NCBI GenBank assembly: GCA_965644315.1 | Contig: CBFFRQ010000040.1 | Span: 124,001 to 188,000, forward strand | DNA: 64,000 nt | From: Caecitellus pseudoparvulus | Taxonomy: Eukaryota > Protista > Bigyra: Bicosoecida | Direction of reading: 5' to 3' | Part shown: positions 1 through 64,000 of the stretch, piece by piece | How the letters are laid out: every line of letters begins with the position of its first letter | Numbering within the stretch: position 1 is the first letter of the stretch | The notes under the pieces: generated by a model | The model's input: the letters and a program-made list of their open reading frames with translations, nothing else | Told to the model about the DNA's origin: nothing | Databases searched by the model: none | Made by a program: the position numbers and the translations under genes

Positions 1-377
1 CTCGCCATACTGCTGTGCGTCCGCGCAGATTGACCGGGGCGCCAAATCCAACTGCTCCGCGAACAAAGCCCGCCCCGGTGCAATTGCACAGGACGTACAT
101 CTCGCCTCTTCCGTGCTTGGCGTTTCCTGGACCAGCGCAAGTGCCGGGACCGCAGTGCGGAGTTTGCTGCACTGCCCCACCACGCCATGGCCTTTGCCGG
201 CAATTTCCCGCCTCCACCTGTGGTCGAGTCCCGGTCATCGAGTAGGCCTACACGCAAGGCATATGAAGCGCCAAGGTGCGTGTCAGTGACCCTCTCCGCC
301 GCGCGCCAGTGACGACCAGTGTCTTGTGGCTGGGTGCTGCCATGTGTGACCGCCGTTCACTGCGTCGTCCTCGCAGA

Positions 378-3300
378 ATGGACACGCTGCTGGTGCGGTA
401 CCTGACGTCCCTGCCCAGTGATCTCACCGTGCGGTGCCAGGGGGAGACCTTCGCCCTGCACAGCCTGCTGATGGGGGCGCACTTCAACTTCTTCTCGTCT
501 CTCGCCTCCTCCACCCTCAGCGATGCGTCGAACGTGGACCTGTCTGACCTCCCGGGCGGGCCGCCGGTGCTGCGCCGACTGCTGGTGTGGCTGGGCGTGG
601 GGGGCCAGACGGGCCACGGCAGCAGTGTCCTGGCCGACGCGGAGGAGGAGACCATGCTGCTGGTCAAGGTGGCGGCTGCGTTGCAGTTCCTGCAAGTCAA
701 GGCGCCTATCAGCGACAGCGCTGCGTCAGACGAAAGCCCTCTTGTGGAGAGGCTGGTGTCTGCACTCACAACCAACTTGAACTTGCGTTCCCTGCAGTCG
801 GGCTCTGGACACTCCCTGAAGCAGGGCCTGAGCTTGATCCTGAAGTTCCTCAGCGCAGTGTCGGAAATTGACGAGTGGGACATGGCACTGCCACGGGGCG
901 TGCGAGCACTCGTGGAGAGCGCCCTCTGTGCCTGCGCATCCACAATGACAGGAGCACTGCAAGCTCTGTTGAATTGCGAGCCGGGGCCGCTGGGCTGGTG
1001 CCTGCCGTGTTTCCTGCCCACCCTGACACTCGCTGGCGTGCGCACCTGCCCCACGGCGCGCGCAGTGGAGGGCGAGCCCACCGTGCACGAGCTGGTGATG
1101 CTGGCCGGCACGGAGACTGTGCGGTCGGTGCTGGATGACTGTCTGGGGCAGGGCATGGCCAGTGCTGACGCGCTGTTCACGGCTCTGGACATGCTGGAGC
1201 GCCTGAGTCAACCTGTCGGGGTCAGCACCACTGCGGCACAGGGCTGGAACGGCGCCATGGACACAGACGTCGCGCTGCCCATCCTGACCAGCCTGCAACA
1301 GTGCCTGGACTCTCTGTTGGCGTTCCCAGCCACTGACGACGCAGACGGGGGTGCGCCGACGACACAGCCCACGCTCGTCGCTCGACATGCACTGCAGTTG
1401 CTCAACGCTGTGGCTGCAGGGGCAGTGCCCACCCTGGCCTGCTACAGCGACTCGAACAAGGCCCATGGAGTGCACTCTGGGGGTGGCTCCAAGGTCCTTC
1501 CGCCGTGTGAGCTGCCGTCGGGGTTTGATGGTTCGCCGGCGGTTTTCCAGCCCGTGACGCGGCAGGTGAAGAACTCCGAGACGGTGATGCATGGCATCCA
1601 GGGCACCGAAAAATACCAAAACACACCACTGGCCCTCTTGCGCCTGGTTGATATGGAGGCGGTGGGTGCCCTGCCGCTGCCTGTGCAGGCGCACGCGGCT
1701 GCGGAGCGTGCGGCAGCCAACCTGGGCAAGGTGACGGAGGCGCCCTCCTCTGACAAAGACACGGCGGTGGACTGGATCAGCGCCGTGGAGTCCCACAGCA
1801 CGCTGTGCCTGCTGCCAGACCTGCAGAGTCTCCTGCACTTTGCCGATTCCCTGGGCATGTCTGCGGAGTGTGCGCTGACCGCTGCGTGTGTGGCACATGC
1901 GCTGGCTCTGCAAGTGTACGTGTTCAGCCGCCTGGAGTCCAGCAGCACTGCGCAGGAGCTCCGCCGTCTGCACCAGGCTGTGCTGACTGCCGGTGCCGCG
2001 GGCCACCCCACGCGCCAGGCGCTGTTGCTGTGGGCCACTTCCGCGCTGGGCAAGTCCAAGGTGTTGCAGGAGCCCACCCTGGGGAAGAAACTGCTGCCGC
2101 TGCTCTTCTGCGAACAGACAGTGGACATGCTCACCCTGCAGTGCCCTGAGGACTACCACTCCATCATGTCTGCGCTGGGGTTGGCGGGGGCGCTGCCGGC
2201 TGCAGCGGAGCAGGCGGCTGCAGAGGTAGGGGCGCGTAGTTCCCGGCGCGTTCTGTGGACGTCGGCGGCCGGCGAGACCATGACTCTGTCAGTGGCCCAT
2301 GACTGCCAGGCGGCCATTACACACTTGTTCCACCGGTTCGTGCGCGATTTGGTCGTCTGGGCAGAGGGAGAGGGCGGGGACAGTGCCCTGGGCGCGCTGT
2401 GCATTGCACCGGACCCCAGTGCTGAAGTGCAAGACAGGTGTCTCTGCCCAGGGCCAGTCCTGGCGCAGTTGGGGCAGTTTGCACGGCAATCCTGCTTCGC
2501 GGCGCTGTCCAGAGGTCGCAAGGGTGCTAGGCACCCCAAGGTGTCCCTGCTGCAGCCCAAGAAGGCGGCTGACAGTGATGCTGCGGCGAAGCCTGCCGCG
2601 GCCCCAGCCACAACAAAATTCCTTGCCCGAGGCTTCGCATTCGGTGCGCACACTAGCACCACCCCGAAGCCGCGCGCAACGACAGATGCGGAGCGGAAGG
2701 AGGAAGTCGACGCGTTTTGGAGGAGGAACACCGACCCGTTCTCCGGAGAGCCCCCTGCTTTCGGAGCACCGAGACCTGAGTCGCCACGCGTGCCAGTGGT
2801 TCAACCCGGGGAAGGAAGACCCCAAGCAACGAAGGACACAGGCAGCTCCCTGTCGTTTTTCGGCAAGGAACAGGAGCCCGTGGCGCAAGCTGCAGAGGAG
2901 CGTTCACAGCCGGCGCCTGCACTGGGCCCAGGCATGGCGGCACCTGCCCCAGAGGCCCCCCTGACCAAGGCCACGACGCTGCAGCTGACACTGCTGGCCA
3001 TGGATTGGAAGCCCAACTTTCACCCGGAGCCGGCGCAGGCGGCGCAGCTGTTCTTGCGCGTGCTGCAGGAGGGGCAGCTGTGCCCAGGCCGCGTGGCTGC
3101 CCTGCGGCCCCTCCTGCAGCCCCACAAAGCGGAGGTGTTCATGGACGGCAACGACATGGTGTGCCAACTGCACTTTACGTTCCAGCGCACGTTCGAGGGC
3201 CTGGTCCTGGACACAGTGCTGCGTGCTGAGGGTTCGGGCCTGCGAGTTGCGCTGGAGAACGGCGTGGTGAACTGCGCTGAGGTGGTGGACGAGGAGCATC

Positions 3301-5192
3301 GCCCGGCGGGAGAAGTCATTGCTTCTGTGCCCGCAGGGACTTGGGGCATGGGGGTGGACCAGCTGTCGGCACTGGCCGCGCCAAAACACGCCGTGAAGCT
3401 GCAAGTGCTGGGGGAGCCAGCGGAAACGCTCGGGAAGGCCGCCCTCGCCATCGCACGCATGCAGGCGCTGCACGGCTTCGTCCTGCACGGCAAGGCGGAT
3501 CGAGGGGGCACCATTTGGGTCGCAGGCGCCAGTGCCGCGACCCAGGGCGAGCTCGTGCGTGAGCTGAGCGAGCAATTGGGCGACACTTTCACAGTGCGGG
3601 CAGCGCAGGAGTCAGAGGTCGACCACGGCACGTGGGAGGACCTGTGGGCACAGCGCGAGCAAGAGACGCTGCCGGCATGGTTTGAAATCCCGGAGCAGGA
3701 CCTGGCCACGCCCAAGGTTGACCCGCCGCCTCTCCCCACGCAGGATGCTGCGTTTCCATTGGTGTGGGCTTCTGCGCTTCCCGGCGCGCCTGCCTCTGCT
3801 GCAGCCTGCTCTGCACTCCTGGAGCTGGCTGCGTCGACCTTCGGCAGCATGGTGGAGGACGTGTACACGAGCGTGCTGCAGTTTTTCCCGCCACAGTCGG
3901 CGGTGGAGGCGGTGGTGGCGGTGCTGCGGAACTCGCGCGGCAGGCCGCTTGCTCCGCAGCAGGCAGCCAGACTGGCCTGCAGTCTGCTGGCGCTGTTGTT
4001 CCGGGCAGGGCACTGCACTGTGCCTGCACTGCTGCAAGTTGTGGAGGCTGTGGGGCAGCACTTGTCCAGCTGCGTGGTGGTGGGCCCAGAGCGCGACGGC
4101 CCCATGCACTCGGCTGCAGGCTGGGGAGCTTGCAGTCGCCCACTGCTTGACGCGTCGTTCAAGAATGACACGACAGGGGTGAATTGGATCATGCAGTGTG
4201 GGTTCCTGGGCGGTGCGTTCCACAGCGCAGAGCTGCGAGGGAGCCGTGCCGCTGCGTTGCAGGAGCAGGTGCGCAGTGAGTTGCAACGCGCTGCACTGCA
4301 GCGGTACGCGGCCTCCGCAGGCGACACCCGTGCTGCAGTTGGCGCAGGGGATGAAGACGACAGTGCAGCCATGTCATGTGATCCGGAGACAAGCGATGCT
4401 GTCGTGTTCCTGGCAGCGGGGGTGTCCCCCCTGCCCTGGCGCTGTGCCGATGGTACCCTGACACGCTTGCCTCTGCTGGGCGAATGCCGCGGCAAGCTGA
4501 GCAAACTGGGGGAAAAGTCGCTGCTCCTGGCCCACGACATGTGCAGTGTGCAGAGGTTTCCGTCGGTGTTCCTGGGTCAGGGACAGGCTACGTCCCGTGT
4601 TCTGAAGCTGCTGGCGCTGCTGGTGCTGACGGAGTCTGGCGCCATCCCGCCGCTGTCCCCATGCATGGCGTTGTCCACTGAGGGCAGCGTGTTCCCCCAG
4701 CCGGGGCTGGAGGTGGGGGGGGATGGCGGTGGGGATGTGCGGGTGGGGGAGTGGGTGGAGGTGTCAGCCAGCAACGCTCTGGGTGTCGTGACGGGGGTGC
4801 AGGGGGGTGCTGCGAGCGGGCAGGGCTGTGCGCTGACACTGCGCCTGCAGCCCACGCTGGACGAGTTGTCGTGCAGGGGGATTGCGTCCATGCAGGTGAC
4901 GGTGGCTCCTGAGGAGGTGAGGCGTGTTCTGCAAGGGGGGGGTGAGGGCGCCTCGGCCCGCTGTGCGCTGGGGCTGTCAGCGGCCCTCACGGGGCGGGCA
5001 GGCGCCGGCACGACCCGAGATCGCGCCGTGGACGCCGTGCACTTTGCGCTGCCCTCCTTCAGACCAGGCTTCACGATGCACTTGCTGGCTGAGGGGTTGC
5101 TGTCGCCGACAGCGGCGCTGGGCATTTGCTCAGCTGGGTGGGCGTCTCATGACCCACGGGGCGGCGAGGCTGACTTGCTGGAGACAGCGTGA
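378..5192 (+). CDS. Large protein with N-terminal BTB/POZ-like domain, otherwise unknown
   Basis: Long ORF (track 276-5192), likely ATG at 378. SDLTVRCQGETFALHSLLMGAHFNFF matches the BTB start pattern (sD..l.v.g..f.aHr.vL.a.S.yF). Confidence 0.6.
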   Translation: MDTLLVRYLTSLPSDLTVRCQGETFALHSLLMGAHFNFFSSLASSTLSDASNVDLSDLPGGPPVLRRLLVWLGVGGQTGHGSSVLADAEEETMLLVKVAAALQFLQVKAPISDSAASDESPLVERLVSALTTNLNLRSLQSGSGHSLKQGLSLILKFLSAVSEIDEWDMALPRGVRALVESALCACASTMTGALQALLNCEPGPLGWCLPCFLPTLTLAGVRTCPTARAVEGEPTVHELVMLAGTETVRSVLDDCLGQGMASADALFTALDMLERLSQPVGVSTTAAQGWNGAMDTDVALPILTSLQQCLDSLLAFPATDDADGGAPTTQPTLVARHALQLLNAVAAGAVPTLACYSDSNKAHGVHSGGGSKVLPPCELPSGFDGSPAVFQPVTRQVKNSETVMHGIQGTEKYQNTPLALLRLVDMEAVGALPLPVQAHAAAERAAANLGKVTEAPSSDKDTAVDWISAVESHSTLCLLPDLQSLLHFADSLGMSAECALTAACVAHALALQVYVFSRLESSSTAQELRRLHQAVLTAGAAGHPTRQALLLWATSALGKSKVLQEPTLGKKLLPLLFCEQTVDMLTLQCPEDYHSIMSALGLAGALPAAAEQAAAEVGARSSRRVLWTSAAGETMTLSVAHDCQAAITHLFHRFVRDLVVWAEGEGGDSALGALCIAPDPSAEVQDRCLCPGPVLAQLGQFARQSCFAALSRGRKGARHPKVSLLQPKKAADSDAAAKPAAAPATTKFLARGFAFGAHTSTTPKPRATTDAERKEEVDAFWRRNTDPFSGEPPAFGAPRPESPRVPVVQPGEGRPQATKDTGSSLSFFGKEQEPVAQAAEERSQPAPALGPGMAAPAPEAPLTKATTLQLTLLAMDWKPNFHPEPAQAAQLFLRVLQEGQLCPGRVAALRPLLQPHKAEVFMDGNDMVCQLHFTFQRTFEGLVLDTVLRAEGSGLRVALENGVVNCAEVVDEEHRPAGEVIASVPAGTWGMGVDQLSALAAPKHAVKLQVLGEPAETLGKAALAIARMQALHGFVLHGKADRGGTIWVAGASAATQGELVRELSEQLGDTFTVRAAQESEVDHGTWEDLWAQREQETLPAWFEIPEQDLATPKVDPPPLPTQDAAFPLVWASALPGAPASAAACSALLELAASTFGSMVEDVYTSVLQFFPPQSAVEAVVAVLRNSRGRPLAPQQAARLACSLLALLFRAGHCTVPALLQVVEAVGQHLSSCVVVGPERDGPMHSAAGWGACSRPLLDASFKNDTTGVNWIMQCGFLGGAFHSAELRGSRAAALQEQVRSELQRAALQRYAASAGDTRAAVGAGDEDDSAAMSCDPETSDAVVFLAAGVSPLPWRCADGTLTRLPLLGECRGKLSKLGEKSLLLAHDMCSVQRFPSVFLGQGQATSRVLKLLALLVLTESGAIPPLSPCMALSTEGSVFPQPGLEVGGDGGGDVRVGEWVEVSASNALGVVTGVQGGAASGQGCALTLRLQPTLDELSCRGIASMQVTVAPEEVRRVLQGGGEGASARCALGLSAALTGRAGAGTTRDRAVDAVHFALPSFRPGFTMHLLAEGLLSPTAALGICSAGWASHDPRGGEADLLETA

Positions 5193-5607
5193 TGTTCCAC
5201 GCCAAGGCCGTGTTGTGTGGGGCTGGGGCGTGCCTGCCGCGTGCCAGTGCTGGTGAGGCAGGGCTTAGGCAGTGTGCGCCAGGCCGACTCACCTGCAACA
5301 TGTCACGGTGCAGCGGTGGGGGCGCTTAGGCGAGGGAAAGGCCCACAGGCGGGGAAAATGCACAGATTTATACCCCCCTACGCGTGCGATTTGCCGCAGC
5401 TGTGCTCAGTTGCCGCCGCGCATCGCCTGCGGAGCAGTTGGCGTGGTGGGCTCACGCATGGAACGCGCAGTCGGTAGCCGCCGGCACTTCCCAACCTCCC
5501 TCCTCACACCCCCAAGCTCGGCATGGACACCAAGCACTGCCCAATCCACCTTTGCGTGCTGCTCCACCCGGCTTCGTCGCCTTCCGCTCCCTCTCTCGCC
5601 TTTCGTC

Positions 5608-7653
5608 ATGGCTGGTGAAGCACGTCTGGAGGGCAGCCTCGTGACGGAGACGGAGAAAGGCGCCCCTGCGCTGACCACGCTGGGCGTCATGGCACGCATG
5701 TTGGCGAACAAGGACCGTGGGGGCTCCCTCGTCGCCATCAACGGGCAGTGCATCGGCCCCCGCGGCACGGCGGCCAAGTTCATCTTCCCGCCGCCACAGC
5801 CGGCGGAAGGGCAAGACCAAGCTGCCGCCACAGCCGCCGCCGCCGCGTCAGCCGCCGCAGCGGGGGGCACAAGCCGGGCCAAACTGCGGGAGCTGGTGGA
5901 CCTGGCCCTGGCCGAGGGCCAGCACTGTGACTCCCTCGCCGAGCAGGTGGCAGACCTGTGGGTGCTGACGTTCGAGACGGGCGCTGTGCGGGACGGCAAG
6001 GGCGAGCGGCGGGTGTTCCTGTACCTGTTCATGGCGCTGGCGGAACACTTTCCGGAAACCGCCGTGGCCATGCTGCCCCTCGTGCCGCAGTTCGCCAGCT
6101 GGAACATGCTCAGCTTCATCCACGTGCAGGCAGAGCGGGACATTGCAGAGCTGGCGCCAGAGTCGGACAAGGCAGTTGCTCTGCGACAGCTGCAGCGTGG
6201 CGTGGAGGACGTGTACTTCGCCCAGCTGCAGCACGACGCCGGCATTCTGCAGCAGGCGGCCAGTGCGGCGGGTGGCGCCACGGGCGCCGCACCCCCCGCC
6301 GTCCCCGGCGCCGCCACCGCCCCACCCTCAGCTGACAAACCAGCCTCTGAGGCTGCTGCAGGGGCAGGCACGGGCAGTGACCAGGCGGCGCAGGCCCGTC
6401 GCAGCTTGAGCCTGGCGGGCAAGTGGGCTCCCAGCGTGGGCTTGGCGGTGGACAAGCACAGTGGGCTGGGCAAGACCCTGGCGCTGCGGCTGAACCCGTG
6501 GAAGGGCCAGGGGGCGGCCAGCGAGGCACATGTGACGTGGGCCAGGCAGAAGTACAGGCAGCTGCTGACACAGTTGCGCAGTGCGTTGGATGTGCCGGAG
6601 GTGAAGATGGCGGGCAAGCGCTGGCGCGAGCTGCGCCCGACAGCCGTTCCGTCCAAGGCCAACACCAAATACCGCAGGGCGTTTATGAACCAGGCTCGGC
6701 CAGGCACGGAGGGTGTGGAGGTGGGCGACGCCGTCGTGCGCAGCACAGACGAGGACCGTGTGCTGTGTGCGGAGCACTTCCAGGCCGCCATTCAGGCGAC
6801 GCTGGACGGCACCGCGACGAAACGCATCAAGGGGTCTGCCTCGGAGCCACAGGCGCTCACCAAGCCGTACATGTTCGGGGGCCAGGAGGACCCCATGCTG
6901 GAGGCGCAGTGGGTGGACATGCGCAAGAGCCTGATGGAGAAGGGCGTCATGCCGCCTGCCCTGTGCATGGTGGACGTTTCTGGCAGCATGGGCGGCCTGC
7001 CAATGGAAGTGTCCATTGCGCTGGGCATTCTGCTGAGCCAAATCCTGCCAGAGCCCTGGCACGGCCGCTTCCTCACCTTTGAGAGCACGCCACAGTGGGT
7101 GGACATTTCCGCCTGCACGTCGCTGTATGATGCAGTGAAGCAGACGCAAGCCGCGCCGTGGGGTGGCAGCACGAACTTTGCGCTGGCGTTGCGGAGCATT
7201 CTGGAAACGGCAACGCAGGAAGGCCTCAGCAACGACGCCGTGCCCAAGGTCCTCTTCGTCTTCTCAGACATGCAGTTCGACGCTGCAGACCGGTCTGGCA
7301 CCGGTGATGCCGTGTTCCGACTTGGCTCTGAGGACATTCGGGACGGTTTCAAGGCCAAGGGCTACGCAGTGCCGCACATCGTGTTCTGGAACCTCCGCGC
7401 CACAGGCACGCCGTCCTTCCAGGCAGACGCCTCGACGCCCGGAGTCAGCATCATGAGCGGGTACAGCCAGCAGTGCATGGCTGACTTCCTGGACACGGGC
7501 GTGTTGAAGAGCGGGCAGGAGGTGACTCCCTGGGAAACGCTCAACGCCAAGCTGACCAAGGAGGTGTTCTACCCTGTGCGCCAGGTGTGTTCCGGCTCCC
7601 AGGAGGGCGCCCTGGCAGACTACTCCTTCCAGCCCTTTGACCGCGAAAACTGA
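5608..7653 (+). CDS. DUF2828-family (TROVE/VWA-like) protein
   Basis: Motifs SLAGKWAPS, VPSKA, VDVSGSM (MIDAS), WGGSTNF, FVFSDMQFD, PHIVFWNLR; ATG at 5608 in frame with the 793-aa ORF. Confidence 0.8.
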   Translation: MAGEARLEGSLVTETEKGAPALTTLGVMARMLANKDRGGSLVAINGQCIGPRGTAAKFIFPPPQPAEGQDQAAATAAAAASAAAAGGTSRAKLRELVDLALAEGQHCDSLAEQVADLWVLTFETGAVRDGKGERRVFLYLFMALAEHFPETAVAMLPLVPQFASWNMLSFIHVQAERDIAELAPESDKAVALRQLQRGVEDVYFAQLQHDAGILQQAASAAGGATGAAPPAVPGAATAPPSADKPASEAAAGAGTGSDQAAQARRSLSLAGKWAPSVGLAVDKHSGLGKTLALRLNPWKGQGAASEAHVTWARQKYRQLLTQLRSALDVPEVKMAGKRWRELRPTAVPSKANTKYRRAFMNQARPGTEGVEVGDAVVRSTDEDRVLCAEHFQAAIQATLDGTATKRIKGSASEPQALTKPYMFGGQEDPMLEAQWVDMRKSLMEKGVMPPALCMVDVSGSMGGLPMEVSIALGILLSQILPEPWHGRFLTFESTPQWVDISACTSLYDAVKQTQAAPWGGSTNFALALRSILETATQEGLSNDAVPKVLFVFSDMQFDAADRSGTGDAVFRLGSEDIRDGFKAKGYAVPHIVFWNLRATGTPSFQADASTPGVSIMSGYSQQCMADFLDTGVLKSGQEVTPWETLNAKLTKEVFYPVRQVCSGSQEGALADYSFQPFDREN

Positions 7654-7854
7654 GGGGGGATGGAGGGGGGGGGTGGCGCTTGTGCGAACCCCCCACCACT
7701 TGGACCAATGCAGTGCAGCTCGCTTCAGTGCTGGTGGGAACGCGACCAGGGATACTTCCCACAATCCCGCACGCTGTCGCTGTCACAGTTTGTGTCTTGG
7801 CAGCTGTCCGGCCAGCGACAGTCTGAGCCAGCCTCAGCACATCACTGCCGCACC

Positions 7855-10824
7855 ATGGCAGCAGCTCTGCAGCGACGTGTCAGCTGCGCCCTGGCGCGCC
7901 CAGCGCAGGCCCTGCGTCCACAAGCCACGAGCCACGTGTCTACTTCTGCCGCTCGACAGGGCCAGCGTGCGGCACAGGGCGCGGCACGGCGCACGGCGGG
8001 CGCGAACGGGGGGGGGTCTGTAATTCCGCACCTGTCTCGGAGCGGCACTCGAGGGGCGCCACGCCGGGGCAGGGCCAAGTTCAGCCCGGGAGAGACCCTG
8101 CAATACGCAGAGCAGGGAACACAGGCCTTGGCGCGGGAGCCGGCGGCGGCCACCCCCGAGGCAGTGCTGCATTCGGCGCGGGCGCTGCGGCGAGGAGCAG
8201 CCGCTCGGCGAAGTGAACTGGCATCATCGCCGCATCATGCGAACTCGCTGCACAACATCAGCAGCGTGCTGAACGCAGAGCGCGCCAGACTGGCCTCGCT
8301 ATCCTTGCCCAAGGGCGCGCCGGCAGCCGTGGGAGCCTGGCGCTTGCCCGCACTGGCGACGCTGGCTCGTGAGAGTGCCACCGCAACTTCCGCAGCGCTG
8401 TCAGCCGGCGCACCCCCTGCGCTGTCCCTGGCGCACCGCCGACTGCTGGGCAATGTCAGCGCCCTAGCAGAGCCCCTTCTGCAACGGGCCAGCCAGGCCG
8501 CCCTCTCAGCGGCCAGTCGCCGCTTCGCGTCGGACGCGGGTTTTTCAGTGCGGTATTTGGCGCTCGGCTCCTACGCTAACATGGCTCTTGCCACGGGGCT
8601 GTTCCTGTGGGGGGACTCCCTGCGCGAGGCAGCTGTGGCGGGTGGCTGGCTGGCGGCGCCAGAGGGCGCAGCGTCTGCTGCGCACGCTGGCGGCCGGGCG
8701 CCGCTGAGCGCTGATGAAGTGCTCGGGCTGCCTGCGCCACTGGTGGAGGAAGTGGCGCCCATTGCCGCCAGCGTGACCACTGCCACGACCTGCACCAGCG
8801 CCGAGACGGCCAGTGCGCTTTCCGAGGCCATGCTGCCGCGTGGCGTGCAGGAGCTCGCGGCGCAGGCGTCCGCTGCGCTGTTTGCACCCGACGTGGACGG
8901 CGTTTCGCCTGTGGCAGTGGAGGTGGTGGAGGGCGTGCAGTCGCTGCTGGAGCTGCTGGCTGCTGCTGCGGCGCCGGGCACTGGGCAGAACGGCCAGAGC
9001 ATGCTGATTTCAGACGCCTTTGCCTCTCGCCGGGTCTGGCGTGACCGGGCGGTGCAGGGGTTAGGTGCTGTGGAAGAGGAAACGCAGGGTGCGGAAGTTG
9101 ACCCCGCCGGCCCCGTGCACGCCGTGCCATTCGTCGGACGCCACACACTGCCAGTCGGCCTGAGCAGGTGTCTCATCGCTGGCACGCCGGCGTTGCTGCT
9201 GTCGTTGCCTGCGCTGTCCGATGCGGGGCTCGTGGAGCTGCTGCGGAATTTGTCGGCTGCACAAGACGTCGTCGCGACAGGCCCTGCGGCGGGGTGCACC
9301 GCCACCCTCGTGGACGCAGTGACGCTGGAACTGGGACAACGTGTGGCGCAGCGCGGGACGCCGTCGAACGCCGCCCCGGGCTGGGCGGGTGTGGACGTGA
9401 CGGTGCTCACAGCTGCAGCGCACACTGCCGCTGGTGTGGAGGGCGCGCTGCCCAGCGACGCCCTGGCGCCCGCGGCAGGCGCAGCGGCCTTCATCCCAGG
9501 CCTGCCATCTGACGTGCTGCAGGGGCATGTGGATGACGTGATGGACGCGGCGTCTGACCGCATCACACGCAGCGTGGGCGGCGCCAGCGGCCTGCTTGAC
9601 TCGGCCGCCGGCAACGCAGCGGACCCCGCGGACCTGCCTGACGCCGCCGCTGACCTGGCGCCCTGGTGCGAAGCGGGCTCCACCTCCCTCCCCAGCCGCC
9701 TGGGGCAGTTGGCGGCACAGGCCCTGGCGGTGGAGTTGCAGGGCAGTTCACCAGCGCCGCGCGAGCTGCTGGCGGAAGCCATCGGGCACCTGCACATGCT
9801 GCACACGTCACGGGGGGGGCAGGGCTGTGCAGCTCCTGGCGAAGCAGCCCTGCAGCTGTCTGTTTTGCGGCGCCTGGTGGAGGTGGTGGGTGAACATGAG
9901 GTGACGGCCGCCGCGAGAGGCGAAGCCAGCGGCGGTGCAGACGACTGGCACGCGGCGTTTGCAGACGCGTGCGAGGGGGAGGGCGCAGGGGACGTGTGGC
10001 GCCCCACAGTGCTGGAAGAACTGCTGTCCAGCTCGGGACAGGCTGCCGGGGACTTTCGGCGGCGCACGCTGGCGTTGCTTGCCAGCCTGCAAAGCCCCTC
10101 ATTTTCCGCACCGCCACAGCCGGCACGCAGTGCGCCTCAGGGAGCCCCAGTGCACACCAGCACCCCTCCCAGCGCAGCCATGCACACGCAAGGCTCTGCT
10201 TCTGCCATGACGTCCCGTGTCGTCACGGGCGTGGTGCATGCGTTGTGTGCCGGGCAAGGCGCTGCGTTGGCGTCCACGTTGCCGCTGCGCGAGCTGGCGT
10301 TGCTCGTCACCGCCGCCGGACGCGCGCCCTACATGGCGCCCAGTGACCAGCGTGTCCTGGTGGAGGCAGTGCGGGCGCGGCTGGGCCACGCAGCCGCGCT
10401 GGCGGGGCGGAAGGGGCGTGTGCCGCGGCCTCACGAGCGCCAGCACATCATCGCCTGTGCGGAATTCCTCGTGGCAGTGGGCGGCGCACACTGCGCGTCA
10501 GGCCTGCTCAGCGCATCTGCACTCATGGCGCGTTGCCAGGATTGGAGTCACTGCAACGCATTCCTCACCGCTGCGGCGTCCCTGTGGCGCCAGCGAGGCA
10601 ACGCGCCCCCCGCCTTGGAGAAGGGCTCCCCTGCTGCGTTACGCGACGTGGCAGTGGCAGCAGCGCACGCTGTCGCAAACCCGCAAACAGGCACGTCAGC
10701 GTCACCCCACGCCCCCGTTGCGATCGGTGGTGTGGAGGGCGCCGCTGCCTGTGTCTCCCTGGCACGGTGGCTGGGCAAGCGTGTGCGGCAGGCGGTGGCG
10801 GTGACTCACGGTGACTCACGCTGA
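7855..10824 (+). CDS. Ala-rich hypothetical protein, possible mitochondrial transit peptide
   Basis: Long ORF; N-terminus MAAALQRRVSCALARPAQALR is Arg/Ala/Ser-rich and lacks acidic residues. Confidence 0.5.
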   Translation: MAAALQRRVSCALARPAQALRPQATSHVSTSAARQGQRAAQGAARRTAGANGGGSVIPHLSRSGTRGAPRRGRAKFSPGETLQYAEQGTQALAREPAAATPEAVLHSARALRRGAAARRSELASSPHHANSLHNISSVLNAERARLASLSLPKGAPAAVGAWRLPALATLARESATATSAALSAGAPPALSLAHRRLLGNVSALAEPLLQRASQAALSAASRRFASDAGFSVRYLALGSYANMALATGLFLWGDSLREAAVAGGWLAAPEGAASAAHAGGRAPLSADEVLGLPAPLVEEVAPIAASVTTATTCTSAETASALSEAMLPRGVQELAAQASAALFAPDVDGVSPVAVEVVEGVQSLLELLAAAAAPGTGQNGQSMLISDAFASRRVWRDRAVQGLGAVEEETQGAEVDPAGPVHAVPFVGRHTLPVGLSRCLIAGTPALLLSLPALSDAGLVELLRNLSAAQDVVATGPAAGCTATLVDAVTLELGQRVAQRGTPSNAAPGWAGVDVTVLTAAAHTAAGVEGALPSDALAPAAGAAAFIPGLPSDVLQGHVDDVMDAASDRITRSVGGASGLLDSAAGNAADPADLPDAAADLAPWCEAGSTSLPSRLGQLAAQALAVELQGSSPAPRELLAEAIGHLHMLHTSRGGQGCAAPGEAALQLSVLRRLVEVVGEHEVTAAARGEASGGADDWHAAFADACEGEGAGDVWRPTVLEELLSSSGQAAGDFRRRTLALLASLQSPSFSAPPQPARSAPQGAPVHTSTPPSAAMHTQGSASAMTSRVVTGVVHALCAGQGAALASTLPLRELALLVTAAGRAPYMAPSDQRVLVEAVRARLGHAAALAGRKGRVPRPHERQHIIACAEFLVAVGGAHCASGLLSASALMARCQDWSHCNAFLTAAASLWRQRGNAPPALEKGSPAALRDVAVAAAHAVANPQTGTSASPHAPVAIGGVEGAAACVSLARWLGKRVRQAVAVTHGDSR

Positions 10825-10887
10825 CCCATGACCGGTGCATGCAATGCATTCGCACCATCACACAGCAGGGATGGGTGGGGGGGGTGC

Positions 10888-12836
10888 TCAGTCCTCCTCC
10901 TCCTCCTCATCGCCCTCCTCAATGATGGGGGCAGCGGGGGCCGCATCCCGCGCAGGCTTGGCACGCGTCACGGAACCCCCCGAGAACTCCTCCCCTGACT
11001 CCTCCGCCTTGGTCTTGCTCTGCTTGGACTGGAACAGGTCCGAAGCCTCCAGGATGGGCGCCGCCAGGGTGAGGAAGGTGTTCACGATCTCGATGTCCTC
11101 ATCGCTGAAGGCGGCCAGTGTGCCGCTCTTGTTGATCAGCTGAATGACGCCCACCACCTGAGGGCCCGAGGCAGAGCCGGCAGCAGCAGCCCCTGCAGCG
11201 GCGCTGGCGCCGCGTGCACTGCCCAGCAGCGGCATGCACAGGATCTGCCGCGTGCGGAAGCCAGACTTCTTGTCAAAGGCCTGGTTGAAACGCTCATCCT
11301 CGTAGGCGTCCTTGATGGTGATCATCTTGCCTGACGTGGCCACTGCACCAGCAATGCCCTTGTCGATGGGAATGCGGATGTCCACGTCGCCCTGCATCGC
11401 CCACAGCTCCTTGCTCTTGTGGTTGGCCAGGAAAAACGTGCAGCGCTCGGCGTCAACCAGCGCCGGTGCGCGCTGCGTGATGGTGAACATCAAACTGTTG
11501 ATGCCCAGGTTGCTGTACATGCTCTTGATGACTTCGATGAGGGCCCGCACCTTCTCCTGGGAGCGGCGGCTCTGCGACGCGGCGCGAAGGGGTCCGTGCA
11601 GCGTGCGCTCTGGCACGCTCGTGAAACGCGCCAACGCACCGTCTTGTACAGCTCTGCGTTGCGCAGGGCGATGCCGGCCTGGGCTGCGAGGATGTTCGCA
11701 ACCTCCACATCCATGTCGCTGAAGGGAATGCGGCTGTCCTTGTTCTCTGTGCGGGGGGAGTGCCGTGTGCCGAGTGGCGTGGTGTGCGGCCGCCCGCTGC
11801 GTTGCCACGCACTGGGGTCCTTCAGCTTGTTGATGACCTGCAGCACGCCGACGATGGCGCCCTGTCCATCCCGCACCGGTGCCGCCAGCACGGATTCTGT
11901 GCGGTAGCCTGACTTTTTGTCAAAGGTCGAGTCGAAGCGTGCGTCCTCATACGCGTCCTTGATGTTCTCCAGCTCGCCGCTGGCCGCCACGGTGCCGGCG
12001 ATGCCCTTGCCCACAGGCACTCGGATGCCAGAGGCGCCCTCTGCCACCATGATCTCCAGCTGTTCCCCAGTCTCGTCCATCTGGCGCGTGGAGGGGGGTG
12101 TGGCTGTGCGTGAGGGGGGCACAGGCGGCGGCCCAGCGCTGTGCGCCGCACCTTGAAAATGGTGGCGCGGTCTGCAGACAGGATGCCGCACGCCTCGCTG
12201 ATGATGTTCACGGTGGCCTTGATGGGGTCCAGCTCCATGGCGATGCTGCGAGACGCCTTGATCAGGTTCTCCAGCAGCGTCAGGCGCCCCTCAACGCCGG
12301 CGTCACCGGCGCCAGGTGCAGCGGCGCCAGCACCGCCCGCTGCCGCCGCAGCAGAGGAGGAGGCGGGGACGGCCTGCAGAGGGTTGGCATAGCAACTCTT
12401 CAGGAACTCGTCGTTGGCCTTGGGGTCGTAGGCGTCGCTGCCGCGCTGTGCGTGGAGGGGGTGTGGCAGGCGTGGCCGCGAGGCGTGGCGAAGTGTGTGA
12501 CAGCCGCTTGCCTTACCTGCTTGATCTTGTGATCCAGCACATCACGCAGGAACACCAGCGGGTCCTCGGGGCGCTTGAACAAGACCTGCACAGGCACGCG
12601 GCGGTGGTGGTCGTGGAATGCAGTGGAGCCGGGAGCAGCGGCGGGAAAAGGTGGAATTGCAACCGCCTGGTGCAGTGCACATGCGCCGTTCGCCGTCTCT
12701 CAGCCGCGCATGCAGGCGACAAAGCAAACCCGACACACACCTCGGCACTGAGGTACTCTGCCAGAGACTTGAAGTTCTTCTCCTGCAGGTACTCGGCGGC
12801 TCCTGACGCGAACTGCGCGTCGGCACCACTCGCCAT
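10888..12836 (-). CDS. Spliced tandem-GAF domain protein with N-terminal RIIa/Dpy-30-like docking motif
   Basis: Two GAF repeats (GKGIAGTVA...NIKDAYEDARF...DKKSGYRT..VL..P....GVLQVINK; KGIAGAVA...DAYEDERFN..FDKKSGFRT) spread over several frames separated by GT..AG introns. N-terminal exons EYLQEKNFKSLAEYL / VLFKRPEDPLVFL. Confidence 0.75.
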
Positions 12837-13054
12837 GGTGCTGAGCTGGTGTGAGCGCGAGCTGGTGCAGGGGGCGGCTGGCAGGCTCCGTGGTGTGGGC
12901 TGTGCGCGGCAAGCAGCGGCGCAGGGATGTTGGGGGTTTGTGGCGGGTGAAATGTGCATTGCCCAGCCTGCGGCCCATGCGCCGCCAGTGGTGGGAGGGG
13001 GGGGAAGGCTCACCGAAGTGCGAACGGAGCCAAGCTTTTCGCGCCGCGTGGAGC

Positions 13055-14245
13055 TCAGTGTGTGGACTCTGGAGTCACCCGCTGACGCAGAGAGTGTTCG
13101 CCCTGGGCTGTGCCATGCCCCTCCTCGTCGCTGTCAGAGGCGCAGGGGGACTGCTGTGTGTCCCGGCCAGCTTCGGGGCGGCGGGGGCACAACGGTAGAA
13201 AACCACGCACAGGCGTGCCGGCCTGGGCAAAGTCACCGCTGTGGGCCGCATGGATGGTGCTGTACTGATAGAAGGGCAGCCAGGGAAAGGCGTGGTGCAC
13301 GTGGTGCCAGTTCTGGTTCAGCAGCAAAACGCTCGCAACGCCGTCCCACCACCCGCCACACTGCAGCACTGACGTGGCCAACATGCGCTGCTGGGTGTGG
13401 TGGGGCCGGTGGGGCAGGTAATCAAACGCAAATGCAAGTAGGGTGATGGCGATTTGGGCCGGCAGCAACCAGTATGCGACGGCGCTTCTCCAGTGACCAG
13501 CCCAGCACATGTACCCAAACGCACCGTACACAGCGGCGATCGTCGCCAGCGCTTCCAGCGTTTCGCCCCACTTCCGCGCACCACGCAGCAACAAGGATAT
13601 GTACACATACTCATAGTGCCTGTTCTGTGTGGCCCAGCGCAGAGGCAGGGCCCATGCAGGGCCGCTGCCACTCCATTGATCTGGGTCCTTTGTCGGGTGA
13701 TTCAGGTGCCGGTGGTGCTCCAGGTGCACGTACCGAAACGCAGCAAATGGCGCCATGAGCGCCGTAGCGCAGACAGAACCCACCACGTGGTTCAGGGCCC
13801 CCAGCCCGCTGCGTGTTGTGAAGATCGCGCTGTGAGACGCGTCGTGCATAGGCGTGAACAGCACGTAGCACGTGCCCGCCAACGCCGCCACAGCCGCCGC
13901 AGGGGGGAGCAGCGGCGTGCCTGACACAAGCTGGTCCCACAGCACGGCGGCATGGGCCCCCACTGCCCCCGCGAACAGAGCAACCGTTGGCCACGCAACT
14001 GAGTGTACGGGGAGCAAAGGAGGGTGTGCAGGGAAGGGGTGGCTCTGGCTTGCGCAGTGCGGCAGGGGGGCCACGGGCTGCAGCAAGGGGAAGGAAGGTA
14101 CGCCACGCACTTGTCGGACCGGTTCGCTCTGCCTTGGTGAGCTTGAACGGCAAGCGTGTACCCTCCGACATTGTGTGGCAAGCGCCGCGACGAGGTGTGC
14201 TCCTTGCACAGCGCGTTGAGCGGTGGAAAGGGAGGAAAGGTGCAC
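13055..14245 (-). CDS. Membrane fatty-acid desaturase / CrtR-like hydroxylase
   Basis: Three His boxes HDASH, HLEHHRH, HHVHH plus hydrophobic segments; the 5' end and true start are uncertain. Confidence 0.8.
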   Translation of the reverse strand: MHLSSLSTAQRAVQGAHLVAALATQCRRVHACRSSSPRQSEPVRQVRGVPSFPLLQPVAPLPHCASQSHPFPAHPPLLPVHSVAWPTVALFAGAVGAHAAVLWDQLVSGTPLLPPAAAVAALAGTCYVLFTPMHDASHSAIFTTRSGLGALNHVVGSVCATALMAPFAAFRYVHLEHHRHLNHPTKDPDQWSGSGPAWALPLRWATQNRHYEYVYISLLLRGARKWGETLEALATIAAVYGAFGYMCWAGHWRSAVAYWLLPAQIAITLLAFAFDYLPHRPHHTQQRMLATSVLQCGGWWDGVASVLLLNQNWHHVHHAFPWLPFYQYSTIHAAHSGDFAQAGTPVRGFLPLCPRRPEAGRDTQQSPCASDSDEEGHGTAQGEHSLRQRVTPESTH

Positions 14246-14645
14246 GGATACCAGTGAAATATGAGAGGAATGATTATTGAAGTTCAGACACTGAAGCTGG
14301 GTGTGGTTTGCAGATCAGTCAAATTTGTACGGGGCGCTGACGTTGCAGCGGGAAGGTGCGGAAATTGGTTGCCATCCAAAGCCCCCCTCTGCGCACAGCC
14401 GCTACGGGCGCGCAAGGAGGAGGCAGAGGCAAATCTGAATCGATTCAGATTGCACAGAGTAGCAATCCGTCTGTGGACGTGTTAAGCAGGGCAGGTGCTC
14501 TCTAGGAAGCGTGCTGCGGTGCTGGGCGTGAATGTGCAGTGCACTTTGCGGGTTTGTAGGATCTGAGACTCCCACTGCCGTTTGGACGCCTGCGAGACGC
14601 GGCTACCATTGAGAGGCCTGCCAGAGTTTTGAACTATAAGCAACT

Positions 14646-16436
14646 ATGTCACCTATTCAGCGTTGCATCATCCCATTCATCTTCCTGGCGGCTGCCAGGC
14701 TTGCCAGCTCGAGCCCAGGCGACCTGGCTGCTCGACTGGCTTCACCTCCATCCCTCCTCCAGGCGCTCCGGGACGCCGCCACGGCCCAATCTGCTGGACT
14801 AGAGAATGCGCTGCATAAGGCACATCGCACCGCCCTGCGAGGAGCGCCCTCTGGCCCCGTGCGAAATACCACCTCTGGTCTGGTGGCTGGCCTCACCGTC
14901 GGGTCCACGGCCAGCTTCCTGGGCATCCCATTCGCCAGTCCCCCCGTGGGCAGTGCAAGGTGGCAACCACCACGCCCAGTACAGCCATGGGAGGGCGTGC
15001 GCCCCGCCAACGCGTTCGGCCCCGCCTGTGCCCAGCACGCCAATGCCTTCACCATCGCCTCAAACGTGTCAGAAGACTGCCTGTACCTGAACGTGTACAC
15101 GCCGCTGAACGCCAGCCACGCCGCGCTGCCCGTGCTGGTGTTCTGGTACGGTGGCTCCTGGGAGTCAGGCAACGCGGGCTTCCCCCTGTACTGGGGCAGT
15201 CAGGATGTGGAGTTGCTGCCAGAAGTGGTCATCGTCACCACCAATTACCGCCTGGGCCCATTCGGTTTCCTGGCCTCGCCCTCCCTGGCGGCACAGGACC
15301 CCGACGGGTCCACCGGCAACTACGGCATCCAGGACCAGCGAGCGGCTTTGCAGTGGGTGCGCGCCAACATCGCCTTCTTCGGCGGTGACCCACGCCGCGT
15401 CACCATCGCCGGACAGAGCGCCGGCGCCGGCAGTGTGTCCAACCACCTCGTCATGCCGCGGTCGGCAGGGCTGTTCGCAGGCGCCATCACCGAGTCGGGG
15501 CCCTTTGCCCCCTGGTCTGCACAGACGCTGGCGCAGAGTTCGGTGAAGTTCCTGGACATGGCGGGCGCACTGGGCTGTGCCGCCGCCACTAACGCCTCGG
15601 CACTGACTGACCCGGCAGTGCTGCGCTGCCTGCGCTCAGCCACGACGCAGGAGCTGCTGCACGCGACAGGTGCAGTGCCTGGGTCTGGTCTCCTGACGTG
15701 GTCGCCTGTGGTGGACGGCGTGGAGCTGGCAGCGACCCCGGCTGACCTCGCCGCAGCGGGCCGCATCGTGAACGCTGTCCCCGTCTTGCAGGGCTCAAAC
15801 CTGAACGAAGGCAGCATGTTCACAGACGCCTGGGCCGCCCACGACATCACGCCAGCACAGTTCGAGACGGCCCTGAGCAAGTGGCTGCTCGGCAACGCCA
15901 CGGCAGCTGCACAAGTGGCGCGGCTGTACCCCCCCTCCGCCTACAACGACACGTGGTGGGCATTTTCCGCGGCCCTGGGCCAAGGCACCGTGAACTGCCC
16001 CACGCGCACCAGTGCACGGGACCTCGCAGCTGTGGGCGTGCCCGTGTACCAGTACTACTACACACACGAGCTGGCGTTGGTGCGGGAGCTGCTTGCCTCC
16101 CAGCGCCTGGGCGTGTGCCACGGCTCAGAGCTGGTCATGGTGTTCCAGCTGCGCGAGTTGCTGTGGAGTGCCGCTGAGCGGGAGCTGGGAGATGCATTCC
16201 TGCGGTACTGGTTCAACTTCGTCGCGACGGGGGACCCCAACGACGCCCACCTGCCGCACTGGCCTGTCTGGGACGCCAGTGAGCCAGTGCAGGTGCTGGA
16301 CACGCCGGGAGCAGGGGGGGAGCCTGGCATTCGCACGGAGCGGCGTCTGCTGTCGGCCCAGTGCGACTACTGGCAGGCGAACCCACTGCCGGCCGGCGTC
16401 ATGTTCGGCACGCCGACCAAGCCACCGATTAACTGA
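14646..16436 (+). CDS. Secreted type-B carboxylesterase
   Basis: Signal peptide; FLGIPFASPP, SEDCLYLNVYTP, GNYGIQDQ, FGGDP..VTIAGQSAG (catalytic Ser), CHGSEL. Confidence 0.92.
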   Translation: MSPIQRCIIPFIFLAAARLASSSPGDLAARLASPPSLLQALRDAATAQSAGLENALHKAHRTALRGAPSGPVRNTTSGLVAGLTVGSTASFLGIPFASPPVGSARWQPPRPVQPWEGVRPANAFGPACAQHANAFTIASNVSEDCLYLNVYTPLNASHAALPVLVFWYGGSWESGNAGFPLYWGSQDVELLPEVVIVTTNYRLGPFGFLASPSLAAQDPDGSTGNYGIQDQRAALQWVRANIAFFGGDPRRVTIAGQSAGAGSVSNHLVMPRSAGLFAGAITESGPFAPWSAQTLAQSSVKFLDMAGALGCAAATNASALTDPAVLRCLRSATTQELLHATGAVPGSGLLTWSPVVDGVELAATPADLAAAGRIVNAVPVLQGSNLNEGSMFTDAWAAHDITPAQFETALSKWLLGNATAAAQVARLYPPSAYNDTWWAFSAALGQGTVNCPTRTSARDLAAVGVPVYQYYYTHELALVRELLASQRLGVCHGSELVMVFQLRELLWSAAERELGDAFLRYWFNFVATGDPNDAHLPHWPVWDASEPVQVLDTPGAGGEPGIRTERRLLSAQCDYWQANPLPAGVMFGTPTKPPIN

Positions 16437-16646
16437 GGAGCAAAAGGGAGTGAAATTGCGTTAGCGTGAAGTTAAGAGCGGCGGCACTGCGTGAGTGCGA
16501 GCACATTGCTGCGGAGTGTGTTCTGTAGGAAGATCTTGGGGTGAGACGCTGTGGGGTCAAGCCGCGTCAGAGTTGCCAAGACGTGCGCAGGTGGGTTAGG
16601 GAGGCAATGCAGAGGGTCACTTCGAATTGCTGGCCTCACTGATGCT

Positions 16647-19600
16647 CTAGCGACGAGAGTTGCTCTGAGGTCTAGATGCGGTAAATGACACTCTATCCCG
16701 CTCGTCAAAACTGTCGAATGAGACTGGTCTGTTGGCATTCAACAGCGCCAGACCAGATGGAAGGTCTCTTCGCGCTGCCTGTTGGAGTGGGCTTTGAGGA
16801 ATCAACGAAGGTAAACGGGGCTTAGCCACAGCTCTTCCTGACTTTTGGGAGCCACGTGCGGCTAGTGGAAGCACCGGCGAGTCTGGAGCGCGCCGAGGCT
16901 GAGCAGTGACAGGTTTCTGTGTTTGCTTTGAACCATGACTTGGCACCGAAACACTGTCACGTTTGAACAACGGATTTGTTCCCTGAAGCCTTCGCCCGCT
17001 TTCCACGCCAGCAAGAGGGTTCGGCTGCAGGGGCAGCTTGGCACTCTTGCTTGCACTGCTGTGTGATGGCAATCGGGCTGCACTGCCAGACGGCATGGCA
17101 ATCAGGGTTGACCCAGAGTCACCCAACACACCCGCCATGCCAGTCTCCACGGTCAGTCCCTGCTCCTGTACCATGCCCAGCACGCTCAGCACATCCGACG
17201 CTGGGCGGGACGCTGCCGGCCGCACCTCGCCTCGCCGCACACACCGCTGCACCAACGCCCACACAATGCTGCCCACACCCGGCACCTGACTGTCAGCCAC
17301 ATCGCCCAGCTGACCACTGCTGCCGCTTCCTGCACTGGCTGGCCCCAGCTCAGGCAGCAGCGCTCGCAGGCGCCGACCCACACGTGCCAGCAGCGCTCGC
17401 ACTCGGCCACTGTACCCTCGCGCAACAGCCATCGCCAGCCACAGCAGCACAAGCACATGCCCGATGCCGGAGATGATGGATGCAGCAGTGGCCAGTCCGC
17501 CACCCGCCGTGCCCACACCCACACATACCACCTGCACGAGGATGCCGCCATGGGCCAGGACATCCAGGTCGCTCAGCTCAGTCAGCGCCCATGGCCGACG
17601 GTGCTGCACGAGGGCCATGCTGCCCGCCATACCCACACCCACACACACGAGGCGAGCCACGATGGATGTCGTCATGCTGCCCATGACTGCCACCAGCACG
17701 ACGAGGGCCATTTGCAGGGCAGGGAAGGCGTGTGTGGGCAGGAAGCGCCCGGCACCCCAGCAGGCACGCTCACTGGCGCGTGCTGCAGCGACAGCTGCTG
17801 CCTGGAGTGCCTTATCTGCCCCAGTGATATGTGCGAGGCGCACCGCTTGCTGTGGCGTGTACTGCATGCGGTACCCTTTGCTGCAAAAGCCTGGTACCGA
17901 GGCAGTCCGCGGCAGCAGGTGTTCCGACCTCCGCCACTGCCGCCACGCCAGCACACTCAGCACACCCACCGTGGCAGCCAAGCACTGCAACGTCAGTGAG
18001 GCAGCATAGCCGCCCACGTCAGCCGCATGCCCAGCGACATCGTCCGGACTGGACATGCCACGCCAGACTGGCTGCAGCCCCACGACGCGGGCCTGGCCCT
18101 GGATGACACTGGGCACCACCTGCATGTATGCCGCTGGCGCCAGGAGCAGGAGGATGGTGGTCCAGGTCTTGCCAGGTGCCGGTCGAGCGCACCACAGCAC
18201 AGAGACACTGATGCACAGCAGCACGCCGCCGTACACGGCCATGGTGATGTTGGCCATGTCATGCGGGCTGCGGCTGTCGCCTCCGCCCACGAGACACCCT
18301 GCGCTTGGCATTGTCGCGACGCCAGCTCGCCCTGTGAGTGCGCCCAGGATGCCCAGGACATCCACCCCTTGGGCTGACTCAGGCTGGTTTGCGTACATGG
18401 TGCTGTTGGGCAGCATGACCTGCTCTTGGCCTGCTCGCCAGGGCTGGGCCATGCCACAGACGTCGGCCCAGTGGCCCAGGGTGTGGGCTGTCGCTTGCAG
18501 TGTGCCTGGCATGTCGGCAGCCAGCAGCGCCACCTGCCCCGCCATGCCGATGTACCACATGGCCAGGCGCAGGCCGCCACTGAACAGGGTCGTCGCGACA
18601 CGATCTGGAGCACGCGCATACCCGTGCACTGCGAACAGGGACATGGCCAGCCCCAGCAGTATCTGAGCGACTGTCGTGCCAGCCTTGACGACATCTGGTG
18701 TCACGCCACTGTAGGGGCACTGGCGGCATGTGGTGCAGGGTGAGGTAGCAGCCCAGCCGTCGGCACAGGCTTGGCATGCGAGGCCGCGGTGTCCAGGCTG
18801 GCAGCCCGTGAGGAGGCGCACGTCGGAGTGGGGGAGGCATGAGCCTGGTCGAGGGCAGGGGAGGATGAGGGCTTGTGGTGATGAGCAGTGATCAGTACAA
18901 GCGAGCTGTGCTGGGAAGCGGGGGACGGTGTAGGGGGCTACTGAGGGGTTGATGGATGGGTGGGTGAGTGCCCATGCTGATCGGGGTGGAGGTGGCTGGG
19001 ATGCGGGGGTTGGGCTTGGTGTTGTTGATACGCTGGGCATTGTTGCGGATGTGGTGGTGGGAGAGCTGCTGGGGTTCGGAGACGGCGATGGGGACTTCGT
19101 GGGGTTGGGTGATGGCGAAGGCAGTGGCTCGCGTTGCCCTGGTACACACCCGACATCCACAACGGTCGGACAAGTACCAGCTATACAACTCCAAACACCG
19201 TGTAACGTGCTTCCCACACAGGAGCCCTCGCCAGTGCATGAGATGCTGCAGTGGCCAGTCAACGTTGGGTGAGTGCAGAACAAGCTGGAGTTAGTGCAAG
19301 AATAGCTCCCTGAGCAGTTCACAGATGCACCGTCCTGCAAGAGAAGCGTGTCGTCGTCCGAAGCGGTTGAACAGCTGAGTGGTTCATCACAGTTAAGTGT
19401 TGTGCTGTTAAGAGGGGATGCTGTGGGGCAGCCTCTGCACATGCAGAGCTGGGGGCTGGGCTGGAGCGGGCCATCGTGCAAGGTGCACTTGATTGCTGAG
19501 GGGGGGGTGGATGGGCATCCTCCTGCAAAGGGGGAATCGATGACGAAGAGTTGCGAGAGGCCAGGTAGAGAGTTGAACACGCCTTCAGGCAGGCTGGTCA

Positions 19601-22217
19601 GAGCATAGTTGTAGCTTAGGTACAGGTCTGTGAGATTGGTGAGGCTGTCAAAGACTCCAGGCGGCAAGCTAGTCAGCGCAGCATTGTTACTCAGGTCCAA
19701 GACTGTGAGGCTGGTGAGGCTGTCAAAAACTCCAGGCGGCAAGCTGGTCAGCGCAGCATTGTTACTCAGGTCCAGGCCTGAGAGGCTGGTGAGGCTGTCA
19801 AAAACTCCTGCCGGCAAGCTGGCCAGAACAGCATTGTTGCTCAGGTCCAGGAATGTGAGGCTGGTGAGGCTGTCAAAGACTCCTGCCGGCAGGCTGGCCA
19901 GCACAGCATTGTTGCTCAGGTCCAGGAATGTGAGGCTGGTGAGGCTGTCAAAGACTCCAGGCGGCAAGCTGGTCAGCGCAGCATTGTTACTCAGGTCCAG
20001 GCCTGAGAGGCTGGTGAGGCTGTCAAAGACTCCAGGCGGCAAGCTGGTCAGCGCAGCATTGTTATTCAGACTCAGGCCTGAGAGGCTGGCGAGGCTGTCA
20101 AAGACTCCAGGCGGCAAGCTGGTCAGCGCAGCATTGTTGCTCAGGTCCAGGCCTGTGAGGCTGGTGAGGCTGTCAAAGACTCCTGCCGGCAAGCTGGCCA
20201 GAGCAGCATTGTTGCTCAGGTCCAAGAGTCTGAGGCCGGTGAGGCTGTCAAACATGCCTGGCGGCAAGCTGGCCAGGTCGGGCCCGCGAATGGCCAGGCG
20301 TGCGAGGCTGGCGAGACCACCAAACACTCCTGCCGGCAAGCTGGTCAGAGCAGCATTGATGCTCAGGCTCAGATCTGTGAGGCTGGTGAGGCTGTCAAAG
20401 ACTCCTGCCGGCAAGCTGGCCAGAGGAGTGCCGTCCAAGCTCAGATCTGTGAGGCTGGTGAGGCTGTCGAACACGCCTGGCTGCAGGCTGGTCAGAGGAG
20501 TGCCATCCAGGCTCAGATCTGTGAGGCTGGTGAGGCTGTCAAAGACTCCTGCCGGCAAGCTGGTCAACGCAGCATTGCTGCTCAGGCTCAGATCTGTGAG
20601 GCTGGTGAGGCTGTCAAAGACTCCTGCCGGCAAGCTGGCCAGAGGAGTGCCGTCCAAGCTCAGATCTGTGAGGCTGGTGAGGCTGTCGAACACGCCTGGC
20701 TGCAGGCTGGTCAGAGGAGTGCCATCCAGGCTCAGATCTGTGAGGCTGGTGAGGCTGTCAAAGACTCCTGCCGGCAAGCTGGTCAACGCAGCATTGCTGC
20801 TCAGGCTCAGATCTGTGAGGCTGGTGAGGCTGTCGAACACGCCTGCCGGCAAGCTGGCCAGAGGAGTGCCGTCCAGGCTCAGATCTGTGAGGCTGGTGAG
20901 GCTGTCAAAGACTCCTGCCGGCAAGCTGGTCAACGCAGCATTGCTGCTCAGGCTCAGATCTGTGAGGCTGGTGAGGCTGTCGAACACGCCTGGCTGCAGG
21001 CTGGTGAGAGCATTGCTGCTCAGGCTCAGATCTGTGAGGCTGGTGAGGCTGTCAAAGACTCCTGCCGGCAAGCTGGTCAACGCAGCATTGTTACTCAGGT
21101 CCAGGAATGTGAGGCTGGTGAGGCTGTCAAAGACTCCTGCCGGCAAGCTGGTCAACGCAGCATTGTTGCTCAGGCTCAGATCTGTGAGGCTGGTGAGGCT
21201 GTCAAAGACTCCTGCCGGCAAGCTGGCCAGAGGAGTGCCGTCCAAGCTCAGATCTGTGAGGCCGGTGAGGCTGTCAAAGACCCCAGGCGGCAAGCTGGTC
21301 AACGCAGCATTGTTGCTCAGGCTCAGATCTGTGAGGCTGGTGAGGCTGTCAAAGACTCCTGCCGGCAAGCTGGTCAACGCAGCATTGTTACTCAGGTCCA
21401 GGAATGTGAGGCTGGTGAGGCTGTCAAAGACTCCTGCCGGCAAGCTGGTCAACGCAGCATTGCTGCTCAGGCTCAGATCTGTGAGGCTGGTGAGGCTGTC
21501 GAACACGCCTGCCGGCAAGCTGGCCAGAGGAGTGCCGTCCAGGCTCAGATCTGTGAGGCTGGTGAGGCTGTCAAAGACTCCTGCCGGCAAGCTGGTCAAC
21601 GCAGCATTGCTGCTCAGGCTCAGATCTGTGAGGCTGGTGAGGCTGTCGAACACGCCTGGCTGCAGGCTGGTGAGAGCATTGCTGCTCAGGCTCAGATCTG
21701 TGAGGCTGGTGAGGCTGTCAAAGACTCCTGCCGGCAAGCTGGTCAACGCAGCATTGTTACTCAGGTCCAGGAATGTGAGGCTGGTGAGGCTGTCAAAGAC
21801 TCCTGCCGGCAAGCTGGTCAACGCAGCATTGTTACTCAGGCTCAGATCTGTGAGGCTGGTGAGGCTGTCGAACACGCCTGGCTGCAGGCTGGTAAGAGCA
21901 GTTGCGCTCAACGTCAGACTTCGAAGGCTGGTGAGGCTGTCAAAGACTCCTGCCGGCAAGCTGGCCAGCACAGCATTGTTGCTCAGGTCCAGGAATGTGA
22001 GGCTGGTGAGGCTGTCAAAGACTCCTGCCGGCAAGCTGGTCAACGCAGCATTGCTGCTCAGGCTCAGATCTGTGAGGCTGGTGAGGCTGTCAAAGACTCC
22101 TGCCGGCAAGCTGGCCAGAGGAGTGCCGTCCAGGCTCAGATCTGTGAGGCTGGTGAGGCTGTCAAAGACTCCTGCCGGCAAGCTGGTCAACGCAGCATTG
22201 CTGCTCAGGCTCAGATC
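16647..22217 (-). pseudogene. 3' part of interrupted LRR receptor-like gene (LRRs, Cys-rich cap, Ser/Pro/Thr stalk, EGF-like Cys cluster, multiple TM helices, cytoplasmic tail)
   Basis: LxxLPxGVFDSLTSLTxLxLxxN repeats followed by Cys-rich and hydrophobic segments. The repeat pattern breaks abruptly at 22219/22220 and resumes at 48613. Confidence 0.85.
19540..22217 (-). repeat. Near-identical 72/75-bp coding tandem repeats (~36 LRR units)
   Basis: Recurring gtgaggctggtgaggctgtcaaagactcctgccggcaagctgg core with higher-order duplicated blocks. Confidence 0.95.
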
Positions 22218-22320
22218 TGCCGTCGTGAGATTTTCGGGGGGGGGGCGACATGCCTTTGGGGGGTTGCCCTCGAAGGGGTATAGGGGGTGGGGCAAACTCC
22301 TTTTTGTGGGGGTGGGGCAG

Positions 22321-22364
22321 ACACCCACTTTGGGGGGGGGTGGTGCAAACACCCACTTTGGGGG
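22321..22364 (+). repeat. Subterminal direct repeats ACACCCACTTTGGGGG x2
   Basis: Copies at 22321-22336 and 22349-22364, near the left transposon end. Confidence 0.6.
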
Positions 22365-24029
22365 TACCCAGGCGAACTGGTAGCAGGCTGTGCATTGCAG
22401 GCAGGGGGGGTCTACGGCACCTTGCAGCTCGCGCTGGCCATCAAACTGTCACCAGGCGGTGTCGCGCACTGCAATGCATGCCCTGCGTCCACGGCACCCG
22501 CCTCGGAGCACTCACGCCTCAGGCCACGCGCCTTTGCCGCCGCCCGCCTCTGCCGCCGCGCACCTCTCAGTCCGCCAAGCACTGTGGGGAGCCTCTCCAA
22601 GTCATTCAGGGTGGTACACCAGTTATTCTGCAGCATCGCGTACCGGAAGGCCTGCGCAGGTGGGGGGAGGAGGCTCGCGTGGCTCTGTACCTTGACACCA
22701 GCAGTCACGACGTAGCCGCTCCCTGCACAAGGCACCAGCGCAGCAGCCCCTCGCACTCACCCCATTTTGGCTGGCACCGTGGTGGGACTTGCCCCTCATG
22801 ATCAGGTTGCCGGGTCTTCCATTCCTGTGAAGGGGCGGCAGTGGCTCGGGTGATGGTGTGGGAGTGCCAGGCACCGGCTGCAACGCCAGGCATGGGGACG
22901 AGCGCATGACGGCCACGCACCGCTCAGGCCATCCCAGTACAGTATGCGGCATTCAGGGAGATACTTGGATCATCCAAGTGGGCCCTGCGAATGGCCAGAG
23001 GGGTGGTGTGTGTGCGTCGCGGGTGAGGGAGTTCGCCTGCGCAGAGGGGTGGCGTTGGAGGCAGGCAGCACCAGCGCCCGGCGCATGCAGTCCCACCCAC
23101 CCTCACAAGAAACTGCCGCGCTTTCAATAGGTACCGACAAACATCATATCAATGGTGTCTTTTCTGCGGCGCTGGGGCTGGCACGAGTGTGCGGGGGTGC
23201 CTTGGAACATGACACGGCGTTTCGCGCAAACGCCGCGCATAGGCGGGTGCTACCCCTGTCCCAACGCACCGCTGAAGCCATCCATGGAGCACAGTCCGCG
23301 ATGCAACAAGGTCAAGTTTCTCGAAAGGGCATGCTCTGGCAGGGGGAGCTCGGGTGGGGGGGCGCCTGCACGCAGAGGGGTCTGTGTGTGACTCGGCTTT
23401 GCAACGCCAATGCTGAACCCGCGTGCTAGGCCCCTGCACGAACCTGCAGCCTGCGATGGCGTCTGCAGGCCATGAGGTGTACAGCTCTTCACGACACTAT
23501 CCGGCTCACTGCGCAGGAGAGGGCGACAGGCGGGAGCGGAGGAGGTGACATGTCCCATGCCGTTGCAGGCGAAACGCCCGGCACGCAAGCTGTGCGCCGC
23601 TCACTTCTGTGTACTCGTGCAGCGACAGGCAGGCCGAGGCTAAGGCCATGTGCAAACGTACGCTACCATGGGGACTTGACTTGCACCGTTCAGATTTGCG
23701 CTGGGATTAGAAAGTGTCCCTATGCGGACGGGGCGGGGGGGGGGGGGGGTGGGTTCTTCTGATGCTGGTCCGCTGCTTCCTTGTCACACGGGCAAAGGGC
23801 CAGGCGGGGTGCGCTTCCAGTGGTGTGGTGGTTGCATGGGCCACAGGGGTGCAGCTGTTCCTCAGCGCCAAGCTGGGGGTGTTGCACGCAAGCGAACGCT
23901 GGCACGCCGGAAGAGCTTGCATTGCGCTGACGGGCGTGCGGTGGGGATATGGGTGGTGTTGCGGTGTCACCAGCCTCAGAGCAGGCATACGCACACGATA
24001 TGGATGCCCTGTACCGAGGGTACTTATCA

Positions 24030-26103
24030 TCATTCCAACGACATGTTTCTCGGGGGCGTTGCGTCGCCGCGCGGGCGCTTTGTGCCGCGGGACCTTCCGC
24101 ATCCCAGCACCGCCCCGCCGTCTCCGAGCACACCGGAAGCTTCGGCACCAGGCTCATGCTCAGACTCGGAACCTGAACCCGAGCCTGAATCCGATCCCTG
24201 GCCCGGGCAGGGGCCCAGCTCGGCACTGCCGTCAGTGCTGACCACGGGGTGCTGCGCAAGCGCTTCCTTGGCACATGCTTGGGCCAGCTTCGAACGCTCA
24301 CGGGCATCCCTCACAAGTGTAGCGCGGAAGGCCCGGGTGACGAAGCCCCATGTGGAGGCGCTGGCCTCCTCCCCGCGCAAGAAGGTCCACAATGGCCCGA
24401 GCACGGCGCCGATAGTGTACAGCTGGGCGGCGGAGAGCTTGTGCCACTCGCACGTGTGAGGGAACGGCGGTGTGCTGCGTACAAAGCTGTACGCTTGGTT
24501 GCGCACCGTGTCCACCAGATGCACCGCAGCTTCATACAGCGCCCCCAGTGCCGCCGCTGTGACGACGTCCTGGCGCCTCACGGACACACCCGCGTCCTTG
24601 GCGAGCCCCCTGCGCAACTCCTGCTCCAAGGAGACTGCCACGAGCGTGGCGCAGTCAAACGGGGCGTCCGGTGTGGCAAAGTCGCGCACCGCAGCAAAGC
24701 GCGCAGTTTGCCTGCGGCGCACTTCCTCCATCGAGAGCACGTTGCGCCCTCGATCCGCCCAAGTCAGGTAGCGCAGAGCATCCTGGGCAGCTTGCCCCGT
24801 GCCGTCCAAGCGCGAGCTGATGTCAAGGAATGCGTCGTGGGCCGGCTGCTTTCTGTGTCGCGTGCAGACCAGGACCTCCGCCTCCCTGGCGGGGCAGAGC
24901 ACAGACACCGCCTCCATAAAGGCTTCGTCCTTGGACAGTGCGCTGGGTTGGAAGAGCCGCGACACTGCATCGCGCAGCTTCTTGCACGCCTCGCGCACCT
25001 GCCCGGGGTCTGCCTGTCGCATCAGGTCTTTGGCGTCGTCCCAGGGATCAGCGCCATCTGCCAGCTGGATTGACAGCGCCTGTTCCAGTGCGTTGGGCAT
25101 GCCGTGCATGAAGGCCAGAGGGAAGTCTAGCTCCGGCGTTTCAAGGTCGGCGTCCGCTATCAGCGTTTCGTAGACATCGTCAGGGGAGCCAAGTGGCCCT
25201 TCCGGTACCCGGAGGGCTGCGTTGGTGCACATGAGTGTGAGAGTAGTCGGCGGCACCCCCCACCCCGACCCTGCCTTTAATTGTGCAAACGTCCACGAAC
25301 CCTGTCCAGGGAGCCTCTGCCTGCCGATGGCGTCCATGTGATTGGACATGGACAGACGGCTGTACTGGACACTCGGAGAATTCCGACTGGACTTGCCGTT
25401 CTTGTCAAGTGCGCCCTGCAGCTCCCTGATCTGAGCTTGCATCTGGGCCCTCTCCTTCACACTGTACAGGTACAACACGTACAGTTGGTAGATCAGCGCC
25501 CGATCCAACGCCAAGCTCGCCTGTGCCGCTATCACCCTGTCGGTCAGGCTTGGAGCCTCGAGGGCTGCCGCGTTGGGAACGCGGGGCAGGACGGCCGCGG
25601 CAAGGAAGCTCCTGGCCTCTCCACTGGAGTGGTCTGCTGCGGAAAGGGGGCACAGATCGCGTGTAAACTCAGGCGGTGTTGCGTTGAAGCCGCACGCCTC
25701 GACACGGGCAAAGGCTGGTGGGAACGCCATCCTAGTCTCGCGTTGGTATGTCACGCACCACCACCACCGGGCATGTCCAATTCATGCGGCGGCTTAGCAA
25801 GCTGGCCCAGCACTTCTGCGCGAAGGAACTCTTCTGCGGCGCGGGCAAGGACTGGGCGGTAAGCACTGGTGCTTTTGTGCGCGCGTGGTGGGGAAGCGTT
25901 TCACAGCGCAGCACACCATTTGCGTTGCTGGCGCCCGCCAACCAAACCTTGCGCTCCGGGATGGGCAAGGGCTTGCCCTTTTCAAAGGCAATCCTTTGAA
26001 GATGCGCATGCACGCCCTGGAACGCTCGCTTTGCAGAGTCATGCTCGGCGGCGGTGGCTTGAGGCACTGAGCTCGTGCTGACTTCGCTGCGTTGCTGAGC
26101 CAT
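24030..26103 (-). CDS. Transposon accessory gene of unknown function (probably spliced)
   Basis: ATG at 26103 (123-aa ORF) overlapping a 574-aa ORF in another frame; divergent from the transposase; no recognised domain. Confidence 0.5.
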
Positions 26104-26510
26104 GGTGTCTGGGTGGGGAGACGGGTGCTTGAGAGCTGAAGGTGGCCGAGAAGAGCAAGTGACTAACAGAGGGGGGGGGCCTGGAATGTGCCTTTGCGCC
26201 TTGCTGGCTTACAGAGCAGCGTGAGGCACCCCCCTCCCCCTTGCACCCCCCTGCACCCCCCTCTCAAGGGAAAACGCAGCAAGCTTCCTTGTATCCCTCG
26301 CGTTCCAGGCTTACAGGGGGACTTTTCACAAACGCTAGGGATCGAATGCACATCAACCACTAGCGCAGGTGTGCTTCTTGCCGCCGCGGTGGTGTTGGTT
26401 GCGTTGTGAAGTCCGGATTGGTGTGCCCCCTAGGCACGTTTCAGATACTGAAACGCAACTCGAGCTCTCCCTCCGGACCAGGCCCTGCCAAGCAGCATCC
26501 CACACCCACG

Positions 26511-29362
26511 ATGTTCACGTGCACTGTGTGCAAGCGGACGTTCTCAACCCAATCAGGCTTGACCCGTCACTTTCAGAGGCAGTGCCAACAGGTGACCCAC
26601 GCCAGAAGGAGAAAGCGTAGGCGCGAATTTGAGGCCAAGTTTGCGAAGCACTCTGAGGACGGGGGCAGCCCTGCGCCCGGCATCTGGGAGGATGTCTACG
26701 AGCATACACTTGCTTCACATCGGAAGCACCCGCGTGGGGACGCTGGGGCTGCGCAAGCACCTGTCCAGGAGGACGCAGACAGCGAGTACTATGAGACCGA
26801 GGAAAGCGAGAGTGATGGGGCGGACGAGTTCGGGGCCGACGCCACGGAGACCCTGCCTGCTGGGCTTGCGGCCAGCGGGGGAGACGCTCAGGCGGGAGAG
26901 GCAGCGGGAGAGGCAGGCGAGCCGGCTGCTCTACCAGCCGACACTCACTCAGCCACTGAGGTGCTGCGGGCACGCGTGGGCTTGCTCTCGGAAGAGCTGG
27001 AGACACTGAGGAAGAGGAACTCTGAGCTGGAGGCGATACTGACCACCGATGCGAGTGCCGCCTCGGTGTTCAAAGTGCAGCACGATCTCTGGTCGAAGTG
27101 CATGGCAGACACAGCCAGCTGCAGCACTTGTCAGGCGAAGGTTCGAGCACGGAAGCCGATGCAGCCCCAGAGGAAGATGAAGCGCTTGGTCGAGACACTC
27201 AAGGGGTTGCCTGGCATCTGCATGCCGGGGGTGGTGCACGCCAAGATGCCCGCCGGCGTGTGCGACCGGCGTGGAGTGCCACGTGCCACCTGGCCCATCC
27301 ACGGCGTGAAGCTGAAGGATTGGCTTGTCCACTCGCTGGCTCGGATACCTGTTGAGTGCTTGCCCGCCCGTCGGGCCACAAGGGGCGTCCCAGACCCCAT
27401 GCACACGTCGGGAATTGACACGCCCATGGGGACTGCGCTGGCGAGCAAGCTCGAGGCCGCCTTCGCAGACTGCGACGCGGTTGCGCGTGCAGCATTCCAA
27501 AGGCACCGGCCTGGGTTGAGCGACGACGAAACCCCCGCCTTGGCCGCTCCGTTCACGAAGCATGGCCGCTTTCAGGCACACACGATGGCAGGCGCCCAGG
27601 AACCCCAAGACGGCACCGTGTCGTGCTTCGCTGAAAGCCCGTGTGCTCATGCGGCGTCACAGACAGCTCTGCAACACCGCGCCCTGCCGTTTGTCATCAA
27701 CGTCTTCATGGACGAGGCCCACCCTTTCCGCCAACCGAAGACGGCCATCACGCCCCTGAGCGTCCGGCCCATGCAAGTTAGTGCCCGAGAGGCCCGAAGC
27801 CTGGGGTCAGCGGCAGTCCTTGCCTTCATGCCGCTGAAAGACATGGACTTCAAAGGGACCGCGGAGGAGGCGAAGCGCGCCAAGTACAAGGCACACCAGG
27901 CCCAGCTCCGCGCTGTGCTGCTGGAGCCTCTTGCTGAGATCCACGCTCAGGGTGGCCTGTGGATCCCGGTAGCAGCCGACCAAGTCGGCGCTCTGCGGGA
28001 CCTTGGCGTCGATGTCCTTGAGCCGGGGGCGGGGGTCGATGGGCCTTCGTTCGTTGCCCGTGTGTGGCCGCTCATCGGCGCCATCTGCGCCGACACGGCT
28101 GAGAGATGGATGCTACTCAATGCGGTTCACGGCAGGCCTCCACGGTGCTCGTGCGCGCTGGCGTGGCGCAGCAAAGGCCAGCAAGAGCTGGCCGACGCCG
28201 TGCCCCTCGACATGGCCGAGACCGTGGCAGCGCTGGGGACTTGCACGCGGCGCTCGGCGTCCTTCCACGCCGACGCGCTGCGTGACGTGGCGTCTGCCGA
28301 TCCGGTCGTGAAGGCGCGGGCGGAGGCCGACCTTGCCACGATCAGGTGGAAGGACGTCGAGGATATCTGCGACATTGAGCGCCATGCGACGCTGTTTGTG
28401 GGGGGCAATGGCTACGAGGCCTGCCCTGCAGACAGGCTGCATGTGCTGGGGAGCGGGGTGGTGGGGGACCGGACATGGGGTGCTTTGGAGCAGGGGATGC
28501 TCGCGCCTGGCCTCGGGGCGCAGGACGATCGCCAAGCGACCTTCATGCACCGCATGCAGCAGCCGCGTCCGCGCCGCATCGACGGCGTACAGGTTGTCGG
28601 CGCGGGGCGGGAGACGGCGGTCAAGCTGTCGGCCGGCAACGCCGTCACAGCAGAGGACAAGCTGGGGCTCACTCGGTGGCAGACGCTGATGATGGGCACG
28701 GACGACGCCGTCGTGGGGCCGCCCAAGGTCCGCCAACTGCTGAACGCACTGCATGGGGCCGTGGGCGTGGTCCTGCGCTTCACGTACGGCAGGGCAGTGG
28801 CTGGGCGGGGTGACGCGTGCCGTCTGGCCCAGTGGATGGCCCGTGTGGCCACCGTGTTCCAGCTCGTCAGCAACGAGCTGCGCTCCCTTGGCCGGAAGGC
28901 TCTACCCCTCACGTACCCCAAGCTGCACATTGCGCTGCAGCTGGCGCTGGACATGCATTGGTACGGTAGCCTGGAGGCGGTGGATACCGACCACGGCGAG
29001 ACCATGCACACTCGAATCAACCGTGTGCTACGTACAGTGCACCGCGGGAAGCAGGGTGTCCTCTACAAGCTGGCGGAGAGAGTGTGCCTCGTGCAGGCCA
29101 TGAGCTGCGCGCCGTACTGTCAACCGCCAGGCTACACTCCCTCCCCCGAGACCTGGTACAACCTATTGCATTCTCGCTCCCTGGTCGCCGGCGACTGTGC
29201 CGGGGCTGCTGCTGACCCAGGCGCTGAGGTGCCACTGAACTTGGTGGGCACGGCCATGCGGCCGATCGTGACGCGATCCAGGAGCGCTGATGAGCCACTG
29301 ACCTTCCCGCAGTCCTTCGTCGCAGGGGCGAGCGCCCTGGCGTGGTTGAGGGAGCGGCGGGT
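26511..29362 (+). pseudogene. Plavaka-type transposase, 5' part (C2H2 zinc finger + catalytic core), interrupted by the virus
   Basis: FTCTVCKRTFSTQSGLTRHFQRQC zinc finger; VFMDE..ITPL...VLAFMP, PLIGAICADTAE...PRCSC, PADRLHVLGSGV, YPKLH...WYGSLEAVDTDHGETMH follow the Plavaka/CMC motif order. Confidence 0.75.
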
Positions 29363-29778
29363 AAAAAAAAGGGATGGTGGTGGTTTAGTGTAAAACACCA
29401 CCCCACGGTAGATACATACGTAATGCGTGGCTAAAGCCACTATATTTAATGGTTCATTATATAGTAATTTAATAGTCAATAAAATATATATTATTTAAGG
29501 TATATTTAAAAACAAGAAATAGTAAATTATAGGAAATATAAAAAAGTAATAAGTTAAAACATTATTTCCTATTTCCTTAATTTCTCTTTTTTTATGGATT
29601 TTTAAATATTATTATAATTTTCTTAAAATAGACTTTGAGAAAGAAAATATAAGATATAGGAAAAGTCTCTCTTAATCGCATGTGTTATACTTTTAGTGAA
29701 TGAGTAAGTAAATATCTCTCTTAATTGCGGTGTGTGTCCCCTTCAAGAACAATTTAAACGCAATATTAAAAAATAAAT
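29363..29778 (+). repeat. Left terminal inverted repeat of the virus
   Basis: Reverse complement of 47091-47506; by eye it differs only in two homopolymer lengths. Confidence 0.95.
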
Positions 29779-29797
29779 TATGTGACTATAATAATTA

Positions 29798-30039
29798 TGC
29801 AAAAGAAGAACCTTTCTAAAAAGTATCTAACTATGGATTTATCCTTATTAGCTTTTGATATTGAAGAGCAAAAAGAAAACATACAAAACTTAAAGAAAGA
29901 ACTAAAAGAACTTCAAGCTGAAATGAAAGAAAAATTGCAACTGCTAAGCAATAGAATGAAAAAAGAAAATAAACAAGAATTAAAAGTAAAAGAGAAACTT
30001 TATAAAATTCAAACAGAGGAAACACTGATTGTTGAATAA
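29798..30039 (+). CDS. Small coiled-coil viral protein
   Basis: K/E-rich heptad ORF starting just inside the left TIR. Confidence 0.55.
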
Positions 30040-30063
30040 ATTTTTATCTATGTATAATAATAT

Positions 30064-30861
30064 ATGGATAAAGTAATAAACTATTTTAATGACTTTTTTC
30101 TAGGTAATCCAGCAAATAAACAAACATTGCAAACATCAACAATTACAAAGAAAGATGTTTATCAAGTGCCTATACCATGGGATGCTTACCAATGTGCCGT
30201 AGCGTGTAAATTAGTATATGATAGCCCTTCAACACGTCCATTTATTACAAGTAATTTAGTTTATAATGAAACATTAAGTAATAATAAAATGGCTGTATTT
30301 GTTGATATATCAGAAACACCAAAAGCATTTATTGTATTTAGAGGGACACAAACAGACGTAATTGATTTTATTGATGATTTAAGTATTATTGCAGGAGGAA
30401 GTTTTTCATTAAATTTATTAATTAATACAAAGAGACTAAATAAAATGCTAAATACTTTAAATGAAGTAGGTATTCAAAACATATATTTTACGGGTCATTC
30501 TTTAGGAGGTTTTGAAGCTGTATATGCAAGTAATGAATATGGTATTCCTGCAGTTGTATATAATATTGGTGCATCACCAACACAAGAACTAAGTAAAAGT
30601 ATAAGGGAATTTAAGAATAAAGTTTTAGGCATTCGTAATAGCTATAAAGACATTTTTGATAGTAGCATAATTAAATCGTATATTATGGAAGGTGATTTAA
30701 TAGCTGAAACAAGTAAAATTTTAATTCCAAACACAACAGTTTTAAAACCAAAACCAGCACCAAAAAATTTAATTGAAGCCCATTCAATTGATTTTATTTT
30801 AAAAAGTGTAGCACCAACCAATACAGAATTATATTATAGTAAACCATCAATTGGTTTTTAA
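30064..30861 (+). CDS. Class-3 lipase / alpha-beta hydrolase
   Basis: IVFRGT, FTGHSLGG nucleophile elbow, GDLI, terminal AHSI His. Confidence 0.85.
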   Translation: MDKVINYFNDFFLGNPANKQTLQTSTITKKDVYQVPIPWDAYQCAVACKLVYDSPSTRPFITSNLVYNETLSNNKMAVFVDISETPKAFIVFRGTQTDVIDFIDDLSIIAGGSFSLNLLINTKRLNKMLNTLNEVGIQNIYFTGHSLGGFEAVYASNEYGIPAVVYNIGASPTQELSKSIREFKNKVLGIRNSYKDIFDSSIIKSYIMEGDLIAETSKILIPNTTVLKPKPAPKNLIEAHSIDFILKSVAPTNTELYYSKPSIGF

Positions 30862-30874
30862 GAAAGATTTTTTT

Positions 30875-31186
30875 ATGAAAGTAATATATAATATGAATAA
30901 ACAATATAATTATGAAGATCCATTCAATGGAAAACAACCAACAAGAAAAGAGTATGAAGAGTATATTGATCATTTAAAAGAAGTAAATCAAAGACGTGTG
31001 GAATTAATTAAAAGTTGTAGTGATTATTATTTGGTACAACATTTAGATTTTTCAGAAGATTACTTATCATATGAAGAATTCATAGAATATGAGAAAGAAA
31101 TTGAAAAAGAAAAGACACAAAAGGAAGCTACAAAAATGAAAATGGATAATGTACACAAGGAATTATTAATGGCAACATCAAATTAA
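30875..31186 (+). CDS. Hypothetical viral protein
   Basis: ORF within the co-oriented viral gene block; start uncertain. Confidence 0.5.
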   Translation: MKVIYNMNKQYNYEDPFNGKQPTRKEYEEYIDHLKEVNQRRVELIKSCSDYYLVQHLDFSEDYLSYEEFIEYEKEIEKEKTQKEATKMKMDNVHKELLMATSN

Positions 31187-31218
31187 ATATTTTATAGATT
31201 AATTTTATAATCTGTAAA

Positions 31219-31728
31219 ATGATAATTGAATATTTTTTATTTTTAGTGTATGAAAGAGTAATAGAGTTTATTAATTATATAAAAATGAAATTTATAGTTT
31301 TTCAATGTTCAGAGTCTGAAAAGACTGAAAAAGACTGTACCAAGATTGAAAATAAGTCTGAAATTTTAAAGTCTGAAAATACTGAAGATGATTTTGTTGA
31401 AATAAAAACTAAGGAAAATATTCCAACAGTTCCAAATATAGATACCAAGTATTATTATAAGCCAAAAAGGGAGCTAAAACAACGAAAGCAATTATCCCAA
31501 CGAAAACAAGAACAATTAAGAAATGCACGAAAGAAAGCACAAGAGACTTATAGAAGAAGAAGGGAGGAAAAAGCAAGATTACAAGAAGAGGAGCGAATAA
31601 GAAAGTATGTAAAGATTATTAAACCAGAGATAATAAAGGAGAAAGAACAACCAATAAAAAATAAAACTATAAATGATGATTACATGATAGAGGATCTTTT
31701 AAAACAAATGGAAGAAGAAAATTATTGA
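31219..31728 (+). CDS. Hypothetical basic/coiled-coil viral protein
   Basis: 169-aa ORF with an R/K/E-rich helix. Confidence 0.55.
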   Translation: MIIEYFLFLVYERVIEFINYIKMKFIVFQCSESEKTEKDCTKIENKSEILKSENTEDDFVEIKTKENIPTVPNIDTKYYYKPKRELKQRKQLSQRKQEQLRNARKKAQETYRRRREEKARLQEEERIRKYVKIIKPEIIKEKEQPIKNKTINDDYMIEDLLKQMEEENY

Positions 31729-31762
31729 AAGTATAAATTAATATTTTATTAGTCTATATTAT

Positions 31763-33832
31763 ATGAATCCATTTAATTTGACAGATGAGCAAATTTATAA
31801 TATGCAGGAAGAGTTGAATGAAGAAAGAAATACGCAGTTTGTAAATTTAGGCTTATTGAATTATACAACTGATTTATTAGTACCTCAAGAAGCAGAAGAA
31901 GAGGAAGATATAAATTTAGATGAAGCAATTACAAATGCAGATTTAATACTACATAACAAACAATTTTATAATGAAGGATGGGGAACAACAGATGAATCAT
32001 TTGAAGAAGCATTTTTTAATGAGCAAAAAAGAGAAGAAGAAATACAAAATAAATTATTTAGAAGTTTGGGATTAACACCAGAAACTCTAGAACTAGATGA
32101 AGAACAAAGAGAACTAAAGAATATATTAAATTATATTGATGCATTTGGAAAACGTCATAATCTTTCACAAGCTGAAGTATTAAATTTAAGATCAAAAGCT
32201 ACTGAATCATTTTTAAAGAACAAATTTAATCCTTCATTCATAGCACAACAAAAACCAATAAATCAAATGCAACAAGAAATAAACCAAAAATTCAGTGGTG
32301 CTTCAGACCAGCCACCAGCACAACCACCAACAGAACCACCAGCAGAACCACCAGCAGAACCACAAGCACCAGCACAAGGGGGAGCAGGTGAGAGCAAAGA
32401 AGGAGCGGGAACTGCCCAAATGATAGACACTAGTGGGGGTATTCATACAGTAGATAAACCAACAACAGAAGCACCAGCACCAAGACGACCTGAACCAGTG
32501 GCGGATACAGGGGCGGGGGCAGTAGTTCCAAACCAAGCAGAGCTAAGAGCAAACCGACTTAAATTATTAGAAAGAGTTCAACAAAGAGGAGATGAAGTAA
32601 GAAGAGAAAACAAAGATAAAGAATACCAAGATTTAGCCGATAAGATAGCACGAGAATTTATAGAAGCAATAAAAGGTGTATCTGGTGTTGCAAAAACAAA
32701 TATGATAAATATAATAAACAAATTAGTTGAAAGATCAAGAAATACACTTAATACAACAGGAACAGACAAAGCAATAACAGCCGATGATGTAGATATTATT
32801 ACACAAAGTAGCACATCAAAATCTGCCGAAGTATTTGAAGGAATATTAGAAGGTATACCAGAATATACAAAACTAAACTTAGAAGATAAAGTAATTGTAA
32901 TTTCTAAAATAGATTTTAATAAAATAGAAGAACAAAAACAAAAAGCAAGAGCGGATATTAAGTATGGTACATTACCAGATGCACAAAGAAATGAGGTTTA
33001 TTATTTGTACCTTGGACAATTACTAACTCTTGGGAAAATTTCATTAGATAGTATTTTAAAGCAAACAGAAGAAACTCCAGAGAAACTAGGGCAAAAAATG
33101 TATACTGCTAGTGTTAATGCTAAGAAAACCCCAAAGTACTTATCAGTTTTGTATGATATATTAAACAGGTACTTAGCTGACAATAAAATAACGACTCCAA
33201 CAGGTGGGCATAAGACACAAATGGGTTATTATGGAAAACAAATTTTTGATTTAATTAAAGTTAATGCGGAAAAAGTACCAAGGGATGCAGGCGAGAAGGC
33301 GAATGCATATGCTAAACGAGTAATTGGAATACTAGCTAACCCCGAAAGCGGAATATATACAACAAGAAGAAGACCAGAACCAGCAGATGCACCAGCCCCA
33401 GCAGACGCACCAACCCCAGCAGATGCAGGAGATGAAGTAAGAGAATTAACAGATGCAGAAGATGGACAACTAAATAGATTAATTGATACATTTGAAGTAA
33501 GTAAAATGGGTGGAGCAAATCCAGATGAATTTATTGGACAGGAAATAGATTTATTATTGTCAGGCTCACCAAGTAGAGACATGAAAGCTTTAATAAAATC
33601 AATGGGCATAACAGAAGACAAAATGAAAGACATAATTAAACGCAAAGCATACTTTGTTTCACCTGATACAAGAAAAGAATATGATACTGTTTCACAAGAA
33701 GCAAAAGAAGGAAAAATAGATAATATTGTAAAAAGTTATGCTGGTAGAATAGAAGGAGGGGGTGGAGGACAAGCCCAAGGACGCAGAACACAAGCAAGAA
33801 AGGGGCGAATTTTAAAAGGAAGAGGTCAATAA
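31763..33832 (+). CDS. 689-aa viral protein (acidic N-terminus, Pro/Ala linkers, Arg/Gly-rich C-tail); possible virion core protein
   Basis: Long ORF immediately upstream of the ATPase-MCP-penton cluster. Confidence 0.7.
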   Translation: MNPFNLTDEQIYNMQEELNEERNTQFVNLGLLNYTTDLLVPQEAEEEEDINLDEAITNADLILHNKQFYNEGWGTTDESFEEAFFNEQKREEEIQNKLFRSLGLTPETLELDEEQRELKNILNYIDAFGKRHNLSQAEVLNLRSKATESFLKNKFNPSFIAQQKPINQMQQEINQKFSGASDQPPAQPPTEPPAEPPAEPQAPAQGGAGESKEGAGTAQMIDTSGGIHTVDKPTTEAPAPRRPEPVADTGAGAVVPNQAELRANRLKLLERVQQRGDEVRRENKDKEYQDLADKIAREFIEAIKGVSGVAKTNMINIINKLVERSRNTLNTTGTDKAITADDVDIITQSSTSKSAEVFEGILEGIPEYTKLNLEDKVIVISKIDFNKIEEQKQKARADIKYGTLPDAQRNEVYYLYLGQLLTLGKISLDSILKQTEETPEKLGQKMYTASVNAKKTPKYLSVLYDILNRYLADNKITTPTGGHKTQMGYYGKQIFDLIKVNAEKVPRDAGEKANAYAKRVIGILANPESGIYTTRRRPEPADAPAPADAPTPADAGDEVRELTDAEDGQLNRLIDTFEVSKMGGANPDEFIGQEIDLLLSGSPSRDMKALIKSMGITEDKMKDIIKRKAYFVSPDTRKEYDTVSQEAKEGKIDNIVKSYAGRIEGGGGGQAQGRRTQARKGRILKGRGQ

Positions 33833-33853
33833 AAAAATCTAAATAAATAGTAT

Positions 33854-34579
33854 ATGACAGAATTTAAAGTTTATACATTTGAAGAAGATGACATAACCAA
33901 AGATAAAAAATATAAAAGTTTAATTCATCCAATTATAGGAGAACATCCACGAATGATATTAATAGGGCCCAGTCAAGCAGGAAAAACTCAAATGATACAT
34001 AACATATTATGGAATTGGTGTAAAGATTATTACACGAAATCAGAAGATAGCAGAATTATTGTAATCAGTGGAACAGATACAACAATAAGACATATATCAA
34101 AAATGGCAGACAAACTAAAGCTAGATGAGGAGCAATTATTAATTATGGATTTTTTAGATTTTGAAGAATTAAAGAGTATTTACAAAGGATTAAATCCAAA
34201 AGTTCCACATATTTTTATTTTTGATGATATGGCATATAACCATGAAATGAATACAAATCATAGAACAAATTTTTTATCTGAATTGTTTGCAAGTGGTAGA
34301 CATAAGAACACAGGATGCATAATAGCAACACAAAAGTATCATTTCTTAGGACGTGATGTAAGAATGCTTAATTCAACTTTAGTTTCTATTTATTGGAATT
34401 GCTCAGATGGTGAAATATGGAAAGTATATGATGATAATTTCTCACAATATATAAATACAGATGATTTCAAAGACCTTGTATATGATAATTTGAATGAAAA
34501 GTATAGTTTTATTTTATTGAACAAGAAAACAGGGAAGATTTATAATAACAAAATGAAAGAAATATATAGTAAGTTTTAA
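33854..34579 (+). CDS. A32/FtsK-like genome packaging ATPase
   Basis: Walker A GPSQAGKT, Walker B IFIFDD, GRH and ATQ motifs. Confidence 0.9.
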   Translation: MTEFKVYTFEEDDITKDKKYKSLIHPIIGEHPRMILIGPSQAGKTQMIHNILWNWCKDYYTKSEDSRIIVISGTDTTIRHISKMADKLKLDEEQLLIMDFLDFEELKSIYKGLNPKVPHIFIFDDMAYNHEMNTNHRTNFLSELFASGRHKNTGCIIATQKYHFLGRDVRMLNSTLVSIYWNCSDGEIWKVYDDNFSQYINTDDFKDLVYDNLNEKYSFILLNKKTGKIYNNKMKEIYSKF

Positions 34580-34625
34580 TTAATTCTTTTAGTAAAATAT
34601 TTTTTCTTTTATAAATATATATATA

Positions 34626-35954
34626 ATGGAAAAGAAAGATGAAATTTATCTATTAGGCGGAGTTTTGGATGGTGTAAGAACGAAAGCAAATAAACTTGTT
34701 AATTCACGTTCAAGATTACAATATGATTTACAAGGAACACGAAGCGGATTTGGTAATTTAAATACTAATCTAAATGCTACAATTCAAACAGGCTCACATG
34801 TTCCACAAGCTGATACGCTATCATTAGATGGTGAATTTAAAGTTTCTGGAGGTCAAGCAGGTTCAAATGTAAAACTGTGTGGCGATATTTGCTCAGCTAT
34901 TGAACAAATAAAAGTTTATGTAGGAGGTGCTTTAGTTGTAAATTTAAGCAAACATGCATATTTAGTAGCTATGATGAATAAAAAATTAAATATGAGTGCA
35001 GAAGAACTAGCAATTCATAACGTTAAGGCTCTTCAAAATGTTGTATTTGATGCAACAGGTGGATCAAGTTATAGTTTTTCAATTCCTATGTCTCTTTTTG
35101 GTTTAGATTTAAAGAAATTAATTCCTGTTGGCAACACTCCTATTAACATACAAATTACTCTTCAAAGTAAATTAGATATGTTATTTGTATCTGGTGGAAC
35201 AGCTCCAACAGCACCAATAAAATATGAATTAAATAATGTAAAATTTAGTATGGAAGCATACCAATTAACAAATCTAGGTGCTCAACTGATGTTAAAAAAG
35301 GTTGATCCAACTTCAAATAGTTCAAGTATGAAAGGAATTGTAAATAGATTTTATGGTTATGATTTATCTTATCAAACCCTTCAACAAGCAACCACACATT
35401 CACACCAATTTAATATTAAAAAGCGTGATATTATCAGCACACTTTTATTACCTGCTTATGTTACCATTCCCGCAGGAAGTTCTGATGCTAATGGATTTAA
35501 TACACTTAATACAGACCCAGTCAACGATTTTTTATGGACTACTAGCACAAATTTTAATTTTGTTTCAAATTATCGTATACAATTTACAGGAGAACCCTAT
35601 GCAAATGTAAATGGTGCAAATGGTGAATCTCTATATACTGATCATTTTGAAGGAGTATTAAGAACCGCAAAACCAGAACTACACAGTAAGAGCTATGCTT
35701 CTGAATATTCAGATCAAATGAAAAGAAGTAATAATAAATGTCAAGTCCTTGGCGGTCTGTTCCTAAAAACACCAGAAGACAGCCAACATGCAACAGAAAA
35801 TGGTTTTAATAGTTTAGTTGGTTCATCTGCTTTAGTAGTTGATTTTGATACATCTGCTGCACCTGCAAATTATGCAAATAAAAATTTAGTATGCTTAGTA
35901 AAATTCAAAAGACAATTAGAACTAGCAGGTGGTGTAGCAAAAGTAGTTGAATAA
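34626..35954 (+). CDS. Major capsid protein (double jelly-roll, PLV-type)
   Basis: 442 aa, beta-rich; SAIEQIKVYVGG and FSIPMSLFG segments; lies between ATPase and penton. Confidence 0.75.
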   Translation: MEKKDEIYLLGGVLDGVRTKANKLVNSRSRLQYDLQGTRSGFGNLNTNLNATIQTGSHVPQADTLSLDGEFKVSGGQAGSNVKLCGDICSAIEQIKVYVGGALVVNLSKHAYLVAMMNKKLNMSAEELAIHNVKALQNVVFDATGGSSYSFSIPMSLFGLDLKKLIPVGNTPINIQITLQSKLDMLFVSGGTAPTAPIKYELNNVKFSMEAYQLTNLGAQLMLKKVDPTSNSSSMKGIVNRFYGYDLSYQTLQQATTHSHQFNIKKRDIISTLLLPAYVTIPAGSSDANGFNTLNTDPVNDFLWTTSTNFNFVSNYRIQFTGEPYANVNGANGESLYTDHFEGVLRTAKPELHSKSYASEYSDQMKRSNNKCQVLGGLFLKTPEDSQHATENGFNSLVGSSALVVDFDTSAAPANYANKNLVCLVKFKRQLELAGGVAKVVE

Positions 35955-35966
35955 ATAAATATATAG

Positions 35967-35999
35967 TATTCTTTTATTTTATAAAACAATAAAAGAATA
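35967..35999 (+). terminator. AT-rich hairpin after the MCP gene
   Basis: tattcttttatt...aataaaagaata 12-bp stem, 12 nt after the stop codon. Confidence 0.5.
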
Positions 36000-36035
36000 A
36001 TTGAATTTTTATTTTCTCAATTAAGAATACATAAA

Positions 36036-36878
36036 ATGAGCTTAATTGACATCAATAATACTTTAGAAGTTTATATTAATAGTGCAATTGACAAAAGACC
36101 AAGTGATACATCTTTTGAATGGACAACAGAATTTAATACTACACCATTAGTTTTATCAGGTGGTGATTATATCCACCGTCTTATTGTTCAATCTGCATCC
36201 GTCCCTAATACATTTCCACAATTTAACCCAATTGATAGAGCTACATTTTCTATTGAAATAGAAAATGGAGCAACAACAGAACACACTATAAGCGAAAATT
36301 TAGTTTTTTCATCTACTGAGCAATTTGCAACATATTTACAAACAACAATAAATAATGCTGGTGGTAATGTTTCAGTATCACAAGAACAATCAACATTAAA
36401 ATTAAAAATTGTGAATAATGATACTGATTATGTTAAGTTTTCAACAGTTGGTAATTATGGTAAGTTTTGGAATAAAATAGGTTTTACACAAGAACAGTAT
36501 AACGATGGTCAAGCATTAAAAATTGATCCATCCGATAACATGGAAGGTTTAAATTATCCAAACTTGATTAGTACCAGTAAAGTTTTTATTTGCATGAAAA
36601 ATGGTATTTTAAATAATTCATTTTTTGGTTCAGGATTAAATAGGCTAAAGTATCCAGTACTATTAAGTTTAAATATAGAATCAGGAACAGGTACATATTC
36701 AAGCTATGTATCAGATGATGAAATATTCTTTAATCATGATTTACTAGAAAACAATCAAATTAACCAAATGGATTTTATTTTATTAGATGATGAATATCAA
36801 GAGGTCAAGTTGAAAGGTGGTTCAGTCAAATTATCTTTAATAATTAAGCAATATAGAACAGCCCAAGAACATTATTAA
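36036..36878 (+). CDS. Minor capsid (penton) protein
   Basis: VYINS...F N-terminus, SASVPNTF, C-terminal INQMDFILLDD...VKLKGG.V.LSL pattern typical of PLV/virophage pentons. Confidence 0.7.
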   Translation: MSLIDINNTLEVYINSAIDKRPSDTSFEWTTEFNTTPLVLSGGDYIHRLIVQSASVPNTFPQFNPIDRATFSIEIENGATTEHTISENLVFSSTEQFATYLQTTINNAGGNVSVSQEQSTLKLKIVNNDTDYVKFSTVGNYGKFWNKIGFTQEQYNDGQALKIDPSDNMEGLNYPNLISTSKVFICMKNGILNNSFFGSGLNRLKYPVLLSLNIESGTGTYSSYVSDDEIFFNHDLLENNQINQMDFILLDDEYQEVKLKGGSVKLSLIIKQYRTAQEHY

Positions 36879-36926
36879 ATTGTACACTGTAGTTTATAAA
36901 AATTAATTTTATACACTATATAATAT

Positions 36927-39590
36927 ATGGACGATACAAGATTATCATATTCTCTAAATTTAAATGGTTCAGGCGTTATTGAATCAGTAATAGAAGGATT
37001 GGAGAATGCAGAGAACATAACATTTAAAAATGTAACTATTCAAAATAATTTAGAAGTAGATGGAGAAGAAATCATTAATGAAGTTGAAACATTCAAAGTA
37101 AAAGATGCAATTGTTGAATTTAATAATGCTTCACCTGCTGTAAATGCTGATACTGGCTTTACTTCAAAAGAAGTCATAGGAGGAAATACAAGATACAAAG
37201 GTTTAATATTTAAAAGTGGTCAAGATGTGGGTATTGTTTATAATAATGCAACAACTGAACCATTAACAACATTAGAACAACCGTATGATTTAGGCACAGT
37301 AAGGGTAAGAGATGCAAACAGCCAAAACGAACCAATTACAAAGCAACAATTTGATAATAATACAGTAAAATTATCAGGTAATCAAAATATTGGGGGTGAA
37401 AAGACATTTACAAATACCCTCATTACTGAGCAAGATATACAAACTAATAAAATGATATTAATGCGAAGTGATGGCAGTGAAGCAAACTATCTTGAGTCAG
37501 AACCAACAACAAATATAATGCGCTATGTTAGTGGTAGTGGAAATAACAAACATTCATTTTTTAATAACAATAGCGGTAGTGTAATAAATACATTTAATAT
37601 AAATTATAATCACATTCAATCATTTTTACCTTTTAATATGGATAATAATATTATTTATAATCTTGCTGAACCTGTTAATGATGATGACGCGGCAACAAAA
37701 AAGTACGTAGATGATAATGCACCAACTGATTACGTAACTTTATCAACAAATCAAACTATTGATAGCCGTAAAACATTTACAGACCTTGTAACAATTACAC
37801 GAGATGTAAGTTCTAACAATGCTTTTCCTTTCTTATTATTCAATGCATTAAATGGCAATTCTTGGAGATTTCACGCTATAAGAAATTCTTCTGAAACCTA
37901 TCTTGATATAAAAAGCGACCAAAATAACAGAGCAATTACCATTAGTGATAATGACGGTAATCATGTAAAATTTGGACCAAACACAAATACTATGTATCAC
38001 AATTTGATTATGGATAATAATAATATTATAGATGCTGGAGTTATTGAAACTGATAAAATTGCATTAATTCGCCCAAGTGATGGTGCTACTGATGATGCTG
38101 AATTTTATGTTGAATCAAATGGTGATATGATATATAAAAATATGTCTGGTGCTGGTTCTCATAGGTTCCTAATTAATATTGCAGACTCACCATTTGAATT
38201 ATTTAGGGTAGATGGAGAATATCATCGTGTAGATTGTCACGGACCATTTCATATAAATAATAGCAGTATGAAAATTGAGAATACATCAGCAGGAATGCAA
38301 AGCTTATTACGTTTTGAAAGTGCTAGACCTTGGGAATTTAGAACTAATAATGCAGGGTCAGGAACATCTTTAGAATTATATTCAACAGCACCGGAAAAAG
38401 GATTTAAAATAACTACACTTACAGAAACTTCAGGAGACCAAGACATAGCCCAATTTTCAGAAAGTAGCGTTTCAATATATACACAACAAAATTTAAATGA
38501 TAATGACATTTTAGATATTGATGAAGCACAAGTAAAAAGATTAACATTAATCAAACCTGATGATGGGAATAAAAGCGTGGCAAATATTAGAATGGTTGGA
38601 AATTATATAAGTTATGATAGTTTAATAAATAGCTCATTTGGAGGTCACAGATTCTACGTAAAAGACGGAGCAAACGATGTTATGGCTCTTCAAATTACAA
38701 GAAATCATATTGATACTAATTATAAATTAAATATGGGGTATAATAAAATAGAACAACTGGCGGAACCTACAGCAAATACAGATGCAGCAACAAAAAATTA
38801 TGTTGATAATGCTGTTGCTACTGCTGGTTCTTTCAATACTGATATAAATATGAATGATAATAACATTCAAAATATTAATGAAGCAGAAGCAAAAAAATTA
38901 ATATTAATCCGCCCTAGTGATAACAATAAAAACGTTTCAAGCATATATATGGAGTCAAATTATATTAGATATGATAATTTAGTTAATTCAGGAGCTGCTG
39001 GACACCGTTTTTATACTTATAATGGTTTTACAAATGATTTGGCTTTTAGAATCGCAAATTCATTTATAGAAAGCAATTTTGAATTAAGAATGGGAAACCA
39101 AAAAATAGAAGAATTAGCAGAACCAGTAGTAGGCTCAGACGCAGCAACAAAAAATTATGTTGATAATATTGCTCGATCTTACTCTGCTACGGTTACGAGT
39201 TTAAGTATGAGTTGTTCTAACTTGCCTATATATTCTTCATACAATGTTGGTGCTTTTAATTTAACAAAGACAGGGCATTATATGATTGATTATACTATTA
39301 ATATAAAACAAAACGAACCGACATTAACTGATAGACATTTTACGCTAATTCTAACTGCTCCCGGGTCTGTTGGTAATCTATCAGCACCTGGTGGAGCAAG
39401 AGGAATTGATTTATCAAGGACTGGTATGAGCAATTCATCTACGGCTACTGGTAGTATTAATCTAAAATGGATTGTTGAATATACCTCAACAGGAATTAAG
39501 CAACTTACAATGGATATAGGTTCAAGAAGTGGTAGTGGAACACCATTTGAATTTTATGGAAATGCTATAATATCTAGAGTAGTAGTATAA
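36927..39590 (+). CDS. Fibre / receptor-binding protein with tail-fibre-like repeats
   Basis: Three LAEPxxxxDAATKxYVD repeats, two QxIxxxKTF repeats, Asn-rich beta modules. Confidence 0.75.
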   Translation: MDDTRLSYSLNLNGSGVIESVIEGLENAENITFKNVTIQNNLEVDGEEIINEVETFKVKDAIVEFNNASPAVNADTGFTSKEVIGGNTRYKGLIFKSGQDVGIVYNNATTEPLTTLEQPYDLGTVRVRDANSQNEPITKQQFDNNTVKLSGNQNIGGEKTFTNTLITEQDIQTNKMILMRSDGSEANYLESEPTTNIMRYVSGSGNNKHSFFNNNSGSVINTFNINYNHIQSFLPFNMDNNIIYNLAEPVNDDDAATKKYVDDNAPTDYVTLSTNQTIDSRKTFTDLVTITRDVSSNNAFPFLLFNALNGNSWRFHAIRNSSETYLDIKSDQNNRAITISDNDGNHVKFGPNTNTMYHNLIMDNNNIIDAGVIETDKIALIRPSDGATDDAEFYVESNGDMIYKNMSGAGSHRFLINIADSPFELFRVDGEYHRVDCHGPFHINNSSMKIENTSAGMQSLLRFESARPWEFRTNNAGSGTSLELYSTAPEKGFKITTLTETSGDQDIAQFSESSVSIYTQQNLNDNDILDIDEAQVKRLTLIKPDDGNKSVANIRMVGNYISYDSLINSSFGGHRFYVKDGANDVMALQITRNHIDTNYKLNMGYNKIEQLAEPTANTDAATKNYVDNAVATAGSFNTDINMNDNNIQNINEAEAKKLILIRPSDNNKNVSSIYMESNYIRYDNLVNSGAAGHRFYTYNGFTNDLAFRIANSFIESNFELRMGNQKIEELAEPVVGSDAATKNYVDNIARSYSATVTSLSMSCSNLPIYSSYNVGAFNLTKTGHYMIDYTINIKQNEPTLTDRHFTLILTAPGSVGNLSAPGGARGIDLSRTGMSNSSTATGSINLKWIVEYTSTGIKQLTMDIGSRSGSGTPFEFYGNAIISRVVV

Positions 39591-39627
39591 ATTTAAATAT
39601 AAAATAAAATTTGTAGTATAAGTATAT

Positions 39628-39912
39628 ATGATTCTAGATATAATACCATCAGCAAGAAAGGATAAAAGATTTACAGCTATATTTAAAGATGGTTCAAAAA
39701 CTTCATTTGGACAAAAGGAAGGTAGCACATTTATTGACCACAAGGACAAAGAGAAAAGAAAGAATTATAGAGCCAGACATGAAAGAGATTTAGAAACTAA
39801 AGACCCAAAAAGAGCAGGATACTTATCATATTATATTTTATGGGGTGATGAGACAAACTTAAAAGATGCAATGAAAGCATATAATAAGCAATTCTTCTTT
39901 AATAAAAAATGA
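39628..39912 (+). CDS. Small conserved PLV/NCLDV protein (DUF5754/Tlr6F-like)
   Basis: S.RKDKRF...F.DG...SFG.....F.DHKD..KR.NY..RH.......AGYLS..ILWG pattern. Confidence 0.6.
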   Translation: MILDIIPSARKDKRFTAIFKDGSKTSFGQKEGSTFIDHKDKEKRKNYRARHERDLETKDPKRAGYLSYYILWGDETNLKDAMKAYNKQFFFNKK

Positions 39913-39958
39913 TTATATTTATGGAAATATAGTTTTTTTCTCTTACTATAATATATTT

Positions 39959-40522
39959 ATGGAAATGGAAAATGCATTAATTTTAGGTGCTGGTTTGGTA
40001 TCAATTGGTGCTAAAACCGCTTATTCATGTTTTGGAAAATCAAAAAAGAAGAAATGGTCTAAAATTAGATTTGGTGCTATTGTTATGAGTTGCATGACTG
40101 GAAAATCTACACTGGCAAACAAACTTAAAGCAGATTCAGGTGTCTATTTAATTGATGTTGGCCAATCTGTCGCTGTTGATGGTGATACAAACGCAGATAT
40201 TAATTATTTAATGAAAGCTAAAGAATATGTAGATAAAGTAAAGAAAGATATGAAGGATTATAAACTAATTTTGATTTGTTCCTCTATTGGTGAAGCAAAA
40301 TATCTCGGTGTTGATGAATCAAACATTGCTGTTCTGACACCTTCAAACTCGCTTTTTAAATCAATATGTGAAGGTCGTAATACTGCAAATGTAGCAGAAA
40401 TGGAACGTAAAAGAATGGAATTAATTAGTGCTTGTAGTGAGGACGTACTAAATATTTTTGATAGTTATGATACTCTTTATTCTGTCATTCGCACCACGTT
40501 CAAATTGCGTAATAAATTCTGA
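39959..40522 (+). CDS. P-loop kinase-like protein with hydrophobic N-terminus
   Basis: IVMSCMTGKSTLA degenerate Walker A followed by YLIDV. Confidence 0.55.
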   Translation: MEMENALILGAGLVSIGAKTAYSCFGKSKKKKWSKIRFGAIVMSCMTGKSTLANKLKADSGVYLIDVGQSVAVDGDTNADINYLMKAKEYVDKVKKDMKDYKLILICSSIGEAKYLGVDESNIAVLTPSNSLFKSICEGRNTANVAEMERKRMELISACSEDVLNIFDSYDTLYSVIRTTFKLRNKF

Positions 40523-40596
40523 AAAGGACTTTCAAAGAACTTTTATTTAAAACAAAATATAAATAATTATATTTTGCTTCTTAAAAAACTATATTA

Positions 40597-41070
40597 TTAT
40601 ATTATCATTGTTATTTTTTTCATTTTAGTCCATTTATCAAAATCTAATTTATCTTGCCTTTCAATTCTCTTTCTTCTAGCTTCTCTATCCCTTCCTTTTC
40701 TCCTATATTTCTTTTTCAATCTTTCATAAATATCTTTCCAATGTTCTAATGTAATTTCCTTTCTTAGTCTGTATGTGTATAGTCTGTTGTACTCTCTCCT
40801 AAAGTCTTTATCATCTTCTTCAGATAATCGCTTAATTCTACATCTTATTAAATTACAATCACTCTTGTACTCATCTATTTTTACGCAATCATGATAGACA
40901 TTAAATAAATGTTGTAAGTTCTCTTGTCTTGTTCTCAAACTCATATCAATTCTATCTTCTAATGGAGAATCTTTTACTTTATAAAGAATGTAATCAAACA
41001 TATTCATACATGTTTCAAAGTCTTTTTTAAATTCTGTCATTGAATAAACAGTTTTTGAAAATTCTGTCAT
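40597..41070 (-). CDS. Hypothetical basic viral protein
   Basis: 157-aa ORF. Confidence 0.5.
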   Translation of the reverse strand: MTEFSKTVYSMTEFKKDFETCMNMFDYILYKVKDSPLEDRIDMSLRTRQENLQHLFNVYHDCVKIDEYKSDCNLIRCRIKRLSEEDDKDFRREYNRLYTYRLRKEITLEHWKDIYERLKKKYRRKGRDREARRKRIERQDKLDFDKWTKMKKITMII

Positions 41071-41090
41071 TTATATATTACTTATATAAT

Positions 41091-41270
41091 ATGATTTCAA
41101 GATCAAAGCAAAGGAGAAAACACAATGGCATCTGGTATTCCATTATGACGAAAGCCATTCAAGAAAAAAGAGAAAAAATCATTGAACAGAATACAAAAGA
41201 TCTCATTGAAACTTTTGGAATAAAAATAATTATTGATGTATTGGATGATCAAAATAAAATGAAAGAATAG
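41091..41270 (+). CDS. Small hypothetical viral protein
   Basis: ATG at 41091 is divergent from the 41070 ATG; a hairpin follows the stop. Confidence 0.35.
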   Translation: MISRSKQRRKHNGIWYSIMTKAIQEKREKIIEQNTKDLIETFGIKIIIDVLDDQNKMKE

Positions 41271-41325
41271 TACTTGAAACAAAATATAAATAATTATGTT
41301 TTGCTTCTTGAAATAATAAATTGAG

Positions 41326-41634
41326 TTATTTTTCTGATTCACCAATAAGTTTTAATCTCTCATTAATTGCATCATTAATTTTTTCAAATCCTGATTTAGT
41401 AAACTTATAAACAAGTGATACTCCAATATCTGGAAAATTTAGTATTACATTATAGCTTGCTGAATCTACCTCTACACAGCTCTTAAAATCATATGCATGA
41501 ACGTTAGTTATAAATAAGGGAGTTGTGAATGTTAGAATTAATTCTTTATCTTCAAATCTGATAGATGTGTTCTGTCTGGGACAAGTCAATAGCTTTCCAT
41601 TTAAAGTACAATATCTCGCATTAACAATTTTCAT
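41326..41634 (-). CDS. Hypothetical viral protein
   Basis: 102 aa; conserved upstream motif at 41660-41673. Confidence 0.6.
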   Translation of the reverse strand: MKIVNARYCTLNGKLLTCPRQNTSIRFEDKELILTFTTPLFITNVHAYDFKSCVEVDSASYNVILNFPDIGVSLVYKFTKSGFEKINDAINERLKLIGESEK

Positions 41635-41675
41635 TTTAGTATATCCTTTAAAACGTATTTTATCCTTAGGTTATT

Positions 41676-41960
41676 TTATTTAATTATTAATTCATCTTCC
41701 GAATCTGATTCATAGTATTCATCATAGTATTCTATGTATTCCGGATAGCTATCTTGAAATGATGTAAATTCATCATGTAAATTATCAATATCTACTTCAT
41801 GGGCTGGATTATCCTCCAATTGCAAGAACAATGTATCCATTTTCTTTTTATACCTTTTGATGTCCTGTATGACATATTTCATTTTTCGTAGTTTCTCTTC
41901 GTCCGTTTCATTGATCATCATTTTCTTAACTTTCTTTATTTCTTGTGTGAATCTATTCAT
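41676..41960 (-). CDS. Hypothetical acidic-tailed viral protein
   Basis: 94 aa; conserved upstream motif at 41979-41992. Confidence 0.6.
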   Translation of the reverse strand: MNRFTQEIKKVKKMMINETDEEKLRKMKYVIQDIKRYKKKMDTLFLQLEDNPAHEVDIDNLHDEFTSFQDSYPEYIEYYDEYYESDSEDELIIK

Positions 41961-42012
41961 TACGTCTTAAAACGCATTTTATCCTTAAGTTATTTTATTA
42001 ATTAATTATATA

Positions 42013-43023
42013 ATGAGCAAAATAAAAGAGTTAATATCTGAACTGGGAATTGATGAGACTTTTACTAAACCACAACCTAAAGAAACTCAGTTTACAAAAG
42101 TTAAAGGGGTAATCTATCCCGAAGAAGATTATAATTTTCAAGCTGATTTATTAGAGCTACCAAAGACCAAAGAAGGATTTAAATATTTATTAGTTGTTGT
42201 TGACTTATGGACTAATGAATTTGATATTGAACCACTAAAAACTAAAAGACCAAATACTGTTTTAGGTGCATTTAAAAAGATGATTAAACGAAAACATATT
42301 AATTTACCAGAAGCAAGCATAAGAACAGATGGAGGAGGAGAATTTAAGGGTGATTTTGCCAAATTTCTATTTGATGAATCCATTCTGAAAAAAACAGCAA
42401 TGAAAGGAAGACATCAGCAAATGGCAAATGTGGAAAGATTAAATAAAACACTTGGAAGACTATTTAATGGATACATGAACAAAAAAGAAGAAGAAACTAA
42501 TAAACCTTATAGAGAATGGACAGATATTTTATCTCAGGTAAGAACTAAATTAAACAAAATAAGAAAAGTTGAACCAAACAAATTTAAATTTGCAAAAATT
42601 AAGATGATCTCTCCAAAATTTAAAATAGGTGATCTTGTATATTATAAGCTGACACCATCTCAGGCCGAAGATTCATTAGGAAATCCCGTTCAAGGAGGAT
42701 TTAGAACAGGAGATAGAAGATTTAGTAAGAAAGCTAGAAAAATTAAACAAATACTGGCATATAAAGGAAATGTTCCAGTACGATATCAATTAAATTATTT
42801 ACCAAATGTATCATTTGCAGAATCAGAACTTAAACTAGCCAGTGGTGAAGAAACATTTGAAGTCAGAGAAATAATAGATGATAGGAGAGGACAATATAAA
42901 GTATGGTGGAAAGGTTTTCCTAAGAAAAATGCAACTTGGGAAAACAAAATAAGAATTAAAAAACAAGTTCCAGATATAGTAAAGGAATATGAAGAAAAAA
43001 AGAAGAATCAATCCAAAAAGTAA
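42013..43023 (+). CDS. Retroviral-type (rve) DDE integrase with C-terminal chromodomain
   Basis: FQADL...KYLLVVVD, IRTDGGGEF, VERLNKTL (D,D,E); FEVREIID....YKVWWKGF....ATWE chromodomain. Confidence 0.93.
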   Translation: MSKIKELISELGIDETFTKPQPKETQFTKVKGVIYPEEDYNFQADLLELPKTKEGFKYLLVVVDLWTNEFDIEPLKTKRPNTVLGAFKKMIKRKHINLPEASIRTDGGGEFKGDFAKFLFDESILKKTAMKGRHQQMANVERLNKTLGRLFNGYMNKKEEETNKPYREWTDILSQVRTKLNKIRKVEPNKFKFAKIKMISPKFKIGDLVYYKLTPSQAEDSLGNPVQGGFRTGDRRFSKKARKIKQILAYKGNVPVRYQLNYLPNVSFAESELKLASGEETFEVREIIDDRRGQYKVWWKGFPKKNATWENKIRIKKQVPDIVKEYEEKKKNQSKK

Positions 43024-44246
43024 ATTGTTTGTGAGCTTTTAATATCTATTGTCTTATTGTGGTACTTATGATCCTGACAAATAAACTTTGTTATTACTTC
43101 ATCATGATTCTTTTTACATATGAAACCATCAATATATATCCTTACTACATCATCAAGAATTGGAGCTATTAAATTTGACATCTTAGCTCTACAAGTGGCA
43201 GGTAGAAAATATCCCATTCTTGCAGTTGTATATAAGAATATACGCTCTCTTTTTACTGTATAATACACACGTTCACCTTTCTTGTTTACATAAGACTTAC
43301 TAAGAATTGGTAAAATATTCTTTTGCTCCTCTTCGGTTTTGCTTTGAATACTTGATAGTTTTCTATAAATTGGCCGATGTTTAATCTTTTGATATCCAAA
43401 CATATTATTTAACATAAACTTAATAAGAGGGTTCTTTGATAGCTTATCATTTGCTTTCATGAGTATATCTTGATACCATCCAAAAATAATATGTGAATCT
43501 ACTAATGTATCATTATCATATATTAAAGCATTTGGTTTACCATCCTGTATAATTTCCCATTTAAGACTTAGACCGACCCAATCACGAAAGAATTTCAGTT
43601 TATTCAATGTAAAATGATCATAATAATTCTTCTTAGAAAAGCCAATAAGAAATTTTGCTCTTGGATCTGATGAAACAACTTTAATATGATAATATCCATA
43701 TTCAAACTTTTCGGGTGTCTCTGTTAATGTTTCAAATCTTCCTCTTTTTACTGGAAACTTAAAGTTTCTTTTTCTACATCCATAAGTCATTGAATAAAAT
43801 TTCTTTTGATCATAAGCATATACTTTACCTTTGTATGGTGTACCTGCTATTAAACCTGAATCATATGATTGATCCATAAATTTATATTCTTCATATGTCA
43901 TATGTTCATAGGATTTCAAATTCTTCTTATCTTTGCGTGTATTGATCAGTAAAGTATTCATTAGTGAGGTATTACATCCATCCTCTTTAAAGAATCTTAG
44001 ATCCAGTCCTTTAAATAACATTCGTTTAGGATTTCGTGTACTTGGTATATTGGATAAGTATTTTTCTAATTCATTTGAATATTCTTGAATCTTTTCATAA
44101 TACTCTATGAGTCCGTTTTCATCTGCATCTATTCCAAAGCTCTTTAACATCTCATACCCATTTGGTTTTTTGTAGCTCTTCTTTACCTTTCCTCCATCAT
44201 ATGAAAAATAAGTTCTTGATACTGAGTCTTTATAATATACTATCAT
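43008..44246 (-). CDS. Short, divergent protein-primed family-B DNA polymerase
   Basis: Motif A YDQKKFYS...KFP, motif B KFMLNNMFG, motif C RIYIDGF; no exonuclease motifs seen. Confidence 0.7.
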   Translation of the reverse strand: MIVYYKDSVSRTYFSYDGGKVKKSYKKPNGYEMLKSFGIDADENGLIEYYEKIQEYSNELEKYLSNIPSTRNPKRMLFKGLDLRFFKEDGCNTSLMNTLLINTRKDKKNLKSYEHMTYEEYKFMDQSYDSGLIAGTPYKGKVYAYDQKKFYSMTYGCRKRNFKFPVKRGRFETLTETPEKFEYGYYHIKVVSSDPRAKFLIGFSKKNYYDHFTLNKLKFFRDWVGLSLKWEIIQDGKPNALIYDNDTLVDSHIIFGWYQDILMKANDKLSKNPLIKFMLNNMFGYQKIKHRPIYRKLSSIQSKTEEEQKNILPILSKSYVNKKGERVYYTVKRERIFLYTTARMGYFLPATCRAKMSNLIAPILDDVVRIYIDGFICKKNHDEVITKFICQDHKYHNKTIDIKSSQTIYFLD

Positions 44247-44289
44247 ATATTATAAAATACTAATCTTATCTTTAAGTCATTTTATTATT

Positions 44290-44634
44290 TTATTCTTCCA
44301 CTAACCATGAAATAGTTAATGATCTTACAGATTGAAATTTTGATTGTACTTTTACTTTACCATTTAAGTACTCATCTAAATTATCCAATGTTTCGTCAAT
44401 TGTTGAACCATACCCTTTAATATTCATAATACCATCTTTACGAAGTCCAAGTACAACAAGTTCATCAACATCATACTTTTTATCTATCTTGGGAACAATA
44501 TGACCATATAGTTCTTTAATGCTATCAAAATTTATTTCTTCTCCATCCTTTGCTTCAATATACATATCATGTTGAGTATGTCCTCCTACCTTCTCTTCAT
44601 TTCTTCTTACAATATACTTATTCATATTTACCAT
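44290..44634 (-). CDS. Hypothetical viral protein between helicase and polymerase
   Basis: 114 aa; upstream motif at 44660-44673. Confidence 0.6.
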   Translation of the reverse strand: MVNMNKYIVRRNEEKVGGHTQHDMYIEAKDGEEINFDSIKELYGHIVPKIDKKYDVDELVVLGLRKDGIMNIKGYGSTIDETLDNLDEYLNGKVKVQSKFQSVRSLTISWLVEE

Positions 44635-44678
44635 ATCTAATATATCGTAAATACGTAATTTATCCTTAGGTCATTTAA

Positions 44679-46382
44679 TTAAAAAATTCCTAAATTATCA
44701 TTTTCTTTAGTTATTAATTTTCCGTTCTTACTTGCTTTTGTTGCTTTCTTTTTGTATTCTTTAATTTCCTTTTCTGTTTTCTTTTTTTTTGCTTTTGCTT
44801 TGACTTCCTTTTCTTTCTTGAATATTTTCTTGTTTTCAGATAGTTTAATTTTTTTTGGTTTTGATTTTTTTGATTCTACTGTTATTGGTTTTGGTTTCTT
44901 CCCTTCTAAAATTGACATAAACTCTTTAAACTTTTCAGGATGTTTTGCATACAAAACTTTAATATAATCCATGTCATCAACTGATACCTCTTCTTCTGGT
45001 GCTTCATCATCTTCTATTTCTGGGTCATACCATCTTTTACTTATAAATATTTTGCGTAATGTTTCAACAGGTACAATAAATTTTCTCTTTGTTGAACCAT
45101 TTACAGATACAGTAGTTTTAATAATACCTATCTTTTTTAAATCTTTGTGTAATCTATGAAGGGTCATTTTAAATTTTGCGTTCGTATTGTATTCATCCAA
45201 TAATTGCTTGCATTCTATATCCATATCAGCATTATTAAATATAAATTCATCTTTGATATACTTGTATAAAGGAGGAAGAGCAGATATAATTTTTTCATCC
45301 CTTGTTCTTGAATTTGGCATAATATCAAAATTAAAATCTTTGTTTTCTTCATAAAGCTTTCTCATATGATTAAAATATGCAGGTATTACCCCCTTACAAT
45401 TCATAGCCTTAATGACACTTTGGAAATACTTAAAATCACCTTTACGATGGTCTGATACATCGGGGCATATATACCGCTCTTTGTTTGATTGACTCAAATT
45501 AATTGATCCTTCAATATTTGTCGTTATAATTATGTTAAATGTATTTGTTTGAGTGTATCCTACACTGTACATATCACGGCAATCAAATTTATCTTCAGTT
45601 ATTAATCCTTTCAGTTTATCTTGTATAAGTAAATTTCCTCTTAGTTCTGGTAGCTCATCAATATTTACTAATACAACCCCTTCTAATGGTTTTGTGTACT
45701 TTGTTATAGTTTCGGTTGAGGATGTTTTAAGCATTCTTTCGCCAAGCACACGATCTAAGAAGTTTAAATATATGCCTTTTCCGGTTCTTTCTTCTGACAA
45801 CATAAAGATTGCTTTTCGCACCTTTACACCAGCAATTGAAAAAGCAAAAAATAAACGTACATATTCAAACATAGCAATATTTCCCCCACATAATACTTCC
45901 TTAATATGATTATCAATAACTTCAATTTCTTCTAAAAAATCTTTCTCTTTTATGTCTTTACATTCACTTAAATCAAAAGGTAAAGGTTTAACCATATTTA
46001 AATATTTTTGAATTAAGGCTTTACCCTTAATATTTCTTGTAATGGATACAATATCATCATCTGTATCTGGAAATATACCATATTGTACATTATTGGAACA
46101 ATCACAAAATTCAGAACTTACCATGTAATCAAACAAATTGAATTTGGTTTGTCTATTTGATTTTAAATTGTTCTCTTCAATATAATCTTGATTGGTTAAA
46201 TCTTTTGGAATATATTGTCTCAAGTCTTTTTGCTTGAAGTTATCATATTTCCCAGTTTGTACATTCTTAAAAAAATAACTATCTGTTGTCTTAAAAAAGT
46301 ATTTTTGCACATACTCTTTGACATCTTCTATTTTGTTTTCATTAAGTAAATTCTTAATTGTCATTACACTGAATACGACCAT
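44679..46382 (-). CDS. D5-like superfamily-3 helicase
   Basis: Walker A-like SEERTGKG, Walker B LVNIDE, KLKGLIT, motif C FNIIITTN; Lys-rich C-tail. Confidence 0.85.
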   Translation of the reverse strand: MVVFSVMTIKNLLNENKIEDVKEYVQKYFFKTTDSYFFKNVQTGKYDNFKQKDLRQYIPKDLTNQDYIEENNLKSNRQTKFNLFDYMVSSEFCDCSNNVQYGIFPDTDDDIVSITRNIKGKALIQKYLNMVKPLPFDLSECKDIKEKDFLEEIEVIDNHIKEVLCGGNIAMFEYVRLFFAFSIAGVKVRKAIFMLSEERTGKGIYLNFLDRVLGERMLKTSSTETITKYTKPLEGVVLVNIDELPELRGNLLIQDKLKGLITEDKFDCRDMYSVGYTQTNTFNIIITTNIEGSINLSQSNKERYICPDVSDHRKGDFKYFQSVIKAMNCKGVIPAYFNHMRKLYEENKDFNFDIMPNSRTRDEKIISALPPLYKYIKDEFIFNNADMDIECKQLLDEYNTNAKFKMTLHRLHKDLKKIGIIKTTVSVNGSTKRKFIVPVETLRKIFISKRWYDPEIEDDEAPEEEVSVDDMDYIKVLYAKHPEKFKEFMSILEGKKPKPITVESKKSKPKKIKLSENKKIFKKEKEVKAKAKKKKTEKEIKEYKKKATKASKNGKLITKENDNLGIF

Positions 46383-46514
46383 TTGCTATTATAATTACAA
46401 TACGAAATTTATCTTTAAGTAATTTTTTTATTTTTTAAATTCTCCTCATAATTATTATGAAGATAATTCTATAAAACTCAAAGGGGGAAAACACTAAACC
46501 CCTATACTATACTC

Positions 46515-47081
46515 TTATACTTTATTTTTTAGTATTGCGTTCATGTATCTACTACGTGAATTTTTAGTTCCACTTTTCATATGTCTACTAATATACTCAT
46601 GTATAATGAACCATAACCAATTAAATTGATCATCAGTTAAGCAATTATATCCATAAAAATGCTTTTTCTTTTCTAACTTAAACGCTACAAATGAAAAATT
46701 GTCTTTACTCACACAATGTTCACCATATGTTGTATTAAATTCATTCCTTTCATCATATAAATTAATATTTTCACTTTGTTGAAAATAATCATTTAGTAAA
46801 TCTGAAGATAAAACTTTTCTTAAATTGTAATAAAGGTCTATATTTAACTTAATATGATTTAAATATTCTTCATTACTTTCTTTTTCATGAGTAAAATATA
46901 ACATTATGTGTATATAAAAATCTTCATTTTTTAGGTCTTCTACATCTTGAATTTCAATAATAAAATTCCTTACAAAAGATTTACTACTACTAAATGTTAG
47001 TTCCTTTTTATAGTATGATTTTCTATTTTTCATAGAAATTTTCGGTTTCATACTCATATATATTACTAATACATAATTCAC
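46515..47081 (-). CDS. Hypothetical viral protein
   Basis: 188-aa ORF starting at the inner edge of the right TIR. Confidence 0.55.
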   Translation of the reverse strand: MNYVLVIYMSMKPKISMKNRKSYYKKELTFSSSKSFVRNFIIEIQDVEDLKNEDFYIHIMLYFTHEKESNEEYLNHIKLNIDLYYNLRKVLSSDLLNDYFQQSENINLYDERNEFNTTYGEHCVSKDNFSFVAFKLEKKKHFYGYNCLTDDQFNWLWFIIHEYISRHMKSGTKNSRSRYMNAILKNKV

Positions 47082-47090
47082 TTTTATGTT

Positions 47091-47506
47091 ATTTATTTTT
47101 TAATATTGCGTTTAAATTGTTCTTGAAGGGGACACACACCGCAATTAAGAGAGATATTTACTTACTCATTCACTAAAAGTATAACACATGCGATTAAGAG
47201 AGACTTTTCCTATATCTTATATTTTCTTTCTCAAAGTCTATTTTAAGAAAATTATAATAATATTTAAAAATCCATAAAAAAAAGAGAAATTAAGGAAATA
47301 GGAAATAATGTTTTAACTTATTACTTTTTTATATTTCCTATAATTTACTATTTCTTGTTTTTAAATATACCTTAAATAATATATATTTTATTGACTATTA
47401 AATTACTATATAATGAACCATTAAATATAGTGGCTTTAGCCACGCATTACGTATGTATCTACCGTGGGGTGGTGTTTTACACTAAACCACCACCATCCCT
47501 TTTTTT
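47091..47506 (-). repeat. Right terminal inverted repeat of the virus
   Basis: Reverse complement of 29363-29778. Confidence 0.95.
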
Positions 47507-48034
47507 CGGGTGGGGCATTCGGGCAGGTTGTACAGGGTGCAACTAAAGCCTGACGACGTCGTGGATGGACAGGAAGCGGGACACCGCCCCCCCCTCACGC
47601 TCTGCACAGGCGTGAGGCTGCGGTACCCCTCTGGCAACACCAACTGGCTGCCATTGCCGGGGCCAGCCGACGTCATGTGCATCATCCACTGGGACGGCAA
47701 GCGGTTCATGGAGCGGACACTGGTGGACGTAGCCGTGGCCCTGGCGCCGCTGAGGGACGATGCACGCAGTTACCTGCCCGATGAGACCCTCCTCTTGTGT
47801 CGTCACCTGAAACTGGGCCCTTCTGAGGTGCAGGGGTGGGCACGGGTAAACCACTCGCCGGAGGACGAGGCGCAACCGTGGGTGCTCGTGACGGGGGGTG
47901 TGGTAGCTGGCCCGGCCGTTGTGCACGAAGCGCCTTGGATCGCGAAGGGCAAGCCAGGGGAAGCTTCTTACCGCTTCCACTGGGCGCTGCAGGGCCCCGT
48001 CGGCAAGCAGCGCAGCGCCAGCGAGGACACGTGA
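47507..48034 (+). pseudogene. Plavaka-type transposase, 3' part
   Basis: In frame with the 5' part once the virus and one CGGGT are removed (...WLRERR-VGHSGRLYRV...). Confidence 0.8.
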
Positions 48035-48612
48035 GACGGCTTCGCCACTCAGCCCAAGGCAGCCCAAGACAGCCCGTCAAGGGGGGGGGCTGCATCGGAC
48101 AAATGAATCGTGCATGGCGCTTAAAATGCAATGCAAAGGCGGTAAATCGCCTTCATACGCGCCAGCGCTGCGGTGCAAGGGAGTTGGCGCAGGCAGTTTG
48201 CCGCCCGGCTGTGGAGGCGGAAATTGGCGCCCAAAATGGCCCACTTTGCGGCGTTCTCCTGCGCTATGCAAGGCGAACCATCACGCGTGAGTGCAATAAT
48301 CTGAATCTAAGCATGAAACTTAGCCCCCTCTGTGACTTTCGCCAGAATGACCAGAAAATTTGATCAGTCTGCCTCCCTCGGCCCCCGACCCTGCCCTCCG
48401 TCGCCACCACGCCAATCCACCCCTTCCCATTGCGCGGCCCGCCGCGGCTCCCGCAGCGTGAAACGAGTTTGACACAATGTACACATGAAATAGTGTCATT
48501 TTGACTTTTTCCAACTTCTGACGCGCCCGGGAAGGTGTGCCCACCCCCCCCGCACACGGGAACGAAGTGGTGTTGGAGGGGTGTACGGGGGGGACAGAAA
48601 ATCTCTTGACTG

Positions 48613-49593
48613 TGTGAGGCTGGTGAGGCTGTCGAACACGCCTGGCTGCAGGCTGGTAAGAGCAGTTGCGCTCAACGTCAGACTTCGAAGACTGGTCAGG
48701 CTGTCAAAGACTCCTGCCGGCAAGCTGGCCAGCACAGCATTGTTGCTCAGGTCCAGGAATGTGAGGCTGGTGAGGCTGTCAAAGACCCCAGGCGGCAAGC
48801 TGGTCAGCGCAGCATTGTTACTCAGGTCCAGGCCTGAGAGGCTGGCGAGGCTGTCAAAGAAGCCAAGTGGCAGGCTGCTCAGGCGGTTGCTGCTCAGGTA
48901 CAGGTGTGCGAGGCTGGTGAGGTGGTCAAAGAAGCCAAGTGGCAGGCTGCTCAGGCGGTTGCTGCTCAATTCAAGGTCTGTGAGGCTGGTGAGGCTGTCA
49001 AACACACCCGACGATAGGCCGATCAGAGCATCATTGCTGCTCAGGTTCAAGTGTGTGAGGCTGTAGAGGCTGTCAAACACGCCCGGCGGCAGGCTGGTCA
49101 GGTTGTTGCTTCCCAGGCTTAGGTCTGTGAGGCCGGAAAGTCTGTCAAACACGCCCACAGGCAGGCTTGCCAGGGCATCATTGCTGGTCAGATCCAGATC
49201 TGTTAGACTAAGGAGGCTGTCAAACACGCCATCAGGCAGGCTTGCCAGGGCCTTGTTGTTCTTCAGATCCAGTGTCAATAGGCTGTCGAGACCTCCAAAC
49301 ACGTTCGGCGGAAGGCTGGTCAGAGCGTTGTTGTCGTAAATCCCAAGGTATGCGAGGCTTGTAAGACTAACGAATGCACTCGCGTCGATGCCGGTAATGC
49401 TACTGAATGATACAGTCAGGCTGGCACCTGTGCACGAATTGCAATCAACAAGCACGTCACCGACAACAGTACAGCAAGCAGGAACTCCACCCGCCACCCT
49501 ACGTAAGATAGACGACATGCAAGCAAGCCACAGCCACCCAAACCAACCCGTCCACCACTTCCTGCAACCCCATTTTGACCTGTGCACCACCAT
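48613..49593 (-). pseudogene. 5' part of the interrupted LRR receptor-like gene (signal peptide, LRRNT-like cap, ~10 LRRs)
   Basis: Hydrophobic WFGWLWLAC leader, VPACCTVVGDVLVDC cap, same LRR consensus as 19540-22217. Confidence 0.85.
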
Positions 49594-50396
49594 GAACTGT
49601 AGCGTTTTCCGTTCTTGCCTCCCCCTGATTTGGCTTCGCTCTTGAATCGTGAGTGAACTGGGCAAAGGGCGTTCTTCGGTGCACCGGGACTCCGGAGCAA
49701 CCCTCTGACCTTGAAAGGCCTTCAAAACTTGTTCGACAGGGCAGGAGGACTGAAACTGGCTCTGTCTGTGGCACACGCGCCTTGTGGGCAGTACTTCCAC
49801 CACCCGAGATCTGCCCCGTCGAATATCTTTGCCAGGGTCACGCCAGCAAGACATGTGGGAGCGGACAACGGCTGAATGCGACTTCTACCAGACACACGCC
49901 CAACTCAAGCGCCCCAAGCCTGGACAGCGGGCCGCAGTGTCTCCGTGAATTGTCGGCGTTGCGCGAAGGTGTAGGCACGTTGCAGGCCCCACTTTGTGGG
50001 CTGAAATGGCAGGCTCTTTGTGAGCTGTGAGGCATGGTGCATGATAGACAGAAGGTGTGAGGTCAATTGTGGCATCCGCTCGAGTGGCAGTCTGGTTTCA
50101 GGCTTGCTGTCGTGGGGAGGGGGTGTGGGGGGGATCGTATGGCACAGTTTCGCACGAAACGCCGATGGACTACCCTTTGCAGCTCGCCTCGGAGAAGGCT
50201 CAACACTGCGCTCATGAACACAAGCACCCCAGAGTGCTGGGCCAAGCATATTGAGTATAGAGGCATGTGTACCGTATCCTGCTCGAGCAATGTGCTGTTC
50301 TTGGGGCGTTTTCTTGTGGCTGGGCGCATGTGGTCGATTCAGTGCCCAACCCTCTGCATGTGCGTGAACTTTGTTATCCCGGCCTGCACACTCGCT

Positions 50397-52841
50397 CTAT
50401 GGATCGGCTTGCGCCCTGTACCGCCGCATCATGCCGTGGCTCGCCTGTGTTCCGCCCGAGAAGTCACTTCCACCCCCCAACCGGCCTGCACTGCCTGACT
50501 CCCCCCCTCGGCGGGTTTGTGGTGTCTCCTCCCTTCGTCCGTAGTGCGCTGTGGAGCGAGCTCGACTGCCGCTGCGCTGTGAGGCGGGGGAGGACGTGCT
50601 GGCACCGCGGTAGGTTGTTGCCGCTGCGATGAGCGCCCGTTCGTGGTGTAGGAGGCGGTAGGGGGTGGACAGTGCCGTCAAGGATGACACGAGCACCTGC
50701 TGTGGCTGTTCTGGGGCGTATGGCACCAAGGATACGAGTGCTGGATACCCTGTGATGCTGCACTTGATGGCTTTCGTGGGCGCGGCGGCGTTCGTGGTGA
50801 CCTTTCCGCCACCATGAAACGCAGCAGCCCACGGAGGTCCCCGACTGCGACCTGCACCATCTTTGGCTGCCTGCGTAACCTGGCGCCCCCCATGTCCCCG
50901 CTGTTCCACATCCTGGGGCCGTTGCGGTGCTGCTCTCACGGGTGCGAGGCGGCGGGGCTGGAAGGGCACGGCTGAGTGGTCATCGCCAGCGGATGTTTGG
51001 TGACCTGGCCGCACGGGAGCTGGCTGTGGCACACCTTGACTTCCCATTCCCCGCTGCGACCCCGGACGAGACATCGCCGCCTGTGCTTCAAGCGCGCCCC
51101 CACTCGCACTGCTGGCGGGCTTGCTGCTGTGCTCTGGACTGCCTGTCTCCCGCTGTGCTGGTGATTCGGCTCGGTCCCCTTTTGCCGCTTGCGGAGAGGG
51201 GCTCGTCGTCGCAGGCACGCTCCCGCCCGTGGCACAAGGCGCTGCTGCAGGGGCACCCCTGCCACCTGATTCGACCACTCTCGCCTGTTCTCGTGTCACC
51301 GCATCAGTGGCTGAAGTCATGGCTGAGTCCGCGGCAACGGGCGACGCAGCGGGCGACGCAGCAGGCGAGGCAGCCGGCGCCGCCGTCTGTGCTGCTTCCA
51401 GGGGTGCGCTCTGCTCGCTCCACGCGTGCTGCGTGCCGGCGAGGGGGTGCTTGAGTGCTGGAATATTGGCTGCATGCGTGTGAGGCGGCTGCTGTCGCGG
51501 GGTCGTTCGTTGCGATGTGCGTCGGGGGCTTGTGCCTGCCGCCCTGGCCTCCCTGCTCGCTCTTGACGCATCTCGGTCCAGCTTGATGCGCCAGCGACTA
51601 CGGGGGGAGTCTGTGGCGGTGGGGTCCGTCAGGGACCGCGCCGAGTCGGCCTGTTCGTGGGTGGCACGCAGACTAGTGGAGCTGCGTGCCTGGACGCCTG
51701 CCTCGGCCGTGCGTCGGACACTGTCGGCAAGGTGATCGGCAAAGGTTGTGCTGGGGTCGCGGGGGCGGTCGGCGGCTGCAGAGGCGGCGCGGTGTGAGGG
51801 GGAGGGCGGCGCCAGGGCAGGCACCAGGCTGCCTGTCACGTGTCGTGGCGTGGTGGTGGCGTGTGCCGTTTCGGTCGGCAGGTGTGCCGTTTGGAGCTGC
51901 AGCACGGGGGAGCTGCGTGGGGCTTCGCGCCTGCTGCGAGTGGGCGTCTTGGACCGCCCAGTGCGCTGCCTGGGGCGGGATGGCGTGCGCTCCAGCGGGC
52001 GCTCGGCAGTGGGCGGTGGGGCGCCGTGTGCGGCAATGCTGCCCAGTGCCCGCCCCCCCCGAGATGTGGAGCGCAGAGGCGACGCGGCACGAGTGCGGGA
52101 CCTGGAGCGGCGTGTGGCGCCGAATGGGGACAGGGGGCGCATGCCGTGGGGGTTGACGCCGCCGGTGGTGGAGGTGGACGTGCGGGTGAATGTTCCCGAG
52201 CCGGGGGCTGTGCCGCCCAGTGCCGCTGTGAACACTGGCCTGTCAGGCAGGCCCGCCGCCGTAGTGGAGGAAGCCGCCTGCTGGCCATGCAGTGGGCGAT
52301 GCGGGAGTGGCGATGGGTGCGCCGGTGTGCCTAGACCAGCTCCGTGGCGGGCTGGAGAAGCCCTGCGCTGTGCGGGTGTGGCCCGGTCGCCCTGCGACGT
52401 GCCAGCAGCCAGGCCGTTTGAGGCGTGCACTTGGGAGTAGGGCGTCGCTGCGAAGGAGTGGGCGTGTTGTGCCGCGGCACCCAGGCGGTGAGGGGAGGCA
52501 TGCCGGTGTGGGCGTTGCGTGGGCCCTTGTCGACTGCTGCCGCTGGTGCTGCGTGCCGCTCGTGAGCCGGCGGCTGGTCTGCTGTTCCCCACCAGGCTCA
52601 TGCTGGTGGCAGCTTTGGGAGTGATGGAGCCCAGGCCGGCGCCAGCCATGACACTGGACACTCGGTGGGGCGACAGGGGTGAGGGATGTGGCGTGCCGTC
52701 CTGTGTGGCGAGAGCGGGCAAGGCATGGCGCCCGCGCCGTTGCCGTGGCTGTGTTGGTGTGGAGGATGAGCCACTGATGCCAGCGGCACCGCCAGTGGTG
52801 GCGTGGCCAGGCAGGCGGAATCGCCCGTTGCTGGAGGACAT
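50397..52841 (-). CDS. Low-complexity Ser/Pro/Ala/Arg-rich hypothetical protein
   Basis: 814-aa ORF with ATG; 3' end may be spliced. Confidence 0.4.
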   Translation of the reverse strand: MSSSNGRFRLPGHATTGGAAGISGSSSTPTQPRQRRGRHALPALATQDGTPHPSPLSPHRVSSVMAGAGLGSITPKAATSMSLVGNSRPAAGSRAARSTSGSSRQGPTQRPHRHASPHRLGAAAQHAHSFAATPYSQVHASNGLAAGTSQGDRATPAQRRASPARHGAGLGTPAHPSPLPHRPLHGQQAASSTTAAGLPDRPVFTAALGGTAPGSGTFTRTSTSTTGGVNPHGMRPLSPFGATRRSRSRTRAASPLRSTSRGGRALGSIAAHGAPPPTAERPLERTPSRPRQRTGRSKTPTRSRREAPRSSPVLQLQTAHLPTETAHATTTPRHVTGSLVPALAPPSPSHRAASAAADRPRDPSTTFADHLADSVRRTAEAGVQARSSTSLRATHEQADSARSLTDPTATDSPRSRWRIKLDRDASRASREARAAGTSPRRTSQRTTPRQQPPHTHAANIPALKHPLAGTQHAWSEQSAPLEAAQTAAPAASPAASPAASPVAADSAMTSATDAVTREQARVVESGGRGAPAAAPCATGGSVPATTSPSPQAAKGDRAESPAQRETGSPEHSSKPASSASGGALEAQAAMSRPGSQRGMGSQGVPQPAPVRPGHQTSAGDDHSAVPFQPRRLAPVRAAPQRPQDVEQRGHGGRQVTQAAKDGAGRSRGPPWAAAFHGGGKVTTNAAAPTKAIKCSITGYPALVSLVPYAPEQPQQVLVSSLTALSTPYRLLHHERALIAAATTYRGASTSSPASQRSGSRARSTAHYGRREETPQTRRGGESGSAGRLGGGSDFSGGTQASHGMMRRYRAQADP

Positions 52842-53549
52842 GGCGTGGGAAGGGCTGGAAGAGGGGGTGACGACTGTGCTGTCCCAGTTTCAAGCGCGCG
52901 CCTGCTGTGGGGGGGCGAGGAAGGTGCTCGCTATGAAGGTGGAACGATGCAGTGCCGTGGGCTGTGCCGGCGTACAGCTTGTTCGGCACCTGTGGGCGGC
53001 GCACAAGGGTGCACTGCGGCTGAAATCGATCAAATGTGCGTACAGAAGGTGCAGAATGGTGAAGCTTTGGTCCAGGTGCACATGGAGCGCGATGCACGGC
53101 AACTGCGGGCTTTGCCAGGCGTCGTCGGCGGCGACGTCTCCAGCTCTCCGGACAAGCCAGAATCAGCGCGAGGGCAGGGCGAGCAGGCTGGGAGGCGGAG
53201 CGCGGCAAGACGGGCAGAGACAGCAAGAATGAATGTCCACTATTCGAGTGAGCCACAGCTTTGTACGCTGCGGCGCGCAGGAGTGTGAGAAATGGTCGCC
53301 GGCGCGCGGACGCGCGTGAACTGCACTGCACCTGTATTCCGCCGCCGTTGGAAGGAGGGTGTGCAGGGGGGGTCGACGGAGAAACTGCCCGCTCCTGGCC
53401 GGATCCGCAACGCGGCTTCGATCCGCGACAAAATCAAACACCCACGTTGGACAACGTCACCCCCTCAGTAGCAGGCCCCCACCGATCATTCACTGAACAA
53501 GTTACGGCGGAGCAAGCAGGCGGCAGGTCACCCAGCAAACACTTGCGAG

Positions 53550-54965
53550 ATGGCAGCCAGCATCGAGGCAAGCACAGGGCAGGGGGGATCAGGCCCGGCA
53601 ACAGACGAGTACGTCGCTCCGATAGTGCTAGACGTGCCCGTCATGACCGAGGAGGAGGTGGCCGCCATGAGCTGCAGTGCGGCCGAGGAGGGCTGGGAAG
53701 AGCGGGTGCGGGAATTGATGGACGAGTTTGGCGTGGTGGTGCTCACAGACGTCTTGAACGTAACGGAGCTGGAGCAGGCCGAGGCAGCGTTCGGACGGGA
53801 CCTGAAGCGCTGCATTGACACAGAGGCACTTTCTTCTCTGCCTGGTGACTTCCAGACGTGGGCGAAGGAGTTCGTAGCGTTGCCTGACGGCGAGCTGCCT
53901 CGCACCATGCCGTGGCGGAGCGTGCCCGGAAAGCCGGGCCAAGGCATGGCCTCGCTTCACTCCATGGCGCACGGGGAGTTCGCCTGGTCCCTGCGACAAA
54001 AACACATCGTGAAGGCGGCCTTTGCGGCGCTGCACGCCGTGGACAGCGGCGAGATGGCCAGCTCCACAGATGTGCCCTTTTTCTTGCCCCCCTCGGCACC
54101 CCTCCCAAGCGAGGGCGTGACGCAGTGGCTGCACATGGACTACAACTCCCACATCCCTGGCACGGGCGACCGGCCGTGCTTCCAAGGTGTGCTGTACGTG
54201 TGGTCGGCTGAGGCGGCCGATGCGAGCACGACGGTGGTCATGCCCCGGTCGCACGCGGACGGCACGTTTGAGGAGCTCATGCGCGACGACGCCTTCAAGA
54301 CCGAACCACACCACTCCTGCAAGCTGTACAATGCCTCGGATCCCGCGCGCCGCCGGGCCCTTGTGACTCGCGCCCTGGAACGCAGCCGCCGAGTCCCGGC
54401 TCCGGCAGGCTCCCTCGTGCTGTGGGATTCGCGTGTGGCGCACCAGGGCTGGCGAGGCAGTGCTCGTCTGGCACAGACAGTCATGTGGGAGGCTCGGGAT
54501 CACCGGGGGGACACGGCGTGGTGCCGCAAGGCCGCCGCCGCCGCCATCGGCATGGCCACGACGCACTTCGCCTGCATCGGGCGCTGGCACCCCGCCTGCC
54601 GCCCCCGGAAGCCGAGGGCGCCGCAGTTCGAAGCCGGAAACACAGATTCCATCATTCTGCCCATGCAGGATCCAACGCCATGGAGTCTGGACGTTGCGCC
54701 GGTTGCGGAGGAGAAGTGGCCGGCGTTCGTAAAGGCCGCAAACCGTGCAGAGCGCCTGGCTGACCGTGTGGACAAGCTGGCCACGACAAGCGACGCAGAG
54801 CGCAAAGAGCAAATGTCCAAGGCCCTTCAGGTGGACTGCGAGCGGTTTGCAGCGCTGTGGCAGGATGCGACGGGCGAGGCGGTGGACCCGGCGATCCTGA
54901 CGCCGCGCTGGGTGGGCGACGCGTTTGCGCAGTTCCTCAAGCCGCAGGTGAAGGAAAGCCTATGA
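53550..54965 (+). CDS. Phytanoyl-CoA dioxygenase (PhyH)-like 2OG-Fe(II) oxygenase
   Basis: WLHMD (HxD), FQGVL, VVMPRSH, PAGSLVLWDSRVAHQG. Confidence 0.8.
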   Translation: MAASIEASTGQGGSGPATDEYVAPIVLDVPVMTEEEVAAMSCSAAEEGWEERVRELMDEFGVVVLTDVLNVTELEQAEAAFGRDLKRCIDTEALSSLPGDFQTWAKEFVALPDGELPRTMPWRSVPGKPGQGMASLHSMAHGEFAWSLRQKHIVKAAFAALHAVDSGEMASSTDVPFFLPPSAPLPSEGVTQWLHMDYNSHIPGTGDRPCFQGVLYVWSAEAADASTTVVMPRSHADGTFEELMRDDAFKTEPHHSCKLYNASDPARRRALVTRALERSRRVPAPAGSLVLWDSRVAHQGWRGSARLAQTVMWEARDHRGDTAWCRKAAAAAIGMATTHFACIGRWHPACRPRKPRAPQFEAGNTDSIILPMQDPTPWSLDVAPVAEEKWPAFVKAANRAERLADRVDKLATTSDAERKEQMSKALQVDCERFAALWQDATGEAVDPAILTPRWVGDAFAQFLKPQVKESL

Positions 54966-55562
54966 TAAGCTGTTTATTTGTATTGAATGCACATATTCTC
55001 GCCGTCAACCTTGGCTCTCGGCCTGCGACAGCTGCGCCGGTGTGGTCGCAGGTGCCTAGAGTCAGCGAATGGCGCCTGCGCCCCCGCCCCCGCAAGGCTC
55101 AAAATCCATGAATTTCAAGCAGAGCAGCGTTTGCAGCCCTTGGCTTGTCCCTGCCTGCACTGTTCTCATCCGCTTCAGCGAGTCTCCCTCGCTGAGCCGC
55201 CGCCGCCTGCCTTGCCGCTGTCGCAGCTGACCACACCTGCCAAGCACCGCACTGAGTGGTGCCTCCGCCCGCCGGCCGCCCTGCCCAACACCCGGCAGCC
55301 CCACCATGTACGTGAGCTGGTCGTCTTCCGCTCGCCCCCACGGCGGCCCACAGTGCCCCTCACGCAGTGGGCAGCGTCGGTTCCATGGCGTTTCACCCTG
55401 CCCGGCGCACCGCCGCTGCACGCAACCCGACACTGCTCCTCGCAGCATGACATCTGGGGCACAAAGACAGCCGGCTCGACGTTTGAATGGAGGGCAGCCT
55501 ACCTCTGGCCAGGTCGAAGGCGCCCCCATCACGTTCTGGGACCGCGTTCGCATGCTGTGTGA

Positions 55563-56900
55563 GTGGAACTGCCTGCCTCGCCCCTGCACCTCGACACGCC
55601 ACCACCCTTGTACCCCTTGACAGCGTACCACTACACGCCTGTGAAGCAGGCCACGACTGCCACCCATGAATGGCACACGGGCCACTTGCCGGTGACTTTG
55701 TTGTTTTTCGTGGGCATCCTGGCGTACGCCATCTTTGCCTTCGTGCAGTTCAGCGTGCGGCCCACGACAGAAAGCTTCTTCTTGGCCCCGGCGAAAGGCA
55801 TGACCATCCCGCTGCAAGTGTCCATCTGGTGCTCGCACGCATGGGCCTGCTACGACAACGCGACAAACACCGCCTCTGGCTGGCGGTGGGACGCTGCCAC
55901 CACTGTGCAGTCCATTTCTGGCGGCGTGCCAGGCGCCGCCTGCGGCCAGGCAAGCCTCGACGCCACCGCCACCACCGGTCGCTCCCGTGCGGCGCTGAAC
56001 TCCAGTGCAGTGGATGCATTTGCCTCCACCCCCGCTGCAGAGCGCCCTGCCTTCGCACAGGGCACCCTGCTGGGCGACGCCACGCTGTGCTACTCCACCG
56101 ACAGCGCCGACGGCATTCTCATCCGCGTGCCGGGGTTCACCACGACGTCTGGCGTCATTTACGGCGACAGCGCCGCCCCTCGTCTGCGGGTGCTGATCCA
56201 GGGCGTGCCCAGTGCCACGGGGACAGCTGCCACGGACGGCACGCTGGAGGACATGACGCCCATGGAGGTGCAGCTGGACATCGAGCCGCACCAGCGCAAG
56301 AGCGTTTTCATCGGCTCCATCGTCCGCCAAACGCAGGAGGAGTCCCCCTTCGCCTCCCTGCCCTTCGTGGACCCCGTCACCGACAACAAGGCAGGGGTAG
56401 CCATGGATGCGCCAGGCGTCACCTCCTCCACCATGCAGCCCTACATGGCGGATCTGTTCTACGAGGGCAAGAATGACTCCCCCGCCGCACACCTGCGCAT
56501 TCGCATGCGCCAGTACGTGGACGTCTTCCGTGTGGCGCGACCAGGGGACCTGCTGGGCGTGTTTGCTTCCATCGGTGGCTTTGCAGCTACCTGGGGCGCT
56601 GTAATGGGCTTCATCCTCGTGGCGTCTGAAGCTCTGTGCACTTCCCCCCGGCAGCGGGAGGTGGCCACGAAACGCCGCACCATCCAGGCCATGGCAGGCG
56701 TGGGCTTGCTGCCGGAGCAGGAAGCCGAGGAGCTCCTTCACGAGACGCAGGAGCCGCTGGTTTCCTCAAAAACGGGCTCTGTGCGCCTGCGCACTCTGTC
56801 CAGTTCTGAGCGCGTGGGTGACGGCAAGAAGGCCCCTCAGCGCCTGGCGACGACTGTCAAGACAGAGAACCCGTCTGTCAAGGCGGCGTCTCAGGTGTGA
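55563..56900 (+). CDS. Two-TM membrane protein with large extracellular loop (ENaC/DEG-like topology)
   Basis: TM1 LLFFVGILAYAIFAFVQF, TM2 LLGVFASIGGFAATWGAVMGFILV; 5' exon unresolved. Confidence 0.5.
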   Translation: MELPASPLHLDTPPPLYPLTAYHYTPVKQATTATHEWHTGHLPVTLLFFVGILAYAIFAFVQFSVRPTTESFFLAPAKGMTIPLQVSIWCSHAWACYDNATNTASGWRWDAATTVQSISGGVPGAACGQASLDATATTGRSRAALNSSAVDAFASTPAAERPAFAQGTLLGDATLCYSTDSADGILIRVPGFTTTSGVIYGDSAAPRLRVLIQGVPSATGTAATDGTLEDMTPMEVQLDIEPHQRKSVFIGSIVRQTQEESPFASLPFVDPVTDNKAGVAMDAPGVTSSTMQPYMADLFYEGKNDSPAAHLRIRMRQYVDVFRVARPGDLLGVFASIGGFAATWGAVMGFILVASEALCTSPRQREVATKRRTIQAMAGVGLLPEQEAEELLHETQEPLVSSKTGSVRLRTLSSSERVGDGKKAPQRLATTVKTENPSVKAASQV

Positions 56901-57014
56901 ACGCGCCAGGGCGGGCTGTTGCGGTGTGCATGTTGTGGCGCTGCCGGCTGGCGTGTTTGCTCCGGCGGCGACGAGTGTCTGTGTTGGTTGGAAATACACT
57001 TTCCACCCCCCCCC

Positions 57015-57898
57015 TCAGCGGCCCTCGTCACCCCTTGCATCGCCGGATTGAATGCCATCATCTTGGCCTGCATGCCCACTGCGGTCCGAACTTTGCGCAG
57101 GCGCCACGAGCTCCGGCACTGGGTTCTCCCCCAAGTCGCTGCCGTAGCAACGGTGGAACACTTGTTCCACACACGTCCGCCCCAGGTCTGGGAACACCAT
57201 GCAGGTGGACTGCAGGGCCCGCGAGCGAGTGCAGTCTCGCTGCAGCCACGGGTGCCACGAATCCGCACACTCTGCCGCCAGCGCGGCGCGCACTTCGCTG
57301 CAGGCCAACGGGCCGCACAACTGCAGGTCCATGCCCAGCACACCATGCTGCGAGGGCGCGTAGGGGCGGAGGTGGTCCGGTTGCGGTGTGTATCGCGCGC
57401 TGCCGCCTCACATCCACTGCGTGCGTCAGTTCGTGTGCCAGGGCAGAGGTCACCTTGTGCGGCGTGTCCAGCTCCCGCACCGAGAAGGTGATGGCAGGAG
57501 GGGGGCTCGTGAACTCCGCCTTGATGCCGGCGTGCTTCCGTGCCGCTCGGGCAGGGTCCATGCCGGCCTCTATGTCATCCTGCGCAGGGGCCGCGGTAGT
57601 CGGTGCCACGGCTGGGAGCGAAATGCAAGCCGGCTGACGCAGCCCCACACACCTGCACGCGGTCCCTAATGTACAACTGCAAGGAGGCCTGCTGGTCTGC
57701 GCCTGCCGGGTCCTCCTCACGGCAGGGCGAGCCAGCCGCGCACAAGTGCTGCTCCACGCCACAGTCCAAGCGGAGCAGAGGCATGGACCGCAGCAGCTTG
57801 TTCAAGTGCTGGCATCGGCCTTCTGAAGACACCCTGCACTCGTTGATGGTCGAAATAAGAACCCCGCACACTTCCTGCGCAGCCAGATGACCAGCCAT
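57015..57898 (-). CDS. ATP23: Mitochondrial inner-membrane metalloprotease ATP23 (spliced)
   Basis: LAHELTHAVD (HExxH), LACSEVRAA...EC, C.R.RA..S, VF.RCY.D..P across exons. Confidence 0.8.
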
Positions 57899-58312
57899 GC
57901 CTGCACTTGGCTTCACAAAATATGAACTTGATCCGAAACGCCTGTGAAACGGCTGCGAGCAGCAGCCTCACCTCAAGAACACAGTGCACAGATCAAATGA
58001 GACACTACCATGCACCAGCTTGATATTAAGGGAGATGCAAGCCTTTTGCACAGGTTTTCGATGGGTGCAAGCCGCCTAGCGAGTTCGTGAGGCTAAATGT
58101 GTCGTTGGAAGTCAAAGAGACCTCGAAATTGCATCATTCGCGGAACGTGAGTTTGGGAACCGAAATGCATTTCTCACCTCTGCAACTGCGAAGCACTTTT
58201 CCCACGCTATCCTGACTGTCCAACCCGGTGTATCCGTAGCACAGACACACAGGGACGCCCACCCGCGCCCATTCGTTGTCTTTTGCTGGAAGCTCCCGCA
58301 CAAGCATCCACC

Positions 58313-59184
58313 ATGGTGAGTTTCACCCATTTCGTGTCCGCGCCTGTTGGGGCTGCTGAGGCTGGTGGCAGCTGCAAATGGAGTCCCCGTGCCGCGTTCT
58401 TCGCGTTGTCAACCTGGTGCAGTTTAGGTGCCTGCTTTGGGTGCCTCGTGCCGACTGTGTGGCCCGGTATGGCTGGAGGTGCAGGTGTCGGTGCAAATTC
58501 CGCACTTCCGTGGTGGGATGAGCCAATCCTGTCGCTCGGGGACGCCCTTGGCAGACATCACACAGACTGCGCTGCACCGAAGCATATAGATACCCTGTAG
58601 CTTGCTTCGTTGTCTCCCTGTGCCCCTCCTGCGAGCTGCGTCGTCGCTGCCTCTGCCGCGGCGTCTGGTGTGGTTCCTGCTCTGCAGCACTTCACTGAGC
58701 TTGCCGCCCGCCCCCCACACAGGCCTCTGAGCTGACCGACGAGCAGCTGGCTGCCCTGAAGAAGCGCCGCCAGTTCAAGAAGTTCTCCTTCCGAGGCATT
58801 GACCTGGAGAAGCTGCTGGAGATGTCCAACTCCCCCGAGCTGGTCGCCCTGCTGCCCTCCCGCATCCGCCGCCGCTTCCGCCGTGCCACCATCGACCGCA
58901 AGCACATGCACCTGATGAAGAAGCTGCGCAAGAGCAAGCGCGAGTGCGGGCCCCTGGACAAGCCCGAGCCTGTGCGCACCCACCTGCGCAACATGATCAT
59001 CCTGCCCGAGATGATCGGCAACGTCATCTACATCTACAACGGCCGCGGCCACGTCGTCGTTGAGGTGCGCCCTGACATGATCGGCAAGTACTTTGGCGAG
59101 TTCTCCATCACGTACAAGCCTACGCTGCACGGCCGCCCTGGCCTGGGCGCCACCCACAGCTCCCGCTTCATCCCCCTGCACTAA
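58313..59184 (+). CDS. RPS15: 40S ribosomal protein S15 (uS19); ATG exon, intron 58316-58722
   Basis: [58 protein letters not shown]. Confidence 0.95.
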
Positions 59185-59423
59185 AGCGGCGAATTCACCA
59201 CAGTCAGCACGCCTGCAATCACTGCATCACGTGTGTCATTCCCATCTTGCGTTTGTCTTGAGGTGCCTTCCAGAGCACTGGGCGCATGGCGTGGTGGGGC
59301 AGCGGAATTCGAGCACGTAATTTCGCCAAGAGATCATGGCCACTTTGGCTTCCCCGGCACATCGAATCCACCAGAATGAATGCAACTAAAACCTGGGTTT
59401 CAATGTAATGGCTTTTTGTCACT

Positions 59424-62400
59424 GTGCTGAAGGTCCTCCCTGGCGCCTCTGTGGCCAGGAGCTCCTCCAAGCACATGCGGACTCCCCATACCACAGCTGC
59501 TGCCGCAGCAGCGGCAGAGGCCGCCGTGCCTCCAACCAGGGCCGATGGTGCGTACTGTGCACTGCAAGGCGCCTTTCCACTCTTGCACTCGCCTACACCC
59601 CGCCTGTACACGGAATCCACAGCAATCTTGAAGGACCTTCAGCGGGCTGTGCACCTGCTTGAGATGAGGCAGGCTCAGCGGCTGCTTGATGAAGGGCTGG
59701 CTTTGGGCGCAGCCTTCGATATCAACAAGCCCATCTCGCCATACGACGGCTCCTCCGCCCCAAGCCGCCCCGTAGTCTTCGATGCCGTTGAGCTGGGCGC
59801 GAGCCCGCTCGTCATGCTGCTGTGCCGAAACGGCGTTGACCCGAACGCGGTTTTCAACGGCAGCACGGTCATGGGCGCGTGCTGCCGCCTGGGACAGTAC
59901 AAGTGCGTCGAGGAACTGCGGGCAGTGTGGTCGCGAGCGTTGGAGGGCAAGACGAGCGTCTCGGCGCTGGCCACTGCCTGTGCCTTCAAGCGCGCCGACA
60001 TAGTTCGGCTGCTTCTGCGTTCGGATGCCGCACCGGATGGGGTGGGCGTCGTGGATGGAGGGGACGGCAAGCCCACCACCCCCTTGCGAGAGCTGGTGCG
60101 CCCGCCATATCCCAATATCAGGGAGGTGACCAGCCTCGTTAGCCACCTGCTTGCCATGGGAGCCCGCCCAAACAGGCTGCCGTACAAGAAAGCCCGCCCC
60201 GCTCTCTTCATCCTCTGTGCAGCGGAGGACACCGACCTGGAAGTGCGCAGCATGTTGGAGATGCTGCTCGATGCTGGTTGTGACGCGGCTGCCCCCAACA
60301 AGCTGGGCATCACCCCTGCTGCCTTTTGTGCCGCCACCGGGAAAGTCAACTTTCTGCGAGTGCTGCTGTTGCGGCACGCGCCCATGCTGCCCCCTGGCAC
60401 GCCCGACCCGGAAGAGAAGCTGGAAAAATTGCTGGGGAATCTGCTCAAGAAGGATAAAGGCGATGCTGTAGCGATGTGGGCGTCAATGACGCAACCCTGC
60501 CCCATTTCCCAGCGGGCCGTCCGTCAAACCCTGGCTTCTGCTCTGCAGGCCGGGAACAAGAGGGTGGCAGCCGCTCTCGCAAAGTGGTGTACAGACCCGA
60601 ACACGCCCACAGAGACAGGCATTCCTTTGCTGGCGCTGGCCGCCTTGCACGGGGACGCGGCCTGTGCTCTTGCCTTGCTAGCTGCTGGTGCGGACCCGCG
60701 GGCGGCCGTTTTGCCGTGGGGCTGGACCCCTCTGCACGCGGCCATGTGGGCCCTGCCCCGACATGTGGACTTGGCTCGGGCAGTGCAAGCATTGCTAGAT
60801 GCTGGTGCTGATCCGCTGGCAGTGTGCGACGTCCCAGGAGAGGACCTGGACACGCCCGTCTGCCCCGGCTCGACGATTTCTGGCACGCTGGAGGAGCTGG
60901 CAGGCACGCCTCTGCAGCTCATGACAGAGGCCCCGCCCAGCATGCATTCGGCGCTCCTTTTCGATAGCATCAGCATTCCATGGGCTGACCACTTGCCTGC
61001 CTTGTCCGCTGCGTACAGACATGGCCACCTGGCCCTCGTACGGGCGGCGTTGAGCGCTGCGCCGGATCAACGGCCGCCCATGAACTTCTGGGCGCGCCTT
61101 GGGACAGTGCCGCCCCCACAGAGCATCTGCACTCCTGATCAGTTCTACACGTGTCTGTTTGAAGTCGTTGCGACCTTTGACTCCAGTGTCACCACCCATC
61201 GCACAGCCGCCGCCACCGCAACTGACTCTGTCTCTGGTACCGCCGCCGACGAAGACCCCGCTCAGCCCAGCTCTTGGAGCAGCTTGCGCACATGGCAAGC
61301 GCCGCCCCGCCCAGCCCCTGCATTCATGCCACACACGTACTCACCCCCTCCAAGAGTAGGTGAACTGTCAGGCCAGGAAGCCTTGACCCTTCTCCTCGAC
61401 CTGGATACACACCTCGGCGCCACTGGCGTCCTCGAGCTCAGCGCTGCTGTTGTTCTGAGTGCTCTGGAGCAGTTGTTCCCAGATGAAGTTGCCGCTGGAA
61501 TTTCAGACAGGCCTCGCCTGTTGGCAGCCCGCGAGTGGGCCACTCGCAGCACTGACGCTGCATTCGCACCGCCGGCGTTGCTCGCTGGTAGCTCGGGTAC
61601 GACGGCGCCAGCAGCTGCCGGAGCGGGCCCAGGCTTATCTGCTACCCTTGCGCTGGAAACAGGGTCGCCCCTCATGCACACCAAGCCTTCTCGGCGTCGA
61701 AGGAAGGGCAGTCCACGCCAGCGCAAGCCCATCGCGCCTGCTGTCACTGAGGGAGCGACGGCAAGCCCAGTCCACCTGACCTTCGGCGGCCCAAGCTCCC
61801 CAGCCAGGTCAAGCTCGGATACGGCGAGTGCAGAAGTGTCGGCGCATACGCAGTCACCAGGCCTGCTTGGTGTGACAAGGTGCGGACGAGGTGCGAGCCC
61901 TTCGCGCGAAGGAGAGGGTGGTCTGCTTGGGGGTGGTGAAGGCGGTGGTGGTACACCTATGTCAGGCGGGCTGCTGGGAGGCGGTAGTGGCACGCCCACG
62001 TCAGGTGGGCTGCTTGGGGGTTCTCACGTTGATAGCCAGCCCACGTCAGGCGGGCTGCTGGGAGGTGCTCACGTTGATAGCCAGCCCACGTCAGGCGGGC
62101 TGCTGGGAGGCGCTCACGTTGATAGCCAGCCCACGTCAGGCGGGCTGCTGGGAGGCGCTCACGTTGATAGCCAGCCCACGTCAGGCGGGCTGCTGGGAGG
62201 CGGTAGTGGTACGCTCACGTCAGGCGGGCTGCTGGGAGGCGGTAGTGGCACGCCCACGTCAGGCGGGCTGCTGGGAGGCGCTCACGTTGATAGCCAGCCC
62301 ACGTCAGGCGGGCTGCTGGGAGGCGGTAGTGGTACGCTCACGTCAGGCGGGCTGCTGGGAGGCGCTCACGTTGATAGCCAGCCCGCGTCAGGCGGGCTGC

Positions 62401-63125
62401 TGGGAGGCGCTCACGTTGATAGCCAGCCCGCGTCAGGCGGGCTGCTGGGAGGCGGTAGTGGTACGCCCGCGTCAGGCGGGCTGCTGGACGAGGGTACTGA
62501 GCTCCTCGCTGGCTCAGGGCGTGGGGATGAAGGGGAAGGCGGGGGCAATGTTGATGTTGTCGTTCACACTCTTCATGGCGGTTTCAGTGCCCAGAGTGGT
62601 CAAGTGAGCAGCTCTCAAGGGGCCAGCAGTGATGGAGGCTCGTCGCTTGAGGTTCCTTCGCTGGGCGCTGGAGGACCTGACCTGTCTGAGCATAGTCCCC
62701 ACTCATTGACACCCCAGCGACCTTCAAGAGGAGCGTCAAACGCAGGCTCGGGGCTGTTTGGCGCTGGGGGAAGTGGTGGCAGTAATGGGTTGCTGAGTGC
62801 AGGTCGCAGCAAGAGCAGCACTGCTGGCTTGGGGCTTTTAGGAGGCAGCAGCAGCCGGGAAACCGCGCAAGGGCGGTCAAGTGGCGAAGGATTGCTGGGC
62901 AGAGCCGGGGTGAGGCTTTTCGGAGGCTTCGGTGCGCCATCAGACCCAGGCAGCCTGTTCCGACCAGCGGATCCTGCGCGTTCCGGGTCGGAGGAGCGTC
63001 CAGAAGTTTTGTTCGGGGTTGGGGAATCTGCAGCCGCTGGACCTGGCCTCTCGTTGCGAGAGAGAATGACAGGCCTGCTGTCAAGGGACACTGAGCAGAC
63101 AAACGACATGGCCCACAGAGAGTGA
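59424..63125 (+). CDS. Ankyrin-repeat protein with low-complexity GLLG-repeat C-terminus
   Basis: GITPAAFCAATG, GIPLLALAALHG...LLAAGADP, GWTPLHAA; true start uncertain. Confidence 0.75.
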   Translation: MLKVLPGASVARSSSKHMRTPHTTAAAAAAAEAAVPPTRADGAYCALQGAFPLLHSPTPRLYTESTAILKDLQRAVHLLEMRQAQRLLDEGLALGAAFDINKPISPYDGSSAPSRPVVFDAVELGASPLVMLLCRNGVDPNAVFNGSTVMGACCRLGQYKCVEELRAVWSRALEGKTSVSALATACAFKRADIVRLLLRSDAAPDGVGVVDGGDGKPTTPLRELVRPPYPNIREVTSLVSHLLAMGARPNRLPYKKARPALFILCAAEDTDLEVRSMLEMLLDAGCDAAAPNKLGITPAAFCAATGKVNFLRVLLLRHAPMLPPGTPDPEEKLEKLLGNLLKKDKGDAVAMWASMTQPCPISQRAVRQTLASALQAGNKRVAAALAKWCTDPNTPTETGIPLLALAALHGDAACALALLAAGADPRAAVLPWGWTPLHAAMWALPRHVDLARAVQALLDAGADPLAVCDVPGEDLDTPVCPGSTISGTLEELAGTPLQLMTEAPPSMHSALLFDSISIPWADHLPALSAAYRHGHLALVRAALSAAPDQRPPMNFWARLGTVPPPQSICTPDQFYTCLFEVVATFDSSVTTHRTAAATATDSVSGTAADEDPAQPSSWSSLRTWQAPPRPAPAFMPHTYSPPPRVGELSGQEALTLLLDLDTHLGATGVLELSAAVVLSALEQLFPDEVAAGISDRPRLLAAREWATRSTDAAFAPPALLAGSSGTTAPAAAGAGPGLSATLALETGSPLMHTKPSRRRRKGSPRQRKPIAPAVTEGATASPVHLTFGGPSSPARSSSDTASAEVSAHTQSPGLLGVTRCGRGASPSREGEGGLLGGGEGGGGTPMSGGLLGGGSGTPTSGGLLGGSHVDSQPTSGGLLGGAHVDSQPTSGGLLGGAHVDSQPTSGGLLGGAHVDSQPTSGGLLGGGSGTLTSGGLLGGGSGTPTSGGLLGGAHVDSQPTSGGLLGGGSGTLTSGGLLGGAHVDSQPASGGLLGGAHVDSQPASGGLLGGGSGTPASGGLLDEGTELLAGSGRGDEGEGGGNVDVVVHTLHGGFSAQSGQVSSSQGASSDGGSSLEVPSLGAGGPDLSEHSPHSLTPQRPSRGASNAGSGLFGAGGSGGSNGLLSAGRSKSSTAGLGLLGGSSSRETAQGRSSGEGLLGRAGVRLFGGFGAPSDPGSLFRPADPARSGSEERPEVLFGVGESAAAGPGLSLRERMTGLLSRDTEQTNDMAHRE
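61962..62487 (+). repeat. Coding tandem repeats of 45 and 39 bp (SGGLLGGAHVDSQPT / SGGLLGGGSGTPT)
   Basis: 12 complete units plus a partial unit, two variants interleaved. Confidence 0.9.
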
Positions 63126-63303
63126 ATCAACCGGGCCTCCCACAACATTGGACCAAATGCATGTGACTCTGTGTGGCCTGCTCGAAAGTGACAAGGAAGC
63201 GGTCAGCCCAATTAGCCTGCTTGCATTCAAATTGTGGCAACGCAGAGAACATAACCCACATGTACCAAGGAGGACACCACCCTCCTCGGAAGTAACACTT
63301 AAA

Positions 63304-64000
63304 TTAGGCCCAGCTGGACACTGAGCGCGTCGAGAGAGGCGTGCCGTGCTTGGGCACCAGCCCTGCGTCTCCCGCCTCCATGCCAGCTTCCCGCAGCACT
63401 TGGCGCGTGAAAGCGGCCAGGCGCGGCAGCGCAAACACCTGCGCAAACTCAGCCAGCATGTGGGCATTGTCCGTGACGCAGTTATCGCATGCAATGCCTT
63501 CCAGCACGGCGGTCAAGTCATGGATGCCCAGACGGCAGGCAGCCGCTAGAAGGTCCAGGCAGTTCTCCCCCGTGACGATGCCGCTGTCCCCGGCGTACAC
63601 CCAGTCCAGGACCAGGCGGAAGATGGAAGGGGCAATGTCGTTGATGGTAGCGGCCTTGGCAGTGGCCCGGCGCACGTGTGGCGCGAGGGACGTGCCCAGT
63701 GCCGGCGCACCCGCCCCCTTGGCCCAGCAGGGGGAGGAGCTGACGTCTTGGAAGTCAGAACTGAGCAGGCGCTCAAAGAACTCGTAACGCATCACGACGG
63801 CGGCGTGTGCGAAGAACACCTCCGAGGTGGGGCTCGCGCCGTCCTCCGCCGCCCCACTCACCATCAAGGCGACATCAGGGAACAGCCCCAGTGCTCCACC
63901 CGCCCGCATATCCGCCACCCACTTGCTGGGGGCCGGGGCGATGGTGGTGCTGAGCTCCTTGTGCGTTGGTGGGGCGGGTGGCGTGGCGCCAGCTGGTCCC
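63304..64000 (-). CDS. BTB/POZ-domain protein, C-terminal part (runs off window)
   Basis: FPDVALMV...FFAHAAVV..YEFFERLL...FRLVLDWVYAG...CLDLLAAA..LGI..L. Confidence 0.8.
   Translation of the reverse strand, partial: GPAGATPPAPPTHKELSTTIAPAPSKWVADMRAGGALGLFPDVALMVSGAAEDGASPTSEVFFAHAAVVMRYEFFERLLSSDFQDVSSSPCWAKGAGAPALGTSLAPHVRRATAKAATINDIAPSIFRLVLDWVYAGDSGIVTGENCLDLLAAACRLGIHDLTAVLEGIACDNCVTDNAHMLAEFAQVFALPRLAAFTRQVLREAGMEAGDAGLVPKHGTPLSTRSVSSWA

What the first reader, a model, noticed from the sequence alone, without database searches (positions are those of the whole stretch)
16647..49593. Three-level nest: virus inside a transposase gene, inside a DNA transposon, inside an LRR receptor gene
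Seen in sequence: deleting 29363-47511 restores a continuous ~1,124-aa transposase (26511-48034). Deleting 22218-48612 restores an in-frame ~2,180-aa LRR gene (..FDSLTSLT|DLSLSSN..). Both sets of TIRs and TSDs are intact and no other lesions are visible, so both insertions look recent. Inference: the virus disabled the transposase but now lies between intact transposon ends, so a trans-acting transposase could move the 26-kb composite and spread the provirus without its integrase. The nesting known from Cafeteria EMALEs is the reverse (Ngaro retrotransposons inside virophages).
Basis: partly seen in the sequence, partly recalled or inferred. Interest (0 to 1): 0.9.

Follow-up and report, generated by a model that had tools for sequence, protein, structure and literature searches.

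The report
Virus inside transposon inside host gene
An 18-kb virus-like element sits inside the transposase gene of an 8-kb jumping gene, which itself splits a host leucine-rich-repeat gene in what is likely a marine protist; the nest is plain in the sequence, but it is likely an ordinary pile-up of two separate insertions, with no sign yet that the transposon carries the virus around.

Summary
The nest is real in this sequence. An 18,144-bp, 28.5%-GC polinton-like virus (29363-47506; 417-bp inverted ends; CGGGT duplication; double-jelly-roll capsid, rve integrase) splits a 1,124-aa Plavaka/CACTA-like transposase. The transposase belongs to an 8,244-bp DNA transposon (22220-48612; TG duplication) that splits a 2,183-aa LRR-transmembrane gene. 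The virus-free transposase exists in 7 of 7 public runs laid and as a database protein. The transposon's right end has other flanks, a related virus has another flank, and the transposon's left arm is spliced in one run. So both elements look independently mobile. No contig joining transposon to virus appeared, though the tables were cut. Three corrections: the virus keeps its own intact integrase; the insertion lies downstream of the DDE core, so 'disabled' is unproven; the transposon's inverted repeats match at only 13 of 16 bases. Viruses nested within host transposons are already reported (Halocafeteria preprint), and transposon-carried viruses have a precedent (Teratorn). Verdict: a clean but ordinary nested insertion; hitchhiking is untested, about 10%.

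The parts
48613..49593 (-). Host LRR-transmembrane gene, 5' part (327 codons: hydrophobic leader, about 9 LRR units)
   Evidence: (LRR_8 E 5e-57)
16647..22217 (-). Host LRR-transmembrane gene, 3' part (about 34 LRR units, Cys-rich and Pro/Ser/Thr-rich stretches, about 8 hydrophobic segments, tail)
22218..22219 (.). Left copy of the 2-bp target duplication TG
48613..48614 (.). Right copy of the 2-bp target duplication TG
   Evidence: right end also marked by loose ends
22220..48612 (.). CMCT-like (Plavaka/CACTA-like) DNA transposon, 8,244 bp without the virus, 26,393 bp with it; 64% GC; 16-bp inverted ends matching at 13 of 16
   Evidence: other right flanks in X1 and X10
22283..22360 (+). Three subterminal G-rich repeats of about 25 bp; one inverted copy of the core motif near 48548
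22652..23443 (-). Four GT..AG introns (22652-22760, 22825-22920, 22985-23100, 23366-23443) in the transposon's left arm, downstream of ORF2
   Evidence: joints in run X15, checked against the window
24030..25730 (-). Transposon ORF2, 566 aa, no family found
   Evidence: covered by X15 contigs
26511..29362 (+). Transposase, N-terminal part: C2H2 finger and the whole likely DDE core (D401, D528, E830); reads 9 codons into the virus and stops at 29393 (960 aa)
47512..48034 (+). Transposase, cut-off C-terminal part (173 residues)
29358..29362 (.). Left copy of the 5-bp target duplication CGGGT
47507..47511 (.). Right copy of the 5-bp target duplication CGGGT
29363..47506 (.). Endogenous polinton-like virus, 18,144 bp, 28.5% GC, 20 ORFs covering 95% of the DNA between its ends
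29363..29778 (+). Viral left terminal inverted repeat
47091..47506 (-). Viral right terminal inverted repeat (no substitutions, two 1-bp homopolymer differences)
30064..30861 (+). Alpha/beta-hydrolase (lipase-like, GHSLG)
33854..34579 (+). A32-like packaging ATPase
   Evidence: Pox_A32 E 7.7e-6, above cut-off
34626..35954 (+). Major capsid protein, predicted double jelly roll, 442 aa
   Evidence: (pLDDT 83)
36036..36878 (+). Likely minor capsid protein (by position and size only)
   Evidence: no family hit
36927..39590 (+). Fibre-like protein with phage tail-fibre repeats
42013..43023 (+). rve integrase with C-terminal chromodomain, uninterrupted
43008..44246 (-). 412-aa protein with degenerate PolB-like motifs (by eye): possible palm-only pPolB
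   Evidence: no hit
44679..46382 (-). Superfamily 3 helicase (DUF5906)
   Evidence: (E 8.5e-10)

Best explanation
A polinton-like virus lies inside the transposase gene of a DNA transposon that lies inside a host LRR gene, and this likely arose from two separate insertions, each likely made by the element's own enzyme. Step 1 (shown: 2-bp duplication, other right flanks; inferred: enzyme and order): a copy of an active, low-copy Plavaka/CACTA-like cut-and-paste transposon landed in one repeat unit of the LRR gene and knocked out that allele. Step 2 (shown: 5-bp duplication, uninterrupted integrase, a relative at another flank; inferred: near-random targeting): the virus integrated with its rve integrase into the transposase gene, after the DDE core. 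Such a hit costs the host nothing more, so it would be kept by selection more readily than a hit in a working gene of this gene-dense genome. The virus likely stays a complete provirus that can leave by its own route. The transposon copy is now likely non-autonomous; it could in principle be moved in trans, but nothing shows that it has been.
For: Virus-free transposase in 7 of 7 runs laid and as protein P0002. Transposon right end joined to other flanks in X1 (3 contigs) and X10. Viral end joined to an unrelated 28-letter flank in X13. Close relatives of the virus cover 29 or 30 of 30 bins in X1, X3 and X4, in runs where the transposase is empty. Integrase uninterrupted with D-D-E motifs; 5-bp duplication fits the 5-6 bp known for mavirus and polinton integrases (PMC8547959 passage). 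Same passage: no sequence specificity of EMALE insertion, 18 of 29 sites near repeats, 15 in host genes. PLVs and virophages nested within host transposons reported in Halocafeteria.
Against: The order of events cannot be read from one locus: virus-first, then transposition of the composite, leaves the same sequence. No contig with the virus-free transposon at this LRR site was seen. None of the listed runs appears to be the window's source (best share of words 0.82; the viral relatives differ at full depth), so absence of the composite there says little about the source strain. The tables were cut (173 and 57 loose ends, 2,254 and 331 pieces not shown). An 8-kb low-copy family is a small target for a random hit.
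Confidence: 0.72

Rival explanations
1. Hitchhiking: the 26.4-kb composite is, or has been, moved as one unit by transposase from virus-free copies, and the LRR insertion may itself be such a jump.
For: Both transposon ends and subterminal repeats are present; virus-free transposase exists and the family is transcribed and spliced in X15; CACTA elements of 16-20 kb and the 180-kb Teratorn show that large loads can move (PMC6431247 passages; PMC5601938 passages).
Against: No composite junction in the displayed rows of 7 runs; no second copy in the window; left end begins CC and the ends match at only 13 of 16; transposition efficiency is said to drop above about 6 kb of cargo; the virus has its own integrase, unlike Teratorn's herpesvirus.
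Confidence: 0.1
2. Guided nesting: the integrase's chromodomain reads methylated histone H3 on silenced transposons and steers the virus into them, so the nest reflects targeting rather than chance plus survival.
For: The chromodomain matches MPP8, CBX7 and HP1 (best E 5.9e-6) and keeps F, W, F where MPP8 has F, W, Y; that these form the methyl-lysine cage is established knowledge, recalled. Chromodomain targeting is known for LTR retrotransposons (Gao et al. 2008; title seen only in a reference list). Halocafeteria PLVs are often in repeat regions.
Against: One event only. The family is transcribed in X15, so it is not always silent. EMALEs with rve integrases showed no sequence specificity and often hit host genes. 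The one other flank seen (X13, 28 letters) does not lie on the stretch of transposon laid.
Confidence: 0.13
3. Assembly artefact: near-identical LRR repeats and multi-copy elements were stitched into a false nest.
For: The LRR units are near-identical (166 self-matches); no read spans a filled junction; two homopolymer differences in the viral ends suggest residual long-read errors.
Against: Both junction pairs carry exact duplications of sites known to be single in empty alleles; a chimera would not make a 5-bp and a 2-bp duplication in register. At most the number of LRR units may be wrong.
Confidence: 0.05

Closest known systems
Endogenous PLVs and virophages nested in host transposons of Halocafeteria seosinensis (bioRxiv 10.64898/2026.07.28.741278; passages and sections 7, 8 read)
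   Same: Low-GC integrating virus with inverted ends and target duplication, nested within host transposable elements of a protist; rve integrase.
   Different: There the transposons are MULEs and LINEs, often remnants; here a Plavaka/CACTA-like element with both ends, a split but otherwise whole transposase, and live virus-free sisters. Its supplement (Fig. S5) could not be seen.
Mavirus-related elements, pMVRE group 1 (PMC13215967; passages and section 7 read) and Cafeteria EMALEs (PMC8547959; passages)
   Same: rve integrase with chromodomain, DUF5906 SF3 helicase, possible palm-only pPolB, long inverted ends, about 30% GC in a GC-rich host, insertion into coding DNA.
   Different: Capsid is 442 aa and folds closest to PBCV-1-type capsids, with virophage capsids at rank 33 and below; no maturation protease found. 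So a PLV-type capsid with a mavirus-like replication and integration module.
Teratorn, piggyBac-herpesvirus fusion of medaka (PMC5601938; passages)
   Same: A whole viral genome between the ends of a cut-and-paste DNA transposon.
   Different: Teratorn has 30-40 plus about 5 fused copies, an intact active transposase and no stand-alone form; here one composite, a truncated transposase, and both partners found apart.
Plavaka and EnSpm/CACTA transposons, CMCT clade (PMC12730594; passages and figure legends)
   Same: DDE transposase with weak Plavaka similarity, 2-bp duplication, short inverted ends, CA..TG at one end, second ORF.
   Different: Ends fit neither PlavakaA (TGT..ACA) nor PlavakaB (CATCA..TGATG); C(1)C instead of C(2)C; the families in the passages read are fungal; no relative except its own family was found.

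Membership tests
Polinton-like viruses | Double-jelly-roll major capsid protein | tested here: met
   Model from 16-sequence alignment, pLDDT 83; Foldseek PBCV-1 capsid E 1e-15, TM 0.62
Polinton-like viruses | A32-like packaging ATPase | tested here: met
   Pox_A32 26 bits against cut-off 22.8
Polinton-like viruses | Minor capsid (penton) protein | tested here: inconclusive
   280-aa ORF right after the capsid gene; no hit; not folded
Polinton-like viruses | 14-40 kb, terminal inverted repeats of hundreds of bp, 5-6 bp target duplication with rve integrase | tested here: met
   18.1 kb, 417 bp, 5 bp; rve E 3.7e-7 but 30.8 bits, under the 32.6 cut-off; criteria from PMC12220804 passages
Canonical Polintons/Mavericks | Full-length protein-primed PolB and maturation protease | tested here: not met
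   No PolB or protease family hit in the 19 viral ORFs scanned, of 20 (the 59-aa ORF at 41091 was not scanned)
Virophages (mavirus/EMALE) | Virophage-type capsid and cysteine protease | tested here: not met
   Virophage capsids rank 33 and below; no protease hit
pMVRE group 1 | DUF5906 helicase, rve integrase, chromodomain | tested here: met
   features from PMC13215967 section 7
pMVRE group 1 | Palm-retaining truncated pPolB | tested here: inconclusive
   Three PolB-like motifs by eye at residues 145, 276, 371 of the 412-aa ORF (motif likeness recalled); no hit
CMCT clade (CACTA/EnSpm, Plavaka) | DDE transposase similar to Plavaka or EnSpm | tested here: inconclusive
   Pfam Plavaka E 0.0046, 16.7 bits against cut-off 26.3; ESM Atlas Plavaka and Transposase_21 clusters at 0.91-0.93 with under 170 shared features; D, D, E placed by eye
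CMCT clade (CACTA/EnSpm, Plavaka) | 2-5 bp target duplication | tested here: met
   TG; one locus only
CMCT clade (CACTA/EnSpm, Plavaka) | CA..TG termini (most members) | tested here: inconclusive
   Right end is TG, left end is CC
CMCT clade (CACTA/EnSpm, Plavaka) | C(2)C and H(3-4)H motifs between second D and E | tested here: inconclusive
   C546-S-C548, H644 and H806 present, Q810 where a further H is expected; by eye, no alignment
PlavakaA / PlavakaB | TGT..ACA or CATCA..TGATG termini | tested here: not met
   against PMC12730594 passage
Teratorn-like transposon-virus fusion | Virus and transposon occur only fused, in many copies | tested here: not met
   Virus-free transposase in 7 of 7 runs; virus at another flank in X13
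Teratorn-like transposon-virus fusion | Composite moves as a unit | not testable with these tools
   No genome or long reads of the source strain

The most novel reading that the evidence does not exclude
A Teratorn in the making: an integrase-competent polinton-like virus has become cargo of a live CACTA/Plavaka-like transposon, and the 26-kb composite jumps by transposase supplied in trans (or by its own truncated but core-intact transposase), giving the provirus a second way to multiply in the host genome with no helper virus and no virion; the LRR insertion would be one such jump.
Probability: 0.1. Interest if true: 0.7.

Novelty: new member of a known kind. Interest (0 to 1): 0.33.

Why it matters
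As it stands it is an unusually clean snapshot of layered parasitism in a protist: every layer can be read, and empty forms are found in public data. It adds a capsid lineage with few relatives (17 hits among 1.84 billion representatives, one at 59%, the rest at 30% or less) and a live Plavaka/CACTA-like transposon outside fungi. It is a ready test system for whether a DNA transposon can spread a provirus, which would be the first step toward Teratorn-like fusions, and for whether chromodomain integrases of these viruses aim at silenced transposons.

Tried and rejected
No own genome is held, so copy counts, empty LRR alleles and composite copies could not be sought directly. Scans that found nothing: capsid in metagenome contigs and viral contigs, ATPase in viral contigs, transposase P0002 in metagenome contigs and viral contigs, viral end pattern in viral contigs; the capsid alignment had no stretch conserved enough to scan with. 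Single-sequence capsid fold failed (pLDDT 29). Capsid had no sequence hit in PDB, Pfam or PHROGs. Transposase homologue search gave only P0002 among 7,995 candidates scored. ORF2: no usable hit. The 412-aa PolB-like ORF: only chance-level PDB hits. 'Empty LRR allele' loose ends in X1 and X4 were not counted as evidence, since the same sequence occurs in many repeat units of the gene. Contig depths were not used as copy numbers. The host being Symbiodinium was rejected: a flanking gene is 98% identical to a protein labelled Symbiodinium sp. KB8, but the flanks are 64-65% GC with long intron-free frames against 48-52% GC for Symbiodinium genomes (PMC8045281 table passage); a co-cultured flagellate is likelier, unnamed. 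A no-duplication reading of the transposon ends (start 22218) was rejected because the ends pair only from 22220.
Full report
1. Observation. The window is 64-65% GC with a 28.5%-GC island at 29363-47506. The island has terminal inverted repeats of 417 aligned columns with no substitution and two 1-bp homopolymer differences, and CGGGT on both sides (29358-62, 47507-11). Without it, the frame from 26511 to 48034 is open for 1,124 aa. Around it lies a 64%-GC element, 22220-48612, with 16-bp inverted ends matching at 13 of 16, subterminal G-rich repeats (three left, one inverted right) and TG on both sides. Without it, the minus-strand frame from 49593 to 16647 is open for 2,183 aa: leader, about 43 LRR units, Cys-rich and Pro/Ser/Thr-rich stretches and about eight hydrophobic segments. 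'Receptor' is inferred from this layout.

2. Independent evidence. No genome is held. A search with 22000-31000 listed 24 runs, 20 holding part of it, the best at 0.82 of the words. I laid 7 of them, from 5 studies, all as assembled contigs. In one search (28700-48699; X1, X3, X4, X10) the joint 29357 to 47507, with 5 letters fitting both sides, stands in 4 of 4 runs. In one search (22120-29900; X1, X6, X13, X15) the transposase continues past 29362 into its own 3' part in 4 of 4. A database protein, P0002, runs through the site and differs at 11 of 1,124 residues. The transposon's right end goes on into other flanks in X1 (3 contigs, agreement 0.53) and X10. Close relatives of the virus cover nearly the whole element in X1, X3 and X4 but differ from the window at full depth; X10 has almost none. 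In X13 one contig joins the viral end to an unrelated 28-letter flank (short, so modest evidence). X15 skips four stretches that are canonical minus-strand introns, so the transposon family is transcribed there; the run's kind is not on record. No displayed row joins transposon to virus or LRR gene to transposon, but the tables were cut (173 and 57 loose ends; 2,254 and 331 pieces), contigs drop rare variants, and none of these runs seems to be the source. So the empty forms and separate mobility are shown; the filled junctions rest on the window alone.

3. The virus. Twenty ORFs cover 95% of the DNA between the ends. The 442-aa protein at 34626 has 17 hits among 1.84 billion representatives, folds at pLDDT 83 with 15 of them and matches the PBCV-1 double-jelly-roll capsid (E 1e-15); virophage capsids come at rank 33 and below. 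Also present: A32 ATPase, rve integrase with chromodomain, DUF5906 helicase, lipase-like hydrolase, DUF5754 and a fibre-like protein. No protease or full PolB was found; a 412-aa ORF has PolB-like motifs by eye only. This is a polinton-like virus whose replication and integration module resembles pMVRE group 1 (PMC13215967, section 7). Its integrase is uninterrupted.

4. The transposon. The transposase has a C2H2 finger and a weak Plavaka match below Pfam's cut-off; its nearest named ESM Atlas clusters are Plavaka and CACTA (Transposase_21) at 0.91-0.93. By eye the catalytic residues are D401, D528 and E830. The 2-bp duplication and the TG end fit the CMCT clade, but the ends fit neither Plavaka subgroup and the C and H motifs are degenerate (PMC12730594 passages). 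I call it Plavaka/CACTA-like, not a member of Plavaka. The virus cuts after residue 951: a 960-aa product would keep the finger and the whole DDE core and lose 173 C-terminal residues. Loss of activity is likely but not shown.

5. Host. A flanking gene is 98% identical to a protein labelled Symbiodinium sp. KB8, but Symbiodinium genomes are 48-52% GC (PMC8045281 passage), unlike this gene-dense 65%-GC DNA. Holders include marine metagenomes. The host is likely a marine flagellate that shares cultures with algae; it is not identified.

6. Mechanism. Most likely (0.72) two separate insertions: the transposon into an LRR repeat unit, then the virus, by its own integrase, into the transposon, where it does no further harm and is kept. 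The order is inferred, not shown. Rivals: chromodomain-guided targeting of silenced transposons (0.13), movement of the 26.4-kb composite in trans (0.10), misassembly (0.05). Hitchhiking is mechanically open, since ends and helpers exist, but the left end begins CC, the load is three times the normal size (efficiency is said to fall above about 6 kb of cargo, though 16-20 kb CACTA elements exist; PMC6431247 passages), and the virus needs no carrier.

7. Comparison with print. [quoted passage not shown] S5, is closed and may hold a case like this one). In Cafeteria, 18 of 29 EMALE sites lie near repeats and 15 in host genes (PMC8547959 passages). Retrotransposons inside PLVs are reported for cryptophytes (PMC12220804 passages). 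A virus carried by a DNA transposon is known as Teratorn (PMC5601938 passages). My searches (listings and abstract openings) showed no report of a PLV inside a CACTA/Plavaka-like transposase or of a PLV moved by a host transposon; the library lacks most subscription papers. Other papers seen: PMC10120064 (passages, section 7), PMC6911290 and PMC10945749 (passages); Gao et al. 2008 as a title only.

8. Verdict. Observation confirmed; interpretation partly supported. A new member of a known kind: a clean nested insertion with a little-sampled capsid lineage and a live Plavaka/CACTA-like transposon in a protist. Interest 0.33. If composite copies at other loci turn up (probability about 0.1), interest about 0.7.

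Noticed in passing
window 22652-23443 (-): Four canonical GT..AG introns are spliced in run X15 in the transposon's left arm, downstream of ORF2's stop; the spliced model has no frame over about 110 aa. A spliced 3' UTR or a non-coding RNA of the transposon.
   Followed up: partly
window 24030-25730 (-): Transposon ORF2, 566 aa, no family in Pfam, PHROGs or ESM Atlas, covered by X15 contigs; may be a TnpA-like partner.
   Followed up: partly
window 37391-38268: The middle of the fibre-like gene is replaced by other sequence in the X1 and X4 relatives (loose ends): a swappable receptor-binding part.
   Followed up: no
window 29783-30207: The left-end genes differ far more from the X1 relative than the core does, suggesting a mosaic virus family.
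   Followed up: no
window 42820-43020 (+): Integrase chromodomain keeps aromatic residues aligned to those of MPP8.
   Followed up: partly
window 39959-40522 (+): 187-aa viral ORF with a GKST P-loop-like motif, kinase-like by eye; no firm family.
   Followed up: no
window 40534-40595, 41262-41322, 41648-41691, 41967-42014: Short intergenic repeats within the virus, possible promoter or terminator motifs.
   Followed up: no
window 25527-29203: One X13 contig skips 3,675 bp of the transposon: a possible internally deleted, non-autonomous derivative.
   Followed up: no
window 53550-54965 (+): Host gene 98% identical to a protein labelled Symbiodinium sp. KB8 although the host does not look like a dinoflagellate: likely a co-cultured flagellate in that public assembly, which may also explain virophage genes reported from it.
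   Followed up: partly
window 61917-62487: Tandem Gly/Ser-rich repeat inside an ankyrin-repeat gene.
   Followed up: no

Follow-up and report, generated by a model that had tools for sequence, protein, structure and literature searches.

An intact, apparently protease-free Polinton-like virus with a compact pPolB polymerase, integrated in Caecitellus pseudoparvulus

The window (the whole 64,000-nucleotide stretch of Caecitellus pseudoparvulus DNA that was analysed) is judged, with good confidence, likely to contain an intact, integrated, protease-free Polinton-like virus (PLV) with a major capsid protein (MCP) of 442 aa, recently inserted by its own rve integrase and copied by protein priming, using a pared-down polymerase resembling that of mavirus together with a helicase encoded separately. 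An intact endogenous virus of PLV type had been proposed in a first-pass annotation; the exact ends, terminal inverted repeats (TIRs), target site duplication (TSD), empty form and open ORFs described below bore this out. It is plausible that the lineage is undescribed. A fuller proposition is more tentative, its chances falling somewhat short of even: that this is the first of an unnamed, wholly protease-free PLV lineage, in which the terminal protein (TP) has split off as a 114-aa gene, the polymerase is pared to a 412-aa core without TP, vOTU or exonuclease, the capsid needs no maturation cut, and a TP-pPolB-integrase block, under a promoter motif of its own, is passed between distant capsids.

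The element spanned positions 29363–47506 exactly (18,144 bp). Its GC content was 0.285, against 0.56–0.71 outside (1-kb windows), and with GC3 values of 0.11–0.32 was unameliorated. The left TIR (29363..29778, + strand; ~416 bp) and the right TIR (47091..47506, - strand) aligned over 416 columns with a single 1-nt gap within a T run; the terminal A run measured 8 nt on the left and 7 nt on the right, and these two homopolymer lengths were the sole differences. All 19 ATG ORFs of at least 80 aa were unbroken and covered 89.6% of the element. Near-identical repeats and intact ORFs had both been noted in the first-pass annotation, and the provirus may be competent to reactivate. Copies of the 5-bp TSD, CGGGT, lay at 29358..29362 and 47507..47511 (both +), and the insertion interrupted a host ORF (26511..29362, +) for a C2H2 zinc-finger, weakly Plavaka-like transposase (E = 0.0048, under cut-off), whose frame resumed beyond the element at 47513–48034. 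The genome, linear and bounded by TIRs, would have been joined to this host gene by the DDE integrase with a 5-bp stagger.

The integrase gene (42013..43023, +) encoded 336 aa with D45, D106 and E141 and a C-terminal chromodomain; Pfam rve matched under its cut-off (E = 3.7e-7, 30.8 bits against 32.6), while Chromo (30.8) was over its own. The adjacent gene (43008..44246, -) was assigned to a short pPolB-type DNA polymerase of 412 aa by its palm motifs YDSG, YDQKKFYS, KFMLNNMFG and RIYIDG; the motifs of its homologue P0006 were YDINEFYG, KLLMNSIYG and RVHTDG. Motif C read YIDG rather than DTD. The palm motifs started at residue 128, the lone cysteine before them (C91) was not conserved, and catalytic motifs of TP, vOTU and exonuclease were not seen; all four homologues found were of 404–445 aa and shared the start methionine. 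By its sequence, this polymerase apparently lacks TP, vOTU and exonuclease activity. It had no Pfam match, although DNA_pol_B_2 occurred on 11% of the members of its Atlas cluster, and motifs A and B aligned in register with PRD1 polymerase profiles (E = 0.18). Foldseek placed the mavirus pPolB first (617 aa, E = 3.7e-7), in agreement with the mavirus-like replication set proposed earlier, for a low-confidence model (pLDDT 52.5, pTM 0.36, TM-score to mavirus 0.18) that found no PDB match by Foldseek, nor by VIA at Z >= 5. The mavirus protein is laid out TP-vOTU-PALM (PMC11071308), whereas the 412-aa pPolB has no TP-vOTU front. A separate gene (44679..46382, -) encoded a D5-like superfamily 3 (SF3) helicase of 567 aa (DUF5906 and phrog_1156, E = 3.5e-20), which would make up for the missing exonuclease region, a role also suggested for the mavirus helicase.

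Once the genome is released, synthesis by the pPolB would begin at the terminal A runs and use a protein as primer. The most probable primer is the protein encoded by ORF114, a gene of 114 aa immediately upstream (44290..44634, -). This candidate stand-alone TP occupied the same position in L002, a metagenomic relative with 23 ORFs, and was ~76–77% identical to its counterpart there; ORF114 and pPolB were separate frames in both, each with its own copy of an upstream motif, and dN/dS was 0.135 and 0.177 respectively. ORF114 had no Pfam, PHROG or PDB match, and its alignment to the PRD1 TP by hhalign was not significant (E = 0.22). PRD1-like TPs have the LF/PAD fold, a four-stranded sheet with two helices; judged by eye and crude periodicity, ORF114 fits the two helices, and the strands only in part. 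A glycine and the conserved Ser98 and Ser102 fell between the last predicted helix and strand; the linking residue of TPs has been placed between helix 2 and the last strand, near Gly/Pro (PMC11071308). If ORF114 is the primer, the two proteins (114 and 412 aa) would form a minimal protein-priming system that dispenses with the vOTU step in the published account of how pPolB evolved, and its small size would suit it to in vitro work. With the primer separately encoded, vOTU cleavage, and hence any protease, would likely be unneeded. Adenovirids and the coral polinton also carry a TP gene apart from the polymerase, but their pPolB retains an exonuclease and a vOTU, whether active or dead (PMC11071308), and there is no room for either domain here; adenoviruses also keep adenain, whereas the window element has no protease.

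The same virus might instead use another primer, namely a terminal hairpin or a helicase-associated or helper-virus primase, or its pPolB might be a non-essential accessory. This is a serious contender, to which a little under half of the weight is given. No profile or structure search identified ORF114, the polymerase motif C is altered, and stable hairpins sit just inside the element ends: in the left TIR the A run was followed by GC-rich hairpins at 29376–29403 and 29428–29441 (fold z = -3.24, equalled by 1 of 200 shuffles). Hairpin priming has been proposed for some endogenous elements of Halocafeteria seosinensis, yet in the available part of that account terminal palindromes are tied mainly to elements without pPolB (10.64898/2026.07.28.741278). 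Further points favour ORF114 as primer: it was kept beside pPolB under purifying selection though the adjoining helicase was swapped, its glycine and serines sit at the published linking position, and ORF114 and pPolB total 526 aa, near the 617 aa of mavirus minus one domain.

That swap was evident from comparison with L002, where the same place was occupied by a different SF3 helicase; the two could not be aligned (best E = 14), although their flanks were homologous. Identity was 85% for the integrase, 77% for ORF114 and 72% for pPolB, as against 25% for the MCP, 32% for the penton and 39% for the ATPase. Read from these sequences, a replication and integration block has been exchanged between viruses with distant capsids. 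Frequent reassortment of replication and capsid modules has been described (10.64898/2026.10.13.758929). The pair offers a clean natural case of module exchange: a helicase swap between homologous flanks, and a replication block common to capsids only 25% identical.

Replication-side genes also shared a putative promoter, ACYTAARGATA, present five times on the - strand (41661, 41980, 44267, 44661 and 46410; overall 41661..46420), with copies starting 30–38 nt upstream of ORF102, ORF94, pPolB, ORF114 and the helicase; the 11-bp motif preceded five such genes in both the window element and L002. It would switch these genes on together, probably upon co-infection with a giant virus as happens with mavirus, Gezel-14T and the Tetraselmis PLVs, and it provides a specific motif for tracing such a helper. 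The CroV-late TCTA motif of mavirus occurred in 3 of 19 upstream regions (1.54 expected, p = 0.2) and W5TGW5 in 4 of 19 (5.7 expected); as neither was enriched, they do not tie the element directly to a giant virus. A PLV that, like TsV-N1, replicates autonomously in the nucleus, has its early and late gene classes read by the host polymerase and does not parasitise a giant virus would account for this, for a motif restricted to replication-side genes where mavirus has a single late one, and for the element's own fibre and lipase. It is nevertheless rated unlikely, at around one chance in four, given that the genome is AT-rich and free of introns, that its spacers are very short and likewise AT-rich, and that most PLVs tested to date depend on giant viruses; EMALEs of other types, in the available part of their description, also lack TCTA and have their own motifs (PMC8547959).

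The MCP (34626..35954, +; 442 aa) was recognised from its predicted structure as a double jelly-roll protein (pLDDT 80.8, fold covering residues 25–441). The model matched the PBCV-1 capsid at Z = 28.8 (rmsd 3.2, 352 aligned residues), against 18.8 for Sputnik and 18.3 for mavirus, and virophage MCPs did not appear before rank 23 in the BFVD structure search. The predicted fold is thus of non-virophage type, as claimed at first pass, judged by structure rank; PLV and Polinton MCP models resemble NCLDV capsids, and Gossevirus ones Sputnik (PMC10120064). The MCP family was small, with no named member among its 16 representatives (E <= 0.001), and the MCP tree took in unnamed relatives only. Upstream lay an A32-like packaging ATPase (33854..34579, +; 241 aa; Pox_A32 26 bits, cut-off 22.8, also exceeded in L002). 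Downstream lay a probable penton or minor capsid protein (36036..36878, +; 280 aa), so named from its position and its positional orthologue after the MCP of L002 (32% identity), with no Pfam or PHROG family match, and a phage-like fibre of 887 aa with internal repeats (36927..39590, +; PHROG tail fibre, E = 1.6e-11) that varied among relatives. DNA packaging would fall to the ATPase, and the MCP of the capsid being filled lacks a C-terminal extension that could be cleaved; penton, fibre and lipase would serve attachment and entry.

No peptidase family was matched at E <= 0.1 in Pfam or PHROGs by any of the 19 ORFs, and none of 49 frames of at least 60 aa held an H-D/E/N-Q-C pattern, which upholds the earlier claim that an adenain-like protease is absent; nor was a protease recognised by eye among the 23 ORFs of L002. 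With a largest gap between ORFs of 255 bp, the sequence leaves no room for a maturation protease, and a very divergent one among the small ORFs appears unlikely. Aquintoviricetes PLVs typically lack the protease (PMC12220804), and among PLVs it is core in Gosseviruses only (10.64898/2026.06.19.733378). A divergent mavirus-type virophage that had lost its protease would share the chromodomain integrase, the nearest pPolB, the stand-alone SF3 helicase, the lipase, low GC and, in the available part of the EMALE account, the 5-bp TSD (PMC8547959); it is very improbable, since the 442-aa MCP is ~10 Z units closer to PBCV-1 than to mavirus or Sputnik, with virophage MCPs ranking so low in BFVD, Tlr6F and a phage-like fibre are PLV traits (PMC12220804; 10.64898/2026.10.13.758929), and the same part of that account gives the protease as a core virophage gene.

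An assembly chimera or contaminant fused to host DNA is scarcely credible: the GC step is sharp and occupied junctions were not found among the contig pieces listed (32 of about 2,600), but the 5-bp duplication is exact, the host frame resumes past the site, and the empty form (joint 29357>47507 with 5 shared letters) occurred in contigs of 4 of 4 runs, though paralogues of the host transposon at other loci may be its source.

PLV capsid, rve integrase and pPolB without protease had been highlighted as an unusual combination; this pattern is in fact already described, in the PLVs of Halocafeteria. As far as the available part of that description extends (10.64898/2026.07.28.741278), those elements are likewise integrated, of low GC, bounded by TIRs and without protease, with RVE and pPolB clusters common to virophages; like the window element they often lie in host transposon regions and have a stand-alone MCP cluster. 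They average 23.6 kb and 34% GC, against 18,144 bp and 28.5% here, in a host of 47% GC as against 56–71%, and no stand-alone TP is mentioned. Mavirus and the low-GC EMALEs of Cafeteria burkhardae share the rve integrase, the exonuclease-less pPolB and the separate SF3 helicase (PMC8547959; PMC11071308, as available), and also low GC, a 5–6 bp TSD and non-homologous helicase replacement (PMC8547959, in the part available); unlike them, the window element has no virophage MCP, protease or TCTA enrichment. The MCP-mCP-A32 ATPase module is shared with Aquintoviricetes PLVs (Gezel-14T, TsV-N1, Tetraselmis Tsv-S2/S3), the place of their single jelly-roll mCP being taken here by the probable penton; so are fibre, Tlr6F, lack of protease and a size of 15–25 kb, but the MCP family found here has no named representative. 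Polintoviricetes (Mavericks/Polintons, Gosseviruses) have pPolB and rve integrase too, but their core adenain-like protease is absent here and their TP-vOTU-EXO-PALM layout is not matched by the 412-aa pPolB.

Among the genes named at first pass, integrase with chromodomain, ATPase, SF3 helicase, MCP and fibre stood; pPolB was supported by motifs and a poor model, the penton by position and its orthologue, and the lipase by a motif and a weak profile match. The last (30064..30861, +; 265 aa) was a lipase-like alpha/beta hydrolase with a GHSLG motif, a weak Lipase_3 match and an L002 orthologue (32%). A Tlr6F-family protein missing from that list was found at 39628..39912 (+; 94 aa; DUF5754, 56.7 bits; PF19058 is called Tlr6f, PMC12220804). 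ORF80 (29797..30039, +) was charged, with weak family matches only. ORF103 and ORF169 (30875..31728, +) had similar-sized genes at the same position in L002 (ORF169 against ORF197, E = 0.004). ORF689 (31763..33832, +), of low complexity and without cysteine, preceded the ATPase as ORF488 does in L002, and is possibly a virion-internal protein. ORF187 (39959..40522, +) had a hydrophobic N-terminus, a P-loop-like motif (CMTGKST) and a weak AAA_24 match. ORF94, ORF102 and ORF157 (40597..41960, -) were 53–58% conserved in L002, and ORF180 (46515..47057, -) was weakly similar to its ORF126. The element was without introns, its intergenic spacers being very short and AT-rich.

The element occupied window 29363-47506 (18,144 bp) and had a GC content of 0.285, set within DNA of 0.56-0.71 that contained eukaryotic-looking genes (LRR, ankyrin, carboxylesterase and desaturase). 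Its terminal inverted repeats (TIRs) aligned over 416 columns with a single 1-nt gap and terminated in A runs of 8 nt (left) and 7 nt (right), while CGGGT was present as a duplicate at both ends. An empty-site joint (29357>47507) was found in contigs of all four sequencing runs compared (two from one organism, possibly the source of this DNA, one from a second organism and one a marine metagenome); because this joint shares five letters, it confirmed both the duplication and the length of the element. The flank may be multi-copy, and therefore the empty form need not represent the same locus. Open ORFs numbered 19 and covered 89.6% of the element. Together with the non-virophage-like fold seen in the major capsid protein (MCP), the TIRs, the duplication and the open ORFs bore out the first-pass annotation of an intact provirus of Polinton-like virus (PLV) type; the element is real, intact and PLV-type, and by the features tested is neither virophage nor Polinton.

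Several observations concerned the insertion site. The A runs are unlike the AG or TG ends of Polintons and of retroviral integrases. Two GC-rich hairpins lay just inside each end (window 29376-29441, z = -3.24), the TIR being otherwise AT-rich. The insertion interrupted a host C2H2 zinc-finger ORF (window 26511-29362 and 47512-48034; about 1,120 codons, both sides counted), which was weakly Plavaka-like (E = 0.0048, under the cut-off) and whose frame resumed for 173 codons beyond the element. In run X1, contig depth was greater for this ORF than for the element, a hint that it belongs to a transposon present in several copies. To either side of the insertion lay host LRR genes in which 72/75-nt repeats formed long arrays (window 16650-22448 and 48499-49884).

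The first-pass annotation had reported no adenain-like protease, and this was upheld: none of the 19 ORFs matched a peptidase family in Pfam or PHROGs (E <= 0.1), and none of 49 frames of at least 60 aa carried the CE-clan pattern H-D/E/N-Q-C. The largest internal gap of the element was 255 bp. These searches argue strongly, if not finally, that the element lacks a maturation protease. The gene combination highlighted in that annotation is already known. Protease absence is the rule for PLVs in the available parts of PMC12220804, 10.64898/2026.06.19.733378 and 10.64898/2026.07.28.741278, the last of which describes RVE and pPolB clusters common to protease-less PLVs and virophages; another PLV without protease, with a different polymerase fusion, appears in the accessible portion of PMC12721341. 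What sets the element apart is its unnamed capsid family, its module-specific motif and a minimal polymerase accompanied by a separate gene that is a candidate for the primer.

The 442-aa MCP was modelled as a double jelly-roll (pLDDT 80.8) that resembled the capsids of PBCV-1 (Z = 28.8, rmsd 3.2, 352 aligned) and faustovirus (Z = 26.6) more than those of Sputnik (18.8) and mavirus (18.3). A structure search of BFVD returned unnamed proteins of 449 and 413 aa as its top two matches, with virophage MCPs from rank 23 on. According to the part of PMC10120064 available, PLV and Polinton MCP models are like NCLDV capsids and Gossevirus ones like Sputnik. Since the fold spans residues 25-441, the model would leave no tail for cleavage. 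A PDB sequence search with the MCP profile gave no significant match. Two close homologues were found at 57-58% identity, and the family had 16 representatives (E <= 0.001) among 1.84 billion sequences, most being 20-27% identical. A phylogeny built from 20 unnamed MCPs put the element's protein in a clade of four (support 100/100); one of its sequences was partial (P0020), and P0027 and P0028 were omitted. The family matched nothing named among the sequences compared, and published PLV profiles may place it in a named group.

Elsewhere in the capsid module, the ATPase was supported by Pox_A32, Tlr6F by DUF5754 and the fibre by PHROG tail fibres, while ORF280 is probably the penton, judging by its position, and the putative lipase had a GHSLG motif and weak Pfam matches. 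The fibre gene (window 36927-39590) contained internal repeats and was the most variable part among runs, with loose ends and joints at 37391 and 37755-38268; run X5 hardly covered it at all. The N-terminus of ORF187 (window 39959-40522) was hydrophobic, and the protein had a P-loop-like motif that was retained in a relative from run X7; the ORF was absent from the available 13,962 bp of L002.

L002 is a metagenomic relative of about 18 kb (17,988 bp, GC 0.30), of which positions 1-13962 were examined, this part having no host flank. It had the same gene set as the element, with the capsid module oppositely oriented. Identity was high on the replication side (integrase 85%, ORF114 77%, pPolB 72%, ORF94, ORF102 and ORF157 53-58%) and low on the capsid side (ATPase 39%, penton 32%, lipase 32%, MCP 25%). 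The DNA aligned at 77% over window 41386-44796 and resumed at 46390-46531; the SF3 helicases, lying between these stretches, were unalignable (best E = 14, over the last 20 residues). Pairwise dN/dS was 0.12-0.31 in five genes, ORF102 being saturated. Either the replication block was exchanged recently or it has changed much more slowly, and in addition the helicase was replaced. Both module exchange and helicase replacement are already described in the accessible text of 10.64898/2026.10.13.758929 and PMC8547959.

The integrase retained D45, D106 and E141 plus a chromodomain, and matched nothing in a phage collection, while the helicase had Walker A/B and motif C, matched D5-like profiles and gave a single weak primase match in that collection. 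The 412-aa ORF had no Pfam match, and its pPolB-like motifs were closer to canonical in the homologue P0006; the Atlas listed for it a cluster in which, at 0.95, 11% of members carried DNA_pol_B_2. Its model was of low confidence (pLDDT 52.5), with mavirus pPolB as top match (E = 3.7e-7, TM 0.18); PDB fold searches with this model gave nothing clear, residues 1-92 returning only an ISG20 exonuclease at Z = 2.8, and a PDB sequence search gave no significant match. The short pPolB is inherited rather than damaged, because all four homologues found were of 404-445 aa with the same start Met, in a search that admitted lengths of 226-721. Mavirus pPolB is laid out as TP-vOTU-PALM with an exonuclease remnant (PMC11071308, in part). 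In the element, the palm motifs began at residue 128, and because no conserved Cys-His pair or D-x-E motif preceded them, a terminal protein (TP), an active vOTU and an active exonuclease all appear to be absent.

A further element, more diverged than the first, was present in runs X1 and X5; its contig matched the integrase, motif copies and ORF180 (window 42264-46954), with no pPolB or helicase match at 85% identity. Joints in these runs that skip pPolB or the helicase were not accepted as gene loss, as the intervening sequence may be diverged genes.

ORF114 was a separate frame directly upstream of pPolB. Its size fits the TP domain described in the available part of PMC11071308, as do a pair of amphipathic helices, probable strands and, ahead of the last strand, a loop with Gly and Ser; its periodicity agreed with the TP pattern in part only. 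Alignment with PRD1 TP by hhalign gave E = 0.22, a comparison of little power since the polymerase pair itself scores only E = 0.18, and a PDB sequence search gave no significant match. ORF114 is tentatively read as the terminal protein, with a chance judged to be even or slightly short of it. Readthrough from ORF114 into pPolB was rejected, the frames being 43 and 46 nt apart and out of phase, with a motif copy between. The accessible parts of PMC11071308 and PMC12721341 describe no vOTU-less pPolB with a separate TP; bioRxiv supplements may hold one.

Near-identical DNA was found in at least 12 runs from 7 studies, marine metagenomes included, and four runs shared half the words or more; several variants of the element occurred among run contigs, the fibre varying most. 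IMG/VR yielded no relatives (MCP, MCP sub-alignment, pPolB alignment, ATPase and its alignment, integrase alignment, helicase and P0006), in scans that rely on exact matching of short peptides and whose negative outcome is no proof of absence. The GTDB scan and a JGI scan with the MCP alignment found no relative, and a JGI scan with another homologue, P0004, found two loci.

Five copies of the motif ACYTAARGATA were present in the window, and each began 30-38 nt upstream of a replication-side gene on the minus strand. A slightly widened pattern gave six copies in L002 (five upstream of corresponding genes, one within the ATPase), against 0.2-0.3 expected from shuffles (maximum 2); these counts are not independent, since the window had supplied the motif and its widening followed inspection of L002. 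Unwidened, it had three upstream copies and one coding copy in L002. TCTA, AGTA, ACTA, AAAATTGA and W5TGW5 were not enriched in upstream regions, while [ACT][CG]TA[TA] occurred in 12 of 19 (p = 0.004), as one of seven patterns tried post hoc. TCTA is the mavirus motif and W5TGW5 that used for Gezel-14T (PMC11502894, in part). By analogy with other PLVs (10.1101/2025.10.09.676808, in part), the element would depend on a helper virus.

The element contained four long 3' hairpins, where 10 shuffles gave 0-1, and L002 contained none. A 52-nt sequence occurred in two copies, 87% identical (window 40544-40595 and 41271-41322), immediately downstream of ORF157 and ORF102, and of ORF187 as well. The first copy folds into a 12-bp hairpin, and the pair is a possible transcript-end signal. 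At window 41960-42013, ORF94 and the integrase were head to head, their starts 52 bp apart, with one motif copy between them that has a palindromic core (CTTAAG) and is possibly bidirectional.
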